From Bacteroidota bacterium (GTDB taxonomy: Bacteria > Bacteroidota > Bacteroidia > JADZBD01): a DNA stretch of 64,000 nucleotides. Both the position numbers and the translations under genes were made by a program. The stretch spans positions 87 to 64,086 of the forward strand of contig JBFLYZ010000015.1 of assembly GCA_040756415.1 (NCBI GenBank), given 5' to 3'. The notes beneath the pieces were generated by a model, which did not search any database, was not told the DNA's origin, and saw nothing but the letters and a program-made list of their open reading frames with translations. Shown here one piece after another: positions 1 through 64,000 of this stretch. Positions within the stretch are counted from its first letter, which is position 1. Every line of letters begins with the position of its first letter.

Positions 1-690
1 CATGCTGCTTCCGCGGCCCTGGGGGTTTACGCGCATGCTGCTCTCGCCCCTGCGGTTACGTCTGCCGTCACCCGAGGTGGAATAGCTGCCCGAACGCGAA
101 AGGTTCATTCCGCTGCCGCGCCTGCTACGCCTGCTATCGGTCTGGCCTCCGAGGTAACGGCCGCTGTAATCCTCATCATAATCGCTGTCATAGGCGCTTT
201 CATAGTCCTCGTTGCGGTCGTAGTCGGAAGATCCGTAAACATCGGTATCGTAATCCTCGTCCTCGTATTGCCCGCGCATGCCGCCTTCGAACTCGTCATC
301 ACCGTAACGGCTGTAGCCGCCTTCGCTGCCCTGGTAGCGGCTGTAGCTGCCACCGCCACCCTGGCCGTAGCGGCCGGTCCGTCTTCCTCCGCCATAGCTG
401 CCCACGCGAGAATATCCGCCTTCGTATTCCGGGCCTTCGCCATAGCCTGTGTAACCCTGTTCGCCTTCATACTCGTTGTATGCGCCCTGGCCGCCTTCAT
501 AGCCTCTCTGCCTGTTCTGGTAGCGGTTGTAGCTTCCGGGATAATCCTGGCTGCTCTGGCGGTTGTAGTCGCTGGTCTCGTAATCGTTGTAATCTTCGTA
601 GTTGTCGTAATCCGAACCGTAGCCGGAGTAGTTCCTGTTGCTGCCGTACTCATTGCGGCCGCGGCTTCTTCTTGGATTTCTGCTTCTCAT
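1..690 (-). CDS. Partial (runs off the window) Gly/Ser/Tyr/Arg/Asp-rich low-complexity protein, prion-like/hydrophilin
   Basis: My translation from ATG at 690: MRSRNPRRSRGRNEYGSNRNYSGYGSDYDNYEDY...GYEGGQGAYNEYEGEQGY...GSYGGGRRTGRYGQGGGGSYSRY..., open to position 1. It has an A-rich leader and the same style as the upstream gene. Absent from the ORF track because no stop lies in the window. Confidence 0.8.
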   Translation of the reverse strand, partial: MRSRNPRRSRGRNEYGSNRNYSGYGSDYDNYEDYNDYETSDYNRQSSQDYPGSYNRYQNRQRGYEGGQGAYNEYEGEQGYTGYGEGPEYEGGYSRVGSYGGGRRTGRYGQGGGGSYSRYQGSEGGYSRYGDDEFEGGMRGQYEDEDYDTDVYGSSDYDRNEDYESAYDSDYDEDYSGRYLGGQTDSRRSRRGSGMNLSRSGSYSTSGDGRRNRRGESSMRVNPQGRGSSM

Positions 691-740
691 AGGTGTTGTT
701 TTTAAGGGATTAGTTTTTAAGATTTTTTCATTGAAAAAGG

Positions 741-1415
741 CTAACGGCTGCTCCGGCTGCTGGATGCCCTTGAACGGCTTCTGCCCTGCGTGCGGCCCTG
801 CCCGGAGCGGGAACGCATGTTTATTCCCGAACGGGAGCGCGTACTGGTGCTGCCACCGGTGCGGTTACGCCTGCCCGTGGCAGTGCCCCGCGGTGAACTT
901 CTCCTGGATGAGGTGGAAGCGCCTCTGCGGCTGGCGCCTGCGCGCGATGCGCGGCCTCCCATCGAGGCGATGCGCCTTACCTCTGAGCGCGACATGGTAG
1001 CGAAACCCCTCCTGCCACCACGGGTGCCGCGGCCCCTGCGGCTTCCGGCAGAATAGCTGCGCTGGTACCTGCCTTCCCGGTCCTCATCACGTTCATATTC
1101 GCGATCGTAATTATCATAGCCGTCATAATCCTCATCGGATTCAGCGCTGTACCTTCTGCGACCGTAATCATCCTCCTCATGGTAGCGTCCGTATCCTTCT
1201 TCTTCCTCATCGTACCTTCCGTAACCGCCATAGCTGCCCGAATCCTCGTAATCGTAGTCGTCCTTACGCTCGTCCTGGTAGTCATCGTCATGGTAATACT
1301 CGTAGTCGTCATTGTAGCGTGAACGGCCTCTGCCGCCTTCGCGCTCGCTAAAGCGCCCGCTGGAATCTCTTCTCCTTCTCTGTGGATGAGATCCCCGTGA
1401 ACTGGAATGTCTCAT
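741..1415 (-). CDS. Disordered stress protein with KGG-type (GsiB/YciG/Con-10-like) motif
   Basis: RRGFATMSRSEVRRIASMGGRAS matches the KGG stress-repeat pattern. An acidic Tyr-rich block is followed by an Arg/Ser-rich block. Confidence 0.8.
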   Translation of the reverse strand: MRHSSSRGSHPQRRRRDSSGRFSEREGGRGRSRYNDDYEYYHDDDYQDERKDDYDYEDSGSYGGYGRYDEEEEGYGRYHEEDDYGRRRYSAESDEDYDGYDNYDREYERDEDREGRYQRSYSAGSRRGRGTRGGRRGFATMSRSEVRRIASMGGRASRAGASRRGASTSSRRSSPRGTATGRRNRTGGSTSTRSRSGINMRSRSGQGRTQGRSRSRASSSRSSR

Positions 1416-1458
1416 AGTGTTGTGGATTTATAGGTTTATAAATGAACGCAAACAAAAG

Positions 1459-1473
1459 GCAAACGCCATGCCA
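1459..1473 (-). promoter_or_regulatory. Putative sigma54 -24/-12 promoter
   Basis: TGGCATGGCGTTTGC = GG-N10-GC, ~45 bp upstream of the KGG gene start. Confidence 0.7.
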
Positions 1474-1741
1474 GCGGTAATTTAACAGCCATACCTGAAA
1501 AAACGGTTGGAAGTGGCGTGAATATAATTCCCCACAGTGCGGGAAGGCGGGGATTGTTTTTCCGGTTTGTTTTTCCATGCGGATTTTTTCCATGTGCTCG
1601 GCACGACCAGCCGGCCGGGCTGCAGGAGCGCTTCTATTGCAGCATCGGCCAGGTAAACGGAGAAAATAATGCCCGCCCGGTGTAATAAGCATCAATGACA
1701 ATGAGCACCGCGCAACTGAGCATGGCGTAAAGGAACAGGGT

Positions 1742-3160
1742 TCAGCTATTGCTGAGCATATTGAAGGCGCGCATTTTATTGTAAAGCGTCTTGCGATCGA
1801 TATTGAGCAGGTTGGCAGCGGCCGATTTATTGAAGTTCACCTTTCTCAGCACTTCCAGTATCTTCTCATATTCTGCATTCAGGGCGGCCGATTTCAGCTC
1901 GGGCAGGCGCCTGCCTTCCGGTTTTTCATCGTGCAGGTTGAATTTCGACTGAAAGACCATTTCCTGGGGCAGCGTCTCGAGCGTGACCAGGTTCTTGTTG
2001 CACAGCAGGGCGGCACGCTTGATGACGTTGTTCATCTCACGCAGGTTGCCGGGCCAATTATGTTCCAGGAATATCTTCTGTACCTCGGGCGAGAAACCTT
2101 CTATGGTCTTGCCCAGGTCGTTGTTGGCGCACTGCAGGAAAAAATCGGCAAAGATCAGGATGTCATCGCTTCGTTCGCGCAGGGCGGGAAGGTCGATGGA
2201 GAATTCATTGAAGCGGTGATACAGGTCTTCCCTGAACTCGCCTTTGCAGGTAGCCTCGTTGAGCTTCTTATTGGATGCAACCAGGATGCGGATGTCTACG
2301 TTTATTTCCTTCGATGAGCCCAGCCTGCGGATCTTTCTTTCCTGGATCACGCGCAGGAGCGATACCTGGATGTCGTAAGGCAGGTTGGTGATCTCATCCA
2401 GGAAGATGGTGCCGTGGTTGGCCAGCTCGAACTGCCCTACCTTCGATTGGAGGGCCCCGGTAAAGGCGCCTTTTTCATGACCGAACAGCTCGCTGCCCGC
2501 CAGCTCTTTGGTGAGCGCACCGCAATCGACCGCTATGAAGGGCATGTTTCGCCTGGGACTGGCCGCGTGTATGCTATAGGCGACCGATTCCTTTCCCGTC
2601 CCGCTCTCGCCATAAATGATAACGGAATAATTGGTAGAGGCAACCAGCTTGATCTGGCCTTGCAGCTTGCGGGCCTCCTTGCTCTTGCCTACAATGTAAA
2701 CGCGGTTGTTATTGGTCCTGCGTATCTGCTCCTCAGCAACAGCGAACTCGCGCATGGGATCGGCTGAGGGTTCATGTGAAGTACCTTCGGCCGACAGGGT
2801 TCTGTTCTGCAGCGTTTGTTCCACCAGCATCATGATCTCTTCAGGCAGCAGCGGCTTGGTAATATAGTCAATGGCGCCCATCTTGATCACATCTACGGCT
2901 ATTTTCACATTGGAATACCCCGTAATGATAATGACCGGCACGTTCGGCCGCACCTCTTTGATCTTCCGCAGCATTTTCTTTCCGTCCGTATCCGGGAGCC
3001 GGAAATCGCAGAAAATAATGTCGGGAGTATTTTCTTTGAGGTATTCGAGCGCCACCTTGCCTTTTGTAAAGAAGGTGGAGTCGTGCCCTTTTCGCTGGAA
3101 CAGCCTGTCGAGGAGCTGACAGATGTCCATATCATCATCAATAATAAGGAGTTTGGCCAT
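1742..3160 (-). CDS. NtrC-family sigma54-dependent response regulator (REC-AAA+-Fis HTH)
   Basis: Receiver domain (IIDDD...CDFRLPD), GESGTGKE Walker A, GAFTGA loop, FLDEI Walker B, WPGNLRE, C-terminal HTH. Confidence 0.97.
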   Translation of the reverse strand: MAKLLIIDDDMDICQLLDRLFQRKGHDSTFFTKGKVALEYLKENTPDIIFCDFRLPDTDGKKMLRKIKEVRPNVPVIIITGYSNVKIAVDVIKMGAIDYITKPLLPEEIMMLVEQTLQNRTLSAEGTSHEPSADPMREFAVAEEQIRRTNNNRVYIVGKSKEARKLQGQIKLVASTNYSVIIYGESGTGKESVAYSIHAASPRRNMPFIAVDCGALTKELAGSELFGHEKGAFTGALQSKVGQFELANHGTIFLDEITNLPYDIQVSLLRVIQERKIRRLGSSKEINVDIRILVASNKKLNEATCKGEFREDLYHRFNEFSIDLPALRERSDDILIFADFFLQCANNDLGKTIEGFSPEVQKIFLEHNWPGNLREMNNVIKRAALLCNKNLVTLETLPQEMVFQSKFNLHDEKPEGRRLPELKSAALNAEYEKILEVLRKVNFNKSAAANLLNIDRKTLYNKMRAFNMLSNS

Positions 3161-3351
3161 ACGTTTTCGTTCACTTAGAAGCGATCAGCCTGTTTTTGCC
3201 CGTTTTGGAGCGGCTGACCCGGATTCGGTGTAGCGAATTTATGCCAAGCCCCTGCCTCCCTGCCTTATATTCGGTAAGACCGAACTTTCAATAGCCCAAA
3301 AACCCTAATTCATGGGTTTGGTACGGGACCGCTAAAGTCCCGCGACAACTA

Positions 3352-5100
3352 TTACCGCGTTCTGTCCCTTTTTTTGCGCTTGGCCTGGGGAACCCTGGCC
3401 CCTTTTTCTCGCGCTTCCGATAAGCCGATGGCGATGGCTTGCTTACGGCTGGTCACTTTGCCTCCTTTGCCTCCTTTGCCGCTTCGCAGGGTACCTCTCT
3501 TTCTCCTGCGCATAGCGCTTTCTACCATTTCCTGGCTTTTTTTTGAATACTTTGCCATATCTGTTCCGGTTTTGGTCAGGTTATCGGTATCATCGTACTG
3601 CTTTAACGGGTTTACTGCCGGGCCGTTGACCACTTCTCCCATTGCGGTAAAGCGCGAGCCGTGGCAGGGGCAGTCCCATGACTTTTCGCTATCGTTCCAT
3701 TGCACTACGCAGCCCAGGTGCGTGCAGGCGGCCTCGAAGGCGTGCAAACGGTTGTGCTCATCCTTGTACACGGCTATCTTTTTCAATCCCTTGCGCATGA
3801 CTATGCCTTTCTCCGGCATCAGTTTATCCAGGCTTTCGCCCGGGGTGATCCAGTCGAAATACTGTGCGGTCATGTTCAGCATTTCCCGGATGCGCGTGCC
3901 TGCTGCCAGGGGAGAGTGCCTGTTTGGATCATATATCTTTTCCCACTCGTTATTTCTTCCCATGATCAGGTCGGTGATGAGCATGCCACCCAGCGTGCCA
4001 TGCGTTATCCCGTTGCCGGAATCACCGGTTATCACGTAAACGTTCTTTTGCTTGCGGGGGTTATGCCCTATGTAGGCCAGTCCATCGTCAGGTTCCATGA
4101 CCTGTCCCGACCATTTGTAACAGACCTCCCCGACAGGAAAGCGCTCACGGACCCATTCCTCGAGCCGGTTGAAACGTTTGTGTGGGTCGCCTTCCTGGCC
4201 GGTCTTATGATCTTCACCGCCCACGGTCAGGTAATCGTGCTGCCCGTTGCCGCGCGGGTCGATACGGATATAATGGTATGGGTGGCCCGTGTCCCAGTAT
4301 AAGGCATCCTCCACAACACCTTTTGCGATGGCAAAGCTGATCGCGTAGGTACGGTAGGCGGCCATGCGGGTATGCAGGGCAAATAGATTGTTCACGGGCG
4401 AATTGGTGGCAATTACCACCGACCCGCACTTGACATGATAGTTCTTTGTTTTCACCAGCACCTGCTCTTTCTCCTCTAGCGAGATCATGGGGCTGCGCTC
4501 GAATATTTTTCCTCCTTTCGATGTTATGGCGTTGGCCAGTCCGGCATAGTAGCGCACCGGCTGGAATTTTCCCTGGTTCCGCACGTGTATGCATTTTCCG
4601 GTATCGAAGCTGGAGATGGGCGCCCGCTGGAGCAATTCAGGTTCCTGCAGGCAGGTATCCTTCATAGCATTCAGTTCCCGTTCCAGCTCGTCATCTGGCC
4701 GGCCCTCCTGCGCGAAGAGGTATCCGCTCAGCCGTTTGAAGCCGCATTCTATGCCTTCGCTCCTGGCGGTACGCTCAATGAAGTCAATGGCCTCCGTATG
4801 ACTTTTCGCGGCAAGCGATGCGCCTTTTTTCCCGTGATACCGCGCCAGTTGATAGTAACGGTCATCCAGCACGTTCACGATATGGGCCGTGGTGTATGAG
4901 CTTTCTCCGCCTGCAACGGTGCCTTTTTCGAGCACGATCACCGACAGGCCTTCCTGCAGCAGGCAATAGGCGGTGGTCAGCCCTGCGATCCCTGCTCCCA
5001 CCACGCATACATCGCATTTCATGTCCATGCTAAGCGGGGAGTAGGAGGGAATGCTTACTCCTTCCTGCCACAGCGATTGAGTGACTTCTTTTTTTCTCAT
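3352..5100 (-). CDS. FAD-dependent oxidoreductase with Rieske [2Fe-2S] domain (YhfW-like), plus C-terminal DUF6496-like basic extension
   Basis: GAGIAG FAD-binding motif; CTHLGC...WDCPCHGSRF Rieske motif; tail MAKYSKKSQ...GTLRSGKGG..VTSRKQAIAIGLSEAR. Confidence 0.9.
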   Translation of the reverse strand: MRKKEVTQSLWQEGVSIPSYSPLSMDMKCDVCVVGAGIAGLTTAYCLLQEGLSVIVLEKGTVAGGESSYTTAHIVNVLDDRYYQLARYHGKKGASLAAKSHTEAIDFIERTARSEGIECGFKRLSGYLFAQEGRPDDELERELNAMKDTCLQEPELLQRAPISSFDTGKCIHVRNQGKFQPVRYYAGLANAITSKGGKIFERSPMISLEEKEQVLVKTKNYHVKCGSVVIATNSPVNNLFALHTRMAAYRTYAISFAIAKGVVEDALYWDTGHPYHYIRIDPRGNGQHDYLTVGGEDHKTGQEGDPHKRFNRLEEWVRERFPVGEVCYKWSGQVMEPDDGLAYIGHNPRKQKNVYVITGDSGNGITHGTLGGMLITDLIMGRNNEWEKIYDPNRHSPLAAGTRIREMLNMTAQYFDWITPGESLDKLMPEKGIVMRKGLKKIAVYKDEHNRLHAFEAACTHLGCVVQWNDSEKSWDCPCHGSRFTAMGEVVNGPAVNPLKQYDDTDNLTKTGTDMAKYSKKSQEMVESAMRRRKRGTLRSGKGGKGGKVTSRKQAIAIGLSEAREKGARVPQAKRKKRDRTR

Positions 5101-5125
5101 AGTAACGATAAATATTTTCCGGTAT

Positions 5126-5140
5126 GCTAATCATGTGCCA
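5126..5140 (-). promoter_or_regulatory. Putative sigma54 promoter
   Basis: TGGCACATGATTAGC = GG-N10-GC, 25 bp upstream of the oxidoreductase ATG. Confidence 0.65.
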
Positions 5141-5344
5141 GAATGTTCCGGGAATGGCTGCCCTGCGCCAGGTGTGTTACGGTCAGGTGCCGGCTTCTCA
5201 CTCTGTGCAATTAAATACACATCCGGCCGCGAATTTGATTCCAACAATCGTTTGAATGCTAATCATTTGACCGGCACGCGCAAAGCGGCATGATTGTTTA
5301 GTAGTTGATGCAAGCCCCAAACAATTAACCTAAAATCTTAAATC

Positions 5345-5518
5345 ATGAAAAAATCAGGATCAAAATCAAGAACAAGGGCCTCATCATCTTCGCGTAAGTC
5401 GAGGACCGGAGAGGGCAGCCGCACGAGCTCATCGCGTACTTCTGTGCGTTCTCGCTCCGGCTCAGGGACCCGCAGCCGCACGCGCAGGCTGGGTATCTTC
5501 AGCCGTAATGAGGATTAG
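5345..5518 (+). CDS. 57-aa Ser/Arg-rich basic small protein
   Basis: MKKSGSKSRTRASSSSRKSRTGEGSRTSSSRTSVRSRSGSGTRSRTRRLGIFSRNED*; A-rich leader (CTAAAATCTTAAATC-ATG); below the ORF-track length cutoff. Confidence 0.65.
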   Translation: MKKSGSKSRTRASSSSRKSRTGEGSRTSSSRTSVRSRSGSGTRSRTRRLGIFSRNED

Positions 5519-5554
5519 AGAATCAGGGAAAATTAACCACATAAAAACAGGCGC

Positions 5555-6034
5555 ATGAAAAACCAGAATAATAATAAAAAGAACCAGCCCGCTGAGAATA
5601 ACCAGGAGGGCACCGAGAACAAGCAGCCCACCGGCCCGTTCGGTCAAAAGAACAAAGGCCAGGGCGGAACTACAACCGAGGAAAACAGGAAAAGGACCCG
5701 TATTCAGAAGCAGGCGCCTTCGCTGAACCAGCCCCAGGGCAAGAACCAGCCCCAGGGCAAGCAGCAGAACAACCCGCAGGGCCAGGACCAGCAAAACCAA
5801 GACCAGCAGCAAAAGCAAACGCCCAACGCGCAGGACCGGAACCGCGAGGATGAGTCGGATGTAGACATACAGGACCAGAACTACGAAACCACTGAAAAGC
5901 AGGATGAGGATGCGAAGAATGAGGAAAACGATGAGATGGATTCGGAAAAGAAGAAGTACAATCCCGACAAGACGGACCCGGATCAGGACAATGATCCTAC
6001 TATAAACGAATCGAACGATAAGACAACCGGATAG
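5555..6034 (+). CDS. Gln/Asn/Asp/Glu-rich hydrophilic disordered protein
   Basis: 159 aa with almost no hydrophobic residues and NQPQGK repeats; followed by a terminator. Confidence 0.75.
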   Translation: MKNQNNNKKNQPAENNQEGTENKQPTGPFGQKNKGQGGTTTEENRKRTRIQKQAPSLNQPQGKNQPQGKQQNNPQGQDQQNQDQQQKQTPNAQDRNREDESDVDIQDQNYETTEKQDEDAKNEENDEMDSEKKKYNPDKTDPDQDNDPTINESNDKTTG

Positions 6035-6062
6035 GAATAAGCGATTATTCCTTTACGGATGT

Positions 6063-6105
6063 AAACGGAAAGCGCCCCCTCTGAACAAGGGGGTTTTCCG
6101 TTTTC
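6063..6105. terminator. Probable bidirectional intrinsic terminator
   Basis: AAACGGAAAGCGCCCCCT-loop-AGGGGGTTTTCCGTTTT hairpin between convergent genes. Confidence 0.65.
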
Positions 6106-6155
6106 AAAGACTCTGATCTTCACAGGCGCATTCACATGCGCAGCAAGCAGGCAGA

Positions 6156-7037
6156 TCAGGCGAGTTTCCCGGGGATCTCTTCCTTTTTGGGAATGATAAA
6201 GCGTCTTTCCTTGATCAGGTATCCGTCACCGCGGGCGAGTACATGCACCCGCAGGTTTTCCACGCACAGGGGTGTGTACTCTTCGGCATAGGTAATATTG
6301 GTGTGCCCCATTTTCTTGCCGTCAATGATGATGACCATGCCGGAGCCGCGGCACTCGGCCTTATTGCCTTTTGTGATAATGAGCGCGGTGTCCTCACCCA
6401 ACCCGATACCGGTGCAGGTAGGGTTCATGATGATGGCTTGTGCCAGGCGGCCGAACCGGCCCCGTTTCACGAAATGCGTGTCGATGATGCAATTGTCGAT
6501 CAGCCCGAAGCCCGATGTGATCTTCACATCGCCTTTGAGCATGGCCTCGTGGCTCTGGCCGGAATAGATCATGAGCTTCGACATAACCATGGCGCCTGCG
6601 CTGGTGCCCGCCACGATAAAATCCTTGTCTTCGCGGTACCTGCGCATGATGGTTGCGATAATATCGGTTCCGCCCAGGATGGTGGTGAGGCGGAACTGGT
6701 CGCCACCGGTGAAAAGCACCACGTGTGTTTTCTCTATGCGTTTGATATAAGCGGGATCGCTTGCCTCTTCTTTGCTTTGTATGCTGATGTGATGTATGTT
6801 CTGGAAACCGATCTTCCTGAAAGCGTTGATATACGCTCGGCTCATTTCTTCGGGCTCAGCGGTGGCGGTAGTGATGATCTCGATGCGATGCTCTTTGCTT
6901 TTTTCAGGAGGTAGCAGCTCCCCGAGGATCTCGTAATGCTTGAAGTTCTTATTCTTTCCCTTAATATCGGGCACCCTGTAGCCTTCGCCCCAGTCTTCCG
7001 CCCCGCCAATGATAAGCAGTCTGCCCTTTGGTCTCAT
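6156..7037 (-). CDS. cphB: Cyanophycinase
   Basis: IIGGAED, FTGGDQ, GTSAGA catalytic Ser, IDTHF..RGRFGRL, GLGEDT; directly downstream of cphA. Confidence 0.95.
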   Translation of the reverse strand: MRPKGRLLIIGGAEDWGEGYRVPDIKGKNKNFKHYEILGELLPPEKSKEHRIEIITTATAEPEEMSRAYINAFRKIGFQNIHHISIQSKEEASDPAYIKRIEKTHVVLFTGGDQFRLTTILGGTDIIATIMRRYREDKDFIVAGTSAGAMVMSKLMIYSGQSHEAMLKGDVKITSGFGLIDNCIIDTHFVKRGRFGRLAQAIIMNPTCTGIGLGEDTALIITKGNKAECRGSGMVIIIDGKKMGHTNITYAEEYTPLCVENLRVHVLARGDGYLIKERRFIIPKKEEIPGKLA

Positions 7038-7046
7038 ACGCGTGTT

Positions 7047-9671
7047 TTAAACCTCTATCATTTCGGCTTCCTCTTTCGCTTTGGCCCTGGATACAAAATC
7101 GATGGCTTCGCGCACAGCTTCGGTGAGCGTAACGATAATTGCGCCCGGCTGCGCATGGATCATGGCATCTCTCAGGGCGTCTTTCTCCCGGGGAACGATC
7201 CTTACGGGTGTCTCGGGGTAGATGCTGCGTATGCCCTTCAGCAGCAGTTCGGATATGTTCTCGGCCGTACGTCCCCTCAGGTCCTCATCATGGCGGATTA
7301 TGATCTCATCGAAGATCTGCGCTGCGAGCGATCCCACCTGCTGTATGTCCTCATCGCGCCTGTCGCCCGGGGCGGTAATGATACCCACTTTGGGCCGCTG
7401 CATCTTATCCAGGAACTTTTTGAGCTCCGCGAAGCCGCCCGGGTTGTGAGCATAGTCGATCATGACATCAAAATTCCTGAAGCTGAAGATGTTCATGCGG
7501 CCGGGGGTCATTTCGGGCGAGGGCACAAAGGAGAAAAGCGCTTTGCGTATGTCCTCAATCCTGAAATTGCGGATGATGCCCACCAGGACGGCCGGCAGGA
7601 TGTTCCGTATCATGCATTCGGATGCTCCGGAGAAGGAAAGGGGCACATCGGCAATACGGCAGATGCGGATCTTCCACTCGCCCTTGCAAATGGTGATCTG
7701 GTCTTTTTCGATCACCGCGGCCAGTCCGCCCCTGGCGCAATGGCGTTTTACCCGCTCGTTCCTCGGATCGAGGGCAAAAAGGGCGATGTTGCATTCCAGG
7801 TCATCGCCCATCTCGTACACCAGGTCGTCTTCGGCATTCAGGATGCTGTAGCCATCGCGGAAGGTGCTGTCGGCCACCACTTTTTTCACGCGGGCCATGT
7901 CTTCGAGCGTATTGATGTCGTCCAGCCCCAGGTGGTCGGCCGTTACGTTGGTAATGATGCTGATATCGCAATGATCAAAGCCCAGGCCGGAGCGGATGAT
8001 GCCACCGCGCGCGCATTCGAGCACGGCAAAATCTACCAGCGGTTCGGTCAGCACGGTTTCGGTGCTTTGTTCGCCCGTGCAATCCCCGTAGCATATGGCT
8101 TTCCCGTCAATGTAAATGCCATCGGTGGTGGTAAAGCCCACGGTATGTCCAGCGGTTTTGGCTATGTGGGCGGTAAGCCTCGTAGTGGTGGTTTTGCCGT
8201 TGGTTCCGGTTACGGCCACCAGTGGGATGCGCGATTCGCTGCCGCGCGGGTAAAGCATTTCCACGATGGGTTCAGCCACGTTGCGCGGTAATCCCTTGGC
8301 GGGCGAGAGGTGCATGCGCAGCCCGGGGCAGGCGTTGACTTCGATGACGGCTCCGTTATCTGCCTGTATGGGTTGCCGGATATCTTTGGCCACGATATCA
8401 ATACCGCAAATATCGAGGTTCACCAGCCGTGCTATACGTTCGGCCATGAAAACATTATCGGGGTGAACGATATCGGTTACATCGGTAGAGGTGCCGCCTG
8501 TGCTCAGGTTGGCCGTATCTTTGAGAAAAAGGATCTCGCCAATGGGCAGAACGGTATCCAGCGTGAAGCCTCTTTCGGCCAGTATTCCTGCGGTAACGTG
8601 ATCTACTTTTATTTTCGTAAGCACCTTCTCATGGCCATCGCCCCTGCGCGGGTCATTGTTGGCCTGCTCGATCAGGTCTTTGATGGCGGAGAACCCGTCA
8701 CCGATCACCATGGCGGGTGTGCGCTGTGCCGCTGACACCAGTTTGTAATTTACCACCAGCAAGCGGTAATCGGTACCCGAGATGAATTGCTCCACGATCG
8801 CGTCCTTTGAAAAGGTCAGCGCGGTGGCCAGTGCGGCCAGCGCCTGCTCCTTATTCTTGATGTTCGTGGTAATGCCTTTGCCCTGGTTGCCGTCAATGGG
8901 TTTAATGACCAGGGGAAAGCTGAGCGCCTTAAGAGCCGGTATCAGCTCTTCTTCAGTGGAAACGACCCGGCCGGCAGGCACGGGAATATAAGCGCGTTCG
9001 AGCAGGCGTTTGGTCTCTTCTTTATCGCAGGCCGTATCCACGCCCAGCGCGCTGGTAGAGCAGGTCATGGAAGCCTGTATGCGTTTCTGGCGTTTGCCCT
9101 GTCCCAATACGATGAGCGAATCGCGGTTCATGCGCCTGACGGGAATGCTGCGGTTGCGGGCCTCTTCGATGATAGCCTGCGTGCTCACCCCCAGGGCGCG
9201 CCTGCTCTTAATGGTCTTGAGCTCCTGTATGTCGGCCGAGATGTCGTAGGGCTGGTTGGCTACCAGGTGTTCAGCGATGCGTATGGCGGCATCGATGGCG
9301 TAATAACCGGCATCCACGATCTCGTAAGAGAAGGCGATATAATATACCCCTTTCTCGTCAGCCGAGCGGGTGCGTCCGAAACCGCATTCCATTCCCGCCA
9401 GCCATTGCAGCTCCAGGGTAATGTGTTCGATCACATGCGCCATCCAGGTGCCTTCGCGCACGCGCTCGAAAAAGCCGCCCTCGTGTTTTTCGGAGCAGCG
9501 GTGGCTGAACAATGAGGGCATCAGGGCTTCGAGCCGTTGGGGAAATCCATTGATCTTATTGGTTGGAAAATTTTCGAGCTTTTTGATATCGATCTTTACT
9601 ACGATCAGGTTGTGCCAGTAGCTGGACCAGTAGTTAGGTCCCCGCATGGTCTTAATATCAAGGATCTTCAT
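7047..9671 (-). CDS. cphA: Cyanophycin synthetase (CphA1)
   Basis: MRGPNYWS N-terminus; HRCS...HVIEH N-domain; ATP-grasp domain (KPIDGNQGKG, EVNACPGLRMH); Mur-ligase domain (VTGTNGKTTT, ECARGG, DYAHNP). Confidence 0.97.
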   Translation of the reverse strand: MKILDIKTMRGPNYWSSYWHNLIVVKIDIKKLENFPTNKINGFPQRLEALMPSLFSHRCSEKHEGGFFERVREGTWMAHVIEHITLELQWLAGMECGFGRTRSADEKGVYYIAFSYEIVDAGYYAIDAAIRIAEHLVANQPYDISADIQELKTIKSRRALGVSTQAIIEEARNRSIPVRRMNRDSLIVLGQGKRQKRIQASMTCSTSALGVDTACDKEETKRLLERAYIPVPAGRVVSTEEELIPALKALSFPLVIKPIDGNQGKGITTNIKNKEQALAALATALTFSKDAIVEQFISGTDYRLLVVNYKLVSAAQRTPAMVIGDGFSAIKDLIEQANNDPRRGDGHEKVLTKIKVDHVTAGILAERGFTLDTVLPIGEILFLKDTANLSTGGTSTDVTDIVHPDNVFMAERIARLVNLDICGIDIVAKDIRQPIQADNGAVIEVNACPGLRMHLSPAKGLPRNVAEPIVEMLYPRGSESRIPLVAVTGTNGKTTTTRLTAHIAKTAGHTVGFTTTDGIYIDGKAICYGDCTGEQSTETVLTEPLVDFAVLECARGGIIRSGLGFDHCDISIITNVTADHLGLDDINTLEDMARVKKVVADSTFRDGYSILNAEDDLVYEMGDDLECNIALFALDPRNERVKRHCARGGLAAVIEKDQITICKGEWKIRICRIADVPLSFSGASECMIRNILPAVLVGIIRNFRIEDIRKALFSFVPSPEMTPGRMNIFSFRNFDVMIDYAHNPGGFAELKKFLDKMQRPKVGIITAPGDRRDEDIQQVGSLAAQIFDEIIIRHDEDLRGRTAENISELLLKGIRSIYPETPVRIVPREKDALRDAMIHAQPGAIIVTLTEAVREAIDFVSRAKAKEEAEMIEV

Positions 9672-9878
9672 ACAATTTCACTTTACGTTTTAGGGGGCCT
9701 TATCACCTGCATACAGGCACAAAAGGCTAAAAAATTATGCCAGTCTCCGGTGCGATTGTAATGTCAACAGCAGGCTATTCATGTCATGGGAAAAAAATTC
9801 TACACCATGAGGAAAAGCGGTACGTAGAGACATACGAAAGGCAACCCGGGTTTCAGGCGGGGCTGCCGCAAGACGGGT

Positions 9879-10448
9879 TTATACTTCGGCCTCCGCCTCT
9901 TCGTTCACCCTGCTTTCAGCGATAGCGGTCAGCTTCTTGTCGGCCTCTTTTTCTTCTTCGAGGGTTTCCTGCAGCAGCTTCACCACCTGTGCCTTGCCAA
10001 GTATGCGTGCCAGCTCGGCCAATCCGCCATAGGTGGCGATCTCGTAATGCTCTACTTTCTGCGCGGACATGATGATGGCGGTATCGCGGGTAAAGCTTCC
10101 CTTTTCGGTATCCGATATAACGTGCTGTCCTTCCCTGGTTAGCCCGTCCATGCCATCGCACTTCCGGGTCTTGGGTTTTTCTCCCAGCAGGTTGAACGCC
10201 TCTTCCAGGCGCATGACCTGTTTTTCGGTCTCGGTCTGGTGATGGGTCAGCGCCTCGCGCAGCTCCAGCGTAGTGGCCGATTTGCTTAGTTTGGGCAATG
10301 TCTTTACGAGCTGCTTCTCGGCCCAATAGATGTCCTTGAGCTGCTCGAGGAAGAAGTCGTACAACGCGCTATCCTCTTCTTTTACCGATGAGGTCTTGCT
10401 CTTCTTTGCGTTCCGGGAAGAATGGTTGCTGTTTCCTTTTCTTTTCAT
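9879..10448 (-). CDS. Ferritin-like DUF892 (YciE/YciF) stress protein
   Basis: LKDIYWAEKQL, AQKVEHYEIATYG, ETLEEEKEADKKLT motifs. Confidence 0.93.
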   Translation of the reverse strand: MKRKGNSNHSSRNAKKSKTSSVKEEDSALYDFFLEQLKDIYWAEKQLVKTLPKLSKSATTLELREALTHHQTETEKQVMRLEEAFNLLGEKPKTRKCDGMDGLTREGQHVISDTEKGSFTRDTAIIMSAQKVEHYEIATYGGLAELARILGKAQVVKLLQETLEEEKEADKKLTAIAESRVNEEAEAEV

Positions 10449-10478
10449 AAAGTTGTTTTTTTAGAGTGTAAATGACAT

Positions 10479-10493
10479 GCCAAATTGATGCCA
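10479..10493 (-). promoter_or_regulatory. Putative sigma54 promoter
   Basis: TGGCATCAATTTGGC = GG-N10-GC, 30 bp upstream of the DUF892 ATG. Confidence 0.6.
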
Positions 10494-10638
10494 GGACATT
10501 TTGTGCTGTAGGCGAACGACAGGCTTTCCATGCGATGAAGAAAATGTTGCTTAAGCTGTAGAATAAATTTCCGCTGCGCTTTTACCAGGCCCGTATCATA
10601 AAGAATTACCCATAAGTGATCAGGATTCCCGCGCGTAT

Positions 10639-11025
10639 TCAGTCCACCTGTCCCTCGCGTAGCTCCCGTGTCAAGATGGTGAAGCCTACTACTTCGATCT
10701 TCCGGTGAATGGCCGTGATCAGGCTATTGGCCCAGAAGATGCTGCCGTTCTTCCTCAGGCGCCTACCCGTGTGGCTGGCGCGTCCTTCGCGGGTAGCCAG
10801 CTCCAGCAGGTGTTCGGGTAAGCCTGCCAGGCGGTCCTGCGGCAGGTAAAAGATGCGGAAGTTCTGACCGATGATCTCCGACTCGCTGTAGCCCTGTATC
10901 TTTTCCACGCCTTTGTTCCAGGTAAGGATCTTGCCGTCTATATCGAGAGATACTATTGCGTAATCCTGGATCTCCACGATCATCTGGCGGTGAAGAAAAT
11001 CCGATCTGATTAGCTTCTCTTCCAT
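10639..11025 (-). CDS. Stand-alone PAS domain protein
   Basis: DYAIVSLDIDGKILTWNKG..IQGYSESEIIGQNF..FY; GRRLRKNGSIFWA. Confidence 0.85.
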   Translation of the reverse strand: MEEKLIRSDFLHRQMIVEIQDYAIVSLDIDGKILTWNKGVEKIQGYSESEIIGQNFRIFYLPQDRLAGLPEHLLELATREGRASHTGRRLRKNGSIFWANSLITAIHRKIEVVGFTILTRELREGQVD

Positions 11026-11099
11026 GTTCCCACAGAATGTTAATGATCTGCGCTGTTTCCTCGCTTCAATGGAAAAAGTAGTATGGCAAATATATTCTG

Positions 11100-11542
11100 G
11101 GGGTTCGGCTTCTTTTGCCCAAAACCTTGAAACCCGTACTAAGGAACTGGAAACTAAAATGGATAAGTTGGTAAGTGCTTATCTGGACGGGGAAATAGAA
11201 AAAGGAGCATACTTAAAGAAGAAAGAGGAACTGATGAAAATTAAGGCTGACCTGCATAGCCAAAAGAATGGTTTTGGGCAAAAGCCTTCTTGGATCGAAC
11301 CCCTGCGCGATTGGGTTAAAACCGCTCACCACGCTGGGAAACTTGCTTCCTGTGACAGCGATTTTAATGAAATAAGATCGCTGGCGGAAAAAATTGGAAC
11401 GAACCGCCTTCTGAGGGATAAAAAAATCTTATTTGATTTCGTCCCGCCTTATCATAACATACCTACAAACAAGGCATTGCAAAGCAAAAGCCCCGCTGGT
11501 GCGGGGCTGGGTGGAGAAGTGTCCAAAAAGGAAACTCTCGCT
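11100..11542 (+). pseudogene. C-terminal remnant of a site-specific (large serine-type) recombinase
   Basis: Coiled coil ETKMDKLVSAYLDGEIEKGAYLKKKEEL...WIEPLRDWVKTA resembles large serine recombinase C-termini. No catalytic domain, AT-rich, and the frame reads into the antisense ssrA 3' end. Left boundary approximate. Confidence 0.6.
11486..11508 (-). terminator. Intrinsic terminator downstream of ssrA
   Basis: AGCCCCGC-ACCA-GCGGGGCT followed by TTT on the minus strand, 35 nt past the tmRNA CCA. Confidence 0.6.
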
Positions 11543-11909
11543 TGGTGGAGTCGGAGGGAGTTGAACCCTCGTCCAAACAAAGAAACGATAAGCTTTCTAC
11601 ATGCTTAGCTGACCTTTGGTTTTCGACAAGCTTTGGCAGGCCATCGGGCCATCAGCTTGCTTAGCTTCTTAAATTTCGCCTGAAGCCGAAGCGTCATCAG
11701 GCTATCTCCTCGTTTGCTATGCTTCACCGGGACGCAGAAGAGAAGAGCTTCCCGGGAAACAATGGCACTTATTCGCTGAGCGAATTAAGCAGCCATGGCG
11801 TAGTTTGTCTCGCCATTTAGAGTTGTGAGAATTAGGATTAACGTGTCATATTCACAACACACGGCATGCTTACCTACCGGGTCATTTGCTGTCAAAACCT
11901 GTCGACCCC
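11543..11909 (-). ncRNA. ssrA: tmRNA
   Basis: 5' GGGGTCGACAGGTTTTGAC; 3' GAGGGTTCAACTCCCTCCGACTCCACCA; G3:U acceptor wobble; tag ORF GETNYAMAA* at 11814-11785. Confidence 0.97.
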
Positions 11910-11941
11910 GTATTGTAAGACTCGTTCAAAGAACCTGATCA

Positions 11942-11966
11942 CAAAGGTACAAAAACCGTACATTTG
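11942..11966. promoter_or_regulatory. Back-to-back Bacteroidota -7 promoter elements
   Basis: TACCTTTG on minus (11949-11942) toward ssrA and TACATTTG on plus (11959-11966) toward the next CDS; both match TAnnTTTG. Confidence 0.65.
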
Positions 11967-11993
11967 CCCGCGTTATTCCAAAAGCCTGACATT

Positions 11994-13202
11994 ATGGCGA
12001 AGATCAAGATTGGTATTATACGGGAGGGAAAAATGCCCCGCGACAAGCGTGTGCCTTTTACGCCCGAGCAGTGTGTTGCTATTGAAAAGCAGTTCCCCGG
12101 GGCGGAGATCTTTGTTCAGCCCAGCGACTGGCGCTGCTATACCAATGAGGAATACCAGGCCAGGGGGGTAAAGCTAAAGGAAGACCTTTCGGATTGCGAT
12201 ATCCTGATGGGGATCAAAGAAGTACCCGTGCAGGAACTTATACCCGGAAAAAAATATCTTTTCTTTTCGCATACCATCAAAAAGCAGAAACACAACCAGA
12301 AGCTGCTGCAGGCCCTGCTGGAAAAGAAGGTGCAGATGATCGACTATGAGACCATGACCGACCCGCAGCATAACCGCATTATCGGCTTCGGGCATTATGC
12401 GGGAATAGTGGGGGCTTACAACGGGATACTCGGTTATGGGAAGAAGTACAATCTTTTTGATCTCAAGCGGGCCTACCAGTGCCACGACCTGGCCGAGATG
12501 CGCCAGGAATTTGCAAAGGTGCGCCTGCCTAATGTCAAAGTGATCGTTACGGGCAACGGGCGCGTGGCCAACGGGGCTATCGAGCTGATGGGAGGCCTGC
12601 ACATACGCAGGATCACGCCTTTTGAATTTTCCAACTTTTCGTACCGCGAAGCCACCTACTCGCAACTGCATTCGCCCAACTACAACGAACCCATTGACGG
12701 CTCGGCCTGGGATACGCAGAAGTTTTACACGCACCCCGAAAATTTCAGGTCTACTTTCGGAAAATACACCAGGCATTGCGACCTGCTGATCCATTGCTCA
12801 TACTGGGACCCGCGCGCACCCAGGCTTTTTACCAAAGCTGATATGCGCTCGCCCGATTTCCGTATCAGCGTTATTGCCGATGTGACCTGCGATATCAACG
12901 GATCGATCCCCTCTACGCACCGCGCCTCGACCATTGCTGAGCCCTTTTACGGCTACAACCCGGTAACGGAGCAGGAGGGACCTCCTTTCTCGCACGATAC
13001 GATTACGGTGATGGCCGTGGATAACCTGCCCTGTGAGCTGCCGCGCGATGCTTCGGAAGATTTTGGCAAGGAGCTGATCGATAAAGTGCTTCCCTCGCTG
13101 CTGGTCAGGGACCAGGACGGGCTGATCGATCGGGCCAGCATCACCAGGGACGGGCAACTTACTCCCCCCTTCGAATACCTGAGGGATTACGCCTGCGTGT
13201 AG
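11994..13202 (+). CDS. AlaDH/PNT-family NAD(P)-dependent oxidoreductase (saccharopine dehydrogenase/lysine-ketoglutarate reductase-like)
   Basis: IIREGK..DKRVPFTP, MGIKEVP, FFSHTIKKQ, IADVTCD, MAVDNLPCELPRDASEDFG. Confidence 0.88.
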   Translation: MAKIKIGIIREGKMPRDKRVPFTPEQCVAIEKQFPGAEIFVQPSDWRCYTNEEYQARGVKLKEDLSDCDILMGIKEVPVQELIPGKKYLFFSHTIKKQKHNQKLLQALLEKKVQMIDYETMTDPQHNRIIGFGHYAGIVGAYNGILGYGKKYNLFDLKRAYQCHDLAEMRQEFAKVRLPNVKVIVTGNGRVANGAIELMGGLHIRRITPFEFSNFSYREATYSQLHSPNYNEPIDGSAWDTQKFYTHPENFRSTFGKYTRHCDLLIHCSYWDPRAPRLFTKADMRSPDFRISVIADVTCDINGSIPSTHRASTIAEPFYGYNPVTEQEGPPFSHDTITVMAVDNLPCELPRDASEDFGKELIDKVLPSLLVRDQDGLIDRASITRDGQLTPPFEYLRDYACV

Positions 13203-13242
13203 CGGCCGGCAACAAGCCGCAGGCAGCCGGCAACCCACTGAA

Positions 13243-13800
13243 TCACCCCTTCACGCACGTGAATACGAAGGCGGGCGGTATATTAATAGGTGTGAAATTG
13301 GTTTTAATACTGTGAAATATCTCCTTCAGCTTTTTGCGGCTGGCCAGCGAATACTGGAACTGGATAAAGGAGCCGCCCCGCTTCAGGGCCCGCGCGGCCG
13401 CGCGTAAGATGGTGTACTCGACCTCGCGGGGGATGATAGCCAGGGGCAGGGAAGACACTACGTAATCGGCATGACGTATGCCGTCTTGGGCCAGGTATTC
13501 TTCCAGGCGCTCGGCCGAGTCGCGGATCAGCCTGAAACGCCTGTCGCGGATCAGTGAAAGCCCCTGGGCGAACTCCTCGTTGATCTCAAAGGCATAGAGC
13601 ACCGCATCATCGCGCATATTTTTGAGCAGCTCGGTGGTGATCACGCCCGTACCCGGCCCAAACTCGATGATGACGCGCGCGGAATCAAAGTCTATTGGCT
13701 CCACCATCTTCCTGACCAGGAACCTGGAACTGGGAGCCACCGATCCTACCTTGTTCTCTTTCTTGAAAAATTCGTTGAGAAAGTTCAGCCTTTTCTTCAC
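13243..13800 (-). CDS. Class I SAM-dependent methyltransferase, phospholipid N-methyltransferase-like
   Basis: VGSVAPSSRFL, EFGPGTGVIT, VVSSLPL, FIQFQYS, NIPPAFV; GTG start chosen just after the VOC gene stop. Confidence 0.85.
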   Translation of the reverse strand: MKKRLNFLNEFFKKENKVGSVAPSSRFLVRKMVEPIDFDSARVIIEFGPGTGVITTELLKNMRDDAVLYAFEINEEFAQGLSLIRDRRFRLIRDSAERLEEYLAQDGIRHADYVVSSLPLAIIPREVEYTILRAAARALKRGGSFIQFQYSLASRKKLKEIFHSIKTNFTPINIPPAFVFTCVKG

Positions 13801-13807
13801 CAGGGGC

Positions 13808-14191
13808 TTATTTGCGTGAATGGATAGCCACTTTGTTGCCTTCGGTATCGAGGATATACGCCTGGTAGCCGATCTCGGGTGTGATCTGGGTTTTGGGCAA
13901 AAGTATCGTGCCGCCTGCCTTTTCCACGCGCGAAAGGGGGTCGGACAGGTCGGGGTTGCCGTTGAAATAAATAAGGGTTCCTTTGCCGCAAGGCTGGTAC
14001 CCTTCGCCCTGTATGATGGCGCCACTGAGCTTACCGCTTCCCATTTCATAGGGGAAAAATCCCATCTTATAAGGGCCCATCTGGTGCTCGCTCATCTGGA
14101 TGTTGAAAACGGTCTCGTAGAACTTCTTTGCCCGCGCAAAGTCGGTAACCGGTATCTCGAACCAGTTGAGCACATTCGCCTCTTTTTCCAT
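13808..14191 (-). CDS. VOC/glyoxalase family protein
   Basis: NWFEIPVTDFARAKKFY...DTEGNKVAIHS. Confidence 0.92.
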   Translation of the reverse strand: MEKEANVLNWFEIPVTDFARAKKFYETVFNIQMSEHQMGPYKMGFFPYEMGSGKLSGAIIQGEGYQPCGKGTLIYFNGNPDLSDPLSRVEKAGGTILLPKTQITPEIGYQAYILDTEGNKVAIHSRK

Positions 14192-14212
14192 AAAAAATGA
14201 TTGGCCCTAAAA

Positions 14213-16000
14213 TTAAAAACAATATTTGTTCTCGGAAATTAATTTTGCGGCTATCACCCTGCGCGCTTCCTTGTTGTTATAAGGTTCGGTCTTGGTAAAG
14301 CGCTTCAGGCCCATGAGCATCATGCGCTGCTCATCGCCCGAGCTGAAGCTGTTGATGGCCTCTTTTCCGTTCTTATTGATGCGGTCGGCCGCATCGTTGA
14401 TGAACACGCGCATCATCTCGATCTGCTCTTTGCAGGCCGCCTCCCCGCGCATGCCCACCAGCTTTTCCACGCGCAATTGCAGCGATTCGGCAATATACAG
14501 GTCAATGAGCATGTCGGCAATGTTCATCAGCACTTCCTGCTCCTTGGCCAGCGCCATCATCAGCTTCTGGGCCGCACTGCCGGCCACCATCAGTATGGCT
14601 TTCTTGAAGTTCTTCAGGTATTTTTTCTCCGCGGTGAACAAGCCGCTTTCCCCCGTTCCGAAATCAGGTATGCTCATCAACTCGCCCGCCACCTTCATGG
14701 CCGGGCCCATCAGGTCGAGCTCGCCTTTCATGGCGCGCTTGAGCATCATATCCACCGTCAGCATGCGGTTGATCTCGTTGGTGCCCTCGAAAATGCGGTT
14801 GATGCGCGAGTCGCGGTAGGCGCGCTCCATGGGCGCATCGGCACTGTAACCCATACCCCCGTAGATCTGAACGCCTTCGTCCACCACGTAATCCAGGGCC
14901 TCGCTGCCGGCAACTTTCAGCATAGCCGCTTCGGGCGCAAACTGCTCTACTCCTTTGAGTATGGCTTTTTCCTTGCTCATGCCTCCGGCCACCAGGGCGT
15001 TGATGGCATCTTCAATATTCTGAGATGCGCGGTACAGGGCCGACTCTACCGCGTAAATGCGTATAGCCTGCTCGGCCAGCTTATAGCGTATCGCACCGTA
15101 TTTGGAAATGGGCCTTCCGAACTGGTGCCGCTCATTGGCATATTGCACGGATTTATCGGCCGTGCGTTTGGCTCCACCGAGGGCGGCTGCCGCCAGCTTG
15201 ATGCGCCCTACGTTCAGTATGTTGACGGCTATCTTAAAACCGTTCTGCCTTTCGCTGAGCAGATTTTCAACGGGCACCTTACAATCGTTGAAGAACACCT
15301 GGCGCGTGGAACTGCCCTTGATGCCCATTTTGTGCTCCTCGGGGTTGAGCGTTATACCCCCGAAAGCTTTTTCCACGATAAATGCCGAAAGGTTCTCATC
15401 GTTATCGATCTTGGCGAACACGATGAAAACATCCGCAAAGCCACCGTTGGTGATCCACATCTTCTGGCCGTTGAGCAGGTAGTGCTTCCCGTCAGGGGAG
15501 AGCACGGCCTTTGTTTTCCCGCTGTTGGCATCCGATCCGCTTCCGGGCTCGGTGAGGCAATAGCAGGCTTTCCATTGCCCATTCGCCAACTTGGGCAGGT
15601 ATTTGGCTTTCTGGGCTTCGTTGCCGTAATAAAGGATAGGCAATGTTCCTATTCCCGTATGCGCGGCCAGGGAAACGGCAAAGGAATGTCCTCCGCCAAT
15701 GGCCTCGGTCGAGAGCATGCCGGTTACAAAATCTTTTTCAAATCCACCGTACTGCTCCGGTACGTTCAGCCCAAGGAGCCCGAGCTCAGCGGCCTTATCG
15801 AGCAGCTTTACGGTGATATTGTCTTCCTGCCTGTCGATCTTATCCAGGTTGGGCCATACCTCCTGGGCGAGGAAATCGGTGCACGATTGTACTATCATTT
15901 GTTGTTCCTCGGAGATCTGTTCCGGAATGAATATTTCGTTCGCGTTGGTATCGCGGATCAGGAATTCACCTCCTCGGAGGGTTGATGTTTTGGTTTCCAT
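14213..16000 (-). CDS. fadE: Acyl-CoA dehydrogenase
   Basis: YCLTEPGSGSDA, NGQKMWITN, KMGIKGSST, QIYGGMGY, RIFEGTNEINR. Confidence 0.95.
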   Translation of the reverse strand: METKTSTLRGGEFLIRDTNANEIFIPEQISEEQQMIVQSCTDFLAQEVWPNLDKIDRQEDNITVKLLDKAAELGLLGLNVPEQYGGFEKDFVTGMLSTEAIGGGHSFAVSLAAHTGIGTLPILYYGNEAQKAKYLPKLANGQWKACYCLTEPGSGSDANSGKTKAVLSPDGKHYLLNGQKMWITNGGFADVFIVFAKIDNDENLSAFIVEKAFGGITLNPEEHKMGIKGSSTRQVFFNDCKVPVENLLSERQNGFKIAVNILNVGRIKLAAAALGGAKRTADKSVQYANERHQFGRPISKYGAIRYKLAEQAIRIYAVESALYRASQNIEDAINALVAGGMSKEKAILKGVEQFAPEAAMLKVAGSEALDYVVDEGVQIYGGMGYSADAPMERAYRDSRINRIFEGTNEINRMLTVDMMLKRAMKGELDLMGPAMKVAGELMSIPDFGTGESGLFTAEKKYLKNFKKAILMVAGSAAQKLMMALAKEQEVLMNIADMLIDLYIAESLQLRVEKLVGMRGEAACKEQIEMMRVFINDAADRINKNGKEAINSFSSGDEQRMMLMGLKRFTKTEPYNNKEARRVIAAKLISENKYCF

Positions 16001-16006
16001 ATTAAA

Positions 16007-16125
16007 AGGTGTCAGGTGGCAAGTATCAGGTATTAGGTATCAGGTATTAGGTATTAGGTATCAGGTATCAGGTATTAGGTATCAGGTATTAGGTATCAGG
16101 TATTAGGTATCAGGTATCAGGTATC
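16007..16125 (+). repeat. Heptamer tandem array (AGGTATY x14 plus 3 degenerate units)
   Basis: Read directly; the last unit overlaps the stop codon of the four-helix bundle gene. Confidence 0.97.
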
Positions 16126-16483
16126 AGGAGGGCTGCCGGATTGAATCCTTGAGCTTGCTGATCATTTTTTGAATTTTAGTCACCTTCTCTATCAGGTTTT
16201 TTAACTCTTCTTTTGAAATGTAGTTTAATTCATTCGCTAAAATAAGCTGCGTTTCAATTTCGAACGCGGAACCAAGTGATACATTAAGGAACTGACAAAA
16301 CTGTTTTTGTGAATCACGCGAACACCCCTCAGCAATATTACTTGGAATAGAAACAGCAGCCCGGTTCAATTGGGCTACCAATCCATACTTTTCCTCAACA
16401 GGAAATTTTTTCGTCAACACAAAGATCTCCTTGGCCAAACTCATCGACTCCTGCCAGATTTTTAACTCCTTAAAATTATGCAT
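16124..16483 (-). CDS. Four-helix bundle protein (23S rRNA IVS protein family)
   Basis: FKELKIWQ, FPVEEKYGL..QLNRAAVSIPSNIAEG, GSAFEIETQL; AT-rich. Confidence 0.95.
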   Translation of the reverse strand: MHNFKELKIWQESMSLAKEIFVLTKKFPVEEKYGLVAQLNRAAVSIPSNIAEGCSRDSQKQFCQFLNVSLGSAFEIETQLILANELNYISKEELKNLIEKVTKIQKMISKLKDSIRQPS

Positions 16484-16492
16484 ACCCTATAT

Positions 16493-16509
16493 CTTGATAC
16501 TTGATACCC
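16493..16509 (-). repeat. Two inverted copies of the heptamer upstream of the four-helix bundle gene
   Basis: CTTGATACTTGATACCC is the reverse complement of GGGTATCAAGTATCAAG, the same family as the 16007-16125 array. Confidence 0.75.
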
Positions 16510-16553
16510 TTTTATTGTTTACATAAATATTTTCGTTACCCGTTATGTTGTTT

Positions 16554-17732
16554 TCAATTCAGCAGCTCGAATACCCCTGCTGCTCCCTGCCCCGTTCCCA
16601 CGCACATGGTGACCATTCCGTATTTTTTCTTCCTGCGCCTCAGTTCATTAAAGATCTGCACACTCAGTTTCGCTCCCGAACAACCCAGGGGATGTCCAAG
16701 TGAGATGGCACCACCATTCACGTTGACTATTTCAGGATTCAGCTTCAATTCATTGATCACAGCCAGGCTTTGTGAAGCAAAAGCTTCGTTCAGTTCGATC
16801 AGGTCGACCTGGTCCTGTTTCATGCCGGCCATCTTCAGGGCTTTGGGAATGGCCGCCACCGGCCCTATGCCCATGATGCGGGGTGGAACCCCTGCCGCGG
16901 CATAGCTGACCAGCCGCGCGATGGGCTTGAGGTTGTTTTCCTTCATGAACTTTTCGCTCACCACCATCACGAAGGCGGCCCCATCGCTGGTCTGGGAGGA
17001 GTTGCCGGCCGTTACCACGCCATCCTGCGCGAATACCGGTTTGAGTTTGCCCAGGGCCTCCATATTGGTGTCCGCTCGCGGACCTTCATCGGTATCTACG
17101 GTAAACTCGCGGGTTTGCTTTTTTTCATTTTCATCCAAATAGTTCTCAGTCACCTTTACCGGAACGATCTCCTCTTTGAATTTTCCTTCTTTGATGGCCG
17201 CGATGGCTTTCATGTGCGAGTTGAGGGCAAACTTATCCTGGTCTTCTCTCGAAACCTTGTACTCTTTTGCCACCGCTTCGGCCGTAAGTCCCATGCCCCA
17301 GTAATAATCGGGGTGCACTTTGGCTACCTCGTAGTTGGGCACTATGCGCCATCCGCCCATGGGAATAAGGCTCATGCTTTCGGCACCGCCCGCAATGATG
17401 CAATCGGCCAGGCCGGTGCTGATCTTGGAAGAGGCGATGGCGATGGTCTCCAGCCCGCTGGCGCAGTAGCGGTTCACCGTCATGCCGGGTACTTTATCTG
17501 TGTTGAGAGCCAGGAGCGAGATCAGCCGGCCCATGTTCAGTCCTTGCTCGGCCTCGGGCATGGCATTGCCTACAATCACATCGTCCACCTGCTCGGGGTT
17601 CACGCTGGGAACGCTCCTCATCAGGTGTTTGATCACTTCGGCTGCGAGGTCATCGGTGCGGGTAAAGCGGAAACCTCCGCGGTTGGCTTTTCCAACGGCT
17701 GAGCGGAAGCCGGCTACTATGTATGCATTCAT
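16554..17732 (-). CDS. fadA: Acetyl-CoA C-acyltransferase (thiolase)
   Basis: [26 protein letters not shown]. Confidence 0.96.
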
Positions 17733-17767
17733 TTGGAACTTGGATGTTAGAAGTTGGATATTGGATT
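17733..17767 (+). repeat. Degenerate heptamer array TTRGAnn x5
   Basis: TTGGAAC TTGGATG TTAGAAG TTGGATA TTGGATT abutting the thiolase start codon. Confidence 0.7.
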
Positions 17768-17810
17768 GGGTTAGGACTTATGGCAAAGTTACGAAATTCC
17801 GGGTGGGAGT

Positions 17811-17872
17811 GGGTATCGGGTATCAAGTATCAGGACTTAGGCATCAAGTATAAGGAGTCAGGACTCAGGATC
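17811..17872 (+). repeat. Degenerate heptamer array, RRGTATC family (~8-9 units)
   Basis: GGGTATC GGGTATC AAGTATC AGGACTT AGGCATC AAGTATA AGGAGTC AGGACTC; overlaps the stop of 17858-18235. Confidence 0.8.
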
Positions 17873-18235
17873 AGGTGGATCGTCCTTTTTGCCGGATTCC
17901 TTCAGCTCCATGCCCTGGATATCATCTCTCAGCTTTTTTGCCTTGGCCAGCAGCATGAGCATTTGCTGCTCGGGGTCCATGCCTTTGGGGAAGCTAGCCT
18001 TATCCTCTTCGGTCATTTTCTCATAGGCCGATCTCAGGTTAGCGAGCATTTTATCGCTCAGCGCTTTCAGGTACTCGGCCATGAGCTCGGGGGTGATCTC
18101 TTTTTTGGAGAGCAGGCTCATCTCCGCCTTTTCATCGCAGTAGCGGCATACAGGGGTGTCCCGTTCCGTATAACCGGATTCTTGTCCGCAAGCGGAGCAG
18201 CGGTAGAGGAGGAGGTAGCGGGGTTTGGGGTTCAT
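17858..18235 (-). CDS. Hypothetical protein with N-terminal zinc ribbon
   Basis: CSAC...CRYC followed by a helical region. Confidence 0.7.
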   Translation of the reverse strand: MNPKPRYLLLYRCSACGQESGYTERDTPVCRYCDEKAEMSLLSKKEITPELMAEYLKALSDKMLANLRSAYEKMTEEDKASFPKGMDPEQQMLMLLAKAKKLRDDIQGMELKESGKKDDPPDPES

Positions 18236-18303
18236 TGCTTAACAAAGATAAGCACTCAGGACATAAAAACGCAATATGCGAACAGCGATAATTCAATTTA
18301 CCA

Positions 18304-18897
18304 CTATCTGAATTTTATCTTCATTATTTTCAGTTCGCTTTTGTCAATTACCCCGTTAAGGTTTTGGTCAATGAAAATGACGAAATAGAGGTTGTCTGTT
18401 CTTAATTCATGGAAGCTTACATTCTCTCCATCGTGGTTGAGGGCAAGGATCCTCCATTCGAGCTCGAGCACCCCGCCCGGATGGGTGGCCACCCGCGTTA
18501 CCCGTTTATCTTTTTCATTTTCATAGAACAGGTAATGATGGCCCGAGGCGGAAACAAAAGCCGTGTCGTAGCCTTTCCCTTTAATGCTGGCAAAGCCGGT
18601 GCCCATTTGAAAGTAAGGGATATCTTCCAGCTTTTGCCCCACTTTCGCAAAAGCAGTATCGGTAGCGTTGTCTAAAATGGCGACCTGTGCCGAGTAGAAT
18701 TTCCCTTTTTTGCTGTTATAGACCTTGCAGTAATACCGCAAAGCAAAAGGCTTTTTATCCAGCGTTATGGAATCAGGAAAGCCTGAAATGATACAGGTGC
18801 TATCGCCCTGGATGAATTTTATTGTGTTGAGGTTGTAATCAGGTGGCTGGGCAAAGGCGAAGAGAGGAAGGAACGTTAGGAGGAGGAGTTGTTTCAT
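18304..18897 (-). CDS. Hypothetical secreted protein
   Basis: Signal peptide MKQLLLLTFLPLFAFA-Q; AT-rich. Confidence 0.75.
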   Translation of the reverse strand: MKQLLLLTFLPLFAFAQPPDYNLNTIKFIQGDSTCIISGFPDSITLDKKPFALRYYCKVYNSKKGKFYSAQVAILDNATDTAFAKVGQKLEDIPYFQMGTGFASIKGKGYDTAFVSASGHHYLFYENEKDKRVTRVATHPGGVLELEWRILALNHDGENVSFHELRTDNLYFVIFIDQNLNGVIDKSELKIMKIKFR

Positions 18898-18932
18898 GGA
18901 TAGATTCAATTTTTATAATTTAAAATTAGAAC

Positions 18933-19583
18933 TTAAGCTTCGTTGACAAAATCCACAAGATCCAGCTTGATCAGTTCCCAGTGTTTGTTTCGCAGGCAGA
19001 TCGGATCAAAATCGTCTTCTGCTGATGAAAAATCAACCAGTTTTTCCTTTACCTGGTCTCTATCATGAGTGTATTCATACCGCCTGTGATGCAGATCCAG
19101 CATAGTTGCCAGCGAGTAATTCTCCATTAGTTCATGAATATCCCAAAAGTCTTTTTTGCGGCCGCCTCCGGAGATCACTTGGAGCTTCATGGCAATAATA
19201 TCTCCTGCGTCAGCCATTCGGATACCATCTTCTTCCACAGATGGCAAAATGAATGGCTCTGTATAAAAGAGGTCAAGTTTAATGGAATTGTCTTCGCTTT
19301 CTCCAACAACATATGCTCTTCCCAAACCAACTTCCTGGTAGTCGCTTGTGTTCACGTAAGGAAAAACAGATCGCAAGAAATTGTCTATCGCATCAGAGTC
19401 GACTGAACCATAATCAGAGCCTGTAAAAAGGTCAATGTCTACGGACATACGATGGCCTCGCTGTAAACTGAGGGCAGTGCCACCCACTAATCTGAAATCT
19501 TTGAATAGTTCAGACTCCATCAGGGTTTCAAGTGAAGATCGTAATAGAGGACTTACCGTTCCGTAGTGCAATTTCTTACTCAT
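18933..19583 (-). CDS. Nucleotidyltransferase, AbiEii/AbiGii toxin family
   Basis: FRLVGGTALSLQRGHRMSVDIDLF; AMKL...GRKKDFWDI. Confidence 0.9.
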   Translation of the reverse strand: MSKKLHYGTVSPLLRSSLETLMESELFKDFRLVGGTALSLQRGHRMSVDIDLFTGSDYGSVDSDAIDNFLRSVFPYVNTSDYQEVGLGRAYVVGESEDNSIKLDLFYTEPFILPSVEEDGIRMADAGDIIAMKLQVISGGGRKKDFWDIHELMENYSLATMLDLHHRRYEYTHDRDQVKEKLVDFSSAEDDFDPICLRNKHWELIKLDLVDFVNEA

Positions 19584-20037
19584 GCTTTTTCAGGAAGTAA
19601 TCGATGGTTTCCTGACCGTAAAAACGGGTGATCTCATTCTTTTCCGTCTCATTTCCCCGTTCAAAGACACGCTTGATAACTGCCCTTTTTTGTTTTTCCC
19701 AATCGATCTTTTCTATATGCGTATCCCAAAATAGTATCCGCCTTAATTTGGAAAGATCAGGACGCGCTGAATGCTTACGTTTGATCTGGGCAATATCATA
19801 GAACACCTGCAGTTGCATTAAGAAACCCTCTTCCATTCCCAGCGCTTTTTCTATTTTAAGCGCCAGCGCTGTATTCATTCTGCGTTTGCCTTTTGTAATA
19901 GTAGCCAGTGTTTGAGGAAATTCACCAAGGGATATGGCAAAGCGACCTTTCGCTATCTTTTTTTTCTTCAACTCTCTTTCCACCAGCAATCCCGGGTGTA
20001 TGCCTTTTATGTATGACAATTGTAATTTCATATACAA
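19576..20037 (-). CDS. HigA-like XRE HTH fused to DUF6922-like domain; putative antitoxin/regulator
   Basis: IHPG..., KGKRRMNTALALKIEKALG, LFWDT..IDWEKQKRAVIKRVFERG; overlaps the toxin start by 8 bp. Confidence 0.85.
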   Translation of the reverse strand: MYMKLQLSYIKGIHPGLLVERELKKKKIAKGRFAISLGEFPQTLATITKGKRRMNTALALKIEKALGMEEGFLMQLQVFYDIAQIKRKHSARPDLSKLRRILFWDTHIEKIDWEKQKRAVIKRVFERGNETEKNEITRFYGQETIDYFLKKHE

Positions 20038-20209
20038 ATATAAGCAAAATTGTTTACAAATTTTAGCTTATTAATGATTTGCATATATACATTTGACAAT
20101 CAATATTATATAATAGAATGCTTTGTGTCCTTTCTAAAGTCTTGCGTTCACCACAAAGACTCAAGAAAGCTTCTCTTTCAAGATCTAATAGATACTGCTC
20201 ACCGCCTCC

Positions 20210-22648
20210 CTAATTCCTCAGTACTTTACCTCCGGTCAAGATGCTCTGTATCCTTTCAAGGGTTTTTTTCTCCCCGCATAGGCTCAAAAACGCTTCTCTC
20301 TCTAAGTCAAGCAAATATTGCTCGCTTACTAATGTAGGAGCAGAGAGTTCCCCACCACACAACACATGCGCCAGCTTCTGCGAGATCTTGACATCATGCT
20401 CGGAGATGTAGTTGCCGCTGAGCATGCTATTGGCCCCTAAATAGGCCAGGCCCAGGGCCTGCTTGCCCAATACGCGTATATCTTTCCGGGGCGCGGGCTT
20501 TACATAACCTTCTTTGGCAATTTCCAGGCATTCAGCTTTTGCTTCGGCTAAAAGGCGGGCGCGGGAAACCACCACCAGGTCGCGGCCCTTGCGCAGGTAA
20601 CCCAGGTCAAAGGCCTCGTGGGCGCTGGTGCTGACCTTGGCCTGACCTATAGTAAGGAAGCGATCTCGGAAGTTGTTCAGCTCCACATCGCCCTCCTGCA
20701 GCTCATCGCTCAGGCGCAGGGCAAATTCTTTGGTGCCACCGCCACCGGGAATAAGGCCTACGCCAAATTCAACCAGTCCCATATAAGTTTCGGCATGGGC
20801 CACTACCTTATCCGAGTGCATGCTCATCTCGCAGGCGCCTCCCAAAGCCATGTTGTGTGGCGCCACCACCACGGGTATGGCCGAATAACGCACGCGCATC
20901 ATGGTGCTCTGGAAAAGCTTGATGGCAAAGTTGAGCTCGTCCCATTCCTGCTCCACGGCAAACATGAAGATCATGCCCACGTTGGCGCCCGCGCTGAAGT
21001 GCGCCCCTTCGTTGGAGATCACCAGTCCCTGGAAATCCTTTTCGGCCAGCTCTATGGCCTTGTTGATGCCTTCTATCACTTCGCCACCTATTGAATTCAT
21101 TTTAGTGTTCCACTCCAGGTTGAGTATGCCATCGCCAATATCGGTTACCGTGGCCCCGCTGTTCTTCCACACCGTTTTGGTGGGGCGGATCACATCGAGC
21201 ATAATGTACTCTTCGGTGCCGGGTATGGCCTTATAGCTCTTGCTGGGTATATCGTAGTATTTCTTAACCCCGTTCTCTACCTTATAAAAGCTGGTGTTGC
21301 CGGCCTTGAGGAAATCATATACCCAGGCTGCGGGCTTTGCCGCCTGCCCGGAAGGAAGCGTGCCAATCTTTTCCATGGCTTCCACGCTTTCCTTTACGCC
21401 TATAGCATCCCAGTATTCAAAGGGACCCATATCCCAGGCAAAGCCGGCTTTTAAGGCATCGTCTATTCTATAGAGCTCATCGGAGATCTCGGGAATGCGG
21501 TTGCTCACGTAAGCGAAAAGACCGAAGAAGGAGGCGCGGTAAAAATCGCCCGCCTTGTCCTTGCCCGCAATAAGCACTTTGAGCCGGTCCTTTAAATTCT
21601 CGATGGACTTGGTCTGCTCGAGCGTAGCGAACTTCACCTTCTGCGATGGCTTATACTCGAGCGTTTTCAGGTCGAGCGCCATAATTTCAGACTTGCCTTC
21701 CTTGTTCTTTATCTTCTTGTAAAAGCCCTGCCCGGTCTTATCGCCCAGCCACTTGTTGTCGTTCATGGTCTTGACGTACGAGGCCAGCTTGAAGAAATCT
21801 TTCGCTTCATCGTTGGGCACGCCCTGGGCCAGCCCGTTGGCCACGTGCACCAGGGTATCGAGGCCCACCACATCGCAGGTGCGGAAGGTGGCGCTCTTGG
21901 GGCGGCCGACCACGGGGCCGGTGAGCTTATCCACTTCCTCTACGGTCAATCCCATCTTATCCACCAGGTGGAAGAGGCTCATAATGCCGAACACGCCAAT
22001 GCGGTTGGCGATGAAGGCAGGGGTATCCTTGCAGAGCACGGTGGTCTTGCCCAGGTACAGGTCACCGTAATGCATCAGGAAGTCGATGACAGCTTTATCC
22101 GTTTTGGGCGTGGGAATGACCTCGAGCAATTTCAGGTAGCGCGGTGGATTGAAGAAGTGTGTTCCGCAAAAATGTTTTTGAAAATCCTCGCTGCGCCCTT
22201 CCAGCATCATGTGAATAGGGATACCAGAGGTATTCGTAGTGATCAGCGTTCCGGGTCTGCGGTGCTTTTCTACGTTCTCGAAGACCTGCTTTTTAATGTC
22301 CAGCCGCTCCACCACCACTTCTATCACCCAATCGCAGGAAGATATCTTCTGCATATCGTCTTCGAAATTGCCGGTGCTGATCCTGCTGGCAAAAGATTTT
22401 TTATAGATAGGGGAGGGGTTGGACTTGAGCGCGAAGGCCAGGGCATCGTTGACTATTTTATTTCTCGCTGCGCGCGCAGTCTTCACTTCGGCTCCGCTCA
22501 GCGTGACGGCTGGTGCTGCCGGAGCGTCTTTGGGTACGATATCCAGCAGCAGCACTTCTACTCCGATGTTTGCAAAATGGCAGGCGATGCGAGAGCCCAT
22601 CACTCCCGAACCGAGGACGGCTACTTTATTGATGATACGTTTTGACAT
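20210..22648 (-). CDS. fadN: 3-hydroxyacyl-CoA dehydrogenase / enoyl-CoA hydratase (FadN/FadB-like)
   Basis: VLGSGVMG, NTSGIP, HFFNPPRY, FSAGAN, ALGGACE, GLVEFGVGLIPGGGG. Confidence 0.93.
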   Translation of the reverse strand: MSKRIINKVAVLGSGVMGSRIACHFANIGVEVLLLDIVPKDAPAAPAVTLSGAEVKTARAARNKIVNDALAFALKSNPSPIYKKSFASRISTGNFEDDMQKISSCDWVIEVVVERLDIKKQVFENVEKHRRPGTLITTNTSGIPIHMMLEGRSEDFQKHFCGTHFFNPPRYLKLLEVIPTPKTDKAVIDFLMHYGDLYLGKTTVLCKDTPAFIANRIGVFGIMSLFHLVDKMGLTVEEVDKLTGPVVGRPKSATFRTCDVVGLDTLVHVANGLAQGVPNDEAKDFFKLASYVKTMNDNKWLGDKTGQGFYKKIKNKEGKSEIMALDLKTLEYKPSQKVKFATLEQTKSIENLKDRLKVLIAGKDKAGDFYRASFFGLFAYVSNRIPEISDELYRIDDALKAGFAWDMGPFEYWDAIGVKESVEAMEKIGTLPSGQAAKPAAWVYDFLKAGNTSFYKVENGVKKYYDIPSKSYKAIPGTEEYIMLDVIRPTKTVWKNSGATVTDIGDGILNLEWNTKMNSIGGEVIEGINKAIELAEKDFQGLVISNEGAHFSAGANVGMIFMFAVEQEWDELNFAIKLFQSTMMRVRYSAIPVVVAPHNMALGGACEMSMHSDKVVAHAETYMGLVEFGVGLIPGGGGTKEFALRLSDELQEGDVELNNFRDRFLTIGQAKVSTSAHEAFDLGYLRKGRDLVVVSRARLLAEAKAECLEIAKEGYVKPAPRKDIRVLGKQALGLAYLGANSMLSGNYISEHDVKISQKLAHVLCGGELSAPTLVSEQYLLDLEREAFLSLCGEKKTLERIQSILTGGKVLRN

Positions 22649-22722
22649 AAGGATAGAATGAGGGAATAAAGGTACTCGGAAATTTGGAAAGTGGATGGGT
22701 GAGGGGCGAGATGATTAACGAG

Positions 22723-22830
22723 GCACCCCTCCTTGTCCCCGCCCCTAAGACAGGGGGAGATCTCATACACTCACCCATGCCAATTAGATGGTTCCCTCCC
22801 CTGTACTAGGGGAGGGACAGGGTGGGGTGC
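22723..22830. repeat. Inverted pair of ~38-bp REP-like palindromic units
   Basis: GCACCCCTCCTTGTCCCCGCCCCTAAGACAGGGGGAGA (22723-22760) and an inverted copy at 22792-22830; each has an internal CCCCT..AGGGG hairpin. Confidence 0.85.
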
Positions 22831-22854
22831 AATTGGGTTTCGTATTTTTGATGC

Positions 22855-23211
22855 ATGTACGAACGGCAGATAAACAATATAAAATCAGTAAAAGAATTTC
22901 GTAGAAAGCTTCGAAGAAGAATGACCTTATCTGAGCGTACTATATGGAAGTGTCTTAGAAATAAAGAGCTTGGCGCCAAATTCAGAAGTCAGTTCAGTGT
23001 TGGGCAGTACGTACTGGACTTTTATTGTCCTGTGAAGAAGCTTGCAATCGAAATCGATGGGGAGATACATAACGATCCTGAGATGATAAAAAGAGATAAG
23101 AAACGAACAGGTTTTCTCAATAAGCATGGAATAAAGGTTTTGCGTTTTAGCAATGATATGGTGCTATCCGATATAGGTAAGGTATTGGAGGAGATAAAAA
23201 GGGAATTGTGA
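22855..23211 (+). CDS. DUF559 / Vsr-like endonuclease domain protein
   Basis: LRRRMTLSE..W..LR, KFRSQ, YVLDFYC, IEIDGEIH, D..R..FL...GIKVLRFSN; AT-rich. Confidence 0.92.
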   Translation: MYERQINNIKSVKEFRRKLRRRMTLSERTIWKCLRNKELGAKFRSQFSVGQYVLDFYCPVKKLAIEIDGEIHNDPEMIKRDKKRTGFLNKHGIKVLRFSNDMVLSDIGKVLEEIKREL

Positions 23212-23251
23212 CACCCCCTCTTGTCTTCTCCCCCTAGAACAGGGGGAGAGG
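23211..23251. repeat. Third REP-like unit, directly at the DUF559 stop codon
   Basis: ACACCCCCTCTTGTCTTCTCCCCCTAGAACAGGGGGAGAGG, inverted relative to 22792-22830. Confidence 0.85.
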
Positions 23252-23436
23252 TCGCACAAGCCAGCACCCCTTCGACCAATTAGCCTCTTTTTTAGACGAA
23301 TGCCAGGACCTGGGGTATTGGCTGCCGGGGTGAGGAATCCCCAAACCCTTCATATACAACTTATTATATTTTTTTCTATCTTCGTTCCCCAAGCAACTAT
23401 TTCAGGCTTTTTGCTGTCTTATAAAAAGATAAAAAC

Positions 23437-26400
23437 ATGCCCATGAATACTTTCTCCTTACCCCGCATCATCTGCTTTACGATCAGCACCCTCCTTACCT
23501 TTGGGGCTGCCGCGCAATCCAATGGCTGGACAGCCAATCCTTTCGATCAGCGCGTGTTCGTGGAGAACAAGGGACAGTTCGACAAGAGCATCAACGAGCC
23601 TACGCCTGTTCTGTTTGGCGCCAACAGCGTGGGAACGCATGCTTACTTTACCGCCAACAGCGTATGGTACCGCCACGATGTGGTGGTGGACATGACACCC
23701 CTTGAAAAGGCCGAGGTGCGCAAGGTGCAGCCCAACATCGAGGAGGAGCGCCTGAACAAATCCGTTCCGCTGTATATGAAGATGGAATGGGTGGGCGCCA
23801 ATCCCAACTGCAAGGTAGAAACCTCGGGGCTGGTACATAACTATTTCACCTACCCGAAAGACGGCAGCGTGAATACGCAGACCATCATCGCGCAGGCCTA
23901 TAAAAAGATCACGTACAAGAACCTTTACCCGAACATCGATGTGGAATACATCATGCCCACCGATAAGTACGGCTATAAGTATTCCATCATCCTTCACCCG
24001 GGCGCTGACCTGACAAAGGTGAAAATGAAGTATTCGTATCACAACTCCATTGCCAAGGACAACCAGGGTAATATCGTGGTGCAGAGCGTGTTTGGCGAGT
24101 TCGTAGACCATGCTCCCTACACGTTCTATGACGAGAACAACGTGGTGATCCCTTCGTCCTTCGAGCTCAACGGCAACGTGGTTTCGTTCAAGCTGCAGAA
24201 CTACAACAGCAGCAAGACCGTGATCGTTGATCCCTGGACCACCAACCCCGCGTTCCCCACGTGGAACCGCGTATATGACGTGAACTACGACCAGTGGGGC
24301 AACGTGTATGCTTACGGAGGCAACTTCCCCTGGCAGTTGGCCAAGCTCAATAATGCCGGTGTGATCCAGTGGACCTATACCGCAGCGGCCATGTACAACA
24401 GCGGCTGCTCAACGGGCGCCTGCTATGGCGATTGCGCGGTGGATGAGATATCGGGCACCTGTTACCTCACCGAGGGCTTCGACTGGGCCGCGGGATCGCG
24501 CGTGTTCAAGGTGAACACCCTGGGCGTGCAGACTGCCGCTTCGGTGGGTAACCCTAACTTCAACGAGATATGGCGCGCGGAGTACAACCGCTGTATCAAC
24601 ACCATCATCGGTGTGGGCGGAGGCACCACCTGCTGCTTCCAGGCCATCCTCATCGACACGAACCTCACCAACATGAACCCGGTGAACGTGTACTCCACCA
24701 ACCAGACCAACCACGACCAGTACGGCCTGGCCATCGACCCCGTAGCCAACTTCTGCTACATGGCCGAGGCGTATTACGGCAACCCCACCAACGCCATGGT
24801 GAAGGTACCCATCCCGGCCCTGCTGCCGCAGACATGGAACACCACGAACGGCTTTAACTTCTTTGAGGTTGGCAGCGTTCCCTACGTGATGGGCGCTACC
24901 AGCAACACCAATGGCTTTAACGCGCTGGCCGCCAGCATCAACTGGCTGTATGCCTACAATGGAACCACGCTGAAAAAGTTCAACAAAATGACGGGCGCGC
25001 AACTGCTGCAGGTGGCTACGGGCGGCACCATGTACGCCACAGGCGGCACCACGGTTGACGTGTGCGACAACGTGTACGTAGGTGCGGGCAACGTGATCAA
25101 AGGCTATGATCCCAGCCTCACGCAGTTCACCACCATCAACTGCAACGGCACCATCTACGATGTGAAGATGGGCCCCAATAACGGTAAGATCTATGCCTGC
25201 GGTGACGGCTTTGTATCGGAGCTCACCGTACCGGTCAACACCACTACCATCAGCGCCAGCTCTTCGCCCAATACCAACTGTAGCAACTGTAACGGTTCAG
25301 CCACCGCAACGGTAACCATATGCAACCAAACGGTAAGCAACGTAGGTTACTCCTGGTCTCCGGGCGGGCAAACCACGCAAACCGCTACGGGCCTGTGTCC
25401 AGGCTTATATACCGTAACCATTTCTACCGGCTGTAACGTAACCTTCAGCGATACGGTAACCGTTGGATCCGCGGTGGGCGGTGGCTTTACGCTCAACACC
25501 ACTTCTACTGGCGCCAACTGTTCTGGCGGTAACGCTACGGCAACGGCAACGCCTGTGGGCGGCCAGGGTCCGTTTACGTATAGCTGGACCACCACCCCCG
25601 TACAAACCACGCAAACAGCCACCGGCCTGGGAGCAGGAACCTATACCTGCTTTGTGACCGATGCCCAGGGCTGCTCCAACTCGACAACCGTAACGGTGGT
25701 CAACTCGCCCCCGGTCAACCTGAGCCTGACGGGATCTACCAACCCGGCCTGCTTTAACGCCTGTACGGGTACGGCCACGGTCAACCCTACCGGAGGCACA
25801 GGACCGTTTAGCTTTTCATGGACTACCACACCCTCGCAAAACGGGGCTACGGCCACGGGCCTGTGCGCGGGCACCTATACCTGCTATGTAACCGATGCGG
25901 CAGGCTGTTCCGATACGGCTACGGTCACGCTCACGCAGCCTACCCAGGTAACAGTGAGCAGCACACCGGTAACCATTTGCAACGGGCAAAGCACCAACCT
26001 TACCGCCACCGTTGCCGGTGGTACCCCCGGTTATACGGTAAGCTGGAACCCGGGTGCGCTGACCGGAACAACCGTAAGCGTATCGCCTACTGTCACCACC
26101 ACCTATACCATTACGGTTACCGATGCCAACGGATGTACAACGGCTCCTGTTACGGTAACGGTAACTGTTGGCGGACCGCTTACGCTTACCGCTTCTAACC
26201 CGGTGGCCATCTGTGTGGGGTCCAGTACCACGCTCTCTGCGCTGGCGGGTGGCGGCAGCGGCACCTATACCTATGCGTGGGCCCCTGGCGGAAGCACCAC
26301 CTCGTCTATCACGGTCAATCCCACCACCACCACCACCTACACGGTAACGGTTAACGATAACTGCGGTACGCCCGCACAAACCGATACGGTGACCGTTACG

Positions 26401-27204
26401 GTGAACCAATTGCCGGTAATCACCTTCGCGCCTAACGACAGCGCGGGCTGCGTGCCGCTGTGCGTCAACTTCAGCAATAATACTTCCAACCCGCAATCCA
26501 GCTCCTGGACATTCGGTGACGGAGGTACATCTACCGCCACCAGCCCGCAATATTGTTACATGACCCCCGGCACCTTCAACGTGTCGTTGACCGTGACCGA
26601 TATCAACGGCTGCTCCAATACGCTGACCATTAACCAGCTCATTAACGTATATCCCTACCCGACCGCTGATTTCGGCATGTCGGCACAGCAAACCAGCATT
26701 ATTGAGCCGGAGATATGCTTCACCAACCTGTCGGTGGGCGCTTCGTCCATCAGTTGGAATTTTGGCGATCCGCTCGCTTCTCAGAACGATAACAACAGCA
26801 CGCAGCAGAACCCCTGCCACACCTACAGCGACACGGGCACCTATTGCGTAACGCTATATGTGACCAACCCGAACGGCTGCCGCGATACGATCGACTATTG
26901 CCTGTACATAGGCGGTGCCTTTACCTTCTATGCTCCCAACGCATTTACGCCTGATGGAACGGGTCATAACGACTCCTGGACGCCCAAGGGCGAGGGCATC
27001 GATCCGTCCAGCTATCACCTGTGGATATTCGACCGCTGGGGCAACCTGATCTGGGATACCCAGAAGTGGGGCGAGCCCTGGCCGGGAACCGCCAACGGGG
27101 GCAGCGAGATTGTGCAGGAGGACGTGTATGTATGGAAAGTGAAATGCAAGGATATCTACGATAAATCGCACGAATTTGTAGGCCACGTATCCGTGATCAA
27201 GTAG
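23437..27204 (+). CDS. Large T9SS type B (gliding-motility C-terminal domain) surface protein with SprB-like and PKD repeats
   Basis: Signal peptide; FVENKGQF N-domain; ATGL.AGTY..VTD..GC repeats; WTFGDG/WNFGD PKD motifs; YAPNAFTPDG..ND...IFDRWG...GHVSVIK CTD. Confidence 0.92.
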   Translation: MPMNTFSLPRIICFTISTLLTFGAAAQSNGWTANPFDQRVFVENKGQFDKSINEPTPVLFGANSVGTHAYFTANSVWYRHDVVVDMTPLEKAEVRKVQPNIEEERLNKSVPLYMKMEWVGANPNCKVETSGLVHNYFTYPKDGSVNTQTIIAQAYKKITYKNLYPNIDVEYIMPTDKYGYKYSIILHPGADLTKVKMKYSYHNSIAKDNQGNIVVQSVFGEFVDHAPYTFYDENNVVIPSSFELNGNVVSFKLQNYNSSKTVIVDPWTTNPAFPTWNRVYDVNYDQWGNVYAYGGNFPWQLAKLNNAGVIQWTYTAAAMYNSGCSTGACYGDCAVDEISGTCYLTEGFDWAAGSRVFKVNTLGVQTAASVGNPNFNEIWRAEYNRCINTIIGVGGGTTCCFQAILIDTNLTNMNPVNVYSTNQTNHDQYGLAIDPVANFCYMAEAYYGNPTNAMVKVPIPALLPQTWNTTNGFNFFEVGSVPYVMGATSNTNGFNALAASINWLYAYNGTTLKKFNKMTGAQLLQVATGGTMYATGGTTVDVCDNVYVGAGNVIKGYDPSLTQFTTINCNGTIYDVKMGPNNGKIYACGDGFVSELTVPVNTTTISASSSPNTNCSNCNGSATATVTICNQTVSNVGYSWSPGGQTTQTATGLCPGLYTVTISTGCNVTFSDTVTVGSAVGGGFTLNTTSTGANCSGGNATATATPVGGQGPFTYSWTTTPVQTTQTATGLGAGTYTCFVTDAQGCSNSTTVTVVNSPPVNLSLTGSTNPACFNACTGTATVNPTGGTGPFSFSWTTTPSQNGATATGLCAGTYTCYVTDAAGCSDTATVTLTQPTQVTVSSTPVTICNGQSTNLTATVAGGTPGYTVSWNPGALTGTTVSVSPTVTTTYTITVTDANGCTTAPVTVTVTVGGPLTLTASNPVAICVGSSTTLSALAGGGSGTYTYAWAPGGSTTSSITVNPTTTTTYTVTVNDNCGTPAQTDTVTVTVNQLPVITFAPNDSAGCVPLCVNFSNNTSNPQSSSWTFGDGGTSTATSPQYCYMTPGTFNVSLTVTDINGCSNTLTINQLINVYPYPTADFGMSAQQTSIIEPEICFTNLSVGASSISWNFGDPLASQNDNNSTQQNPCHTYSDTGTYCVTLYVTNPNGCRDTIDYCLYIGGAFTFYAPNAFTPDGTGHNDSWTPKGEGIDPSSYHLWIFDRWGNLIWDTQKWGEPWPGTANGGSEIVQEDVYVWKVKCKDIYDKSHEFVGHVSVIK

Positions 27205-27223
27205 AACGGAGTTTCCTGATCTG

Positions 27224-27262
27224 AAATAAAGGGCGCCATTCGCAAGAGCGGTGCCCTTTTTA
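27224..27262 (+). terminator. Intrinsic terminator
   Basis: AAAGGGCGCC-loop-GGTGCCCTTTTT. Confidence 0.7.
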
Positions 27263-27392
27263 ATTTCCCTTTTTTGAGATGCCTCTACAGTGCCCGTCAA
27301 GGGCAGAATATGAATGTTGAAGAAAAGGCTTAGCTTTGCCCGTCACACCTCAAGGTTCCGAAGCCCAGGACCGTTCAACAAAACCAAATGCT

Positions 27393-28232
27393 ATGAAAAC
27401 AGTGATCGTAACTGGCGGTAACAGCGGCATAGGCAAGGCCACTGCCACCGAGCTGGCCCGCAAAGGCTACCGCGTGATCATCCACGGGCGCGATGCGCAA
27501 AAGACCATGATCGCCCTTCAGGATATTATCAAACAATCGGGCAACAGCAGGGTAGAGGCCGTAACGGGGGATATGTCGTCTGTCGCGGGCATGAAAAAGG
27601 TGGCCGAAAGCTTCAGGCAGAAGACCGATGTGGTGGACATACTCGTCCTATCCACAGGCATCATACTCTCCAGGCGTGTAGAAACGGCTGACGGGCTGGA
27701 GGGCGCCTTTGCCGCGCAGTACCTTTCGCGCTTCGCCACGGTGCAGTGGCTCATGCCCATGCTCAGGAAATCGCCTTTCGCGCGCATCGTAATGGTGGGG
27801 GCGCCCACCATGAAAAAGGCCGCCATACATTTCGATGATCTCTCCCTGCGCAATAACTTCAGCATGATGCGCAGCATGGGCCAGTGCATGCTGGCCAGCC
27901 ATATGTTCGTTCAGGAATTCGCGAAGCGGCATCCGAACGATAACGTGGTGATGAACATCTTCCACGTGGGTATCGCCAAAACGGGAGTGGTGAGGGAAGT
28001 GAATGTTGTTTTCCGCGGGCTGGTCAAGCTCTTTGGGGCAAGCCCGGAGAAGGCCTGCGCCAACGCAGTGTACCTGGCCGATAATGATGAGGTGAAGTTC
28101 AGCGGCTACTTCCTGCCCAAGCCCGGTAAGCCGCATGTAAAGGAAAAGATACAGTACGACCATGCCATTAGCGAGCGTCTGTGGAACACCAGCATGGAGC
28201 TGATAGAGCCGGTTAAAGAAATGGCTGTTTAG
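27393..28232 (+). CDS. Short-chain dehydrogenase/reductase (retinol dehydrogenase-like, atypical)
   Basis: VTGGNSGIG Rossmann motif; canonical YxxxK not evident. Confidence 0.85.
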   Translation: MKTVIVTGGNSGIGKATATELARKGYRVIIHGRDAQKTMIALQDIIKQSGNSRVEAVTGDMSSVAGMKKVAESFRQKTDVVDILVLSTGIILSRRVETADGLEGAFAAQYLSRFATVQWLMPMLRKSPFARIVMVGAPTMKKAAIHFDDLSLRNNFSMMRSMGQCMLASHMFVQEFAKRHPNDNVVMNIFHVGIAKTGVVREVNVVFRGLVKLFGASPEKACANAVYLADNDEVKFSGYFLPKPGKPHVKEKIQYDHAISERLWNTSMELIEPVKEMAV

Positions 28233-29533
28233 GCCTGAGCAGGCAAGCCTACCGGCAGCTTTATCCTGAACGCAGTGCCTGACCCCAGGCGGCTGTCTGC
28301 CTCAATGGTACCGCCCAGCTTTTCGATGGTTGCCTTAACGATATAAAGCCCCAGGCCTGATCCTTTAGAACTTTCGTGGCCGCGGTAGAACATATCGAAT
28401 ATCTTGTCTTTTGATTCCTCCGCAATGCCCGAGCCGTTATCGGATATTTCGATGCAGACATGGGGCGTGCCGTTCTTGTGGAAGCGGATATGTACCGTAG
28501 GGTCGGGTTTGCCGTAGTCGTGGTATTTGATGGAGTTTTCGATGAGGTTCAGCAGCACGCTGAATACCGCTTCCTTGTCGGTGATCACCGGGCCCTCCAG
28601 GTCGCTGTTTATCGTGAATCGGATGCTGCCGAAACCGCGTGTGAATTTCAATGAGTCAAGGATATTGCCGGTCATCTCGCGCAGGTCCACTTCTGAAAAC
28701 TCAGCGTCCTTATCGCGTACCGACATGGCATGGACCAGCTTCAGCAGCAGCTCGTCCAGCTTGCGCGTGAGCTGGCCGATGGACTTAAGGTAATCCTTGG
28801 CTTTTCCATCGGGCTCCGCCTGCGCGATGTTGACCAGCCCCAGTATCGAGGCCAGCGGCCCGCGCAGGTCGTGCGATGACTTATATACAAATGTCTCGAG
28901 CTCCTTATTGACCTGCTTCAGCCGGGCTTCTTTTTCTTTCAGCTCGCTTACATCGATGGATACCCCGAACAGCTTTACCGCTTTGCCGGAGGCATCGAAC
29001 TCGTATTCACCCGAGGTAAGCACGTGTTTTATCTCGCCCTGCGCTGAAATGATGCGATAGTAGAATGAGAACGGCTCGTGTGTTTGCAATAACCGGCCGG
29101 TGATCTCCTTTACCTTCCCGAAGTCATCGGGATGAGTGCTTGCCAGGAACAGTTCATAAGTGGGCTGTACGGATCCCGGCTCCATGCCGTAGATGCGGTA
29201 GGTCTCATCCGACCACAGGCTTTGCCAGGTTTCCAGGTCTACCTCCCAATGACCTACGTGAGCGATCTCCTGCGCGTGGCGCGAGCGGTTCAGCGCGGTC
29301 TGCAGCTCCCGCGTGCGCTCCTGCACCTTTTTTTCCAATTGTGTGTTCATTTGCCTTATTTCGGAAAGGTATTTTTTTTCTTTTGAGATAGACGTGCGCA
29401 GCTCCTCGGCAAGCAGGCTCAGCCCGGTGGCGATATCATCGATCACTTCTCGATCACCGTTCACTTCTTTTACGGGGCTGTTGTGTTTTACAAGCAGGTC
29501 GGCCATTCGGGCCAGTCGTTTATTGTTATGCAT
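28229..29533 (-). CDS. PAS-domain sensor histidine kinase
   Basis: PAS (GHWE..WSDETYRIYG..THPDD), SHDLRGPL H-box, NLIENSIKY, DNGSGI, GSGLGL. Confidence 0.95.
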   Translation of the reverse strand: MHNNKRLARMADLLVKHNSPVKEVNGDREVIDDIATGLSLLAEELRTSISKEKKYLSEIRQMNTQLEKKVQERTRELQTALNRSRHAQEIAHVGHWEVDLETWQSLWSDETYRIYGMEPGSVQPTYELFLASTHPDDFGKVKEITGRLLQTHEPFSFYYRIISAQGEIKHVLTSGEYEFDASGKAVKLFGVSIDVSELKEKEARLKQVNKELETFVYKSSHDLRGPLASILGLVNIAQAEPDGKAKDYLKSIGQLTRKLDELLLKLVHAMSVRDKDAEFSEVDLREMTGNILDSLKFTRGFGSIRFTINSDLEGPVITDKEAVFSVLLNLIENSIKYHDYGKPDPTVHIRFHKNGTPHVCIEISDNGSGIAEESKDKIFDMFYRGHESSKGSGLGLYIVKATIEKLGGTIEADSRLGSGTAFRIKLPVGLPAQA

Positions 29534-29546
29534 AAGAATATTCGGA

Positions 29547-29948
29547 TTAATTGTTCCAATAGTGATTCCTGAGCCAGTGCAGCGCTGTTTCCTCCTCCGC
29601 GAAAAGCCGGGTGGGCACCAGCAGGCGGTTGATGCGCTGGAAGATAGTCCCGATGAGCATGCTTACGGGCGAATTGCCAAGAAAAGCGGCTGTGATAAGC
29701 ATGCGGCTTCCTTCTCCCGCAAGGTATTCCCTGGCCTGGCGCGATATGCCTTTTACCCCGCGGAGGTCGAACAGGACGGGATAGCTCAGGGCCTGGCAAA
29801 AATCCATTCGTACCTGCGTGCACACAAGGGCTACATCCAGGTCGATATCCAGCTTATCCGTAAAGCGGCAGATCAACACCCCATTTTGTTTGGTAAGCGT
29901 CATGTAGGGAATCGCAAGCGCCTGGTTTTTTCTGATCTCGAATGACAT
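29547..29948 (-). CDS. STAS/SEC14-like (SpoIIAA-like) small protein
   Basis: PVLFDLR..ISRQAREY..AAFL..P.RLF.EE.ALHWL pattern; co-oriented upstream of the kinase. Confidence 0.75.
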   Translation of the reverse strand: MSFEIRKNQALAIPYMTLTKQNGVLICRFTDKLDIDLDVALVCTQVRMDFCQALSYPVLFDLRGVKGISRQAREYLAGEGSRMLITAAFLGNSPVSMLIGTIFQRINRLLVPTRLFAEEETALHWLRNHYWNN

Positions 29949-30136
29949 GTATGATTTTAGTTGTTGTCGCAAAGTAACGACCTGCAGGGGGATTTTTCCA
30001 GCCGCCATTTGATGCCGGGTCACCGATGTAAGATTTTTACGGTTCCCGGATGGGGAAAGAGATAAAGCAGGCCGGAGATACCGGTATTACCAGGAAGGTA
30101 GGGCCGGCCGGACGCTTATGATCAGGAAAATATAAA

Positions 30137-31927
30137 TCAGGCTGTTACGCTGGCGCTGCCGTATATTTTATCGATCAGGTGCTTATTGGCTTCCAGGATG
30201 ACCTTGCGCTTGAGGCTGAGCTTGGGGGTCATTTCCCCTTTTTCTATGCTCCACTCGCGGGGGAGGAGCTGGGGTATCTTGATCTTTTCATACTGGGCCA
30301 GCACCGCGTTGGTCTTCTCCACCTCGGCCGTAATGCGGTCGATCACCTCTTTCTTTTTTATCATCTCCTCGTTGGTGGTATACGGTATTCCTTTGCGCGA
30401 GCACCATTCCCTTAAATACGCAAAAGCCGGAACGATAAGCGCTGAGGCGAACTTCTGTCCCTCGCCTATCACCAGGGCCTGCTCGATAAAAGGCGATTCC
30501 TTGAGCTTGTTCTCGATGACCAGGGGAGCGATGTACTTGCCGCCCGAGGTCTTGAAGATCTCTTTCTTGCGGTCGGTGATCTTCAGGAAGCGGCCTTCCA
30601 CGAACTCGCCTATATCGCCCGTGTGGAACCAGCCGTCCTTGTCGATCACCTCCGCGGTGGCATCATCGCGTTTGTAATAACCCAGCATGAGGCTGGGGCC
30701 TTTCATCAGTATCTCGCCATCTTCGGCAATCTTTACCTCTACGTTCTTCAGCACGGGGCCTACCGTTCCGAAGCGAATGCTGTCGGGTTCGAAATTATTG
30801 ACGGATATAACGGGCGAGGTTTCGGTAAGGCCGTACCCTTCCAGTACGGTGATCTTTGCGGCATTGAACACGCGGGCCAGGCGGGGCTGCAAGGCGGCAC
30901 CGCCTGAGCAAACGGCCACCACTTTACCTCCCAGGGCTTCGCGCCACTTGGAAAAGACCAGCTTATTGGCCAGTTTGAGCTGGGTCTCGTACCACCAGCC
31001 GTTGGCACCGTTTACCTCGTAGCGTAATCCCAGGTTAAGTGCCCAGAAAAAGAGCTTGCGCTTGATGCCGGTAAGCGTATCGCCCTTGGCCACGATCTTA
31101 TCGTATACTTTTTCGAGCAGGCGCGGTACCGTGGCGAATATCTGGGGCTGCACCTCCTTCAGGTTATCGCCAATGGTCTCCAGGCTTTCGGCAAAATAAA
31201 TACTCACTCCCAGGTAGATATATAAGGTGTTGAGCATGCGCTCGTACACGTGGTTGAGCGGCAAAAAGCTCAGCGCCCTCCAACTGCTTTCGAAAGGGGC
31301 CAGGTATTGCGAGGCCAGCGAGTTGCTCAGCAGGTTCTTATGCGAAAGCATCACGCCTTTAGGCGTGCCGGTGGTGCCCGAAGTGTATAATATGGTCAGC
31401 AGGTCATCGGTCTTTACGGAAGCCTTCAGCCCGTTCAGCTCGTTCTCCCTGATATTCCTGCCGCCCAGCTCTTTGAGCTCGCTCCAGTGCTTGGCCCCGG
31501 GTATGGGGTTGAAGGTGTAAATGAACTTCACCGCGGGAACCGTATCGGCAATGGGTTTTACCTTATCGTAGAGGTCTTTCGATGAAACGAAAATGAGCTT
31601 TACCTCCGCATCGCTGAGAATGAATTTGAGGTCGTTCTCGCTGATGGTGGGGTAAATGGGTACGGTAACGGCCGCTATCTGCTGCGTGGCGTAATCGGCA
31701 AAATGCCACTCGGGGCGGTTATTGGCTATGATGGCGATCTTGTCGCCTTTTTGTATGCCGGCCGCCAGCAGCCCGTAACTGAGCAGGTTTACATTATCTA
31801 TGAAATCCTGGGTGCTGTAGGTGATCCACTTGCCGCCTTCTTTCGCGGCCAGGGCATCGGGCTTATTGAATTTTTCCTTGAGTCGGGGAAGCAGGTCGAA
31901 GACGCGCGTTGGGGTTTGTTCCGCCAT
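30137..31927 (-). CDS. fadD: Long-chain fatty acid-CoA ligase
   Basis: YTSGTTGTPKG, EGYGLTE, WFHTGDIG, TDRKKEIFKTSGGKY. Confidence 0.93.
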   Translation of the reverse strand: MAEQTPTRVFDLLPRLKEKFNKPDALAAKEGGKWITYSTQDFIDNVNLLSYGLLAAGIQKGDKIAIIANNRPEWHFADYATQQIAAVTVPIYPTISENDLKFILSDAEVKLIFVSSKDLYDKVKPIADTVPAVKFIYTFNPIPGAKHWSELKELGGRNIRENELNGLKASVKTDDLLTILYTSGTTGTPKGVMLSHKNLLSNSLASQYLAPFESSWRALSFLPLNHVYERMLNTLYIYLGVSIYFAESLETIGDNLKEVQPQIFATVPRLLEKVYDKIVAKGDTLTGIKRKLFFWALNLGLRYEVNGANGWWYETQLKLANKLVFSKWREALGGKVVAVCSGGAALQPRLARVFNAAKITVLEGYGLTETSPVISVNNFEPDSIRFGTVGPVLKNVEVKIAEDGEILMKGPSLMLGYYKRDDATAEVIDKDGWFHTGDIGEFVEGRFLKITDRKKEIFKTSGGKYIAPLVIENKLKESPFIEQALVIGEGQKFASALIVPAFAYLREWCSRKGIPYTTNEEMIKKKEVIDRITAEVEKTNAVLAQYEKIKIPQLLPREWSIEKGEMTPKLSLKRKVILEANKHLIDKIYGSASVTA

Positions 31928-32004
31928 AGTGTTGATAATTGCTGGTTTGGTGCTATCAAAGTTAGGTTAAAAATCTCTAATTTGCTTCTGCAATGGTCCT
32001 TATC

Positions 32005-32235
32005 ATGAAAAGATTGCTCCTCCTGGCATTGATCCTGTTCCTGCTGCTGCCGGGCCCCGGCTGCCGCACCATACAATGCGATGATAAGCTCAAACCTTCG
32101 CAAAAGGCGCGTATGACGGCCCGCCTGCAGCGTAAAAAGGACCGGGCCTATAAACGTGAAATGCGCAAAAAGAAGCGCCAGGGCAAATACACCGCCCAAT
32201 ATGTTCATGTTTTGTTGATAAAGTCAAGCTGCTGA
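32005..32235 (+). CDS. Possible small basic exported protein/lipoprotein
   Basis: MKRLLLLALILFLLLPGPGC signal-like N-terminus, Lys/Arg-rich remainder. Confidence 0.45.
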   Translation: MKRLLLLALILFLLLPGPGCRTIQCDDKLKPSQKARMTARLQRKKDRAYKREMRKKKRQGKYTAQYVHVLLIKSSC

Positions 32236-32358
32236 TTTACAGGCCCAAACATCATTTTCTTCGATAAATACCAAAAAAATCACGACCAAGCCTTGCTTTT
32301 GGCGTATTAAGAATTACCTTTGCGCCCGATTTCAAAAAGGCCCCGGCCTATACAGAAC

Positions 32359-32760
32359 ATGAAAAAACTCGCTTTTTTACTCGGTATTGCTTCAGTTGTC
32401 CTGTTCAGCGCATGCGAAAAGGAAGAGATACAGCCTTGTATCCCCGCACAGGCGGCCGCGCAGGATATCACCGTGGAATACCGTGTCAATAATACCTCAT
32501 CCGATGTGCAGGTCGAGCTGCTGGTCCCTAACCAGGGCGGTACCGGGCTCGAGAGCAAGACCCTGCAGGTGAACCGCACCGATTATTCTTTTCAGTTCGC
32601 ATGGAAGAGCAACAGCCTGCTGTCCGTCAAGGCATGGAACAGCAATCCTTCATGGAAGGATATCACTGTTGAGATCTACGTGAACGGTGATCTTTTTCAA
32701 TCCGGCACGCTCGACCACACTACCGCGGTGGCCAGCGCTTCCGGCACCTTTGTGGAGTAA
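32359..32760 (+). CDS. Hypothetical lipoprotein
   Basis: MKKLAFLLGIASVVLFSAC lipobox; TACCTTTG promoter element upstream. Confidence 0.8.
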   Translation: MKKLAFLLGIASVVLFSACEKEEIQPCIPAQAAAQDITVEYRVNNTSSDVQVELLVPNQGGTGLESKTLQVNRTDYSFQFAWKSNSLLSVKAWNSNPSWKDITVEIYVNGDLFQSGTLDHTTAVASASGTFVE

Positions 32761-32827
32761 GTCTGGGCCGTTACAGGGCAATTGAAACGGCACCCAGGCA
32801 GGTTGGTTTGATTATTTTGATTTGGCT

Positions 32828-32860
32828 CAGAAGCCCCGCGAAAGCGGGGCTTCTGTGTTT
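32828..32860 (+). terminator. Intrinsic terminator
   Basis: CAGAAGCCCCGC-GAAA-GCGGGGCTTCTG then TGTTTTT. Confidence 0.85.
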
Positions 32861-32877
32861 TTGATAACTTTGAAGCC

Positions 32878-33765
32878 GTGCAGGCCATTGCCTACTATAT
32901 AGCGCTTCCCTTCATCTACGTACTGGCCCTTATACCTTATCCTCTCTTTCACGGGGTATGCGATATCGTTTACGTGCTGATCTATTACCTCATCGGTTAC
33001 CGTAAAAAAGTTGTACGCACTAACCTGCAGCGTTCTTTCCCGGAGAAAAGCCGGGCGGAGATCAGGCGTATCGAGCGCAGGTTCTACCGGTATTTCTGCG
33101 ACCTTTTCCTTGAGACCTTTAAAACGCTGGTGTTCTCGCGCCCTGCCGCCCTGCGCCATTGCAGCCTGGACGAGTCGGCCGTACGGCTCTTCGATGATTA
33201 TTACAACAGGAAACAAAGCCTCATCCTGGTGCTGGGCCATTTCGGGAACTGGGAATGGGCGGGCAATGCCTTCAGCCTGCAATGCGGGCATCAATTGTAT
33301 GTGATCTATCACCCGCTGAAGAACAGGTATTTCAACCGCCTGATCGTGCATATGCGCACCCGTTTCGGCACCCGCCTGGTGCCGATGAGAGATACGTTCA
33401 GGGAAATGGTGCGCTATAGGCAGGAGGTAAGCGCAACGGCCTTCATTGCCGACCAGACGCCAGCGCCCGAAAACGCCTGCTGGACCAGTTTCCTGAACCA
33501 GGATACACCGGTGTTCTGGGGCACGGAGCGGATAGCCCGCAAGCTTAACTACCCGGTGGTATATGTGTGCGTAAGAAGGACGGGCAGGGGCCGGTACAGG
33601 ATATTCGCTGAGACGCTTTTCGAAGAACCCGCGCGTACACCCGAGGGCGAGATCACCCTCACGCATACGCGCAGGCTGGAGCAGGAGATACGCCAGCAGC
33701 CCGAAATATGGTTATGGAGCCACAGGCGCTGGAAGCATAAACGCCCCCTTGTTAATACGCTGTAA
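32878..33765 (+). CDS. Lipid A biosynthesis acyltransferase (LpxL/HtrB family)
   Basis: GHFGNWE, FIADQ, PEIWLWSHRRWK. Confidence 0.9.
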   Translation: MQAIAYYIALPFIYVLALIPYPLFHGVCDIVYVLIYYLIGYRKKVVRTNLQRSFPEKSRAEIRRIERRFYRYFCDLFLETFKTLVFSRPAALRHCSLDESAVRLFDDYYNRKQSLILVLGHFGNWEWAGNAFSLQCGHQLYVIYHPLKNRYFNRLIVHMRTRFGTRLVPMRDTFREMVRYRQEVSATAFIADQTPAPENACWTSFLNQDTPVFWGTERIARKLNYPVVYVCVRRTGRGRYRIFAETLFEEPARTPEGEITLTHTRRLEQEIRQQPEIWLWSHRRWKHKRPLVNTL

Positions 33766-33809
33766 ATTTTAATCCTCTCCCTGCCCGAATTTTTGCGTAA
33801 TTTCGCCCG

Positions 33810-34784
33810 ATGCTCGATGGGAAAGAACTTATTCTGGCAACCAAGCCTTTCGCGAAGGAGATACGCTGGAAGAGCTGGTACCTGACCCTGACCACCCTGG
33901 CCGTGCTGCTGGCCCTGCTGGCCGGCACCTGGTTCATTCCCAATATCTATGGCCGTATCGCCTGCAGCATTTTCTCGGGCCTGGTGCTTGTCAGGATATT
34001 CGTGATCTTCCACGACCACCAGCACCATACCATCCTGCACCGCTCGCTTATTGCCGATGCCATTTTTACTTTGATAGGCCTTTATATGCTGGCCCCCACC
34101 AGCATCTGGAAACGGTCGCACGACTATCACCATAACCACAATTCCAAGCTCTTCAGCGCCAGCATAGGCTCCTGGCCCATCGTTACCAAAAAGAAATTCC
34201 TGCGCATGAAGCGAAGCGAGCGCTTCGGCTACCTGGCCATACGCCACCCGCTGACCATCGCTTTCGGATATATCGTGGTGTTCATCTACGGGCTGTGCAT
34301 ACAGTCGTTCATGAACAACCCCAAAAAGCACTGGGATTCGGTCATTGCCCTGGTCCTGCATTTTACCGTATTGGCCTGTATCCTCGTTTTTGCAGGCTGG
34401 ACCTATTGGCTGCTGACCTGGTGCCTGCCTTTCCTCATCGCCTTTGCCATAGGCTCCTACCTGTTCTACGCCCAGCATAATTTTCCGGGCGTAACCTTCA
34501 AGAACAATATCGAATGGAGCTACGAGCATGCCGCCATGGAGTCTTCGAGCTACATGGTCATGAACCCGTTCTGGCAATGGGTTACCGCCAACATAGGCTA
34601 CCATCATATCCATCACCTGAACTCACGCATACCTTTTTACCGCCTGCCCGAGGCCATGGCCGCCATACCCGAACTGCAGAAGGCCAAGACCACTACACTG
34701 AAGCCCCGCGATATCATCGCCTGCTTCAGGCTCAAGGTGTGGGACCCTGAAAAGAACAAGATGATCGGCTTTGCCGAGTTCTGA
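33810..34784 (+). CDS. Membrane fatty acid desaturase
   Basis: His boxes HDHQH, HDYHH, HHIHH. Confidence 0.93.
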   Translation: MLDGKELILATKPFAKEIRWKSWYLTLTTLAVLLALLAGTWFIPNIYGRIACSIFSGLVLVRIFVIFHDHQHHTILHRSLIADAIFTLIGLYMLAPTSIWKRSHDYHHNHNSKLFSASIGSWPIVTKKKFLRMKRSERFGYLAIRHPLTIAFGYIVVFIYGLCIQSFMNNPKKHWDSVIALVLHFTVLACILVFAGWTYWLLTWCLPFLIAFAIGSYLFYAQHNFPGVTFKNNIEWSYEHAAMESSSYMVMNPFWQWVTANIGYHHIHHLNSRIPFYRLPEAMAAIPELQKAKTTTLKPRDIIACFRLKVWDPEKNKMIGFAEF

Positions 34785-34827
34785 TTTAACATTCATTTAA
34801 CATGGTATCGTTTACTTTGTCTTTCCT

Positions 34828-35250
34828 ATGAAAAAGGTGCTGTTCGTTTGCATACATAATTCGGCCCGCAGCCAGATGGCCGAGGCCTTTATGAACCGCC
34901 TCGGAGCCGGTCGTTACCTCGCGGAAAGCGCGGGGATAGAAGGCGGCAGGCTCAACCCCACCGTGGTTAAGGCCATGGCTGAGGAGGGCGTGGATATTTC
35001 AGGCAACAGGACCAAGACGGTAGATGAACTGCTGGACCAGGGTAAACGCTATGACCTGGTGATCACCGTATGCGATGAGGCCAGCGCGGAACGCTGCCCG
35101 GTCTTTCCGGGAGGGGGAGCAAAGCTGCACTGGGGATTTCCCGACCCTTCCGCCTTTGAAGGCAGCGAGGAGGAAAAACTGGCCCGCACCCGCCAGGTAC
35201 GCGATGCCATCAGGAAGAAAATAGAGGAATTTCTGGGCGCTAACGGATAA
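34828..35250 (+). CDS. arsC: Arsenate reductase / LMW protein-tyrosine-phosphatase family
   Basis: [36 protein letters not shown]. Confidence 0.85.
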
Positions 35251-35593
35251 GCTGCACAAAGCCCGTTTCGGTCCGTTCGCGGCTATCGGCAAAGCGCACG
35301 GTGGCGATGTAATAGTATACACCCGTTTTGCACAGCTCGCCAGCAGTGGTAAATCCATCCCAGCGGTCGTTCACGCCAGCGAACTCGTACACCAGGGTAC
35401 CGTAGCGGTTGTAGATCTTGCAGTCGACCATGGTCACGGTATCGCCTACGATCGCAAAAGCGTCATTCACCCCGTCATAATTGGGCGTGAACACGTTGGG
35501 AATGCTGAGCGAGTCGGCCGCGGCCTGGGCCAACGAGGTATGTGCTGCTGAACTCAGCAAAAAGGCAAAAATGCAGGTAAGCGCGGCTTTCAT
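35240..35593 (-). CDS. Small protein: signal peptide plus lone T9SS type B sorting domain
   Basis: [16 protein letters not shown]...IYNRYG...WDG...GVYYY...GFVQLIR. Confidence 0.85.
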
Positions 35594-35732
35594 AACGGCA
35601 AGGGCTTTGGGGGTTCCGTCAACTGCCTGTTGTACGCATATCCCCCGGCCCGGGTTACAAATAAACCAAATGTTCGGGGCCTTTGTTGCGGTGCCTCGGA
35701 CCATTTATCAACAGGGCTTTTTTAAATTCGGC

Positions 35733-36455
35733 TTATTTGCCTGTCAGGCGTTTGATCGTGCGGTTGAGGTACTTTTCTTTGGGCAGCAGGGATTGCTGAA
35801 TACGCCTGGCATAGCGTATGGAATCGATGATCTCTTTCTGCTTCTCTTCCACCTTTTTTTTCTGGAGCTCGATCTCCTGCAGTGATTCCTTGACCTTATC
35901 CTCCGCCTCTTTGCGGTACACCACTTCTCTCTTGAACTTCTGGTTCCAGGCGAATACGCTGATGGCGAGTATCACCATTCCCGCTGACATCATATTGTTG
36001 GCTCCGGGCCAGGACTGGAATTTGAATAGCATACCCAGCACCAGGGCCATAATACCCAGGTAATCGAACAGGCTGAGGAAGAAGGCGTCTCTCCTAGAGC
36101 GGGTATAGAGCTTCCATTTTTCGAACTTGCTCTTGAGCGCAAGCGTTCCGTAAAAGAAGCACAGTATGAACACCCCCACCATGATCTCCAACCTTGCACC
36201 CAACAGCGGTATTTTGGTGCTGATATAGCCGAAAACGATCAGCACGAGCGCCACCACGAGGCTGATGTTCTCTATGCGTTTGCGCCTGGGCGAATTGATC
36301 AGCAGCAGGGCCGAACCTACGCTCACCGCCAGCGATCCCGATAGAAAAGTGATGATGACGAACTTCAGCGATGCCAGTTTCAGCACATCCGATACGGACG
36401 CAGCGATCATGGAAAGCGCGCCAGCAAAGGTGAGGGCTATGGCCAGTATCCGCAT
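35733..36455 (-). CDS. Polytopic membrane protein ending in a SpoIIE/RsbU-type linker helix without the phosphatase domain
   Basis: About six TM segments, LGMLFKFQSWPGA (GldL-N-like), C-terminal EKQKEIIDSIRYARRIQQSLLP. Confidence 0.75.
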   Translation of the reverse strand: MRILAIALTFAGALSMIAASVSDVLKLASLKFVIITFLSGSLAVSVGSALLLINSPRRKRIENISLVVALVLIVFGYISTKIPLLGARLEIMVGVFILCFFYGTLALKSKFEKWKLYTRSRRDAFFLSLFDYLGIMALVLGMLFKFQSWPGANNMMSAGMVILAISVFAWNQKFKREVVYRKEAEDKVKESLQEIELQKKKVEEKQKEIIDSIRYARRIQQSLLPKEKYLNRTIKRLTGK

Positions 36456-36510
36456 GAGCGAGCTGAAAAAATTCTGTAACGGTATATTTTCGGGAAAAAA
36501 GGTAAAGGGC

Positions 36511-36636
36511 TTATCCCATTTTGTTCAGCTTCTTCACGGTCTTGTCCGTACGCTTGGCGCAGGCGTGCAGGGAAGTGAAGGCGAAGGCGGCCAGCAGGCC
36601 GAACAGGAGGAAGCGGGTAGTGAGAATCTTTTTCAT
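36511..36636 (-). CDS. 41-aa putative micro-lipoprotein
   Basis: MKKILTTRFLLFGLLAAFAFTSLHAC-AKRTDKTVKKLNKMG*; lipobox LHAC, host-like codons; not in the ORF track. Confidence 0.6.
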   Translation of the reverse strand: MKKILTTRFLLFGLLAAFAFTSLHACAKRTDKTVKKLNKMG

Positions 36637-36695
36637 AAGCGCGTTTTAAGGTAAAAGTAAAAGAATATCCGCTATAGCCAAACGGCCGCGCCCGG

Positions 36696-37070
36696 CTACT
36701 TTTGAAAACTTTTAAGCCAGGCCAGGGCTTTTTCCTCGCTGGTGAACGGGCGTATGGGCGTTGCCGGCCGGAAGAACAGCCTGTACAGCCAGGTGATGAA
36801 CATAACCGAGCGTTTTGAGGTAAGCACGGCCGTGGCCCTGCGCGTGTGGGCCTGCGTGGCCGCGTAGCGCTGCGCCTCGCGCGTTATCCTGTAGTTCACG
36901 TTGCCATATACCAGTACAAGCGCTTTTTGGTTTCCCGTAAGCCGGTGAGCGGATTCGTAGTGATTATGCACGTCCTGCAGCCTGATCAAGGCCCCTTCAA
37001 AGATGTGAATGCGCAAAATACCGTCATCCCCCATCACCAGGTGAGCGGTGGTAGTTCTGGATTCTTTCAT
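36696..37070 (-). CDS. STAS/SEC14-like small protein
   Basis: DDGILRI...ITREAQRY...AVL...P.RPFTSEEKALAWL; same pattern as 29547-29948. Confidence 0.75.
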   Translation of the reverse strand: MKESRTTTAHLVMGDDGILRIHIFEGALIRLQDVHNHYESAHRLTGNQKALVLVYGNVNYRITREAQRYAATQAHTRRATAVLTSKRSVMFITWLYRLFFRPATPIRPFTSEEKALAWLKSFQK

Positions 37071-37138
37071 TAAGGGCTCCCGGGGATGAGAGGAATTGCA
37101 GCAAAATTAATATAAACCCACTATCCGGGGACGATTTT

Positions 37139-38350
37139 TTATGAACGGTCATTCAGAAGCTGGCGCAGGGCTTGGAGGTACCTGTGCGGCTGGGCATGTA
37201 CTACCTGTACCCGGCCGCAGCCGGTGAAAGCGGCATAAGCCTTCAGCTCTTCGGCAAACAGCTCCATAAAACCCGCATCGGGGATGAATGCGGGCTCGAA
37301 GAAGAGCTTTTTCACGTAAAATACGCCCTTCTGCCTGTCGGCCCTGGGGTCGAGGCGCGCGGCAAAGCGCCCGTCATAGAGTACGGGCAGGCAGAAATAG
37401 CCGTATTTGCGCTTGTGCTCGGGCAGGTAACATTCAATGGTGAAATCAAAGCCGAAAAGCTGCCGGGTGCGTTTGCGCTGGATGAGCAGGTTATCGAAGG
37501 GGGAGAGCAGGCGAACCCTCGTATCCGCCCGTAAGCGATCCATGCCAGCCAGCTTATCCGCTGTGCTGTAATACACGGTTTCGGGGTCAGTCTTCAGCTT
37601 CAGGCTGACGAGCGTGTTATCGGCCAGCATACGCCTGAGCTCTTTTCCCACCATGCCCTGCACCCCTTTGCGCAGGTAGCTGATCTCTTTTTCGCTCACC
37701 AGCCCGTGGGCCCTGATCTTTTTCCGGATAAGGTATTCGGCAAACTCCGCATCGGAAGGCGGGCGCGTGTCCGTACCGGCAGGCAGCACCCGCTCGGCCA
37801 GGTCGTACACTTTCTGGAAGCCCTGCCGCCTGCTCACCATCAGCACGCCTTCGAGAAAGAGCTGCTCCAGGGCCCGCTTGGCCGGCTTCCACGTGTACCA
37901 TTCGCCACTCCTGCCCCCGGGGTTCTCAAAATCCCTGCTCTGCAGGGGCCCTTCGCTGCGAATGCGGTCGAGCACGTAGCGCTTCACTCGTTTATCCTGC
38001 CTGAACCAATGCGATTTGCCGTTCAGGTAGCTTTGCTTCTTATGGAGCGAGAAACGGAAGTCTTTCATGGGCAGGCAGGCTGCCGCGTGGCTCCAGTACT
38101 CGAAAACGGATTTGTCCTTTTCCATGAGCTCGTCCAGGTGCTTTTCGCGGTAGCCCGATGTCCTGCTCCACAGCACGTGATGATGGGCCCGGGCCGCCAC
38201 CGAGAGGGTATCGATCTGCACATAGCCCAGGTGCTCTATAACGGCTAATGCGCCCTGCTTGCCCTTACGCTTCGGGCCAGCGAGGCCCTGGCTGGCCAGC
38301 GCCAGCAGGCGGGCCTGCTCAAGGGAGATAACAGCCGGTTTTGACTTCAT
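37139..38350 (-). CDS. Winged-helix DNA interstrand-crosslink glycosylase, YcaQ/AlkZ family
   Basis: VQIDT catalytic QxD, FEYWSHAA, LLSPFDNL, R.YGYFCLPVL. Confidence 0.9.
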   Translation of the reverse strand: MKSKPAVISLEQARLLALASQGLAGPKRKGKQGALAVIEHLGYVQIDTLSVAARAHHHVLWSRTSGYREKHLDELMEKDKSVFEYWSHAAACLPMKDFRFSLHKKQSYLNGKSHWFRQDKRVKRYVLDRIRSEGPLQSRDFENPGGRSGEWYTWKPAKRALEQLFLEGVLMVSRRQGFQKVYDLAERVLPAGTDTRPPSDAEFAEYLIRKKIRAHGLVSEKEISYLRKGVQGMVGKELRRMLADNTLVSLKLKTDPETVYYSTADKLAGMDRLRADTRVRLLSPFDNLLIQRKRTRQLFGFDFTIECYLPEHKRKYGYFCLPVLYDGRFAARLDPRADRQKGVFYVKKLFFEPAFIPDAGFMELFAEELKAYAAFTGCGRVQVVHAQPHRYLQALRQLLNDRS

Positions 38351-38459
38351 GACAGCGAAAATAGATTTAATTAACAAGCTGAAAAAACCTGTCGGGCTCT
38401 CGTTTTTATTTTTTATTTTAGAATCCCTTTTCTGAGAAATAAATAAAAAACACGCGTAT

Positions 38460-41201
38460 ATGTTCTGGGGCAGAAAAAACAAGGACGAAAACAAAGAGGA
38501 GAAAAAAGAAACTCCCAAGCCGGAAGAGAAAAAATCCGACAACAAGAACTTCAAGAAATACAAGTTCAAGGAGCTGAAGATCTATTCCAGCGATGAATGG
38601 ATGGCGGGCTCTACCAAGAAGTACCGCACCGTTTTCGAGCGCATGGAAACCACCTATATGCGTGCCGAGTTCTCGTTCTATAACAAGCTCTTTGACGAGG
38701 AGCCCTGGAAATGCAAGATCACCTATAAATGCTTTTCGGTCGACAAGAGCAACCGCAAGGAGCTCTGCAGCTACGACATAGATAAGGAAGTTGGCATAGA
38801 TGAGAACATCGTGTATATACGCGATGGCTGGGGTAATGCCACGGCCGGCTCGTACTGGTTCCGCGGTGATTACGACTGGGAAGCCTATATTGACGGTGAG
38901 CTGGTGGCCACCACGCGCTTCTACGTGGAGGATGTGGGCATGGTAACCCAGGGCGATAACCCCTATTTCGATATCGAATCGGTGAAGCTGTATGAAGGCG
39001 ATTACGATGGCAACAGCAAGGACGGGGTCAGGCGCTATTACAAGAAGATCAGCCAGAAGGATACCCGCTACCTGTGGGTGGAGCTGAAGCTGAAGAACAA
39101 GACCGCCAAGGATTATTATTGCGAGGTCTTCTTCAACTTCTATGACGATGCCGGCCAGCCCAAAGGACAGGATATACGCAGGCAGTTCTTCAAGGCGAAT
39201 ACCGATAACCAGGTTTATACGTTTGACGCGGGATGGGGCAATGCCGCAGGCGGTTCGTGGAAGGATGACAAGTACCTGCTCGAGATCGTGTTCATGGATA
39301 CGCTTATTGCCGTGGTGCCTTTCGAGGCGGGCGATACATTCGAAGAGGGCGATGTGGAAGTGATCTCCAACTTCGAGGAGGCCATACACAAATCGGGAAG
39401 CGCGGCCAAGAAGTCGGAGGGAGGCGCTGCCGCCAACAACCAGAACCAGAAGCAGGAGGAAACGGTGGAGGACCTGCTTGCCAAGCTGGACGAGCTCATC
39501 GGCCTGGAGAACATCAAGAAGGAGGTGCGCGACCAGATGAACAATATCAAGTTTGCGCAACTGCGTAAGGAGAAGGGGATTGATGATAATACCCGGGCCA
39601 ACCTGCACAGCGTATTCACCGGAAACCCCGGCACGGGCAAGACCACGGTGGTGAACATGCTGGGCAAGATCTACCAGAAGATGGGGTTGCTCAGCAAAGG
39701 GCACGTGAAGGAGGTTGACCGCAGCGACCTGGTGGCCCAGTACATCGGGCAGACCGCACCGAAAGTGAAGAAGATCATCGAAGAGGCGCGCGGTGGCATC
39801 CTGTTCATCGATGAGGCCTACTCGCTCAGCCGGGCCAAAGAAGATAAAAACGATTTCGGCCACGAGGTGATCGAGATACTGATCAAGGAAATGAGCGATG
39901 GCAAGGGCGACCTGGCCATCATGTACGCGGGCTACCCCAAGGAGATGAAGGAGTTCGTGGACACCAACCCGGGCATGAAATCCAGGCTGGGGCATTATTT
40001 CCATTTCGAGGATTACCTGCCCGAGGAGCTTTCGAAAATAGCGGAATACGCCTGCAACAAGTACAAGGTGACGCTTACGCCCGAGGCCAAAAAATACATG
40101 GACGAGATGCTGATCGATGCCTACCGGGCGCGCGATAACTCATTCGGGAACGCGCGGTACGTTTACGGTATCATCAACGAGGCCAAGGAAGAGCTGGGCC
40201 TGCGCCTGATGAAGCACCCCGACCTGCAGAACCTTACGGCAGAGCAGATGTCGCTCATCGAGCTGGAGGATATGAAAAAGGTATTTGCAGCGCACAGCAA
40301 GAAGAAGCTCAAGCTCGACCTGGACGAGAAGCTGCTGAAGGAGGGATTGAACGAGCTGAACGAGCTCACGGGAATGAGCACCCTGAAAGCGGAGGTGAAC
40401 GAGCTGGTGAAGCTGGCGCGCTTTTACCGCGAGATGGGCAAGGATGTGCTGAACAAGTTCTCGCTGCACAGCGTGTTCACCGGTAACCCCGGTACGGGTA
40501 AGACCACCGTGGCCAGGATCATTGCCAAGATATATAAAGGCCTGGGATTACTGGAAAGAGGCCATATCGTGGAGGTGGACCGCGAGGCCCTTATTGCAGG
40601 GTACATCGGCCAGACCGCGATCAAGACGGGCGAGAAGATCACCGAGGCCATGGGCGGCATCCTGTTCATTGACGAAGCCTATTCGCTCGTTACCCGGGGC
40701 ACCAGCAACGATTTCGGCCAGGAAGCCATACAGATCATCCTCAAGCGCATGGAAGATTTCCGCGGGCAGTTCGGGGTGATCGTGGCCGGCTACCCCGATA
40801 ATATGAACGAGTTCATCCAGTCGAACCCCGGCCTCAAGTCGCGCTTCGATCGTACCTTCCACTTCGAGGATTACTCAGCGGGCGAAATGTACCAGATCGC
40901 CCTGAGCATATTATCGAAGGAAAAGATGAAACCCGATGCCCAGGCGGCCGAGCACCTGCAGAAGTATTTTGAGTTCCTGCATGCCAACCGCGATAAGCAT
41001 TTCGGCAATGCGCGTACGGTAAGGCAGGTGGTCAGCGAGGCCATCAAGAACCAGCACATCCGATTGGCCAGCATGGAGGCATCGCAGCGAACACCCGATA
41101 TGATCGATGTGCTGACCCTGGATGATGTGAAAGAGTTCGAGATCAAGGAATCGCGCTCGCAGGGAGGAACGCTGGGGTTCAAGTTTGGGAATAATAAATA
41201 G
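38460..41201 (+). CDS. SpoVK/CbxX/EccA-family double AAA+ ATPase with duplicated N-terminal domain
   Basis: Two GNPGTGKT Walker A, two ILFIDEAYSL Walker B, NPG.KSR and FGNAR motifs. Confidence 0.92.
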   Translation: MFWGRKNKDENKEEKKETPKPEEKKSDNKNFKKYKFKELKIYSSDEWMAGSTKKYRTVFERMETTYMRAEFSFYNKLFDEEPWKCKITYKCFSVDKSNRKELCSYDIDKEVGIDENIVYIRDGWGNATAGSYWFRGDYDWEAYIDGELVATTRFYVEDVGMVTQGDNPYFDIESVKLYEGDYDGNSKDGVRRYYKKISQKDTRYLWVELKLKNKTAKDYYCEVFFNFYDDAGQPKGQDIRRQFFKANTDNQVYTFDAGWGNAAGGSWKDDKYLLEIVFMDTLIAVVPFEAGDTFEEGDVEVISNFEEAIHKSGSAAKKSEGGAAANNQNQKQEETVEDLLAKLDELIGLENIKKEVRDQMNNIKFAQLRKEKGIDDNTRANLHSVFTGNPGTGKTTVVNMLGKIYQKMGLLSKGHVKEVDRSDLVAQYIGQTAPKVKKIIEEARGGILFIDEAYSLSRAKEDKNDFGHEVIEILIKEMSDGKGDLAIMYAGYPKEMKEFVDTNPGMKSRLGHYFHFEDYLPEELSKIAEYACNKYKVTLTPEAKKYMDEMLIDAYRARDNSFGNARYVYGIINEAKEELGLRLMKHPDLQNLTAEQMSLIELEDMKKVFAAHSKKKLKLDLDEKLLKEGLNELNELTGMSTLKAEVNELVKLARFYREMGKDVLNKFSLHSVFTGNPGTGKTTVARIIAKIYKGLGLLERGHIVEVDREALIAGYIGQTAIKTGEKITEAMGGILFIDEAYSLVTRGTSNDFGQEAIQIILKRMEDFRGQFGVIVAGYPDNMNEFIQSNPGLKSRFDRTFHFEDYSAGEMYQIALSILSKEKMKPDAQAAEHLQKYFEFLHANRDKHFGNARTVRQVVSEAIKNQHIRLASMEASQRTPDMIDVLTLDDVKEFEIKESRSQGGTLGFKFGNNK

Positions 41202-41202
41202 G

Positions 41203-41250
41203 GGAATAAGGAAATAAGGAAATAAGGAAGGGCCCTCATGGGCCCTTTTG
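41203..41250. terminator. GRAATAAG x3 octamer repeat followed by a terminator hairpin
   Basis: GGAATAAG GAAATAAG GAAATAAG then AAGGGCCC-TCAT-GGGCCCTTTT between convergent genes. Confidence 0.7.
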
Positions 41251-41257
41251 TTTGGAT

Positions 41258-41881
41258 TTATTTCTCTTTCTCGGGTCCGGAAAAGGACATTACGCAATTC
41301 CAGGTGGAGGATTTATGCTCGCGCAGGGCTACTCCTATGTACTTGAAATTGGGATCAAGTATGTTCTTGCGGTGGCCTGAATCGCCTACGCCTTCGTCAA
41401 TGAGCAGGGCCATCACGATCTTCATGGCCTTGTTGCTGCCGTAGTGGCAATTCTCACCCAGCCCGCTGTATTTCTTCTTGGCGGCCGCGTAGCGCTTCTC
41501 AAAGTTCTCGTGTCCTTTCTTGCCGGTCTTGCCCATTTGCTCGGCATGATCTTTAGCGATGGCATACATGTCTTCGGCCACGGCCAGCGCGCTCATCGGC
41601 TTGGTGGTGAGCAGGGTCTTCTTCAGACTGTTGAGATAGGCCGAGCCCTTATAGCTCACCGAGTCGATATAATGCTCCACGATGGTCTCGGCAAAGAGCT
41701 TGGGATTGACGCGGGCCATGTTACAGAGGGTGATCACCCGCTTTTCCTCATCGCCCAGGTAGCTGATGTTCTTGCCGCTGTTGGCCTTTTCAATTTCTTT
41801 GGCGTCCCACTTGGCGTAAGGGCCGGTCTGCACCGCGCTGCAGAGAAAGATCGCAGCTATAATGAAAACGAGTTTTCTCAT
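41258..41881 (-). CDS. CAP (SCP) domain secreted protein
   Basis: AKDHAEQM..GH, GENC, LLIDEGV..GHRKNIL. Confidence 0.88.
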   Translation of the reverse strand: MRKLVFIIAAIFLCSAVQTGPYAKWDAKEIEKANSGKNISYLGDEEKRVITLCNMARVNPKLFAETIVEHYIDSVSYKGSAYLNSLKKTLLTTKPMSALAVAEDMYAIAKDHAEQMGKTGKKGHENFEKRYAAAKKKYSGLGENCHYGSNKAMKIVMALLIDEGVGDSGHRKNILDPNFKYIGVALREHKSSTWNCVMSFSGPEKEK

Positions 41882-41897
41882 ATGATCGGGTTTCAGA

Positions 41898-42650
41898 TCA
41901 AAATTCGTACCCTACGCTGATGCTCAGGTTATTGTTCCGGAACAGGATATTGTTGGAATTGTTATCTCCTATATACCGGTGGCGCGAAAGGTTGTAACGG
42001 TAATACACTTCAAACACCCAGCCCTGTTTCATATTGGGTATGCGGTGCTCGGCTCCTATGCCGGCCATCAGGGCGGAGCTGCCGTTCTCCATCAGCAGGT
42101 CATGCTCTATGGTCAGGGGGGAGACTCCTTTGGCCGCCATTTTCGAATCCGTTTTGCTGATGATCCTGTACCCGGCTCCCAGCATATAACGGTAGGCCCA
42201 CCCGGCCGAGAAATAAAATGAATTGGTATTATCGTTCTCGCTGTTGATGCTCTGCTTGAACAGGATGGGAATGTAGAGCTCGTGCAGTCGCACCTTGTGC
42301 GTGTAGGCAAAGTTCTTATCGTAAAAAGGCGTGGAGCCCACCGGGAAATAATAGCTGTCGAAGGTAATGCCCTCACCCAGGTATTCAATACCCATGAGCA
42401 GCTTGAGCTTCTTGCTTTCGGGAAAGTTCAGCTCACCCTTGTAGCTCAGCCCGAATCCCTGGGTAGGCTTAACATTGCCCATGTAATCGGTATTGGGCTT
42501 GTAAAACGAGACCACGGCCATGAAGCTGGCGCGCCATTTCATCACGATGTCCTTGGGGTTGATATGCACATCTCCGCCCATTTTCTGCGCGCTGGAGCAC
42601 AGCGAAACCGCGGATAAACTAAAGATCAATATGGCTCGAAATGATCGCAT
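41898..42650 (-). CDS. Outer-membrane beta-barrel (porin/PorT-like) protein
   Basis: Signal peptide, amphipathic strands, C-terminal SVGYEF. Confidence 0.7.
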   Translation of the reverse strand: MRSFRAILIFSLSAVSLCSSAQKMGGDVHINPKDIVMKWRASFMAVVSFYKPNTDYMGNVKPTQGFGLSYKGELNFPESKKLKLLMGIEYLGEGITFDSYYFPVGSTPFYDKNFAYTHKVRLHELYIPILFKQSINSENDNTNSFYFSAGWAYRYMLGAGYRIISKTDSKMAAKGVSPLTIEHDLLMENGSSALMAGIGAEHRIPNMKQGWVFEVYYRYNLSRHRYIGDNNSNNILFRNNNLSISVGYEF

Positions 42651-42666
42651 TCTTCTATTCTACAAA

Positions 42667-44466
42667 CTACAAACTACCACTTCCATAAACTTTTTCACCG
42701 TTCAGGAAGGTGTACAGCACTTTCGTGGAAAGTATTTTCGATTCTTCGCACTTCATGATATCGTTGTCCAGTATCACGAAATCGGCAAATTTGCCCGGCT
42801 CTATGCTGCCTTTCTCCTTTTCCTCAAAGTTAGCGAAAGCGCCCCAAATGGTCATGCCTTTTAATGTTTCTTCTCTTGTAAGCGCTTCTTCCGACATAAA
42901 TCCGCCCTCAGGGAATCCTTTGGCGTCTTTTCTGAATACTGCGGCATAAAAAGTGGTCATGGGATTGATCTGTTCCACGGGGAAATCGGTTCCCAGGGCT
43001 ACCATTCCTGCAGCTTTCAATAAGGATCTATAAGCATAAGCGCCTTTCATTCGCTCTTTTCCCAACCGCTCCTCCGCCCAGTACATATCGCTGGTGGCAT
43101 GGGTGGGTTGGACGGAGGGAATGATGCCGCAGGTTTTATAGATGTCAAGATCGGAGGGGTGGATCACCTGGGCGTGCTCGATACGCCATCTCCAGTACTT
43201 TGGTCCGGGATCGTGCGTCCTTAAGCTAATGATGGTATCGCTGCCATTGAGTTTTTTGCGGGGAAACAAGACGGTATTACGGTAAACGTTAAGCATCGCC
43301 CTGTGGGCAGAATCTCCGATGCAATGAACGTTCATCTGAAAGCCCTGCTCATAGAGCTGCAGTGCCCTTTTCTCAAAATGAGCCAGCTTGTTAAGCAGAA
43401 ATCCTGACCATCCCTTTTTGTCATGGTAATCTTCCATCAGGCAGGCCCCGCGTGAGCCTAAAGCGCCATCGGCATACAGCTTGAATGAACGGACATTTAA
43501 GCGCTCGGTTTTATATACGTTCTTTACAAGGTAATGGGCATAGTTCGGTGCCGAATCGCTGAGCATGGCATACACCCGCATCTTCAGCTTACCCTGCTTC
43601 TGCAGGCTGTCTATCGCATCGATCTCGTGCTTCATGAGCCCCGCGTCATCTACGGTGGTCAGGCCTACTTCAAAACAATTTTTTTGAGCTTTGAGCAGGG
43701 CATTTTCCATCTGGGCCGGGGTGGGCGGTGGAATGACGGAAGCCACCAGGTCTATCGCATTGTCGATCAAGATGCCGGTAGGATCGAAATAGGGATAGCT
43801 CATGCGCTTTATTTCTTTCCGGTCTTCTTCCACCGTCCAGGAATCATCATTCGTAAATACATATTCTATCGTACCGCCCGTCACTTTGGTCCGATTGGTG
43901 ATCTTCGCTCTCCTCAATGCCTCGCCATTCACCAGGACAGCATGTCCGTCAATTCGCTTCAGGAAGACCGGGGTGTTCGGAAACAGCGAATCCAGCTTTT
44001 TGCGGTCGGGGAACTCTTTTACATCCCAGTCGTTCTGGTCCCAGCCGCGGCCAATGATCCATTCGCTTTTATTCACCTCGGCAAACTCCACTACTTTCTT
44101 CAGCACTTCATCAAAGGATTTGGTCCCCACCAGGTCGGCCTGGTTCAGGCCCAGGCCATACCCGAGAAAATGGCAATGCGAATCGATGAAGCCGGGGTAG
44201 ACGGCTTTGCCCTGCGCGTCCAGCTTTTCGCCATCGTATTGCGCCAGGATGGAGTCGCTCTTGCCAACCGCAATGATCTTCCCGTCTTTTATGGCAAAGC
44301 TCTCGGCAACAGAAAAGAGCGAATCAACGGTATAAACAACGGCATTATGAACAATGAGATCGACTTTTTCCCTTGGTTTTTCTGAAGAGCAGGAAAAAAA
44401 GTTTACCACGGAGATGCAGAGAACACAGAGAGGCACGGAGAAAGGAGATCTGCGTGGAAAGTTCAT
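42667..44466 (-). CDS. Amidohydrolase 3 family lipoprotein (YtcJ-like)
   Basis: PGFIDSHCH, GRGWDQNDW, ADGALGSRGA, HCIGD, RIEHAQ, LGTDFPVE, GKFADFVIL. Confidence 0.93.
   Translation of the reverse strand: MNFPRRSPFSVPLCVLCISVVNFFSCSSEKPREKVDLIVHNAVVYTVDSLFSVAESFAIKDGKIIAVGKSDSILAQYDGEKLDAQGKAVYPGFIDSHCHFLGYGLGLNQADLVGTKSFDEVLKKVVEFAEVNKSEWIIGRGWDQNDWDVKEFPDRKKLDSLFPNTPVFLKRIDGHAVLVNGEALRRAKITNRTKVTGGTIEYVFTNDDSWTVEEDRKEIKRMSYPYFDPTGILIDNAIDLVASVIPPPTPAQMENALLKAQKNCFEVGLTTVDDAGLMKHEIDAIDSLQKQGKLKMRVYAMLSDSAPNYAHYLVKNVYKTERLNVRSFKLYADGALGSRGACLMEDYHDKKGWSGFLLNKLAHFEKRALQLYEQGFQMNVHCIGDSAHRAMLNVYRNTVLFPRKKLNGSDTIISLRTHDPGPKYWRWRIEHAQVIHPSDLDIYKTCGIIPSVQPTHATSDMYWAEERLGKERMKGAYAYRSLLKAAGMVALGTDFPVEQINPMTTFYAAVFRKDAKGFPEGGFMSEEALTREETLKGMTIWGAFANFEEKEKGSIEPGKFADFVILDNDIMKCEESKILSTKVLYTFLNGEKVYGSGSL
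44402..44443. repeat. Downstream arm of the imperfect inverted repeat around GxxExxY #1
   Basis: TTTACCACGGAGATGCAGAGAACACAGAGAGGCACGGAGAAA; CACRGAG subunits. Confidence 0.85.
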
Positions 44467-44873
44467 TTTCTTGGAAGTTTGGCAAATTCAGGAGTAACGA
44501 GAGAAACCATTGTGTCTTTTATATTCAAACTGCAGAAATTGAATAAAAGGCCTTTAGGTTTTCCGGCCAGGGTCAAATAGGAAAGTAAAATAGCCGTGTG
44601 AACGGGATGTAGAACTTCCACGGCCTTATTCCCTACAATCACCAGATCATTAACTATAAGATCGAGCTTGAGCGGGTTTCCAAGTGTTTTCCCTTTATAC
44701 ATAATAGATACTGCGAGTTGCCTTTTGGGAAAAAGTTCAGCCTCCTTTAGCTCATCAAACAAACATTCTTCATAAACTGATTCAAGTAGTCCTGGTCCAA
44801 GTTGCTTATGAACCTCAATAGCACAACCAATTATCTTGAATGAAAGGCTGTTGATGTATTCCTGAGTAATCAT
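44463..44873 (-). CDS. GxxExxY protein (PD-(D/E)XK nuclease fold), possibly inactivated
   Basis: IGCAIEVHKQLGPGLLESVYE; ExK site reads GNK; alternative start at 44900 lies inside the repeat. Confidence 0.9.
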   Translation of the reverse strand: MITQEYINSLSFKIIGCAIEVHKQLGPGLLESVYEECLFDELKEAELFPKRQLAVSIMYKGKTLGNPLKLDLIVNDLVIVGNKAVEVLHPVHTAILLSYLTLAGKPKGLLFNFCSLNIKDTMVSLVTPEFAKLPRK

Positions 44874-44915
44874 TTCTCTGTGAACCTCCGTGTTCTCCAT
44901 GATCTCTATGGTAAA
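44873..44915. repeat. Upstream arm of the inverted repeat around GxxExxY #1
   Basis: Reverse complement TTTACCATAGAGATCATGGAGAACACGGAGGTTCACAGAGAAA aligns with 44402-44443. Confidence 0.85.
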
Positions 44916-44919
44916 AAAA

Positions 44920-46005
44920 TTATTTATTCATGAATTCACAGATCAACTGATGAAAATGATGCGTGCCTGTTTCGCGCTTGGGTGAGTATCGCCCCCCCGG
45001 GTACATCCTCGATTTAATCCCTTTTTGAACCAGCTCTACAATGGCCTCATCTTCACGCTCTACCTTGTCGAGCGCGCTGCCGGCTCCCTGCTCAAGCTTC
45101 GAGGGGTCGTAGATATAGGTAATGAATGAAACTTTGGTCAATTCGGGCGACAGGGGCCGTATCACGTTCACCGATAAGCCCCAGGGGTAAAAATTGAACA
45201 TGAGGTTGGGGAACAGCCAATAGTAATAAGCGGCCACTTTCCTGCCGTGATCGGGATGCCCTGCCGGAAGGTTAAAGCTCATATCGCTACCCTTGGCATA
45301 GGCCAACTGGAGGTTGGAGTAGGGATAGAGCTCCGTTACATACGTATTATAATCGATGGCACCGCTCAATCCCGGGTGGATGTAAGGAATATGAAAGCCC
45401 TCCAGGTAATTCTCGCAGTATAGGGCCCAGTGGCATTTGACCAGGTAATCGCGTGAGCGCACCGGATCGCATTTGAATTCCTGCAAAGGCAGAAAATCCA
45501 GGCGCTTTTTCATTTCGCCTATGGATTGATCCAGCGCAATGGCCGGCTTCACCGAGGCGAAGATGAGCTTGCTCCAGAGCCCGAAGGGTACCCTGGCAAG
45601 GTCGTCTTTCGCAGAAGGGAAGTTCTCCACCCCTTCGAATTCGGGCATGGACTCGAACTTGCCGTTGAGCCTGAACCTGCGCCCATGGTAGCGGCAGCGC
45701 AGGCTGTTCTCAATGCAGGGCGATTCAACAAGGATGTTGCCCCGGTGCGTGCATACGTTGGACATGCAGTGGATCGTGTCGTCCTTATCACGGGCCAACA
45801 GCACCGGCTCGTCCAGGAAGCCTTCCAGCAGGGTATGTGGCAGCAACTGGCCCGAAACGCGGATGCTGTCGGTGTCGCCCACAAACTGCCAGGTGGAAGC
45901 GAAGATCTTCTCTTTGGAAAGGTCCCAGAAAGCGCGGTCGGTATAGAACTCCGCAGCAAGGGTCTCCGCCTTCCGGATATCTTTATCGACAAAGAGCTTC
46001 TTCAT
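44920..46005 (-). CDS. Rieske non-heme iron oxygenase alpha subunit (choline monooxygenase-like)
   Basis: NVCTHRG...CRYHG Rieske motif; ENYLEGFHIPYIH iron site; ED motif. Confidence 0.88.
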   Translation of the reverse strand: MKKLFVDKDIRKAETLAAEFYTDRAFWDLSKEKIFASTWQFVGDTDSIRVSGQLLPHTLLEGFLDEPVLLARDKDDTIHCMSNVCTHRGNILVESPCIENSLRCRYHGRRFRLNGKFESMPEFEGVENFPSAKDDLARVPFGLWSKLIFASVKPAIALDQSIGEMKKRLDFLPLQEFKCDPVRSRDYLVKCHWALYCENYLEGFHIPYIHPGLSGAIDYNTYVTELYPYSNLQLAYAKGSDMSFNLPAGHPDHGRKVAAYYYWLFPNLMFNFYPWGLSVNVIRPLSPELTKVSFITYIYDPSKLEQGAGSALDKVEREDEAIVELVQKGIKSRMYPGGRYSPKRETGTHHFHQLICEFMNK

Positions 46006-46760
46006 GAATTCTTCCTGACTATATGGGCCGAATTGGCCTGGGCGGTGGGTGTGAGCACCACATCGAGGATGTTCACGTGGGCCGGGCGCGAGGCGATCCA
46101 CCACACCGTTTCGGCAATATCTTCGGCAGTGAGGGGCTGCAGGCCTTTATAAACGCTTTTGGCTTTTTCGGTGTCACCCGCAAAGCGCACAATGGAGAAT
46201 TCGGTCTCGGCCAGTCCAGGGTTAACGGAGCTCACGCGGATGTTGTGCGGCAGCAGGTCGATACGCATGCCTTTGTTGAGCGCATCCACCGCGAACTTGG
46301 AAGCGCAGTATACATTGCCGTTGGCGTAAACCTCTTTGGCGGCCGTGGAGCCGATGTTGATGATATGCCCCTTTTTGTTCGCCACCATGAGGGGAGCCAC
46401 CAGGCGCGTCATGTAAAGCAGGCCCTTGATATTGGTATCGATCATGCGTTCCCAGTCATCTATCCTGCCCTCGTGAATAGGGTTAAGCCCCGCGGCCAGT
46501 CCTGCGTTGTTGACCAGCACATCGATGTTCTTCCATTTCCCGCTCAGCGAACTGATCGCGTTTTCTACCTCATCGAGCCTGCGCACATCGAAGCGGAGCG
46601 CCAGCGTATCGGTCTTATACTTTGCGTTTAGTTCCTTAGCCAACTCATCCAGCCGCTCTTTCCTTCGCCCGGTAATGATCACATCGTACCCGTTCTTCGC
46701 GAAGAGCCGGGCCGTAGCCTTTCCGAAACCTGCCGTTGCACCCGTGATAAGCGCTATCAT
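46002..46760 (-). CDS. SDR oxidoreductase (YdfG-like)
   Basis: TGATAGFG, NNAGLA, YCASK, PGLAETEFS. Confidence 0.92.
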   Translation of the reverse strand: MIALITGATAGFGKATARLFAKNGYDVIITGRRKERLDELAKELNAKYKTDTLALRFDVRRLDEVENAISSLSGKWKNIDVLVNNAGLAAGLNPIHEGRIDDWERMIDTNIKGLLYMTRLVAPLMVANKKGHIINIGSTAAKEVYANGNVYCASKFAVDALNKGMRIDLLPHNIRVSSVNPGLAETEFSIVRFAGDTEKAKSVYKGLQPLTAEDIAETVWWIASRPAHVNILDVVLTPTAQANSAHIVRKNS

Positions 46761-48460
46761 GCCTTGTTGAGTTTACTGTTCCTGAATCCGAAAGAGAAAT
46801 AGATCATAAGCCCCAGGACCAGCCACACCAGGAACCAGAACCAGCTCGCCAGGGGTATCTGGGCCATCATGTAAAAGCAAAAGATCAGTCCCAGGACCGG
46901 GATCAGCGACAGGTTTTTCAGGAAGGAAAGAACGGTCATGACCGCAGCCAGGATGAGGAAGAGCAGCATGGGAATGGAGTCTTTGCTGAAACCGTTAAAA
47001 TACCCTTGCGCCATTTCTTTTCCGTAAACGTATACCAGCGCCAGGCTGCCGGCCGCCATCAGGGGCACGATGTAGCGGCCGTTGATGTAGGGCGTGCGGA
47101 ATTTGCCCTGCGGACGGTCCGGGTCGTCCTGTAGCTTCAGCACACCCGCGCATACGAGCACGAAGGCGAAGAGCGTGCCCATAGAGCAGAGGTCGAGCAC
47201 GATGTGGCTGGGGATGAAAAGCGTGGGTATAGCCACGCAAAACCCGGTAACGATAGTGGCGTACGAAGGCGTCTTGTACTTTTTGTGAACTTTTGAGAAT
47301 TTTTTCGGGAGCAGGCCATCGCGGCTCATGCTCATCCAGATGCGGGGCTGCCCGAGCTGGAAGACCAGGAGTACGCCCGTCATGGCGATCACAGCGCTAA
47401 CGGCAATGATGCCGGAGAACCATTTCATATCCAGCTTCTCGAATACATAGGCCAGCGGGTCGCCAACGGCCAGCTCGGCATAGTTCACCATGCCGGTAAG
47501 CACCAGCGCAATGAGTATGTACAGTACGGTGCATATAATGATGGCATACATGATGCCTTTGGGAAGGTCTCGCTCCGGGTCCTTACATTCTTCGGCCGTG
47601 GTCGATATGGCGTCAAAGCCGATGTAAGCGAAGAACACCGATGATACACCCTTCAATATGCCGCCAATGCCGTTGGGCGTGAAATCGCTCCAGTTATCGG
47701 TGTTAATGTGGAATATGCCCACCGCGATCACCAGCAGCACCACCGACAGTTTGATGACCACCATGGCATTGCTGGCGTTTCGGGTCTCTTTGATCCCGAT
47801 ATACACCAGCCAGGTGATAAAGACCACGATGGCTACAGCGGGCAGGTCGGCAATGATCCTCAGTCCACCGATAGCTGGTGCGTTCAGCCAGGCCTGATAG
47901 CCTTCCTGCACGCTGGCCGGCAGGTCGCTGAGCGCGGCACCTTTGGCCATATCGGCCGTAGCCGTAGTGAAGTGATTGGATGCCGAAACGTAATCGATGG
48001 TCATCCATTCGGGAAAATGCACGTTGAACGAGCCCATCAGCCCCGTAAAGTAATCCGACCAGGAAACGGCAACGGTCACGTTACCCACCGCGTATTCCAT
48101 GATCAGTGCCCAGCCTATGATCCAGGCCAGCAGCTCGCCAAAAGCCACGTACGAATAAGTATAAGCGCTTCCCGCTACCGGCACCATGGAGGCGAACTCC
48201 GCATAGGCAAATGCCGCGAAGCCGCAGGCCAGCGCGGTGAAGATGAACAGGAAGATAACGCCAGGCCCGCCTGCAGCGCTGGCGGTGCCGATGGTGGAAA
48301 AGATACCCGCGCCAATGATGGCAGCTATCCCGAAAGAGGTCAGGTCGCGCACCCCTAGGTGCTTGGCCAGCGGGGTGTATTCGGCATCGCTCTCGCCTTT
48401 TTTTGCCTGCTCCAGTATTTTAGAAACGGATTTTTTACGGAAGAGCTGATTGAAATTCAT
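46757..48460 (-). CDS. APC family (cationic-type) amino acid permease
   Basis: IIGAGIF, YAEFAS.VP.AGSAYTY, FFAYIGFD, MSRDGLLP. Confidence 0.93.
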   Translation of the reverse strand: MNFNQLFRKKSVSKILEQAKKGESDAEYTPLAKHLGVRDLTSFGIAAIIGAGIFSTIGTASAAGGPGVIFLFIFTALACGFAAFAYAEFASMVPVAGSAYTYSYVAFGELLAWIIGWALIMEYAVGNVTVAVSWSDYFTGLMGSFNVHFPEWMTIDYVSASNHFTTATADMAKGAALSDLPASVQEGYQAWLNAPAIGGLRIIADLPAVAIVVFITWLVYIGIKETRNASNAMVVIKLSVVLLVIAVGIFHINTDNWSDFTPNGIGGILKGVSSVFFAYIGFDAISTTAEECKDPERDLPKGIMYAIIICTVLYILIALVLTGMVNYAELAVGDPLAYVFEKLDMKWFSGIIAVSAVIAMTGVLLVFQLGQPRIWMSMSRDGLLPKKFSKVHKKYKTPSYATIVTGFCVAIPTLFIPSHIVLDLCSMGTLFAFVLVCAGVLKLQDDPDRPQGKFRTPYINGRYIVPLMAAGSLALVYVYGKEMAQGYFNGFSKDSIPMLLFLILAAVMTVLSFLKNLSLIPVLGLIFCFYMMAQIPLASWFWFLVWLVLGLMIYFSFGFRNSKLNKA

Positions 48461-48496
48461 CCGGGTGATTTTAAGCCATAAAAATAGAAAAATAAA

Positions 48497-49993
48497 TCAG
48501 GCGATAAGGCTTTTGAGAAAAGGCAGTCGGGCGGCCAGCTTTTCCTTGTCGAGCAGCAGCAGGGCGCAGGCAAAAAGAAAAGGAAGCGCGGGTACCTTAT
48601 AGCGCACAATGGCGCCCATGACCGGGGTGGTAAGCCCGATGAGGATGAAAAGCAGCACAACAAAGCAAAGGCCGGGATAGAAGTGACGCTTGTCGCATTT
48701 GCCCCGGGAGGAGAATATGACCGAAGCGAGGAGCAGGGCCAGGATGAACACGTTCTCTATGGCCGGAAGGGCCAGCAGCAGCGAGCCGGCTTCCCAGGGA
48801 TAAGGCCGGGCCAGGGTGTTCCAGAAAGCGGCAGGGGAATGGGCCAGCAGGCTTTGTACCGTAGTATCGAGCTTTCCTATGCCGATACGGCTGCCGGAGG
48901 GGGGCTGGCTGTAAAAGACCCAGTAAGATGAGGTGTCGAAATCAGATACAGCGGTAAGCGTGTCTTTCGGCCTTTCCCTGAACCAGTACGTATAGGGTAC
49001 TCCGTCCCGTATCCTGGCATAGCCCTTTGTCCCCGTTGGAATGATGGGATCTTTTATTGCGGGTTCTATGTACACAAACTTATTATCGTGCAGCAGGTGT
49101 GTGCCTCCTTCAGCCACGTGGATGAACATGCGTTGCTTGGTCACGATGCGTCCGGCCAGGTCGGCTTTGGGTACCAGCAGGGCCAGCGCACCAAACAGCA
49201 GCACAACCATGGCGGATTTCAGGAGGGCATAATTCTGCCCGCTTGCCTTTAGTGCCAGCCAGATCGCCAGCCCAGGCAGAAAGGCAATAAAGACATAGGC
49301 CTTGGTCAGCACCAGCAGGAAGGCGAATAGCAGGAAAAAGACAAGAGCCTTAAGCCGGTGGCCGCCCCCCGTCAGGAGGCTGAATTGCCTGATCATGCCG
49401 CCCATGGCGAATAAGGCCAGGCTTTCCTTGAGCACCCCTGATCCCCAGAACAGCAGGGAGGGGAAAAGGAAAAGCAATACCGCGAACGTACGCTGTTTGC
49501 CTTTCAATGCGGGCGCGAAGGTCTTATACAGCGCCACCAGCCCTGCCAGCGAGAGAAAAGCGAAGAAAACGGTATGCACGTTGAAATGGCCGAAGGAGAA
49601 CAGGCGCAGGATGGCGTTGGCGCGTATCATGGTGCGGTCTTCGTTGATCATGCCCCCCTCGAACTCGCGGTACCAGTGATCCATTTTCAGGTAGTACTGC
49701 TTCAGGTGCTCATCGCTGCCGGTGCCAAAAAGAAGATGTAAATAGTCAGCGGGAGAATTTTTGAGAGCGGCATGCACCACAGCGCTGTCGTCAAAATATT
49801 TATAGATGTCGGCCGAAGAGCGGTCAGTATAGTAATAGGTGTAGAGCCACCAGAGCGCAAGCCCGCCAGCCACTTTGAGCAGGAACGCCAGGGCCAGGAA
49901 GCTGCGCGTAATGCCATCGGCCGAAAAGAATTTCAGCTTATAGATCAGCACCAGGAAAATGATGCTGTAAAGCGCACATAATGAGGCTTCCAT
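48497..49993 (-). CDS. Polytopic membrane protein, possibly glycan polymerase/GT-C-like
   Basis: Many TM helices; PSLLFWGSGVLKE and GAIVRYK motifs; large soluble loop. Confidence 0.7.
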   Translation of the reverse strand: MEASLCALYSIIFLVLIYKLKFFSADGITRSFLALAFLLKVAGGLALWWLYTYYYTDRSSADIYKYFDDSAVVHAALKNSPADYLHLLFGTGSDEHLKQYYLKMDHWYREFEGGMINEDRTMIRANAILRLFSFGHFNVHTVFFAFLSLAGLVALYKTFAPALKGKQRTFAVLLFLFPSLLFWGSGVLKESLALFAMGGMIRQFSLLTGGGHRLKALVFFLLFAFLLVLTKAYVFIAFLPGLAIWLALKASGQNYALLKSAMVVLLFGALALLVPKADLAGRIVTKQRMFIHVAEGGTHLLHDNKFVYIEPAIKDPIIPTGTKGYARIRDGVPYTYWFRERPKDTLTAVSDFDTSSYWVFYSQPPSGSRIGIGKLDTTVQSLLAHSPAAFWNTLARPYPWEAGSLLLALPAIENVFILALLLASVIFSSRGKCDKRHFYPGLCFVVLLFILIGLTTPVMGAIVRYKVPALPFLFACALLLLDKEKLAARLPFLKSLIA

Positions 49994-50102
49994 CCTATAA
50001 ATATAAGAATAAGAACTGTTGAAAATTAATGCAAAAAATGAAAGTTACGGCAAGGGCTTTAATGAGTAAATTTGTTCTTCTTTTTTTGACAGAGAACCGA
50101 CC

Positions 50103-52331
50103 ATGACCACAACCGAAAAAGAGCAATTGACCACGGTAGAGACCGCGAAGAACCTGGGACTGCTTCCTGAAGAATTCGAGAGGATAAAAGAGATACTGGG
50201 CCGCACGCCCAATTTCACCGAGCTGAGCATTTACTCGGTGATGTGGAGCGAGCACTGCTCGTATAAAAATTCCATTGTCTGGCTGAAGACCCTTCCCAAG
50301 GAAGGGCCGCATATGCTGGCCAAGGCGGGCGAGGAGAACGCAGGCCTGGTGGATATCGGTGACGGCCTGGGCTGCGCCTTCAAGATCGAATCGCATAACC
50401 ATCCATCCGCGCTGGAACCATACCAGGGAGCGGCTACCGGGGTAGGCGGCATCAACCGCGATATCTTTACCATGGGCGCGCGCCCCATAGCCCAGCTCAA
50501 CTCGCTGCGCTTTGGCGACCTGAAGCTCGAAAAGACCAAGTGGCTGATCAAAGGGGTGGTGAAGGGCATAGGCGATTACGGCAACGCGTTCGGCATTCCT
50601 ACCGTTGGCGGTGAGGTGTTTTTTGACGAATGCTATAACGTTAACCCGCTTGTCAACGCGATGAGTGCCGGCATCGTAAAAAGAGGCGAGACCGTTTCGG
50701 CCATTTCCTACGGCAAGGGTAATCCGGTATTCATTGTAGGCTCCTCGACCGGCAAGGACGGCATACATGGGGCCGCCTTTGCCTCAAAGGACCTGACCGA
50801 AGATTCGGCAAAAGACCTGCCTGCCGTGCAGGTGGGTGATCCTTTCCAGGAAAAGCTCCTGCTCGAAGCCACGCTGGAGGTCATAAAAACGGGCGCTGTT
50901 ATCGGTATGCAGGATATGGGCGCTGCGGGCATTACCTGTTCTACTTCTGAGATGAGCGCCAAGGGCAGGCACGGTATGGTGGTTTGGCTGGATAAGGTGC
51001 CTACCCGGCAGGAGAACATGAAGGACTGGGAGATCCTGCTTTCCGAATCGCAGGAGCGCATGCTCATCGTGGTAAAGAAGGGTATGGAGAAAGAGGTGAA
51101 TGCCGTTTTTGAGAAGTGGGACCTGAACTGCGTGCAGATAGGAGAGGTCACCGAGGGCAACCGCCTGAAATATTACATGCATGGCGAGCTGGTGGCCGAT
51201 GTGCCCGCGGATACGCTGGTGCTGGGCGGTGGCGCTCCCGTTTACAAGCGGGAGTTCAAAGAGCCCGCCTACTATGCCGAATCGAAGAAGTTCAGGATAG
51301 AGAGCGTAGAGGAGCCGCGCGACCTCCGGCCGGCAGCAAAGCATTTGCTTTCGCATCCCAATATCTGCTCCAAGCGATGGGTCTACAACCAGTACGATTC
51401 CATGGTGGGAACGGTCAATATGAGCACCAATTCGCCCAGCGATGCGGCCATCGTGAACATCAAGGGCACGGACAAGGCCATAGCGCTGAAAGTGGATTGC
51501 AATTCGCGTTACGTGAATGCCGACCCGGAAACGGGCTGCGCCATTGCCGTAGCTGAATCGGCCAGGAACATTGTATGCAGCGGTGGAGAGCCCAGCGCCA
51601 TCACCAATTGCCTGAACTTCGGCAACCCCTATAACCCCGAGGTGTACTGGCAGTTCGTAGGCTCAATAAAAGGCATGGGGGCTGCGTGCACGAAATTCCA
51701 AACCCCCGTTACCGGTGGTAATGTGAGCTTTTACAACCAGTCCTCGTATGAAGGGCCGGTATTTCCCACCCCGACCATAGGCATGCTGGGCGTGCTCAAG
51801 GACAAGAGCAACCGCATGACGCTCGATTTCAAAAGCGAGGGCGACATCATCTACCTGGTAGGCGAGGCGCGTAACGATATATCCTCTTCCGAATATGTTT
51901 ATTCCTATCATAAGATCAAAAATACGCCCGCTCCCCATTTCGACCTGGACGAGGAGTACGAGGTGCAGCAGGCGGTAAAAAGCCTGATCAGCGGGAAGAT
52001 CATCCAGTCGGCACATGATGTTTCGGACGGAGGCCTGTTAGTAGCCCTTGCCGAATCGGCCATGCCGGGCGGGCTGGGATTCGAGGTGAACACGGATAAG
52101 AACATCAGGAAGGATGCCTGGCTTTTCGGTGAAAGCCAGAGCCGGGTTGTGGTATCCGTAAAGAAGGAGGAGGAGATCAGGCTGGTGGATGAGTTGAAAA
52201 AGTTCAAGGTGAAATTCTCCAAGATCGGTTTCGTAAAGGGAAAAGAGATGCGCATCGATGGAGAATCCTACGGCACCATTGCCGAGGCAAAGGAATGGTA
52301 TGACACTTCGCTGGAAAGCCTGCTGAAGTGA
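50103..52331 (+). CDS. purL: Phosphoribosylformylglycinamidine synthase subunit PurL
   Basis: [46 protein letters not shown]. Confidence 0.98.
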
Positions 52332-52347
52332 CGATTGAATAAAATAC

Positions 52348-52387
52348 GGGCCCGGTCCGCCTCAGGCGGACCGGGTTTTTTATTTTT
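52348..52387 (+). terminator. Intrinsic terminator
   Basis: CCCGGTCCGCC-TCA-GGCGGACCGGG followed by TTTTTTATTTTT. Confidence 0.85.
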
Positions 52388-52392
52388 GCTGC

Positions 52393-53124
52393 GTGAAGGA
52401 GCGTTCGAAGAAGATACTCAAAAAGCTGTGGCGCTTTGCCTGGAAGGCGGCCATGTGGTTCTTTATACTGAGCATTTTCAGCGTCATCCTGTTCCGCTGG
52501 GTGCCCGTCCCGGTCACGCCTTTCATGCTGGTGCGCTGCATGGAGCAGAAGCTGGACGGGAAGGATATGAAGCTGAGCAAGGATTGGGTGCCGCTCGAAA
52601 AAATATCGCCTCACCTGCAGCTTGCGGTGGTCTGTACCGAAGACCAGAACTTCCTGAAGCATTCGGGCTTCGATTACCAGGCCATCGAGCGGGCCCTGGA
52701 GCATAACAAAACGCATAAGCGCAAGCGGGGCGCCAGCACCATCAGCCAGCAGACCGCCAAGAATGTTTTTTTATGGCATGGCCGAAGTTGGGTGCGGAAA
52801 GGCTTTGAAGTTTATTTCACATTCCTCATCGAGACCTTCTGGAGCAAGGAGCGTATCATGGAAGTGTACCTGAACGTGATCGAGTTCGGTGACGGGGTAT
52901 ATGGCGCGGAGGCCGCTTCGCAGGAGTTCTTTAAGCGCAGCGCCATCGAGATCAGCAAGTCGCAGGCGGCCTTACTGGCAGCCGTATTGCCTAACCCGCG
53001 CAGGTTCTCGGCAAAAAATCCAGGTCCGTATATGCAGTCGCGCAGAGACTGGGTGCTGAACCAGATGCGCCTGTGGGGCGGGGTGCTCGATTACCATCCT
53101 AAAGAAAGCGAAAAGACCAAATAG
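52393..53124 (+). CDS. mtgA: Monofunctional peptidoglycan transglycosylase
   Basis: EDQNF..HSGFD, GASTISQQTAKN, RKGFE, YLNVIEFG, LAAVLPNP. Confidence 0.95.
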   Translation: MKERSKKILKKLWRFAWKAAMWFFILSIFSVILFRWVPVPVTPFMLVRCMEQKLDGKDMKLSKDWVPLEKISPHLQLAVVCTEDQNFLKHSGFDYQAIERALEHNKTHKRKRGASTISQQTAKNVFLWHGRSWVRKGFEVYFTFLIETFWSKERIMEVYLNVIEFGDGVYGAEAASQEFFKRSAIEISKSQAALLAAVLPNPRRFSAKNPGPYMQSRRDWVLNQMRLWGGVLDYHPKESEKTK

Positions 53125-53127
53125 CTT

Positions 53128-54018
53128 TTATTTATGCACCACCTTGCAGCCTTTTGGCAGCAGGGCCTTGAGCACGGCAGCATCGTAATCGCTGAACCCG
53201 TTGCCGCGTATGTCGAGCACCTGCAGGTTGGTGAGGAAGCAGATAGAGTCGGGCAGGCGGGTGAGCTGGTTGTTCCTGAGCGATAGGTATTCCAGGCTTT
53301 TCATGTGATAAATGGCCTCGGGCAGCTCGCTCAGCTTGTTGTTGTCCAGGATCAGGTATTGCAGGCTTTTGATATTAGCCACCTGGTAGGGCAGCCGGGT
53401 GAGGCTGGATTGTACGATGGTGAGCCGCTTGAGCTTCTGCAGCCGTCCTATGTCCGATGGCAGGCTGTCGATCTTCGAGTTGTAAATTAGCAGGTCGTTC
53501 AGCGAAGAAAGGTAGCCCAGGGCGTACGACAGCCTGAGCGTATCTTTCAGGTTGTTCTGTATATGCAGTATCTTCAGCTTATACAGGTACCCGAAATAAT
53601 GGGGAATAGAGTCCAGGTTGGTGTTCTGCAGGTCGAGGTACATGAGGTTCTGCAGGTTCCCGAAGCTTTTGGGAAGGGTGTCGATGGGATTGCCGCGCGT
53701 GGAGAAATAGATCAGGCTGTTGAGCTTGCCCATCTCTTCGGGCAGCTTGTGAATATTGTTATTGGCCAGGCTCATCACCTGCAGGTTGGTGAAGCTCCCT
53801 ATCTTCTTAAAGAGCTTGGCCGTATCGATGGGCTGGTCGTTGAGGTTAAGCTTATAAACCGTTTCTTTTTCTTTCAGCGCGGCCTTGATATCGGTATAGA
53901 TGGTCGCGTTCTCGGGGCCCAATATGGAAAAAGGCGCTTCCATCACGGTTTTCTGGGCAAAAGGAGCAGAGCTGAGTAAGGTCAGAAGTGCCGCGAGAGG
54001 CGCAACGATACGCTTCAT
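53128..54018 (-). CDS. Secreted leucine-rich repeat protein
   Basis: Signal peptide; ~23-aa LxxLxLxxNxLxxLP repeats. Confidence 0.9.
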   Translation of the reverse strand: MKRIVAPLAALLTLLSSAPFAQKTVMEAPFSILGPENATIYTDIKAALKEKETVYKLNLNDQPIDTAKLFKKIGSFTNLQVMSLANNNIHKLPEEMGKLNSLIYFSTRGNPIDTLPKSFGNLQNLMYLDLQNTNLDSIPHYFGYLYKLKILHIQNNLKDTLRLSYALGYLSSLNDLLIYNSKIDSLPSDIGRLQKLKRLTIVQSSLTRLPYQVANIKSLQYLILDNNKLSELPEAIYHMKSLEYLSLRNNQLTRLPDSICFLTNLQVLDIRGNGFSDYDAAVLKALLPKGCKVVHK

Positions 54019-54019
54019 A

Positions 54020-56554
54020 TCATTGAATGAGGAGCTTTAGTGAATGCTCGCGCTCACCGGAGCGGATCCTGAGCAAATAAACGCCCTTGGCCTGCGTGCG
54101 CAGATCGATCAATGCTCCCGTGCTCATCGATCGGCCGGTGTACACCAGCTCACCCAGGGTATTATACACATCCAGGTCGTATTGCCCCGCGCCCGGCAAC
54201 AGGAGCGCGAATGTGCCGCTGGAAGGATTCGGGTAAACGGCCGGGAGGGAATTGGCGCCCGTCTCATCAAGGCTTGTGGTGAGCGGAGTGCAGCTCCATG
54301 CAGCCGAGAAGCCGGCATTTTCCACGAATGGATCGGAGATGAAATGCAGGGTGAGTGCTCCGCCCGAGGAGGTAATGCTTCCTGGTGAGTTCATTCCGGT
54401 ATAGCCACCGATCAGCGGGGCGTTGGTGGAAGCCCCATCGTAGATGTAAAGCGAATCGTAGTTGAGCTCCAGGTCGAATGCCGAAAAGCTGATGGTAACC
54501 GAAGCGGCATTGGTGGGAGCGATGGTATAGGTCCAGTCCTCGTTGCCCGCGTAGGCGCCCGATGGCCCCCCGCTGTCATCGATGGTGCCCGAGCAGTTGT
54601 TATCGGTATAGGCGCAAACGGGCGTGGTAAAGGAGCCACCGTAGGTTTGGGTGCTTCCGTTCCAGATGCGCCAGTAATAGGTGGTTCCGGGCTCGAACTT
54701 CAGGTAAGTATTGCAGTTGGGATAATCGCAAAAGCTTCCCGGGCACACAGTGGAGGTGAGGTTGCTCACGTCCTTGTTCCAGAAATACGAGAAGTTGGGA
54801 TCGTCCGACACATCCACGAACCATCCGTTGCCGCTGTTGGTCCAGTTGAGGGTAACACCGATGACCGGGCAGTTGCCGGCCGTAACGCTGAGGTTGGCGG
54901 GGAGGTTGTTCTGCACGCAGCTCCAGGTGGCGCTCCAGCCCTGGTCAACGGTATTGATGTCGGAGGTGAACCGTACCGTGAGCGCGCTGCCGGTGGAAGT
55001 AACGGTACCGGGCGAATTGGTGCCTGTGTAAGTGCCAATCAGGGGGCTGGTGGTGCTGGGCCCGTCATAGATGTACATAAAATCCCAGCTATTCTCTATG
55101 CTGAAGCTGCTGAAGCTGAGCGTTACCTGCGATGCGTTGGGCGGGGCAATGGTGTAGGTCCAGTCTTCGTTATCGTAATAATTACCCGGTCCGCCCAGGT
55201 CGCGGAAAGTTCCGCTGCAGGGCTGGGGCTGCGCGCAGGTGGTGAACTTATCCTGTATGGCATTCCAGCAGGCCGTATAGCCGTCATCATAACCCAGGGC
55301 CCATATCCCAATTCCCGCAATGTCGAGGAAATTCACCATGTCGTACTTGGCCGCCAGGCTGTACTCGTCATCGTACCAGGTCTGCCGCCACCCGGGGTTC
55401 TGGTACATATAGTAGGGGGTAGAGGAGGGGGAGTTCCACTGGTAGCCATAGGTCTGCGAATTGGGAACCGCATTATAATATACCACGGCCGTACCGGCCC
55501 CGGTGGTGGTGGCGTTAATGGCGTTGCTTGTAGTAGGCCAGTCGTAGCCGTAATACGGTACGCCCAGGCAGAGCTTGCTGGGTGAAACACCATCGTTCAG
55601 GTAATACACCACCGATTTGGAACAGTCGATGGTAGGCCAGTTGTTGCCGTGGTTGAGTGGCGATACCGGGCCGGCATTGGCGCTGTTCTTCCAGTGGTAG
55701 TCGTAGCCCATAATGATGAAGAGGTCCACGTAGGGGTTCATGGCTGCTACATCGAAGATGTTGCTCCAGTCGACTGCAGGCAGGGCGATAGAGACCTGCG
55801 ATCCGGGGATGGCCGCGTGCATCTGGTTGCAGAGGTCGATCATGAACTGGGTGAATGCCGCGCTGTTGGAAGCGCTCATGCCTTCGAAATCGATGTTCAC
55901 CCCGTTGGCATTGCGCTGCTGGATCAGCGAGATCATGGTGCTGATAAAGTTCTGGCGGGCCGTGGCGTTGTTCAGGAAGGTAGTATGGTTGCTGAACAGG
56001 GTGGCGCAGAGGTTAACGCGGCAGCCCGCGTTCTGCGCGTTGGTCACCGCCCCGCTCGTCAGCCAGTTGTGAATGGTGGTATAGCCGCCCGTGCTGGGGT
56101 TCACTTCGTACGAGAAATAGCTCAGGTCCGAAAGCAGGGTGTAATCGTAATTATTGTACTGCGTGGAGCTGATCCAGTACGGGTTCCACCCGAACACGAT
56201 CTTGTTGAGCGGGCAGTTGCCCTGGGCCTGCTGTTTTTTATAGGCCGAGGCCTGCGGGTTCTGCGCGCGATAAAGCGAGTCCCACTGCGCTTCGGTGCTC
56301 AGGCCGTATCGCGCGTATTCTTCGGATTGCACCTGGAAAATGGAGCGAAAGCTCTGCGGGCCTTCCGGCTCGCTTTTGACACCGAAAATGGTTTGAGAGC
56401 CGCTGATCAGCGAGCCGCCCAGCTCTACGCTTACCTCCTCTTTTGCGTCATTCACCAGCGTGAAGCGCGACTGGGCCCCGGGGATGCCTTTCTTTTGCTG
56501 GGCGCTCAGGCACAGGGCCAGGCAGGCAGCGGGCAGGAGGAGGAGTTGTTTCAT
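54020..56554 (-). CDS. GH18 glycoside hydrolase with two CUB domains and T9SS type A CTD
   Basis: NGVNIDFE, IMGYDY, GVPYYGYDW, GIGIWALG; CUB motifs (YIYDG..SPLIG..G, FTSD); VYPNPS CTD. Confidence 0.9.
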   Translation of the reverse strand: MKQLLLLPAACLALCLSAQQKKGIPGAQSRFTLVNDAKEEVSVELGGSLISGSQTIFGVKSEPEGPQSFRSIFQVQSEEYARYGLSTEAQWDSLYRAQNPQASAYKKQQAQGNCPLNKIVFGWNPYWISSTQYNNYDYTLLSDLSYFSYEVNPSTGGYTTIHNWLTSGAVTNAQNAGCRVNLCATLFSNHTTFLNNATARQNFISTMISLIQQRNANGVNIDFEGMSASNSAAFTQFMIDLCNQMHAAIPGSQVSIALPAVDWSNIFDVAAMNPYVDLFIIMGYDYHWKNSANAGPVSPLNHGNNWPTIDCSKSVVYYLNDGVSPSKLCLGVPYYGYDWPTTSNAINATTTGAGTAVVYYNAVPNSQTYGYQWNSPSSTPYYMYQNPGWRQTWYDDEYSLAAKYDMVNFLDIAGIGIWALGYDDGYTACWNAIQDKFTTCAQPQPCSGTFRDLGGPGNYYDNEDWTYTIAPPNASQVTLSFSSFSIENSWDFMYIYDGPSTTSPLIGTYTGTNSPGTVTSTGSALTVRFTSDINTVDQGWSATWSCVQNNLPANLSVTAGNCPVIGVTLNWTNSGNGWFVDVSDDPNFSYFWNKDVSNLTSTVCPGSFCDYPNCNTYLKFEPGTTYYWRIWNGSTQTYGGSFTTPVCAYTDNNCSGTIDDSGGPSGAYAGNEDWTYTIAPTNAASVTISFSAFDLELNYDSLYIYDGASTNAPLIGGYTGMNSPGSITSSGGALTLHFISDPFVENAGFSAAWSCTPLTTSLDETGANSLPAVYPNPSSGTFALLLPGAGQYDLDVYNTLGELVYTGRSMSTGALIDLRTQAKGVYLLRIRSGEREHSLKLLIQ
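54276..54901. repeat. ~626-bp direct repeat, copy A
   Basis: Matches 58626-59251 at offset 4350; 54387-54769 identical by eye. Confidence 0.95.
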
Positions 56555-56594
56555 GTTTTGAGAATGATGAGCCAAATTATGAAAAATCCTAAAC

Positions 56595-56622
56595 AAAAAA
56601 CCCCCGTTCCGGGGGCATTTTA
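56595..56622 (-). terminator. Possible terminator hairpin
   Basis: A-tract AAAAAA-CCCCCG-TTC-CGGGGG between the PepSY-like and GH18 genes. Confidence 0.5.
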
Positions 56623-56636
56623 TAAATACGATACAC

Positions 56637-57116
56637 TCATTTTTTCACTTCTTCCGTTTCCTCGATCTTGCTCAGCATTTTGCCGTCAGCGGAGTAATAC
56701 ACCTTATATTCCACCTCTTTGCCGTCCTTCTTGCCCTCGAGCTCTATCTCGTAGCTTAACAATCCGCTCTTTTCCACTTTCGAGAACTCCTCCATCTTGA
56801 AGCCCGCAAAGTTCCTGGCCGCGCTATCGAGCACGGCCTGGGGAACAGCCCCTTTCTTGATCGCCCATTCCTTCTCGATGATGTTGCCATCGGCCGTAAT
56901 GGTCACGGAGGTCTTTACCTTATTCTGTTTGAACGTGGCCTGGTAGTTATTGCCTTCTTTTTCCCACTTCACTTTTTTTATGTCACCGTAAAAGGCCAGG
57001 AACTTTTTCATGACTACGTCAGGCACGTTCTTGGCGTCTATCTTTTCTTCTTTTTCCTGCGCGGATAGGGAGAAGGCCACAGATAGAGCGATCCAGGCAG
57101 CAAGCAGTGTTTTCAT
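56637..57116 (-). CDS. Periplasmic PepSY-like / beta-lactamase-inhibitor-like protein
   Basis: Signal peptide; two repeats VP.VV...F..., WEKE..YQATF..., YEIELE...ADGK. Confidence 0.8.
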   Translation of the reverse strand: MKTLLAAWIALSVAFSLSAQEKEEKIDAKNVPDVVMKKFLAFYGDIKKVKWEKEGNNYQATFKQNKVKTSVTITADGNIIEKEWAIKKGAVPQAVLDSAARNFAGFKMEEFSKVEKSGLLSYEIELEGKKDGKEVEYKVYYSADGKMLSKIEETEEVKK

Positions 57117-57124
57117 ACCTTTTT

Positions 57125-58333
57125 TTAATTGATAATAAGCTTAGATACCGATTGGCTGCTGCCATCGTTCAGGCGTACGAAGTATATCCCTTCGGGCAGC
57201 ATCAGCTCCCGGATATTGATCTTCACGGTCTGTTTTCCGGAGGGCAGGTTGTGCTGAAGCACCTTAACGGGCTTGCCCGTAAGGTCGAACAGCTCGATCT
57301 TCACATTCCCGCTGGAGGAATGGAAAAAAGATACCGAGAAGAGTCCCGAAGCAGGGTTGGGGTATACGCTCATGCCCAGCGCTGCCTTGTCCGCCTCGTT
57401 CATCCCCACACCGCTGGGTACCCTGTACTTGCGGAAAAGGCCGTTCTTGCCCCCGCAATAACCTACCGAGTCGTGCGGGAAATGAACGGAGAACAGGCGC
57501 TGCGCGGTCTGCGAATTCTGCAGGGTCCAGGTCTGGCCCGCGTTCTTGGTCATATAGATCTTCCCCGAATCGCCAACCACCCATCCGGTGGTGTCGTTCA
57601 CGAAATAAACCGAGTTGAACGTTTCGTCCGATACCGGCTGAACATTGGTAAAGACAGAGCCATCGGTATTGAGCACCTTGCTGTTCTTGCCCACCACAAA
57701 GCCTTCTGTTGCCGAAGCAAAGCAAAGCGATTTCAGGCTGTCGGTTGTAGAGGTGGTCTCCGTGTTCCACGTGGTTCCGCCATCGGTGGTGGAGAGGAAA
57801 GTGCCGTTCTCGCCACAGGCGTAGCCCGTGCTGGAGTTGATCATCCAGATGCTGAACAGGTCATTGCTTCCCGGAACGGTCTGCGGGCTCCAGGTGGTGC
57901 CGCCATTGGTGGTCTTTAAGATCATGGGGCCCGTGCCTACGGCCCAGCCGGTGTTGGCGTCAACGAAATACACTCCGTAAAAATCCTGTGTGGTGCTTTG
58001 GGTCTGGGGCGTCCAGGTGCTGCCGCCATTGGTGGTCTTTACTATGGTGCCGTCATCGCCTACCATCCAGCCGGTGCTTGAATTGACCATATAAATAGAG
58101 CGGATGGGGAGCGTAACCGTAGAGTTTTGCGATACCCAACTGCCGGTAACTCCGCCAGCGGTGGTCTTCTTCACAAAACCGCCCGCACCGGCAACCCAGC
58201 CGGTGGTGGAATCGGTAAAAAATACCGAGTAAATATCGGTGGTGAGCCCGGTATTGTAATAGGTCCATTGCTGCTGCGCGCCAGCAGCCGTTGTCATCGC
58301 GATAGCCGCAAGCAGGGAGTAGATCTTTCTCAT
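57125..58333 (-). CDS. YCF48-like beta-propeller protein with T9SS type A CTD
   Basis: Repeats S.YF.D..TGW.VG..G.I.KTTNGG.TW; VYPNPA CTD. Confidence 0.9.
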   Translation of the reverse strand: MRKIYSLLAAIAMTTAAGAQQQWTYYNTGLTTDIYSVFFTDSTTGWVAGAGGFVKKTTAGGVTGSWVSQNSTVTLPIRSIYMVNSSTGWMVGDDGTIVKTTNGGSTWTPQTQSTTQDFYGVYFVDANTGWAVGTGPMILKTTNGGTTWSPQTVPGSNDLFSIWMINSSTGYACGENGTFLSTTDGGTTWNTETTSTTDSLKSLCFASATEGFVVGKNSKVLNTDGSVFTNVQPVSDETFNSVYFVNDTTGWVVGDSGKIYMTKNAGQTWTLQNSQTAQRLFSVHFPHDSVGYCGGKNGLFRKYRVPSGVGMNEADKAALGMSVYPNPASGLFSVSFFHSSSGNVKIELFDLTGKPVKVLQHNLPSGKQTVKINIRELMLPEGIYFVRLNDGSSQSVSKLIIN

Positions 58334-58342
58334 AAAACGGGT

Positions 58343-60835
58343 TTAGTTGGCGAACAATTTGACATACGAGCTTTTACCGTTGCAGCTTAGCCACAGCGTA
58401 TAAATGCCCTTAGCCAAAACTAACTCATTAAAGTCAATCTCCAAACTGTGTTCGCCCGATTGTTGATTTGCTTCGGCAAATAACAATATTTCCCTGCCCA
58501 GTACATCGATGAGCTTAATTTCCACCTTGCTGTCGCTGCCCAGGCTGTAGCTGATCGTGGTCGACCCGCTGAACGGATTGGGATAAGCGTGGATGCCCGA
58601 TACATTATCCAGCTCGCTCACAGCGGTGGTGAGCGGGGTGCAGCTCCATGCAGCCGAGAAACCGGCATTTTCCACGAATGGATCGGAGATGAAATGCAGG
58701 GTAATGGCCCCGGTGCCGGAAGTGATGCTCCCGGGCGAGTTCATTCCGGTATAGCCACCGATCAGCGGGGCGTTGGTGGAAGCCCCATCGTAGATGTAAA
58801 GCGAATCGTAGTTGAGCTCCAGGTCGAATGCCGAAAAGCTGATGGTAACCGAAGCGGCATTGGTGGGAGCGATGGTATAGGTCCAGTCCTCGTTGCCCGC
58901 GTAGGCGCCCGATGGCCCCCCGCTGTCATCGATGGTGCCCGAGCAGTTGTTATCGGTATAGGCGCAAACGGGCGTGGTAAAGGAGCCACCGTAGGTTTGG
59001 GTGCTTCCGTTCCAGATGCGCCAGTAATAGGTGGTTCCGGGCTCGAACTTCAGGTAAGTATTGCAGTTGGGATAATCGCAAAAGCTTCCCGGGCACACAG
59101 TGGAGGTGAGGTTGCTCACATCCTTGTTCCAGAAATACGAGAAGTTAGGATCGTCCGACACATCCACGAACCATCCGTTGCCGCTGTTGGTCCAGTTGAG
59201 GGTAACACCGATGACCGGGCAGGTGCCGGCCGTAACGCTGAGGTTGGCGGGCACCACCACGCTGCTGTTGCTGGTCCAGTTGGCGTTCCACCCGGCATCG
59301 GTGGAAGAGCAGTCGCTGCGGAACTCGAGCGTTATGGCACCGCTGTTAGCGGTGACCGTTCCGGGCGAGCCGGTGCCGGTATAGTAGCCGATCAGCGGGG
59401 CCCATACATCCGTGCCGTCATAGATATAGAGGTAGTCCCAGGTGTTTTCGAGGTTGAATGAGCTGAAGGTGAGCGATACCTGCGTGGCATTGGCCGGGGC
59501 GATCACCCACACGCTGCGCTCATCATCCACGTAGTTCCCGGTGGGCCCGCCCGAATCGTAGATGGTGCCGGTGGCCGCTGTATAGGTGGTAGGCGTGGGC
59601 TGTGTATTGATCAGCTTGTAGAAATAATCCCAGTCCCAGTTCACGCCCGGGTCGGTATGGGTCTGGCTGGGATAATGCATATGCCCCTTTACCTTGGCGC
59701 AGGAGCCGGGTATGGACGACTGGTTGTAATAGGTGGTGTTCATCCAGGGCCAGAAGCCGGTGCGGAGCGGGTCTATGCCATGGCTCCAGCATATGTCAGC
59801 GGTGAGCGCTGCCGATGCCTGGTACATGGCGGTGGTGTACCAGCCCGTTTGGGATACATAGCCTTCGTGCTCTATGCCTACGGTATAAGAGTTCTGGTTG
59901 CCCACATGCCAGCCGGTATTCGATTCGAGCACCATTTGGGTGATCTGCCCGTCAGAGCTGCGTACCACGTAATGGGCCGAAACGCCCGCCTGGCAGTTCT
60001 GGAACCAGGATATGCAGCCGGCATAGCTTCCCTGCACGGTGTGGATGGTTACGGCCGAAACGGCCGCGCTGCGTCCTACGCTGTAGTTACAGCTTGCGGC
60101 AGGGTTCCAAAGGGCGGGGCCGTAGTCAGGCGATTGGGTAACGGGCAATCCGTCACCTACCTTAAAGGTGTTGCCGTTCTTGTCCTCGATATCGGTGGAT
60201 GATATTTTTACCGAAGGGGAGGACAGGATATCGTAATTGGTGCCGAAGTAGGCTTTGAGGTCGAACCCGGGATCGGGAAAATTATAGCGGGCCTGGTTCT
60301 CGGCAGCGGTCATGAATGAAAGTATGCCGTAAAGCTGGGTGTACAGGGCAAAATACTGGGCCTTGTCCTGGTGGGGCAGCTCGCTCAGGGCCACCAGCGC
60401 CCATACCGTTTCGTGTATGTTCCCGTTTGGCGTTTCGCTGTCTTTGGCGGCCTGCAGCAAAATATCATAGGCTTTTGCGTACGCGAGTATGCTTTTTTCG
60501 GGAGAGGCGATGATCTCCTCCACGCTGTAGCCCGAAAGGGTGGAAACATATTTCAGGTTTTCCGCAAAATAGTTTTTCCCGTCAAGGATCAGTCCCATTA
60601 CGCTATAGGCTTTGGGCATTCCTATGCAGCTTTCCTCTTCGTTACCGCTAAGGTGGTAAAAGCGCGTGTTGGCAAAAGCCACGGCTTCGAGCACCCCGCG
60701 TTTGATGTGGGGATAAAGCTGGTAGGCCTTATCGAAGTGCTGCTGGTAGGGATTGGTAACAGCCGGATCGGTGGGGGATGAGGAGAGAGCGGAGAAAATC
60801 ATGGCAAAAAACAGGAGCGCGGTAATTTTTCTCAT
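58343..60835 (-). CDS. N-acetylmuramoyl-L-alanine amidase (Amidase_2) with two CUB domains and T9SS type A CTD
   Basis: TIHTVQG, SAHYVV, WHVG, GIEHEG, GH...HTDPG; CUB x2; AYPNPF CTD. Confidence 0.92.
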   Translation of the reverse strand: MRKITALLFFAMIFSALSSSPTDPAVTNPYQQHFDKAYQLYPHIKRGVLEAVAFANTRFYHLSGNEEESCIGMPKAYSVMGLILDGKNYFAENLKYVSTLSGYSVEEIIASPEKSILAYAKAYDILLQAAKDSETPNGNIHETVWALVALSELPHQDKAQYFALYTQLYGILSFMTAAENQARYNFPDPGFDLKAYFGTNYDILSSPSVKISSTDIEDKNGNTFKVGDGLPVTQSPDYGPALWNPAASCNYSVGRSAAVSAVTIHTVQGSYAGCISWFQNCQAGVSAHYVVRSSDGQITQMVLESNTGWHVGNQNSYTVGIEHEGYVSQTGWYTTAMYQASAALTADICWSHGIDPLRTGFWPWMNTTYYNQSSIPGSCAKVKGHMHYPSQTHTDPGVNWDWDYFYKLINTQPTPTTYTAATGTIYDSGGPTGNYVDDERSVWVIAPANATQVSLTFSSFNLENTWDYLYIYDGTDVWAPLIGYYTGTGSPGTVTANSGAITLEFRSDCSSTDAGWNANWTSNSSVVVPANLSVTAGTCPVIGVTLNWTNSGNGWFVDVSDDPNFSYFWNKDVSNLTSTVCPGSFCDYPNCNTYLKFEPGTTYYWRIWNGSTQTYGGSFTTPVCAYTDNNCSGTIDDSGGPSGAYAGNEDWTYTIAPTNAASVTISFSAFDLELNYDSLYIYDGASTNAPLIGGYTGMNSPGSITSGTGAITLHFISDPFVENAGFSAAWSCTPLTTAVSELDNVSGIHAYPNPFSGSTTISYSLGSDSKVEIKLIDVLGREILLFAEANQQSGEHSLEIDFNELVLAKGIYTLWLSCNGKSSYVKLFAN
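58626..59251. repeat. ~626-bp direct repeat, copy B
   Basis: Matches 54276-54901. Confidence 0.95.
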
Positions 60836-60906
60836 GGGATATGGTTTAGCTTGGTCGCTAAATTATAAAAGTTCATGGAGAAAAACAAGTAATTGGTCGA
60901 ACAGGA

Positions 60907-61446
60907 CTATAAGCCTATGCTGATGCCTCCCCTGATCCAGGGGCTGCGGGGATAGGAGTAATAGGTTTCGTTGAGGTTCCAGAGCACCATCAGGAAGGCG
61001 TAGCTGCTGCCCATGCCCTGCTTGATGCCACCGCCCACCCAGATATTATTGATCCAGGTGCGCCCGGGGCGGAAATAGTCGAACTCGCCATTGAGCCACT
61101 GGTACTCGGCATGGAGGAAAACGAATTCGAGCACATTGAAGCGGTTGAACAGGCTGGCCCCGTAAATGCTGGTGCGGTAGGTGGGAGTGCTGGACTTATC
61201 GCTATAGTAAATATAGGTGAGGCCCAGCCCGGCCGAATAGCGCGGGGTGATCTCGTAGCCGATGAGCGGTGAAATGTTGAGCAGGAAGGAGCTGCCGGTA
61301 AATCCCCCTCCTATGTCACCGCCCGTGTACACCTTGTCCCAACTGAAGCCGCTTTTTTTCCTGGGCATCATCTGCTCGTTGAACTGCGCGCTGGAAGCGA
61401 GGCTGGCCAGGAGGGCGAGGCCGGTTATGCAGCTTAAAAAGTTCAT
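60907..61446 (-). CDS. Hypothetical exported protein, probable small beta-barrel
   Basis: Signal peptide; Gly/aromatic amphipathic strands. Confidence 0.7.
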   Translation of the reverse strand: MNFLSCITGLALLASLASSAQFNEQMMPRKKSGFSWDKVYTGGDIGGGFTGSSFLLNISPLIGYEITPRYSAGLGLTYIYYSDKSSTPTYRTSIYGASLFNRFNVLEFVFLHAEYQWLNGEFDYFRPGRTWINNIWVGGGIKQGMGSSYAFLMVLWNLNETYYSYPRSPWIRGGISIGL

Positions 61447-61498
61447 TCAGGTAAAATTACTAAATCAATTCGTACTTTCGTAAGCCTAACGCAAAAAC

Positions 61499-62203
61499 AT
61501 GAACGTTATTGTAACCGGGACATCGCGGGGAATAGGCAGGGAGCTGGTAAAAGCTTTTTGCCGGAAAATAAGATCGGGAACGATCTATGCCTTTACCCGC
61601 AGGGAGGGCGTAACAAAACCTCTCAGAAGGGATTGCGAGGCCATCAACCCCGCTGTGAACGTTCATGGGGTGATTCATAATATGAATGCGCGCAGCTACG
61701 ATGCGTACCGCGAGCAGTTGTTCCCCAAAAACATCAGGATCGATATTATCGTCAATAATGCGGGAATGCTGGTGAACAAGCCCTTCGGCCGTATTACCCA
61801 GGAGGAGCTCAGGGCGGTATATGACGCCAACCTTTTTTACCCTTTCGGTATCATCCAGGCCTGCCTGCCGAGGATGAGGAAAGGTTCTCATATCGTGAAC
61901 ATATCCAGCATGGGAGGCGTGCAGGGCAGCGCCAAGTTCCCGGGGCTGAGCGCTTATTCTTCGAGCAAGGGCGCCCTGGCCGTGCTGAGCGAATGCCTGG
62001 CCGAGGAATTCAAACCAAAGGGCATTGCGGTGAATTGCCTGGCCCTGGGAGCGGTGCAAACCGAGATGCTGAAGGAGGCCTTTCCCGGGTACAAGGCCCC
62101 TCTTAGCGCCAGGCAAATGGCGGAGTTCATCGCGGATTTCTCTTTGAAGGGGCATCGCTACTTCAACGGCAAAATACTGCCGGTGTCGCTTTCAACCCCC
62201 TAG
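61499..62203 (+). CDS. SDR oxidoreductase
   Basis: TGTSRGIG, NNAG, YSSSK. Confidence 0.92.
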   Translation: MNVIVTGTSRGIGRELVKAFCRKIRSGTIYAFTRREGVTKPLRRDCEAINPAVNVHGVIHNMNARSYDAYREQLFPKNIRIDIIVNNAGMLVNKPFGRITQEELRAVYDANLFYPFGIIQACLPRMRKGSHIVNISSMGGVQGSAKFPGLSAYSSSKGALAVLSECLAEEFKPKGIAVNCLALGAVQTEMLKEAFPGYKAPLSARQMAEFIADFSLKGHRYFNGKILPVSLSTP

Positions 62204-62248
62204 TTTAACCGCAAAGAACGCAAAGCAAATTCGCAAAGGGCGCAGAGA
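62204..62248. repeat. Upstream arm: 4 x CGCARAG
   Basis: TTTAACCGCAAAGAACGCAAAGCAAATTCGCAAAGGGCGCAGAGA. Confidence 0.9.
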
Positions 62249-62251
62249 AAA

Positions 62252-62629
62252 ATGACTGAAAACGAGTTATCGAATAGAATCATAGGCCTCGCTATTGAAG
62301 TTCACAATGTTTTAGGCCCCGGCCTGCTCGAAAGCGCTTATAAAGAATGCCTTTATTATAAGATCCTGCAAGCCGGCATTCCCGTTGAGAAGGAAAAACC
62401 TATGCCGCTTATATTTGAAAAAGTAAGGCTGGACTGCGGATACCGGATCGATCTCGTGGTGAACGGTAAGCTTGTGATAGAGGTTAAAAGTGTAGAAGCG
62501 CTCAATGATATTTATTTGGCCCAGACCCTAACTTATCTAAAGCTTGGCGATTATAAATTGGGCTTGCTTATTAATTTCAATGTATTGAGATTAAAAGACG
62601 GCATCAAAAGGGTAGCAAATGGGTTGTGA
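62252..62629 (+). CDS. GxxExxY protein (PD-(D/E)XK nuclease fold)
   Basis: AIEVHNVLGPGLLESAYKECL, YRIDLVV, IEVKSV, AQTLTYLKL, GLLINFN. Confidence 0.95.
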   Translation: MTENELSNRIIGLAIEVHNVLGPGLLESAYKECLYYKILQAGIPVEKEKPMPLIFEKVRLDCGYRIDLVVNGKLVIEVKSVEALNDIYLAQTLTYLKLGDYKLGLLINFNVLRLKDGIKRVANGL

Positions 62630-62675
62630 CCTTTGCGTTTCTTTGCGCTGCTTCTTTGCGTGCTTTGCGGTAAAA
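62630..62675. repeat. Downstream arm: 4 x CTTTGCG (inverted)
   Basis: CCTTTGCGTTTCTTTGCGCTGCTTCTTTGCGTGCTTTGCGGTAAAA. Confidence 0.9.
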
Positions 62676-62694
62676 ACTGAAATATTTTAGAAAT

Positions 62695-63942
62695 ATGAAG
62701 CTCAATGTTGATTATACCGTCACCGAGCGCTTTCTGCGCTATGTAAAGATCGATACCCAGTCCGATCCCAATTCAAGCACCTGCCCTTCCACCATGAAAC
62801 AAAAGGACCTGGGAAGGGTGCTGGTAGAAGAGCTTCTTGCGATGGGCATCAAAGATGCACACCTGGATGAGCATGGCTACGTGTACGCCACCATTCCTTC
62901 CAACACGGATAAGAAGGTGCCCGTGATCTGCTTCTGCTCGCACATGGACACCTCGCCCGATTGCCCGGGAAAGGACGTAAAGCCCGTGATACACCGCAAT
63001 TACGCGGGCGGCAACCTGGTGCTGCCGGGCGATACCAGCCAGGTGCTCAGCCCTGCCGATCACCCGGAATTGCTCAACCAGCTCGGCAGCGACATCATTA
63101 CCGCTGACGGCACCACCCTGCTGGGGGCGGATAACAAGGCAGGCCTGGCCGAGATCATGGATGCCGCCCATCACCTGATGACCCACCCGGAGATCAAGCA
63201 CGGCACCATACGCATCCTGTTCACGCCCGATGAGGAGATAGGGCGGGGGGTGGATAAGGTCGACATGAAAAAGCTGGGGGCGGATTTCGGGTATACGATC
63301 GATGGGGAGACGCTGGGCCACCTGGAGGACGAGACCTTTTCTGCCGATGGCGTAACGATCACCGTGAACGGCTTCAGCACGCATCCCGGCTTTGCCAAAG
63401 GCAAGATGCAGAGCGCTATCAAGATCGCATCGGAGATCGTGGAGGCCCTGCCGAAAGACCGCATCTCGCCCGAGACCACGGAGGGTAAGCAGGGATTCGT
63501 GCACCCGGTTGCCATGAGCGGCACGATAGAGAAAATGGTGCTGAAGTTCATTATCCGCGATTTTACCCGCGATGGCCTGGTAAAGCTGGAGGAAGAATTG
63601 AAAGGCATTGCTGAAAAGGTGCTGAAGCGATACGATAAATCTTCCTTTGAATTCGTTGTGACCGAGCAATACCGCAACATGAAAGAGGTGTTAGACAAGC
63701 ATCCTCAATGCGTGGAATACGCCCTGGAGGCCATCAAAAGGGCAGGAGTGAAGCCGCACCGCTCCAGCATACGGGGCGGCACGGATGGCTCGCGCTTATC
63801 TTTTATGGGCCTGCCCTGCCCCAATATCTTCGCGGGCGAGCATGCTTTTCACGGCAAGCACGAGTGGGTGAGCGTGCAGGATATGCAGAAGGCGGTGGAA
63901 ACCATCGTGCACCTGTGTATGATCTGGGAGGAGAGGGGGTAG
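62695..63942 (+). CDS. pepT: Peptidase T
   Basis: SHMDTS, DGTTLLGADNKAG, FTPDEEIGRG, HPGFAKGK, IRGGTDG, PCPNIFAG. Confidence 0.96.
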   Translation: MKLNVDYTVTERFLRYVKIDTQSDPNSSTCPSTMKQKDLGRVLVEELLAMGIKDAHLDEHGYVYATIPSNTDKKVPVICFCSHMDTSPDCPGKDVKPVIHRNYAGGNLVLPGDTSQVLSPADHPELLNQLGSDIITADGTTLLGADNKAGLAEIMDAAHHLMTHPEIKHGTIRILFTPDEEIGRGVDKVDMKKLGADFGYTIDGETLGHLEDETFSADGVTITVNGFSTHPGFAKGKMQSAIKIASEIVEALPKDRISPETTEGKQGFVHPVAMSGTIEKMVLKFIIRDFTRDGLVKLEEELKGIAEKVLKRYDKSSFEFVVTEQYRNMKEVLDKHPQCVEYALEAIKRAGVKPHRSSIRGGTDGSRLSFMGLPCPNIFAGEHAFHGKHEWVSVQDMQKAVETIVHLCMIWEERG

Positions 63943-64000
63943 GCCTTGCTAACGGTCCCATATAAAGCGTGCCGGCAGTCCAAATTAATAATTAATCATC

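Follow-up and report, generated by a model that had tools for sequence, protein, structure and literature searches.

PspF-psp, RtcR-rtcBA, NorR-norVW and ZraSR are local sigma-54 stress modules whose activator is encoded alongside. At the start of the 64-kb stretch of Bacteroidota DNA analysed here (the window) is a block, positions 1–11542, of similar layout, in which an AAA+ activator with a GAFTGA motif lies beside the −24/−12 promoters that it presumably serves, together with stress-type cargo. In the modules named above the cargo has membrane, RNA-repair, NO and zinc functions, whereas here it comprises hydrophilins, a DUF892 protein and a flavin/Rieske enzyme; the input also differs, because a receiver domain, as found here, implies that a two-component kinase is involved. 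In combining a KGG-repeat hydrophilin with a DUF892 (YciE/YciF-type) protein in one stress locus the block resembles the yciGFE module, but control there is by RpoS and the sites here are of sigma-54 type, the genes here form separate units over 10 kb, and the KGG protein, with a single borderline motif, is four times longer than that of the yciGFE module.

Sigma-54 control of Bacteroidota chaperone and protease genes is already in print (PMC9723704; PSSM survey, PMC12316311). According to the accessible text of PMC9723704, the sigma-54 (SM4) promoters of F. psychrophilum drive groES, dnaK, grpE, lon, htpG and clpB, their induction includes high osmotic pressure, and their −12 element is mostly TTGA (5 of 8 promoters). 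The present locus shares with that regulon the phylum and the presence of −24/−12 promoters at stress-induced genes, and differs in cargo, which in F. psychrophilum consists of chaperones, proteases and gliding genes; neither KGG nor DUF892 proteins are among the sigma-54 targets given in the accessible parts of the two papers. The sequence-only reading of the block had sigma-54 acting in place of SigB/RpoS, a substitution that is conjectural; as sigma-54 control of chaperones in Bacteroidota is published, the locus amounts to a regulon of a known kind with new cargo.

All genes and elements named in that reading were recovered in the open reading frame list and by Pfam and NCBIfam searches, and the domains, the motifs and their placement are established. 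Our preference, a little stronger than even, is for a native chromosomal cluster in which the activator most likely drives sigma-54-dependent transcription of three or more neighbouring units. The cluster’s composition looks native and unlike that of a mobile island.

The NtrC-family response-regulator activator (1742–3160, minus strand) is composed of a Response_reg domain, a Sigma54_activat domain (214 bits, Pfam), AAA_lid_14 and a Fis-type helix-turn-helix (HTH_8). The GAFTGA motif of the AAA+ domain and the receiver residues DDD...D...T...K are read directly in its translation. It aligns over its full length with the Aquifex NtrC-family structure 4l4u (E=1.7e-88) and, judged from its sequence, is intact and full length. 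No equivalog model in NCBIfam reaches its cut-off, and the PspF, RtcR, NorR and ZraR models match below theirs. The activator is a member of a group broadly conserved among Bacteroidota metagenome bins (119 relative clusters, 55–74% identity); a single genome scan for an orthologous locus returned paralogues only, at 42–51% identity.

The claim that the regulon is self-contained is not supported, as a histidine kinase for the receiver domain is not encoded in 1–11542, where there is just a PAS-only protein of 128 residues (10639–11025, minus strand; Pfam and NCBIfam), lacking a kinase domain and preceded by a sigma-A-type −7 box. The nearest kinase gene is at 28229–29533, and rpoN is absent from the 64-kb window.

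The classical sigma-54 consensus is TGGCAC-N5-TTGCW. Upstream of three genes of the block are sigma-54-type −24/−12 sites, all on the minus strand: P1 (TGGCATGGCGTTTGC, 1459–1473), which begins 58 nt upstream of the start codon at 1415; P2 (TGGCACATGATTAGC, 5126–5140), 40 nt upstream of the start codon at 5100; and P3 (TGGCATCAATTTGGC, 10479–10493), 45 nt upstream of the start codon at 10448. A pattern search confirmed that these are GG-N10-GC sites, with GG and GC exactly 10 bases apart, and TGGCAYNNNNNTNGC occurs at exactly these three places in 64 kb. The three sites match 9, 10 and 9 of the 11 classical positions, with one of the two T’s before GC missing in both P2 and P3. Upstream of the activator gene itself, the sigma-54-like site is mis-spaced (N9).

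By its count alone the pattern is at chance level (3 found, 1.75 expected; at least 3 in 27 of 100 shuffles), and it is the placement upstream of genes that is significant. Of the fifteen sites in the window that match at least 9 of the 11 classical positions, only P1–P3 are in upstream zones (P=0.02), and each of them is in an upstream zone of the block, on the coding strand (P=3e-4); these placement statistics are post hoc, the motif and zone definitions having been chosen after the sites were seen. With a phylum-tuned consensus, read off the TSS-mapped F. psychrophilum promoters given in the accessible source, P1–P3 are again the sole upstream-zone matches (3 of 19, P=0.035). Among the block’s 8 usable upstream regions, 5 contain the −24 element TGGCAY, versus 1 of 33 elsewhere (Fisher P=4e-4).

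That the matches arose by chance, with the neighbouring genes using other promoters and the activator’s targets lying elsewhere in the genome, is unlikely, although it draws support from the chance-level count and the post hoc definitions. It is also consistent with related loci outside the window, in most of which canonical sites were not found before comparable genes: in the paralogue loci and two Bacteroidota plasmids, the Dps, ferritin, SOD and DUF892 genes have no upstream site with 9 or more matches to the 11 positions of the classical consensus. TGGCAY is unenriched in the upstream zones of eight other loci (7/120, P=0.11). Against coincidence, P1–P3 occupy three independent regions, each with a less than 1% chance of holding such a site (when each 150-nt region is shuffled 5000 times, 22–46 shuffles attain the observed score), and all three have the right strand and distance within 8 kb of the activator gene. 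A TAnnTTTG sigma-A box, exact or with one mismatch, is absent from the P1–P3 regions, that is, upstream of the KGG, oxidoreductase and DUF892 genes, and likewise upstream of the activator gene and the small ORF. Elsewhere in Bacteroidota, locus L005 has a DUF2383 gene next to a 51%-identical activator, with a sigma-54-type site 72 nt upstream of the DUF2383 gene, and in the stress cluster of locus L008 a PA2169-family gene is preceded, at 48 nt, by a 10/10 site.

Located further upstream of each site is a copy of the dyad GGAAW-N3-ATTC, a candidate activator-binding site: GGAATTATATTC (1520–1531, minus strand), with its centre 54 nt from the GG of P1; the palindromic GGAATCAAATTC (5231–5242), in a divergent promoter region, 98 nt from the GG of P2; and GGAAATTTATTC (10561–10572, minus strand), 75 nt from the GG of P3. 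A fourth intergenic copy, GGAAAAAAATTC (9789–9800, plus strand), is ~54 nt from a TGGCAT upstream of cphA, and one further exact copy is inside the oxidoreductase gene. All five exact copies of the dyad (GGAAWNNNATTC) in 64 kb are thus in the block, against 1.44 expected and with none of 100 shuffles reaching five; this pattern, too, was defined post hoc, and allowing one mismatch removes the enrichment (29 found versus 33 expected). The distances to the −24 GG (54, 54, 75 and 98 nt) are ~0, 2 and 4 helical turns apart by hand calculation.

In the cluster as we read it, a histidine kinase would phosphorylate the receiver domain, the activator would then oligomerise on an upstream site, for which the dyad 54–98 nt upstream of the −24 GG is the candidate, and its GAFTGA loop would open the closed complex of the sigma-54 holoenzyme. 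P1 would serve the KGG hydrophilin and probably the downstream disordered protein at 1–690, P2 the flavin/Rieske oxidoreductase with its DUF6496 tail, and P3 the DUF892 ferritin-like protein. We infer that these promoters fire, that the activator acts on them, with the dyad taking part, and that water, osmotic or stationary-phase stress sets the system off.

The KGG-motif hydrophilin (741–1415, minus strand; 224 aa; R23 S17 G14 %) is assigned to PF10685 by a borderline match (21.2 bits versus a cut-off of 20.4), and its one weak homologue likewise carries PF10685. Its nearest Atlas cluster, ‘Stress-induced protein’ (score 0.85, a lead only), consists of Bacteroidota proteins with KGG in 92% of members, and its Atlas model has a pLDDT of 0.45. 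Downstream, in the only open frame with genome-typical GC3 (0.70), is the disordered protein IDP0 (1–690, minus strand; G20 Y15 S14 R13 %; GRAVY −1.87), of which the N-terminal 230 residues are visible, the C-terminus lying beyond the left edge; in composition it is weakly similar to the KGG protein (E=0.012). Encoded on the plus strand are a 57-aa Ser/Arg-rich ORF (5345–5518), whose coding status is doubtful given its atypical GC by codon position (0.36/0.76/0.57), and the disordered protein IDP3 (5555–6034; 159 aa; Q18 N15 K11 D11 %; GC3 0.71; Atlas model pLDDT 0.41).

The glycine threshold for hydrophilins is 6%. The four low-complexity ORFs reported earlier were all confirmed, with 6–20% glycine and GRAVY values of −1.58 to −2.44, and in these properties they are hydrophilins as described in the accessible text of PMC5437024, by high glycine content and high hydrophilicity.

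The DUF892 (YciE/YciF-type ferritin-like) protein (9879–10448, minus strand; PF05974, 181 bits), the oxidoreductase, cphA-cphB and the PAS protein were all confirmed by domain searches. Judged from family names and composition, the cargo would have a stress function. The FAD oxidoreductase (3352–5100, minus strand) comprises a DAO-type FAD domain, followed by a Rieske 2Fe-2S domain and a C-terminal DUF6496 tail of 58 residues. In its described architecture it resembles Bacillus subtilis YhfW, which the accessible text of PMC7317962 presents as an oxidoreductase that is linked to FAD, ends in a Rieske 2Fe-2S domain and has no known substrate. The tail is an addition that the 150 best representatives all lack, their alignments going no further than query residue 533. 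It would offer a fusion clue joining DUF6496 proteins to YhfW-type oxidoreductases, neither of known function.

In the middle of the block are the cyanophycinase gene cphB (6156–7037, minus strand; TIGR02069, 222 bits versus a cut-off of 126.6) and, 9 nt away, the cyanophycin synthetase gene cphA (7047–9671, minus strand; TIGR02068, 1206 bits versus 850). Between the convergent IDP3 and cphB genes is a hairpin folding on both strands (6062–6104; z-scores −3.35 and −3.19). The sequence upstream of cphA (TGGCATAATTTTTTAGC, 9726–9742, minus strand) is −24-like; a correctly spaced site was not found there, as 12 bases separate GG from GC (N12), two too many. Sigma-54 control of cphAB is unproven because this TGGCAT lacks a correctly spaced −12 element, and cphA-cphB and the plus-strand disordered-protein genes are best treated as neighbours whose co-regulation with the cluster is likewise unproven.

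NtrC’s classical role is nitrogen control, and the activator might accordingly be thought to control mainly cyanophycin synthesis and breakdown together with an amino-acid-type oxidase; the proteins rich in Arg, Asn and Gln would then be incidental or themselves nitrogen-rich. The position of cphA-cphB, the TGGCAT and dyad copy upstream of cphA, and a weak resemblance of the DAO domain to amino-acid and amine oxidases (all NCBIfam matches far below cut-offs) agree with such a nitrogen reserve. We nevertheless regard it as improbable, since the sites with correct spacing stand before the KGG, oxidoreductase and DUF892 genes and not before cphA, and since a hairpin follows the DUF892 stop codon, although its strength is no greater than in shuffled sequence. 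The pairing of cphA with a cyanophycinase is usual in any case: the available published figures give it for 81% of genomes with both genes, and each of the 86 Bacteroidota genomes there that encode CphA1 has a cyanophycinase as well. In the accessible text of PMC9723704, sigma-A promoters are given for F. psychrophilum cphB and ftnA, and no motif is assigned at the cphA start; the cphB and cphA entries, together with the mis-spaced cphA site, speak against the earlier proposal of coupling to cyanophycin.

At the right end of the block, as first noted, a recombinase remnant meets the 3′ end of the tmRNA gene (11543–11909, minus strand; 3′ end at 11543; tag GETNYAMAA). The remnant (11099–11566, plus strand), which shares its final 24 nt with the 3′ end of the tmRNA, comprises the last 156 codons of a large serine recombinase gene. 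The 194-aa ORF containing it matches 39 longer proteins, 35 of them with Resolvase, Recombinase and zinc-ribbon domains, and the remnant aligns to residues 357–512 of a 515-aa homologue, so that the last third of the gene survives. It still reads without stops, at 67% identity to a homologue, which indicates that its low GC (0.45; GC3 0.46) is original and not a product of decay. Block genes, by comparison, have GC3 of 0.63–0.73, like purL (0.71), a fadB-like gene (0.68) and an acyl-CoA dehydrogenase gene (0.70); the GC of the block is 0.541 versus 0.532 in the rest of the window, and its tetranucleotide correlations with the rest (0.865 and 0.897) are within the range of other chunks (0.66–0.94), leaving the remnant as the sole deviating part. 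Serine recombinases need no long repeat, and no displaced copy of the ssrA 3′ end is present in 1–11542.

In having a site-specific recombinase gene directly at the tmRNA 3′ end, the locus resembles elements integrated at tRNA and tmRNA genes, among them tycheposons (bioRxiv 10.1101/2020.12.28.424599) and those of the Islander database (PMC4383910), but here the last third of the gene alone remains and the adjoining 11 kb are not foreign-looking. The remnant is the scar of a separate foreign element. That the whole block is a genomic island inserted at ssrA, bringing a self-contained sigma-54 stress regulon, is very improbable: the abutting remnant, the known elements with large serine recombinases at tRNA and tmRNA genes and a left end that is out of sight, the contig having a length of just 64,154 nt and the left border lying outside window and contig alike, are outweighed by the native GC3 and tetranucleotides, the original low GC of the remnant, the absence of an ssrA 3′-end copy from 1–11542 and the conservation of the activator group in Bacteroidota bins.

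The proposed sigma-54 stress regulon is thus plausible as a local unit, on the strength of the activator, the three sites, the missing sigma-A boxes, the dyad and the stress-type cargo; its island origin, cyanophycin coupling and self-containment are not supported. Its present status is that of a prediction from a single locus. More tentatively, and as a possibility that we rate as rather doubtful, a dedicated two-component sigma-54 activator in an uncultured Bacteroidota clade might run a programme for desiccation or dormancy. Its components would be hydrophilins rich in Tyr/Gly/Ser/Arg or in Asn/Gln, a ferritin-like protein of the YciE/F type and a flavin/Rieske enzyme of the YhfW type with a captured DUF6496 stress-protein tail, and cyanophycin turnover would be drawn in via weaker sites; the locus would then be a sigma-54-based counterpart of the sigma-S yciGFE module.

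To our knowledge, Bacteroidota have neither RpoS nor SigB, and how they mount a general stress response is poorly defined. Hydrophilins and ferritin-like proteins are tied to surviving drying and starvation in other phyla. If the cluster is read correctly, one activator would extend sigma-54 control to both kinds of protein, in a compact regulon that has three promoters and one candidate binding site besides the activator. Should the wider reading also be true, then, together with the sites before DUF2383 and PA2169 genes in a Chitinophagaceae bin and a Chryseobacterium plasmid, the role of sigma-54 in the phylum would grow from chaperones to a general stress response.

Occupying window positions 1–11542, up to the tmRNA (ssrA) 3′ end, is a block of genes for low-complexity, regulatory and storage-related proteins. 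Running off its left edge is an ORF for a disordered protein (1–690, minus strand), and next to it lies the ORF of a 224-residue protein in which the domain search found one borderline KGG motif (741–1415, minus). Domain searches identified an NtrC-family activator composed of a receiver, an AAA+ domain with GAFTGA and HTH_8 (1742–3160, minus), an oxidoreductase with DAO and Rieske domains and a DUF6496 tail (3352–5100, minus), a DUF892 protein (9879–10448, minus) and a PAS-only protein (10639–11025, minus). Between the oxidoreductase and DUF892 genes are a doubtful Ser/Arg-rich 57-aa ORF (5345–5518, plus), the ORF of IDP3, a Gln/Asn/Lys/Asp-rich protein of 159 residues (5555–6034, plus), and cphB (6156–7037, minus) and cphA (7047–9671, minus), both above the NCBIfam equivalog cut-off. 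At the right end, a 194-aa ORF (11024–11608, plus) holds a recombinase remnant (11099–11566), and an RNA search places a tmRNA gene with the tag GETNYAMAA (11543–11909, minus), its 3′ end towards the block; it is the sole match in an Rfam scan of the window.

The four low-complexity ORFs have GRAVY values of −1.6 to −2.4 and 6–20% glycine and, apart from the 57-aa ORF, show genome-typical GC3 in the annotated frame. Two of the proteins are predicted to be disordered in Atlas models (pLDDT 0.41–0.45). A homologue search with the KGG protein gave one weak match, and an Atlas search with IDP3 no useful match (top score 0.75). The window is nearly the entire source contig (64,154 nt), and the assembly break at the left edge probably falls within the repetitive disordered-protein gene. 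Elsewhere, several window proteins carry type IX secretion domains, which with the tmRNA tag mark the genome as one of the Bacteroidota; an AbiEii toxin-type gene and its DUF6922 partner (18933–20037) lie in a low-GC patch (0.42–0.46) with a thiolase gene on one side and a fadB-like gene on the other, and small 23S-IVS-protein, DUF559 and PDDEXK_3 genes are dispersed among housekeeping genes (16124–16483, 22855–23211, 44463–44900 and 62252–62629).

Preceding the KGG, oxidoreductase and DUF892 genes are sigma-54-type −24/−12 sites, referred to here as P1 (1459–1473), P2 (5126–5140) and P3 (10479–10493), which start 58, 40 and 45 nt from the respective start codons. These are the only three copies of TGGCAYNNNNNTNGC in 64 kb, all on the minus strand, and they lie where the sequence-only reading placed them; its gene, motif and remnant observations were likewise confirmed. 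The raw count does not exceed chance (1.75 expected; at least three in 27 of 100 shuffles), unlike the placement of the sites, which does. The classical sigma-54 consensus is TGGCAC-N5-TTGCW. A scan with this consensus, set beforehand with GG and GC obligatory and a threshold of at least 9 of 11 positions, gave 15 matches in the window, of which only P1, P2 and P3 lie in an upstream zone (the coding-strand stretch of up to 150 nt before a start codon); in a test devised, like those of TGGCAY and the sigma-A box below, after the sites had been seen, this placement has P = 0.02 over all upstream zones and P = 3 × 10−4 over those of the block. Shuffles of the individual 150-nt regions attained the site score in 39, 46 and 22 of 5,000 trials.

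Inside the block, 5 of the 8 usable upstream regions contain the element TGGCAY, versus 1 of 33 outside it (Fisher P = 4 × 10−4), with a GG-to-GC spacing of 9 bases before the activator gene and 12 before cphA, as against the canonical 10. The sigma-A −7 box, in the form TAnnTTTG given for F. psychrophilum in part of PMC9723704, is absent, exact or with one mismatch, upstream of the KGG, activator, oxidoreductase, short 57-aa and DUF892 genes; an exact copy stands upstream of the PAS gene and, outside the block, upstream of 7 of 33 genes. Sigma-70 and terminator scans of the window gave no excess over shuffles. Two minus-strand copies of the 11-mer ATGATTAGCAT (0.03 expected) lie 132 nt apart: the first (5124–5134) comprises the spacer and −12 element of P2, and the second (5256–5266), as it has CCGGTCAA just before it, looks like a degenerate P2 duplicate with GG-N11-GC, or could be an operator.

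The supplement of PMC9723704 contains start-site-anchored sigma-54 promoters of F. psychrophilum, and of eight rows from it, five have TTGA or CTGA as the −12 element, one has TTGC and two have TTGT. The Bacteroidota-type consensus derived from these eight rows, TGGCAY-N5-TTGH, has 19 matches in the window, with P1, P2 and P3 again the sole upstream-zone matches (P = 0.035). A 10/10 match to it, TGGCATTTACATTGA, lies inside cphA on the coding strand (8107–8121, minus), about 1.08 kb upstream of cphB, and may be due to chance. In L005, a Chitinophagaceae bin locus, a DUF2383 gene has a 9/10 site 72 nt ahead of it and adjoins genes for a kinase, a receiver and a 51%-identical activator. On a Chryseobacterium plasmid (L008), the consensus matches only once in the locus, at a 10/10 site 48 nt before the gene for a PA2169-family four-helix-bundle protein; this gene shares its cluster with a catalase gene and a pair of DUF892 genes.

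Comparison of the three upstream regions that hold P1, P2 and P3 revealed a dyad, GGAAW-N3-ATTC, whose five exact copies in the window all lie within the block (1.44 expected; five reached in 0 of 100 shuffles), three of the five having served to define the pattern. Of the other two, one is located within the oxidoreductase gene, one upstream of cphA. Window scans showed no enrichment of the dyad with one mismatch allowed, and the strict palindrome GAATNNNATTC is no commoner than expected by chance. Measured by hand, the distance from dyad centre to GG is 54 nt for P1, 98 nt for P2, 75 nt for P3 and 54 nt for the TGGCAT of cphA; that these distances differ by approximately whole helical turns is suggestive only, and the dyad is a candidate activator site. 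Just upstream of the P1 dyad, GGAAAAAM occurs three times (1556–1591, minus) with spacings of 13 and 15 nt. A strong hairpin, folding on both strands, separates IDP3 from cphB; those 3′ of the oxidoreductase gene are weak, and one after the DUF892 stop codon is no stronger than in shuffled sequence, so P3 may also serve cphAB.

A scan of genomes with the activator, using exact 8-residue patterns, yielded five related loci (42–51% identity). In tblastn searches with 13 window proteins, the activator matched in all five, the PAS protein weakly in L004, and nothing else was found, so the activators of these loci are paralogues. They adjoin Dps or ferritin genes in L002, L005 and L006, with SOD and DUF2383 genes also near that of L005, PRC-barrel and MscS genes near that of L006 and a DUF1328 gene near that of L002; a stress-type neighbourhood thus recurs around the paralogous activators. 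In a Saprospiraceae bin (L001, 923–3917), the gene for a 46%-identical activator directly follows rpoN. No classical site of at least 9/11 precedes the Dps, ferritin, SOD or DUF892 genes of the paralogue loci and two Bacteroidota plasmids, and TGGCAY is found in 7 of 120 upstream zones of eight other loci (P = 0.11). Among plasmids, the top activator match (47.9%) has a different gene context, and DUF892 matches 430 records, with two from Bacteroidota among the 40 listed. Closer relatives of the activator (P0042–P0160) form 119 clusters (55–74% identity) in Bacteroidota bins, several of them on contigs above 100 kb, which fits vertical inheritance.

Coupling of sigma-54 to cyanophycin, also proposed in the sequence-only reading, is unproven: the TGGCAT before cphA has its GC at 12 bases, and the F. 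psychrophilum cphA–cyanophycinase pair is not tied to sigma-54 in the available portions of PMC9723704. Pairing of cphA with a cyanophycinase gene is the rule in Bacteroidota.

In the 194-aa ORF, what survives of a large serine recombinase is its C-terminal third. The remnant has 39 longer homologues (P0002–P0040; 40–74% identity), of which 35 have the full set of three recombinase domains, and in its alignment it is 67% identical to residues 357–512 of a 515-aa homologue; its final 24 nt are overlapped by the tmRNA 3′ end, and it has no match in plasmid and phage collections. A foreign element formerly at ssrA has been mostly removed by deletion, and what now borders the remnant is native-looking DNA. 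The remnant has a GC of 0.45 and a GC3 of 0.46; GC3 of the block genes is 0.63–0.73, similar to the purL, fadB-like and acyl-CoA dehydrogenase genes, and GC is 0.541 in the block versus 0.532 in the remaining window. An island integrated at ssrA is not supported, given this native composition, an unremarkable tetranucleotide profile and the absence of an ssrA end copy from 1–11542, the left border lying beyond the 64,154-nt contig.

The tails of the recombinase homologues resemble the reverse complement of tRNA/tmRNA 3′ ends, so t(m)RNA gene ends seem to be the dedicated target of this family, with the crossover lying close to the acceptor stem; large serine recombinases at tRNA/tmRNA genes have a precedent in part of bioRxiv 10.1101/2020.12.28.424599. 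A strict W-S-G-x-x-D/E-S/L-N-P tail is present in 18 of the 39, and W[SW]x near the end in 31; six run on as ...WS(Q/H/N) then (L/I)LN(E/N/A)(A/V)RT(F/Y)(F/Y), which may be the unintegrated form.

The DUF6496 tail (97 bits) makes up the C-terminal 78 residues of the oxidoreductase (3352–3585). None of the best 150 representatives (37–51% identity) aligns beyond residue 533; four have a second matched stretch, its position not displayed. All 766 plasmid records are below 60% identity, and the 25 of them listed cover only residues 3–504, leaving out the tail. DUF6496 is unmentioned in the open-access papers listed by the literature search. Through the fusion, two families without known function may be functionally connected.

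With the island part set aside, the sigma-54 stress regulon proposed earlier remains plausible, given the activator and three placed sites at one locus. Sigma-54 control of proteostasis genes in Bacteroidota is already published (parts of PMC9723704 and PMC12316311); cyanophycin, ferritin, Dps and 'general stress' do not occur in the available main text of PMC12316311, and no open-access text was found that links sigma-54 to KGG, DUF892 or cyanophycin genes. The block would most likely be a local regulon of native DNA in which sigma-54 and the activator control hydrophilins, the DUF892 protein and the flavin/Rieske enzyme. Its predicted wiring resembles that of PspF-, RtcR- and NorR-type local modules, with the activator beside its presumed targets, and its cargo that of the sigma-S yciGFE locus (as described in part of PMC5437024). 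What is new is the cargo of the sigma-54 regulon, together with the DUF6496 fusion, which is absent from the best 150 representatives.

Follow-up and report, generated by a model that had tools for sequence, protein, structure and literature searches.

Small genes between inverted short-repeat arms in Bacteroidota as candidate intervening-sequence-type cassettes

Why should several small genes of different families each be wedged among host genes between inverted arrays of short repeats? The question is raised by a 64,000-nucleotide stretch of Bacteroidota DNA (the window), for which an earlier note described four such genes. One encodes a four-helix-bundle protein of the 23S rRNA intervening sequence (IVS)/Avd-like family (IVP), one belongs to the DUF559 family and two to the GxxExxY family. 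All four lie with their repeats where they had been placed (Table 1), and the pattern is not only confirmed but firmer than the note had stated. The ORFs encode 118–136 aa and have a GC fraction of 0.375–0.413 (0.389 for the IVP gene), against 0.532 for the 64-kb window.

Table 1. Small genes and associated repeats in the window
Feature	Coordinates	Strand	Description
Right (3′) arm of IVP cassette	16007..16128	-	About 17 tandem heptamers; from TRF, sequence and motif positions
IVP gene	16124..16483	-	119 aa; four-helix bundle, 23S rRNA-IVS/Avd-like family
Left (5′) arm of IVP cassette	16486..16509	-	Two to three units GGGTATCAAGTATCAAG on gene strand; from repeat search
Array C	17811..17875		Orphan GGTATCR-type heptamer array upstream of thiolase gene (16554–17732, -)
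Two G/C-rich REP-like hairpin units, 5′ of DUF559	22724..22829		From sequence and strict hairpin census
DUF559 gene	22855..23211	+	118 aa; Vsr-like PD-(D/E)XK endonuclease fold; PF04480, E = 1e-31
Third REP-like unit	23212..23271		Begins at first base past DUF559 stop codon
Right (3′) arm of GxxExxY #1	44402..44459	-	CTCCGTG/CTCTGTG-type units, ending ...CTCCGTGGTAAA on gene strand
GxxExxY #1 gene	44463..44873	-	136 aa from ATG at 44873; PDDEXK_3 nuclease-fold protein
Left (5′) arm of GxxExxY #1	44874..44913	-	TTTACCATAGAG..CACGGAG..CACAGAG on gene strand; abuts ATG
Left arm of GxxExxY #2	62204..62247	+	TTTAACCGCAAAG, then CGCAAAG, CGCAAAG, CGCAGAG
GxxExxY #2 gene	62252..62629	+	125 aa; PF13366, E = 2.8e-38; TIGR04256, E = 3e-40
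Right arm of GxxExxY #2	62630..62675	+	CTTTGCG four times, ending GCGGTAAAA

The IVP protein matches PF05635 (E = 5.2e-42) and TIGR02436 (E = 6.5e-39), and its solved relatives, PDB 2GSC (E = 6e-23) and PDB 2RLD, have five chains per entry. TRF assigns 17.4 copies with 86% matches to the right arm, of which 15 are strict matches to the motif RGTATYA; the unit is TGATACC when read along the gene and GGTATYA on the + strand. Only some 7 nt lie between this arm and the start codon of an acyl-CoA-dehydrogenase-like gene (595 aa; 14213–16000, -). The left arm includes two inverted TGATACY units at 16495–16508, and has complementarity to array C as well as to the right arm. Array C occupies the junction that is taken by an IVP gene in about 19 other Bacteroidota, and is probably the leftover right arm of a lost IVP cassette.

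The two GxxExxY cassettes are built in a similar manner from different units. GxxExxY #1, whose start is placed at 44900 in the ORF list, matches PF13366 (E = 6.8e-33) and TIGR04256 (E = 1e-35), and has three CACRGAG motifs on one side and two CTCYGTG motifs on the other. GxxExxY #2 has four CGCARAG motifs facing four of CTYTGCG, and a peptidase-T-like gene starts at 62695, 20 nt past its right arm; a structure sequence search found no solved structure related to it by sequence. The GxxExxY arms have conserved ends (TTACCRC...GYGGTAA) and motifs spaced by 9–10 nt. Their complementarity is confined to the motifs of 7–8 nt and the spacers between these are non-complementary, so that a stem formed by the arms would be interrupted. 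In the minimum free energy (MFE) fold of the GxxExxY #2 RNA, cassette positions 14–53 pair with 438–477 (z = -2.72; none of 100 shuffles equally stable). The DUF559 gene has diverging neighbours, a fadB-like gene (20210–22648, -) on one side and a 1255-aa gene (23437–27204, +) on the other. Relative to the downstream REP-like unit, unit 1 (22724–22776) is direct and unit 2 (22790–22829) is inverted. The protein matches PDB 3HRL (E = 7e-14) and the ‘mobile intron protein’ 3R3P (E = 8e-4), and the corresponding site of genome G001 is empty of DUF559, with a gap of 245 bp.

Could such flanks arise by chance? We aligned locally the 150 nt upstream of each gene with the reverse complement of the 150 nt downstream, taking as controls 1500 ORFs of at least 200 aa (mean score 15.5, 99th percentile 22). 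Scores of at least 26 were found for 12 of the 13 IVP, DUF559 and GxxExxY genes in the window's genome and for 3 of the 1500 controls; the one gene below this value is a DUF559 on contig C12 (score 16). Within the window the scores run from 26 to 35, being 26 for IVP (reached by 3/1500 controls), 27 for DUF559, 33 for GxxExxY #1 (matched by 1/1500) and 35 for GxxExxY #2 (0/1500). We also scanned, without bias, every intergenic ORF of 70–260 aa in the genome; 14 had scores of at least 26, comprising six IVP, three GxxExxY, one DUF559, one RAYT-like Y1 transposase and three others; thus 11 of the 14 are IVP, GxxExxY, DUF559 or RAYT. The transposase is a true RAYT with its REPs, scoring like the other enclosed genes, and its retrieval makes the RAYT/REP parallel of the earlier note an apt one.

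Contrary to the earlier note, the heptamer units are not private to each gene. The genome contains 52 period-7 arrays in few unit families, of which four flank an IVP gene and 48 do not, and array C lies near the thiolase gene. Several of the orphan arrays belong to unit families of IVP arms, many are single and hence unable to form a hairpin, and the largest unit families include few or no IVP-flanking arrays. Contig C40 carries 350-bp arrays of a 16-mer.

How general is this architecture? The proposal of a shared class, in which a small gene within inverted arms is wedged among host genes, is borne out: the layout recurs throughout a bacterial phylum. Inverted arms are present around 47 of 80 relatives of the window IVP in one set, 51 of 77 in another and 22 of 29 diverse IVP genes, and a period of 7 is found in 125 of 154 IVP flanks. 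Among GxxExxY genes 11 of 29 are enclosed, and others bear whole hairpins on each side. At 98 enclosed IVP loci the arms have a median length of 31.5 nt (interquartile range 27–35) and are 87% complementary; the median distance is 24 nt from the end of the left arm to the ATG and 10 nt from the stop codon to the start of the right arm. The repeat type follows the protein family, with tandem 7–8-mers for IVP, CRCNRAK motifs with the TTACCRC...GYGGTAA ends for GxxExxY, and CCCCTC..GAGGGG hairpins for DUF559. IVP genes have the same orientation as the upstream neighbour in 77/77, 65/68, 27/29 and 5/7 cases in the different sets, as do 28/29 GxxExxY genes. DUF559 differs from both, with no orientation bias (9/15 co-oriented) and only 4/14 standalone copies enclosed by inverted flanks.

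The descent of the cassettes is mostly vertical. IVP synteny spans orders, the arrangement thiolase–IVP–dehydrogenase being found at 15 of 81 loci and IVP–thiolase at about 19 more, and IVP and thiolase diverge in parallel (rho = 0.61). The earlier note had considered that stable synteny, with repeats that fail to follow the protein, would speak against its proposal; IVP does remain beside thiolase across orders, while the repeats do track the family. Within a genome IVP paralogs are 22–36% identical, and those of GxxExxY in G010 have a median identity of 33%, values that give no indication of recent bursts of copying. With such diverged paralogs, mostly vertical descent, and IVP and GxxExxY genes reading in the same direction as their neighbours, we reject the idea that the cassettes are recently active transposons. 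Presence at a junction is patchy, with 3 of 20 relatives occupied at the same one. The GC content of the IVP ORF is below that of its flanks at 79 of 80 loci and tracks that of the host (rho = 0.79); AT-richness is therefore a trait of the family and not a mark of recent import.

The arms are under selection. Their pairwise identity around IVP is 75–82%, which is as high as that of the nonsynonymous sites (76% at codon position 1 and 82% at position 2), whereas position 3 reaches 48% and the spacer 57%; the IVP protein is also under purifying selection. RNAalifold recovers a 25-bp arm stem in which eight pairs have changed on both sides, and one arm mirrors the other unit for unit, its variants running in reverse order. 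In G010 a pair of GxxExxY copies, with proteins 91% identical, differ by one A↔G transition that recurs in all the units of the two arms, a concerted change that fits either base pairing or recognition by a protein; the idea of the earlier note that each protein recognises its own repeats is putative. Beyond complementarity, the arm sequence itself is conserved between orders, and it tracks the IVP subfamily across genomic contexts (Mantel test; 0/500 permutations reach the observed rho). The suggestion that the cassette is a mobile unit is upheld, since arms and ORF relocate together, as seen in loci L066 and L068 and in the G010 copies. The former have IVP proteins 89% identical and the same arms between different neighbours, and homology stops at the outer arm ends. 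Filled and empty sites, which the earlier note had proposed to compare, both exist, with hairpins lacking the ORF at the same junctions in relatives; ORF-less hairpins of GxxExxY type are rare, with one in the window's genome.

What, then, are these cassettes? Our tentative preference, for an explanation that is quite possible, is for IVS-type cassettes carried in operon transcripts, with paired arms cut by RNase III. In this view a small ORF, which is IVP, GxxExxY or in a looser sense DUF559, would be framed by inverted short-repeat arms, and the whole would sit in the narrow gap between host genes of like orientation and be read together with them. As there is no room for its own promoter between arm and start codon, we propose that it is transcribed within the host operon RNA. 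Pairing of the arms would give a stem of about 27–35 bp closing a loop that holds the ORF, as in the 23S IVS with the same protein family, and host RNase III would cut the stem, releasing the cassette RNA and leaving the flanking cistrons as separate RNAs. Such release could render the insert nearly harmless and allow it to persist for a very long time. Arms and protein would be inherited and selected jointly, complementarity being kept by compensatory or concerted change as the copy number of the units drifts through slippage. Occasionally the whole unit would be copied to another junction by some DNA-level step, and loss of the ORF would leave solo hairpins or orphan arrays. Transcription through the arms, pairing of the RNA in vivo, cleavage by RNase III and the role of the encoded proteins are what we infer here.

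This IVS-type reading draws support from the excess over chance, the recurrence, the arm geometry and the likeness to the Coxiella IVS, and equally from the co-orientation, the selection and covariation of the arms, the relocation of whole units, the RNase III gene present in the window's genome and the pairing of arms in MFE folds. There are points against it. In the window IVP cassette the arms pair, yet the whole fold is no more stable than shuffles (z = -1.0, 14/100 equally stable), with two to three units on the left against 17 on the right. The non-complementary GxxExxY spacers would interrupt the stem, and the 9–10 nt spacing would also suit proteins on one face of duplex DNA. A pure stem model requires neither conservation of the arm sequence nor its tracking of subfamily; 48/52 heptamer arrays flank no IVP gene, many being single; and DUF559 fits less well, given its lack of orientation bias and infrequent enclosure. 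The Coxiella authors conclude that S23p is unlikely to be produced in vivo (PMC4990558), so that even there the protein has no explained role.

An alternative that we regard as rather unlikely, albeit the nearest contender, is that these are DNA-level REPtron-like elements. The arms would be terminal inverted repeats that each offer multiple sites to the protein of the cassette. This protein, which in GxxExxY and DUF559 is a PD-(D/E)XK nuclease and in IVP an Avd-like nucleic-acid binder, would bind its own ends or ORF-less copies of them and cut or recombine these, in the manner of RAYT with REPs; the inverted orientation would mark the two ends of a DNA element rather than RNA pairing. The nuclease folds of GxxExxY and DUF559 suit this, the nearest solved DUF559 relatives including a mobile-intron homing nuclease (PMC3424549), but IVP has no known catalytic fold. 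Conserved ends, regular motif spacing and non-complementary spacers in the GxxExxY arms agree with this reading, a shift in protein specificity would select for the concerted change seen in all units of both arms, and arm type follows protein subfamily. The boundaries of relocated cassettes coincide with the arm ends, hairpins that share these ends but lack the ORF are present at homologous junctions, and the unbiased scan found a true RAYT with REPs. However, paralog identities are low, descent is mostly vertical and ORF-less GxxExxY-type hairpins are rare. No target-site duplication was seen, the flanks of related sites being too diverged for alignment, and a DNA element that inserts in both directions would not be expected to show IVP and GxxExxY so strongly co-oriented with their neighbours, unless one direction is eliminated by selection.

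We consider it improbable that the cassettes are domesticated regulators, essentially immobile, in which an IVP homopentamer ring would bind single-stranded RNA or DNA at runs of four to five tandem heptamers, like the TRAP ring on spaced triplets. Each IVP paralog would read its own heptamer family, with arms that autoregulate and orphan arrays as the regulon. The five chains in crystals of IVP relatives, the toroidal homopentamer described for Xanthomonas S23p in the introduction of PMC4990558, and a median arm equal to about 4.5 heptamers agree with this. So do the conservation of the heptamer across orders along with protein subfamily, the purifying selection on protein and arms, the vertical descent at a fatty-acid-oxidation operon and the orphan status of 48/52 arrays, several of them in IVP-arm unit families. 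Yet heptamer binding by IVP is putative, the largest unit families hold few or no IVP-flanking arrays, and presence at a junction is patchy; the inversion and covariation of the arms, and the same layout around GxxExxY and DUF559, are left unexplained. Incidental association, where small genes would fall by chance into spacers rich in slippage-prone repeats and terminator-like hairpins, is disfavoured and very improbable. Arrays are indeed common here (52), and intergenic tandem heptamers are described in Bacteroidetes, Cyanobacteria and Beggiatoaceae with no gene link in the account of PMC4679880. Nevertheless 12/13 family members have inverted flanks against 3/1500 controls, the arms mirror each other unit by unit and covary, their type tracks subfamily in differing contexts, and they are as conserved as nonsynonymous sites.

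The cassettes resemble several known systems without matching any one of them. DUF559 has the fold family of Vsr-like homing endonucleases (I-Bth0305I type), as its match to 3R3P indicates, and a table of PMC3424549 groups the family with Vsr and an intron homing endonuclease; here the gene is free-standing between genes and flanked by G/C-rich hairpin units, rather than in an intron or intein. Avd of the diversity-generating retroelements is a homologous four-helix bundle (PF22296, E = 3.5e-5; NF033474, E = 3.4e-5; PMC10053308), but the window IVP scores below both curated cut-offs, and no reverse transcriptase (RVT_1) was found in the 99%-complete genome. Like the STRR of cyanobacteria, long simple sequence repeats and TAACTGA repeats, direct heptamers fill spacers up to start codons, and PMC4679880 describes heptamer arrays of up to tens of copies in Bacteroidetes. 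In the present genome, unlike those systems, a subset of arrays forms inverted pairs around IVP genes with a unit type that follows protein subfamily; the terms ‘23S’, ‘four helix’ and ‘intervening’ are absent from that paper on TAACTGA repeats of Beggiatoaceae, Cyanobacteria and Bacteroidetes.

REP/RAYT systems (REPtrons, REPINs) likewise have a small single-copy gene within inverted extragenic repeats and ORF-less repeat copies elsewhere. Gene and repeats of RAYTs descend together vertically over long periods, as in the present cassettes. The present proteins, however, are not Y1 transposases, the IVP arms are tandem 7-mers instead of palindromic REPs, and ORF-less paired copies are few. The closest parallel for the IVS-type reading is the 23S rRNA IVS with an S23p/IVP ORF (Leptospira, Coxiella, Xanthomonas-type), which has a PF05635 protein in the loop of an inverted-repeat stem of about 28 bp and tandem heptamers of variable copy number beside the start codon. 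In Coxiella a 28-bp terminal stem is cut by RNase III and three tandem heptamers, varying in copy number, lie upstream of the S23p ORF (PMC4990558), and the link to rRNA intervening sequences made by the earlier note is thus well chosen. The present cassettes differ in lying between protein-coding operon genes instead of in helix 25 or 45 of 23S rRNA (no insertion was found in the genome's own 23S gene), and in arms that can be long arrays, reaching 17 units or the 350-bp 16-mer arrays of contig C40. Moreover purifying selection acts on the present protein, in contrast to the decaying ORF that is reported by the Coxiella authors (PMC4990558).

The four small genes in the table belong to a class of cassettes, in which a short open reading frame (ORF) is enclosed by a left arm at its 5′ side and a right arm at its 3′ side, the arms being inverted with respect to each other. 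One gene encodes a four-helix-bundle protein of the type found in 23S rRNA intervening sequences (IVS), here called IVP; the others encode a DUF559 protein and two GxxExxY proteins of the PDDEXK_3 type. Sequence, TRF output and motif positions show the repeats of all four to be as the earlier note described them. Each cassette sits between protein-coding ORFs, with the DUF559 gene free-standing in a divergent intergenic region, and the GC content of the four ORFs is 0.375–0.413 compared with 0.532 for the window. An Rfam scan found no family on any arm, its sole match in the window being tmRNA.

Features of the window, with the repeats that flank the four cassette genes
Feature	Position	Strand	Description	Repeats
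tmRNA gene	11543–11909	−	Rfam RF00023, 148.7 bits	
IVP	16124–16483	−	119 aa; PF05635 (E 5e-42), TIGR02436	17.4 tandem heptamers RGTATYA on one side (16007–16128, TRF), two inverted units on the other
Thiolase gene	16554–17732	−		
2.5-kb insert	17733–20209		between thiolase and fadB-like genes	
TTGGATR array	17733–17775		short; in 2.5-kb insert	
GGTATCR array	17811–17875		orphan heptamer array in 2.5-kb insert, upstream of thiolase gene	
201-aa ORF	18304–18909	−	in 2.5-kb insert; no Pfam match	
AbiEii toxin-family gene	18933–19583	−	in 2.5-kb insert	
DUF6922 gene	19576–20037	−	in 2.5-kb insert; paired with AbiEii gene	
fadB-like gene	20210–22648			
DUF559 protein	22855–23211	+	118 aa; PF04480	three hairpin units, G/C-rich
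DUF7793/SpoIIAA-like gene	36696–37070	−	124 aa	
8-mer array	41187–41229		AAATAAGG, 4.2 copies; after a 913-aa gene ending at 41201	
GxxExxY #1	44463–44873	−	GxxExxY/PDDEXK_3, PF13366	CACRGAG opposite CTCYGTG
GxxExxY #2	62252–62629	+	GxxExxY/PDDEXK_3, PF13366	4× CGCARAG opposite 4× CTYTGCG

The genome of the window, which lies on contig C15, is a 3.85-Mb draft of 168 contigs (99% complete), the relatives of which are Bacteroidota at class level. It contains 7 IVP, 3 GxxExxY and 3 DUF559 genes. Flanks were compared by local alignment of the 150 nt upstream with the reverse complement of the 150 nt downstream, and a gene scoring at least 26 was termed enclosed. On this scale 12 of the 13 family members are enclosed, against 3 of 1500 control ORFs of at least 200 aa (mean score 15.5, 99th percentile 22). 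The highest-scoring control is the thiolase gene adjoining the window IVP, with a third array of the same unit, GGTATCR, upstream of it. When all intergenic ORFs of 70–260 aa in this genome were scored without preselection, 14 proved to be enclosed, comprising 6 IVP, 3 GxxExxY, 1 DUF559, a RAYT-like Y1 transposase and 3 others; the presence of a RAYT with REP hairpins means that the scan picks up a known class beside the three families. The score replaced the RNAduplex energy of the 150-nt flanks, by which the 13 genes could not be told apart from 400 controls: loose, long duplexes formed by GC-rich coding flanks dominate that measure. Looking for inverted partners of the arrays by exact 9-mers was too strict, with just 1 match for the window IVP.

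How general are the cassettes? Among 81 genomes of the class, IVP is present in 63 (1–14 copies), GxxExxY in 52 (1–18 copies) and DUF559 in 44. With the single window protein as query, 80 species-representative loci with IVP of 47–63% identity were found, of which 47 score at least 26 and 64 at least 22; a period of 7 nt runs through nearly all of their flanks, with 8 nt in some Flavobacterium. Carriers of cassettes include Mucilaginibacter sp. PPCGB 2223 (L068), Pedobacter spp. (L073 and L074), Algoriphagus spp. (L096 and L108) and Marivirga tractuosa (L086). A sample from metagenome contigs, where no relative exceeded 60% identity, gave 51 of 77 enclosed and period 7 in 125 of 154 flanks, and 22 of 29 diverse IVP genes from the 81 genomes are enclosed. 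For GxxExxY the figure is 11 of 29 loci, with a complete hairpin at one or both sides in others; the motifs are variants of CRCNRAK, with outer ends TTACCRC...GYGGTAA. Standalone DUF559 is enclosed in only 4 of 14 copies, and CCCCTC...GAGGGG hairpins adjoin about 10 of the 14 as judged by eye. Many DUF559 domains of the relatives lie within open frames of more than 1000 aa (800–1400 codons at loci L172–L189), and are therefore a separate, fused form, probably the C-terminal nuclease domains of large proteins and unlike the standalone genes. The proposal that the four genes represent a shared class of repeat-enclosed small-gene cassettes is upheld. In the window genome itself, the DUF559 copy on contig C9 (locus L012, 58014–59274) lies within a single 420-codon open frame, which continues across a CCCCCTTTAAAAGGGGG hairpin and takes in a gene for an rsmA/ksgA-like methyltransferase, either as an in-frame fusion or, equally conceivably, as an artefact of read-through.

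The arms and the protein behave as a unit. The nearest relatives of the window IVP, drawn from several orders, have the same unit type as it, AGTATCAAG...CTTGATACT, and other IVP subgroups use TTAGACR, TGGGTNT, AAGAGTC or GATGCCA. Higher protein identity goes with more similar arms, even across different genomic contexts (rho 0.31), with 0 of 500 label permutations as extreme, a count that is not a probability because the loci share kinship. Pairwise identity of the arms in nine orthologous cassettes from Sphingobacteriaceae is 75–82%, as against 76 and 82% for codon positions 1 and 2, 48% for position 3 and 57% for the spacer. The arms are thus conserved like the first two codon positions and far above position 3 or spacer, so that protein and arms are both under purifying selection. 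RNAalifold predicts for the same nine a long-range arm stem of 25 pairs, 8 of which have both partners altered in one or more sequences. Genome G010 has two GxxExxY copies at different loci, with proteins 91% identical, that differ by the same transition in all units of both arms (CACAAAG/CTTTGTG versus CGCAAAG/CTTTGCG); the spacers between units are non-complementary. The repeats are family-specific and inherited together with the protein. In G010, several GxxExxY cassettes (loci L312, L316 and L317) have an extra inverted repeat TTGTTACTGTTCGGGT...ACCCGAACAGTAACAA beyond their arms, forming a second repeat layer.

IVP is co-directional with its upstream neighbour in 77 of 77, 65 of 68, 27 of 29 and 5 of 7 loci in four sets, the first two of which are not independent because the thiolase context is common to many loci. 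The same is found for GxxExxY in 28 of 29 loci and for DUF559 in 9 of 15. At 98 enclosed IVP loci the arms have a median length of 31.5 nt (IQR 27–35), with 87% complementarity; the median distance from the end of the left arm to the ATG is 24 nt, and that from the stop codon to the start of the right arm is 10 nt. With such short distances there is no obvious space between arm and ORF for a promoter or terminator of the gene's own. The arms are paired in the minimum free energy folds of both the GxxExxY #2 cassette (z −2.72, with 0 of 100 shuffles equally stable) and the IVP cassette, the whole fold of the latter being unremarkable (z −1.0).

The repeats also occur apart from the cassettes. 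There are 52 period-7 heptamer arrays in the window genome, most of them unpaired; 4 flank IVP and the remaining 48 flank no such gene, so that heptamer arms are not private to cassettes but part of a genome-wide population. An ORF-less hairpin of GxxExxY type occurs once in this genome, and several are found at homologous junctions in relatives. Hairpin units of DUF559 type are present at the 3 DUF559 loci; they also surround an unrelated gene, encoding a lipoprotein-like protein of 314 aa (contig C35, 3515–4700), and are thus not confined to DUF559 genes. One IVP gene (locus L008, contig C40, 16449–17588) lies between very long inverted 16-mer arrays, one with 21.6 copies over 350 bp and its opposite with 17.7 copies over 332 bp. 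A CTGTAAT heptamer array is found at the ends of two contigs (C71, 16888–17025, 19.7 copies; C86, 1–90, 12.9 copies), and some breaks in the assembly are probably due to long arrays. The genome that holds the cassettes also has a classical REPtron, on contig C50 (13834–14400), where a RAYT-like Y1 transposase gene (PF01797, E 3e-7) lies between REP hairpins GGCGAAGG...CCTTCGTC.

Comparison of homologous junctions reveals filled, ORF-less and empty sites, which is evidence for turnover. The thiolase gene and the gene for a 595-aa protein are still adjacent in 20 of 30 relatives. IVP lies between them in 3 of the 20, including the window genome, with a different unit sequence in each; 4 have unrelated ORFs, and 13 have ORF-less gaps of 16–167 bp, one of them consisting of a hairpin with motifs of the GxxExxY type and two or more containing heptamer arrays. 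The site of GxxExxY #1 holds an ORF-less hairpin TTTAACCGCAAAG...CTTCGCGG in G002, a genome of the same family, and a 41-bp gap in G009; that of DUF559 is empty in G001 (245-bp gap). Most relatives have the fadB-like and thiolase genes side by side, whereas the 2.5-kb insert separates them in the window genome; their junction has ORF-less GxxExxY-type hairpins in G025 and G008 and a GxxExxY cassette in G013. In two Mucilaginibacter genomes, IVP cassettes that share their arms and have proteins 89% identical lie between different neighbours, the homology being bounded by the outer arm ends. Cassettes occasionally relocate, and often decay into solo hairpins or arrays.

Yet they are also long resident. 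The IVP paralogs of the window genome are 22–36% identical, and the median identity among 14 GxxExxY copies of G010 is 33%; no pair within a genome was seen to exceed 91% (G010). Of 81 loci of the window IVP subfamily, 15 have the order thiolase–IVP–dehydrogenase as in the window and about 19 have IVP–thiolase; in the metagenomes 29 of 80 IVP loci adjoin thiolase. IVP identity tracks thiolase identity (rho 0.61 for 105 pairs, 0.39 for 153 pairs). The IVP ORF is lower in GC than the flanking DNA in 79 of 80 loci, with a mean difference of −8.8 points, and its GC follows that of the host (rho 0.79); low GC is a trait of the IVP family, and recent horizontal import is ruled out as its source. The cassettes are both mobile and resident, on differing time scales. 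The earlier note was therefore right, and can be generalised, in what it observed, but only partly right in its interpretation: rather than active minimal transposons, these are ancient, mostly vertically inherited residents of host transcription units, as the paralog divergence and thiolase tracking indicate.

What, then, might the arms do? We tentatively favour a model of the IVS type, which may be correct. The cassette RNA would be made together with that of the host operon, the two arms would pair within the operon transcript and RNase III would cut the paired arms; rare relocation would proceed through some DNA-level step. In the main rival, the arms would act as terminal repeats to which a protein binds, at the ends of a DNA element like the REPtron. 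This suits GxxExxY and DUF559 better than IVP, and we consider it rather unlikely, although it and the IVS-type model are not mutually exclusive. A further reading seems to us quite improbable: three unrelated families, an Avd-like pentamer ring and two PD-(D/E)XK nucleases, would be operon cassettes excised by host RNase III, with proteins that read their own arms. Such a cassette would act like an intron needing no ligation, because the flanking cistrons work as separate RNAs, and the rRNA IVS would be the special case of a cassette landed in rRNA. The IVP ring, for which the basis is five-chain PDB entries and PMC4990558, would place one heptamer on each subunit. If this reading were true, the proteins would be natural re-targetable readers of short tandem repeats, with specificity readable from the catalogued protein–arm pairs.

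Genes for IVP, GxxExxY and DUF559 are common in Bacteroidota, yet are given as of unknown function in the literature found; PMC3424549 enters PF13366 as 'Unknown'. Stem-enclosed cassettes in ordinary operons set the rRNA intervening sequences, a puzzle for 30 years, in a far wider natural setting, link some of the unexplained heptamer arrays between genes with a gene family, and supply hundreds of natural protein–repeat pairs for direct tests of binding and cleavage specificity. They also point to one reason why assemblies break and why N- and C-terminal extensions of these genes are mis-called. Should RNase III process them, the cassettes would be simple portable cistron splitters or insulators for Bacteroidota operons.

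In the literature searched, these three families are nowhere presented as repeat-enclosed cassettes outside rRNA, although subscription journals and TIGRFAMs/NCBIfam descriptions may hold prior mention. The lack of a transposase domain, the IVP paralog divergence and the 91% best pair of G010 speak against insertion sequences and MITEs, and a diversity-generating retroelement (Avd) is excluded by the absence of reverse transcriptase, an RVT_1 search of the window genome having given no match. DUF559 shares a nuclease-fold family with homing endonucleases; its gene is free-standing, and the site in G001 is empty. Intergenic tandem heptamers go under the labels STRR and LSSR, and the 17.4-copy IVP array, like the 52 of the genome, has their head-to-tail arrangement. 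They are known in Bacteroidetes, Cyanobacteria and Beggiatoaceae, the accessible text of PMC4679880 drawing no link to these genes. The REPtron (RAYT plus REP) is the closest DNA-level analogue and is separately present in the window genome; the cassettes share its inverted flanking repeats, but their Pfam families do not include its Y1 (IS200-like) transposase. The nearest match is the 23S rRNA IVS, all of whose sequence-level features the cassettes share, except that they are located in operons. The IVS sits in helix 25 or 45 of 23S rRNA and is transcribed with the pre-rRNA, unlike the cassettes here; the 23S gene of the window genome (contig C80, 2407–5292, 2886 nt) aligns to model positions 1–2925 with no insert. 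PF05635, the protein of the IVS loop, is found in the IVP cassette and not in those of DUF559 or GxxExxY. RNase III, which excises the IVS, is encoded in the window genome, and the arms of the cassettes, like the terminal inverted repeats of the IVS, are able to form a stem of about 20–30 bp around the ORF.
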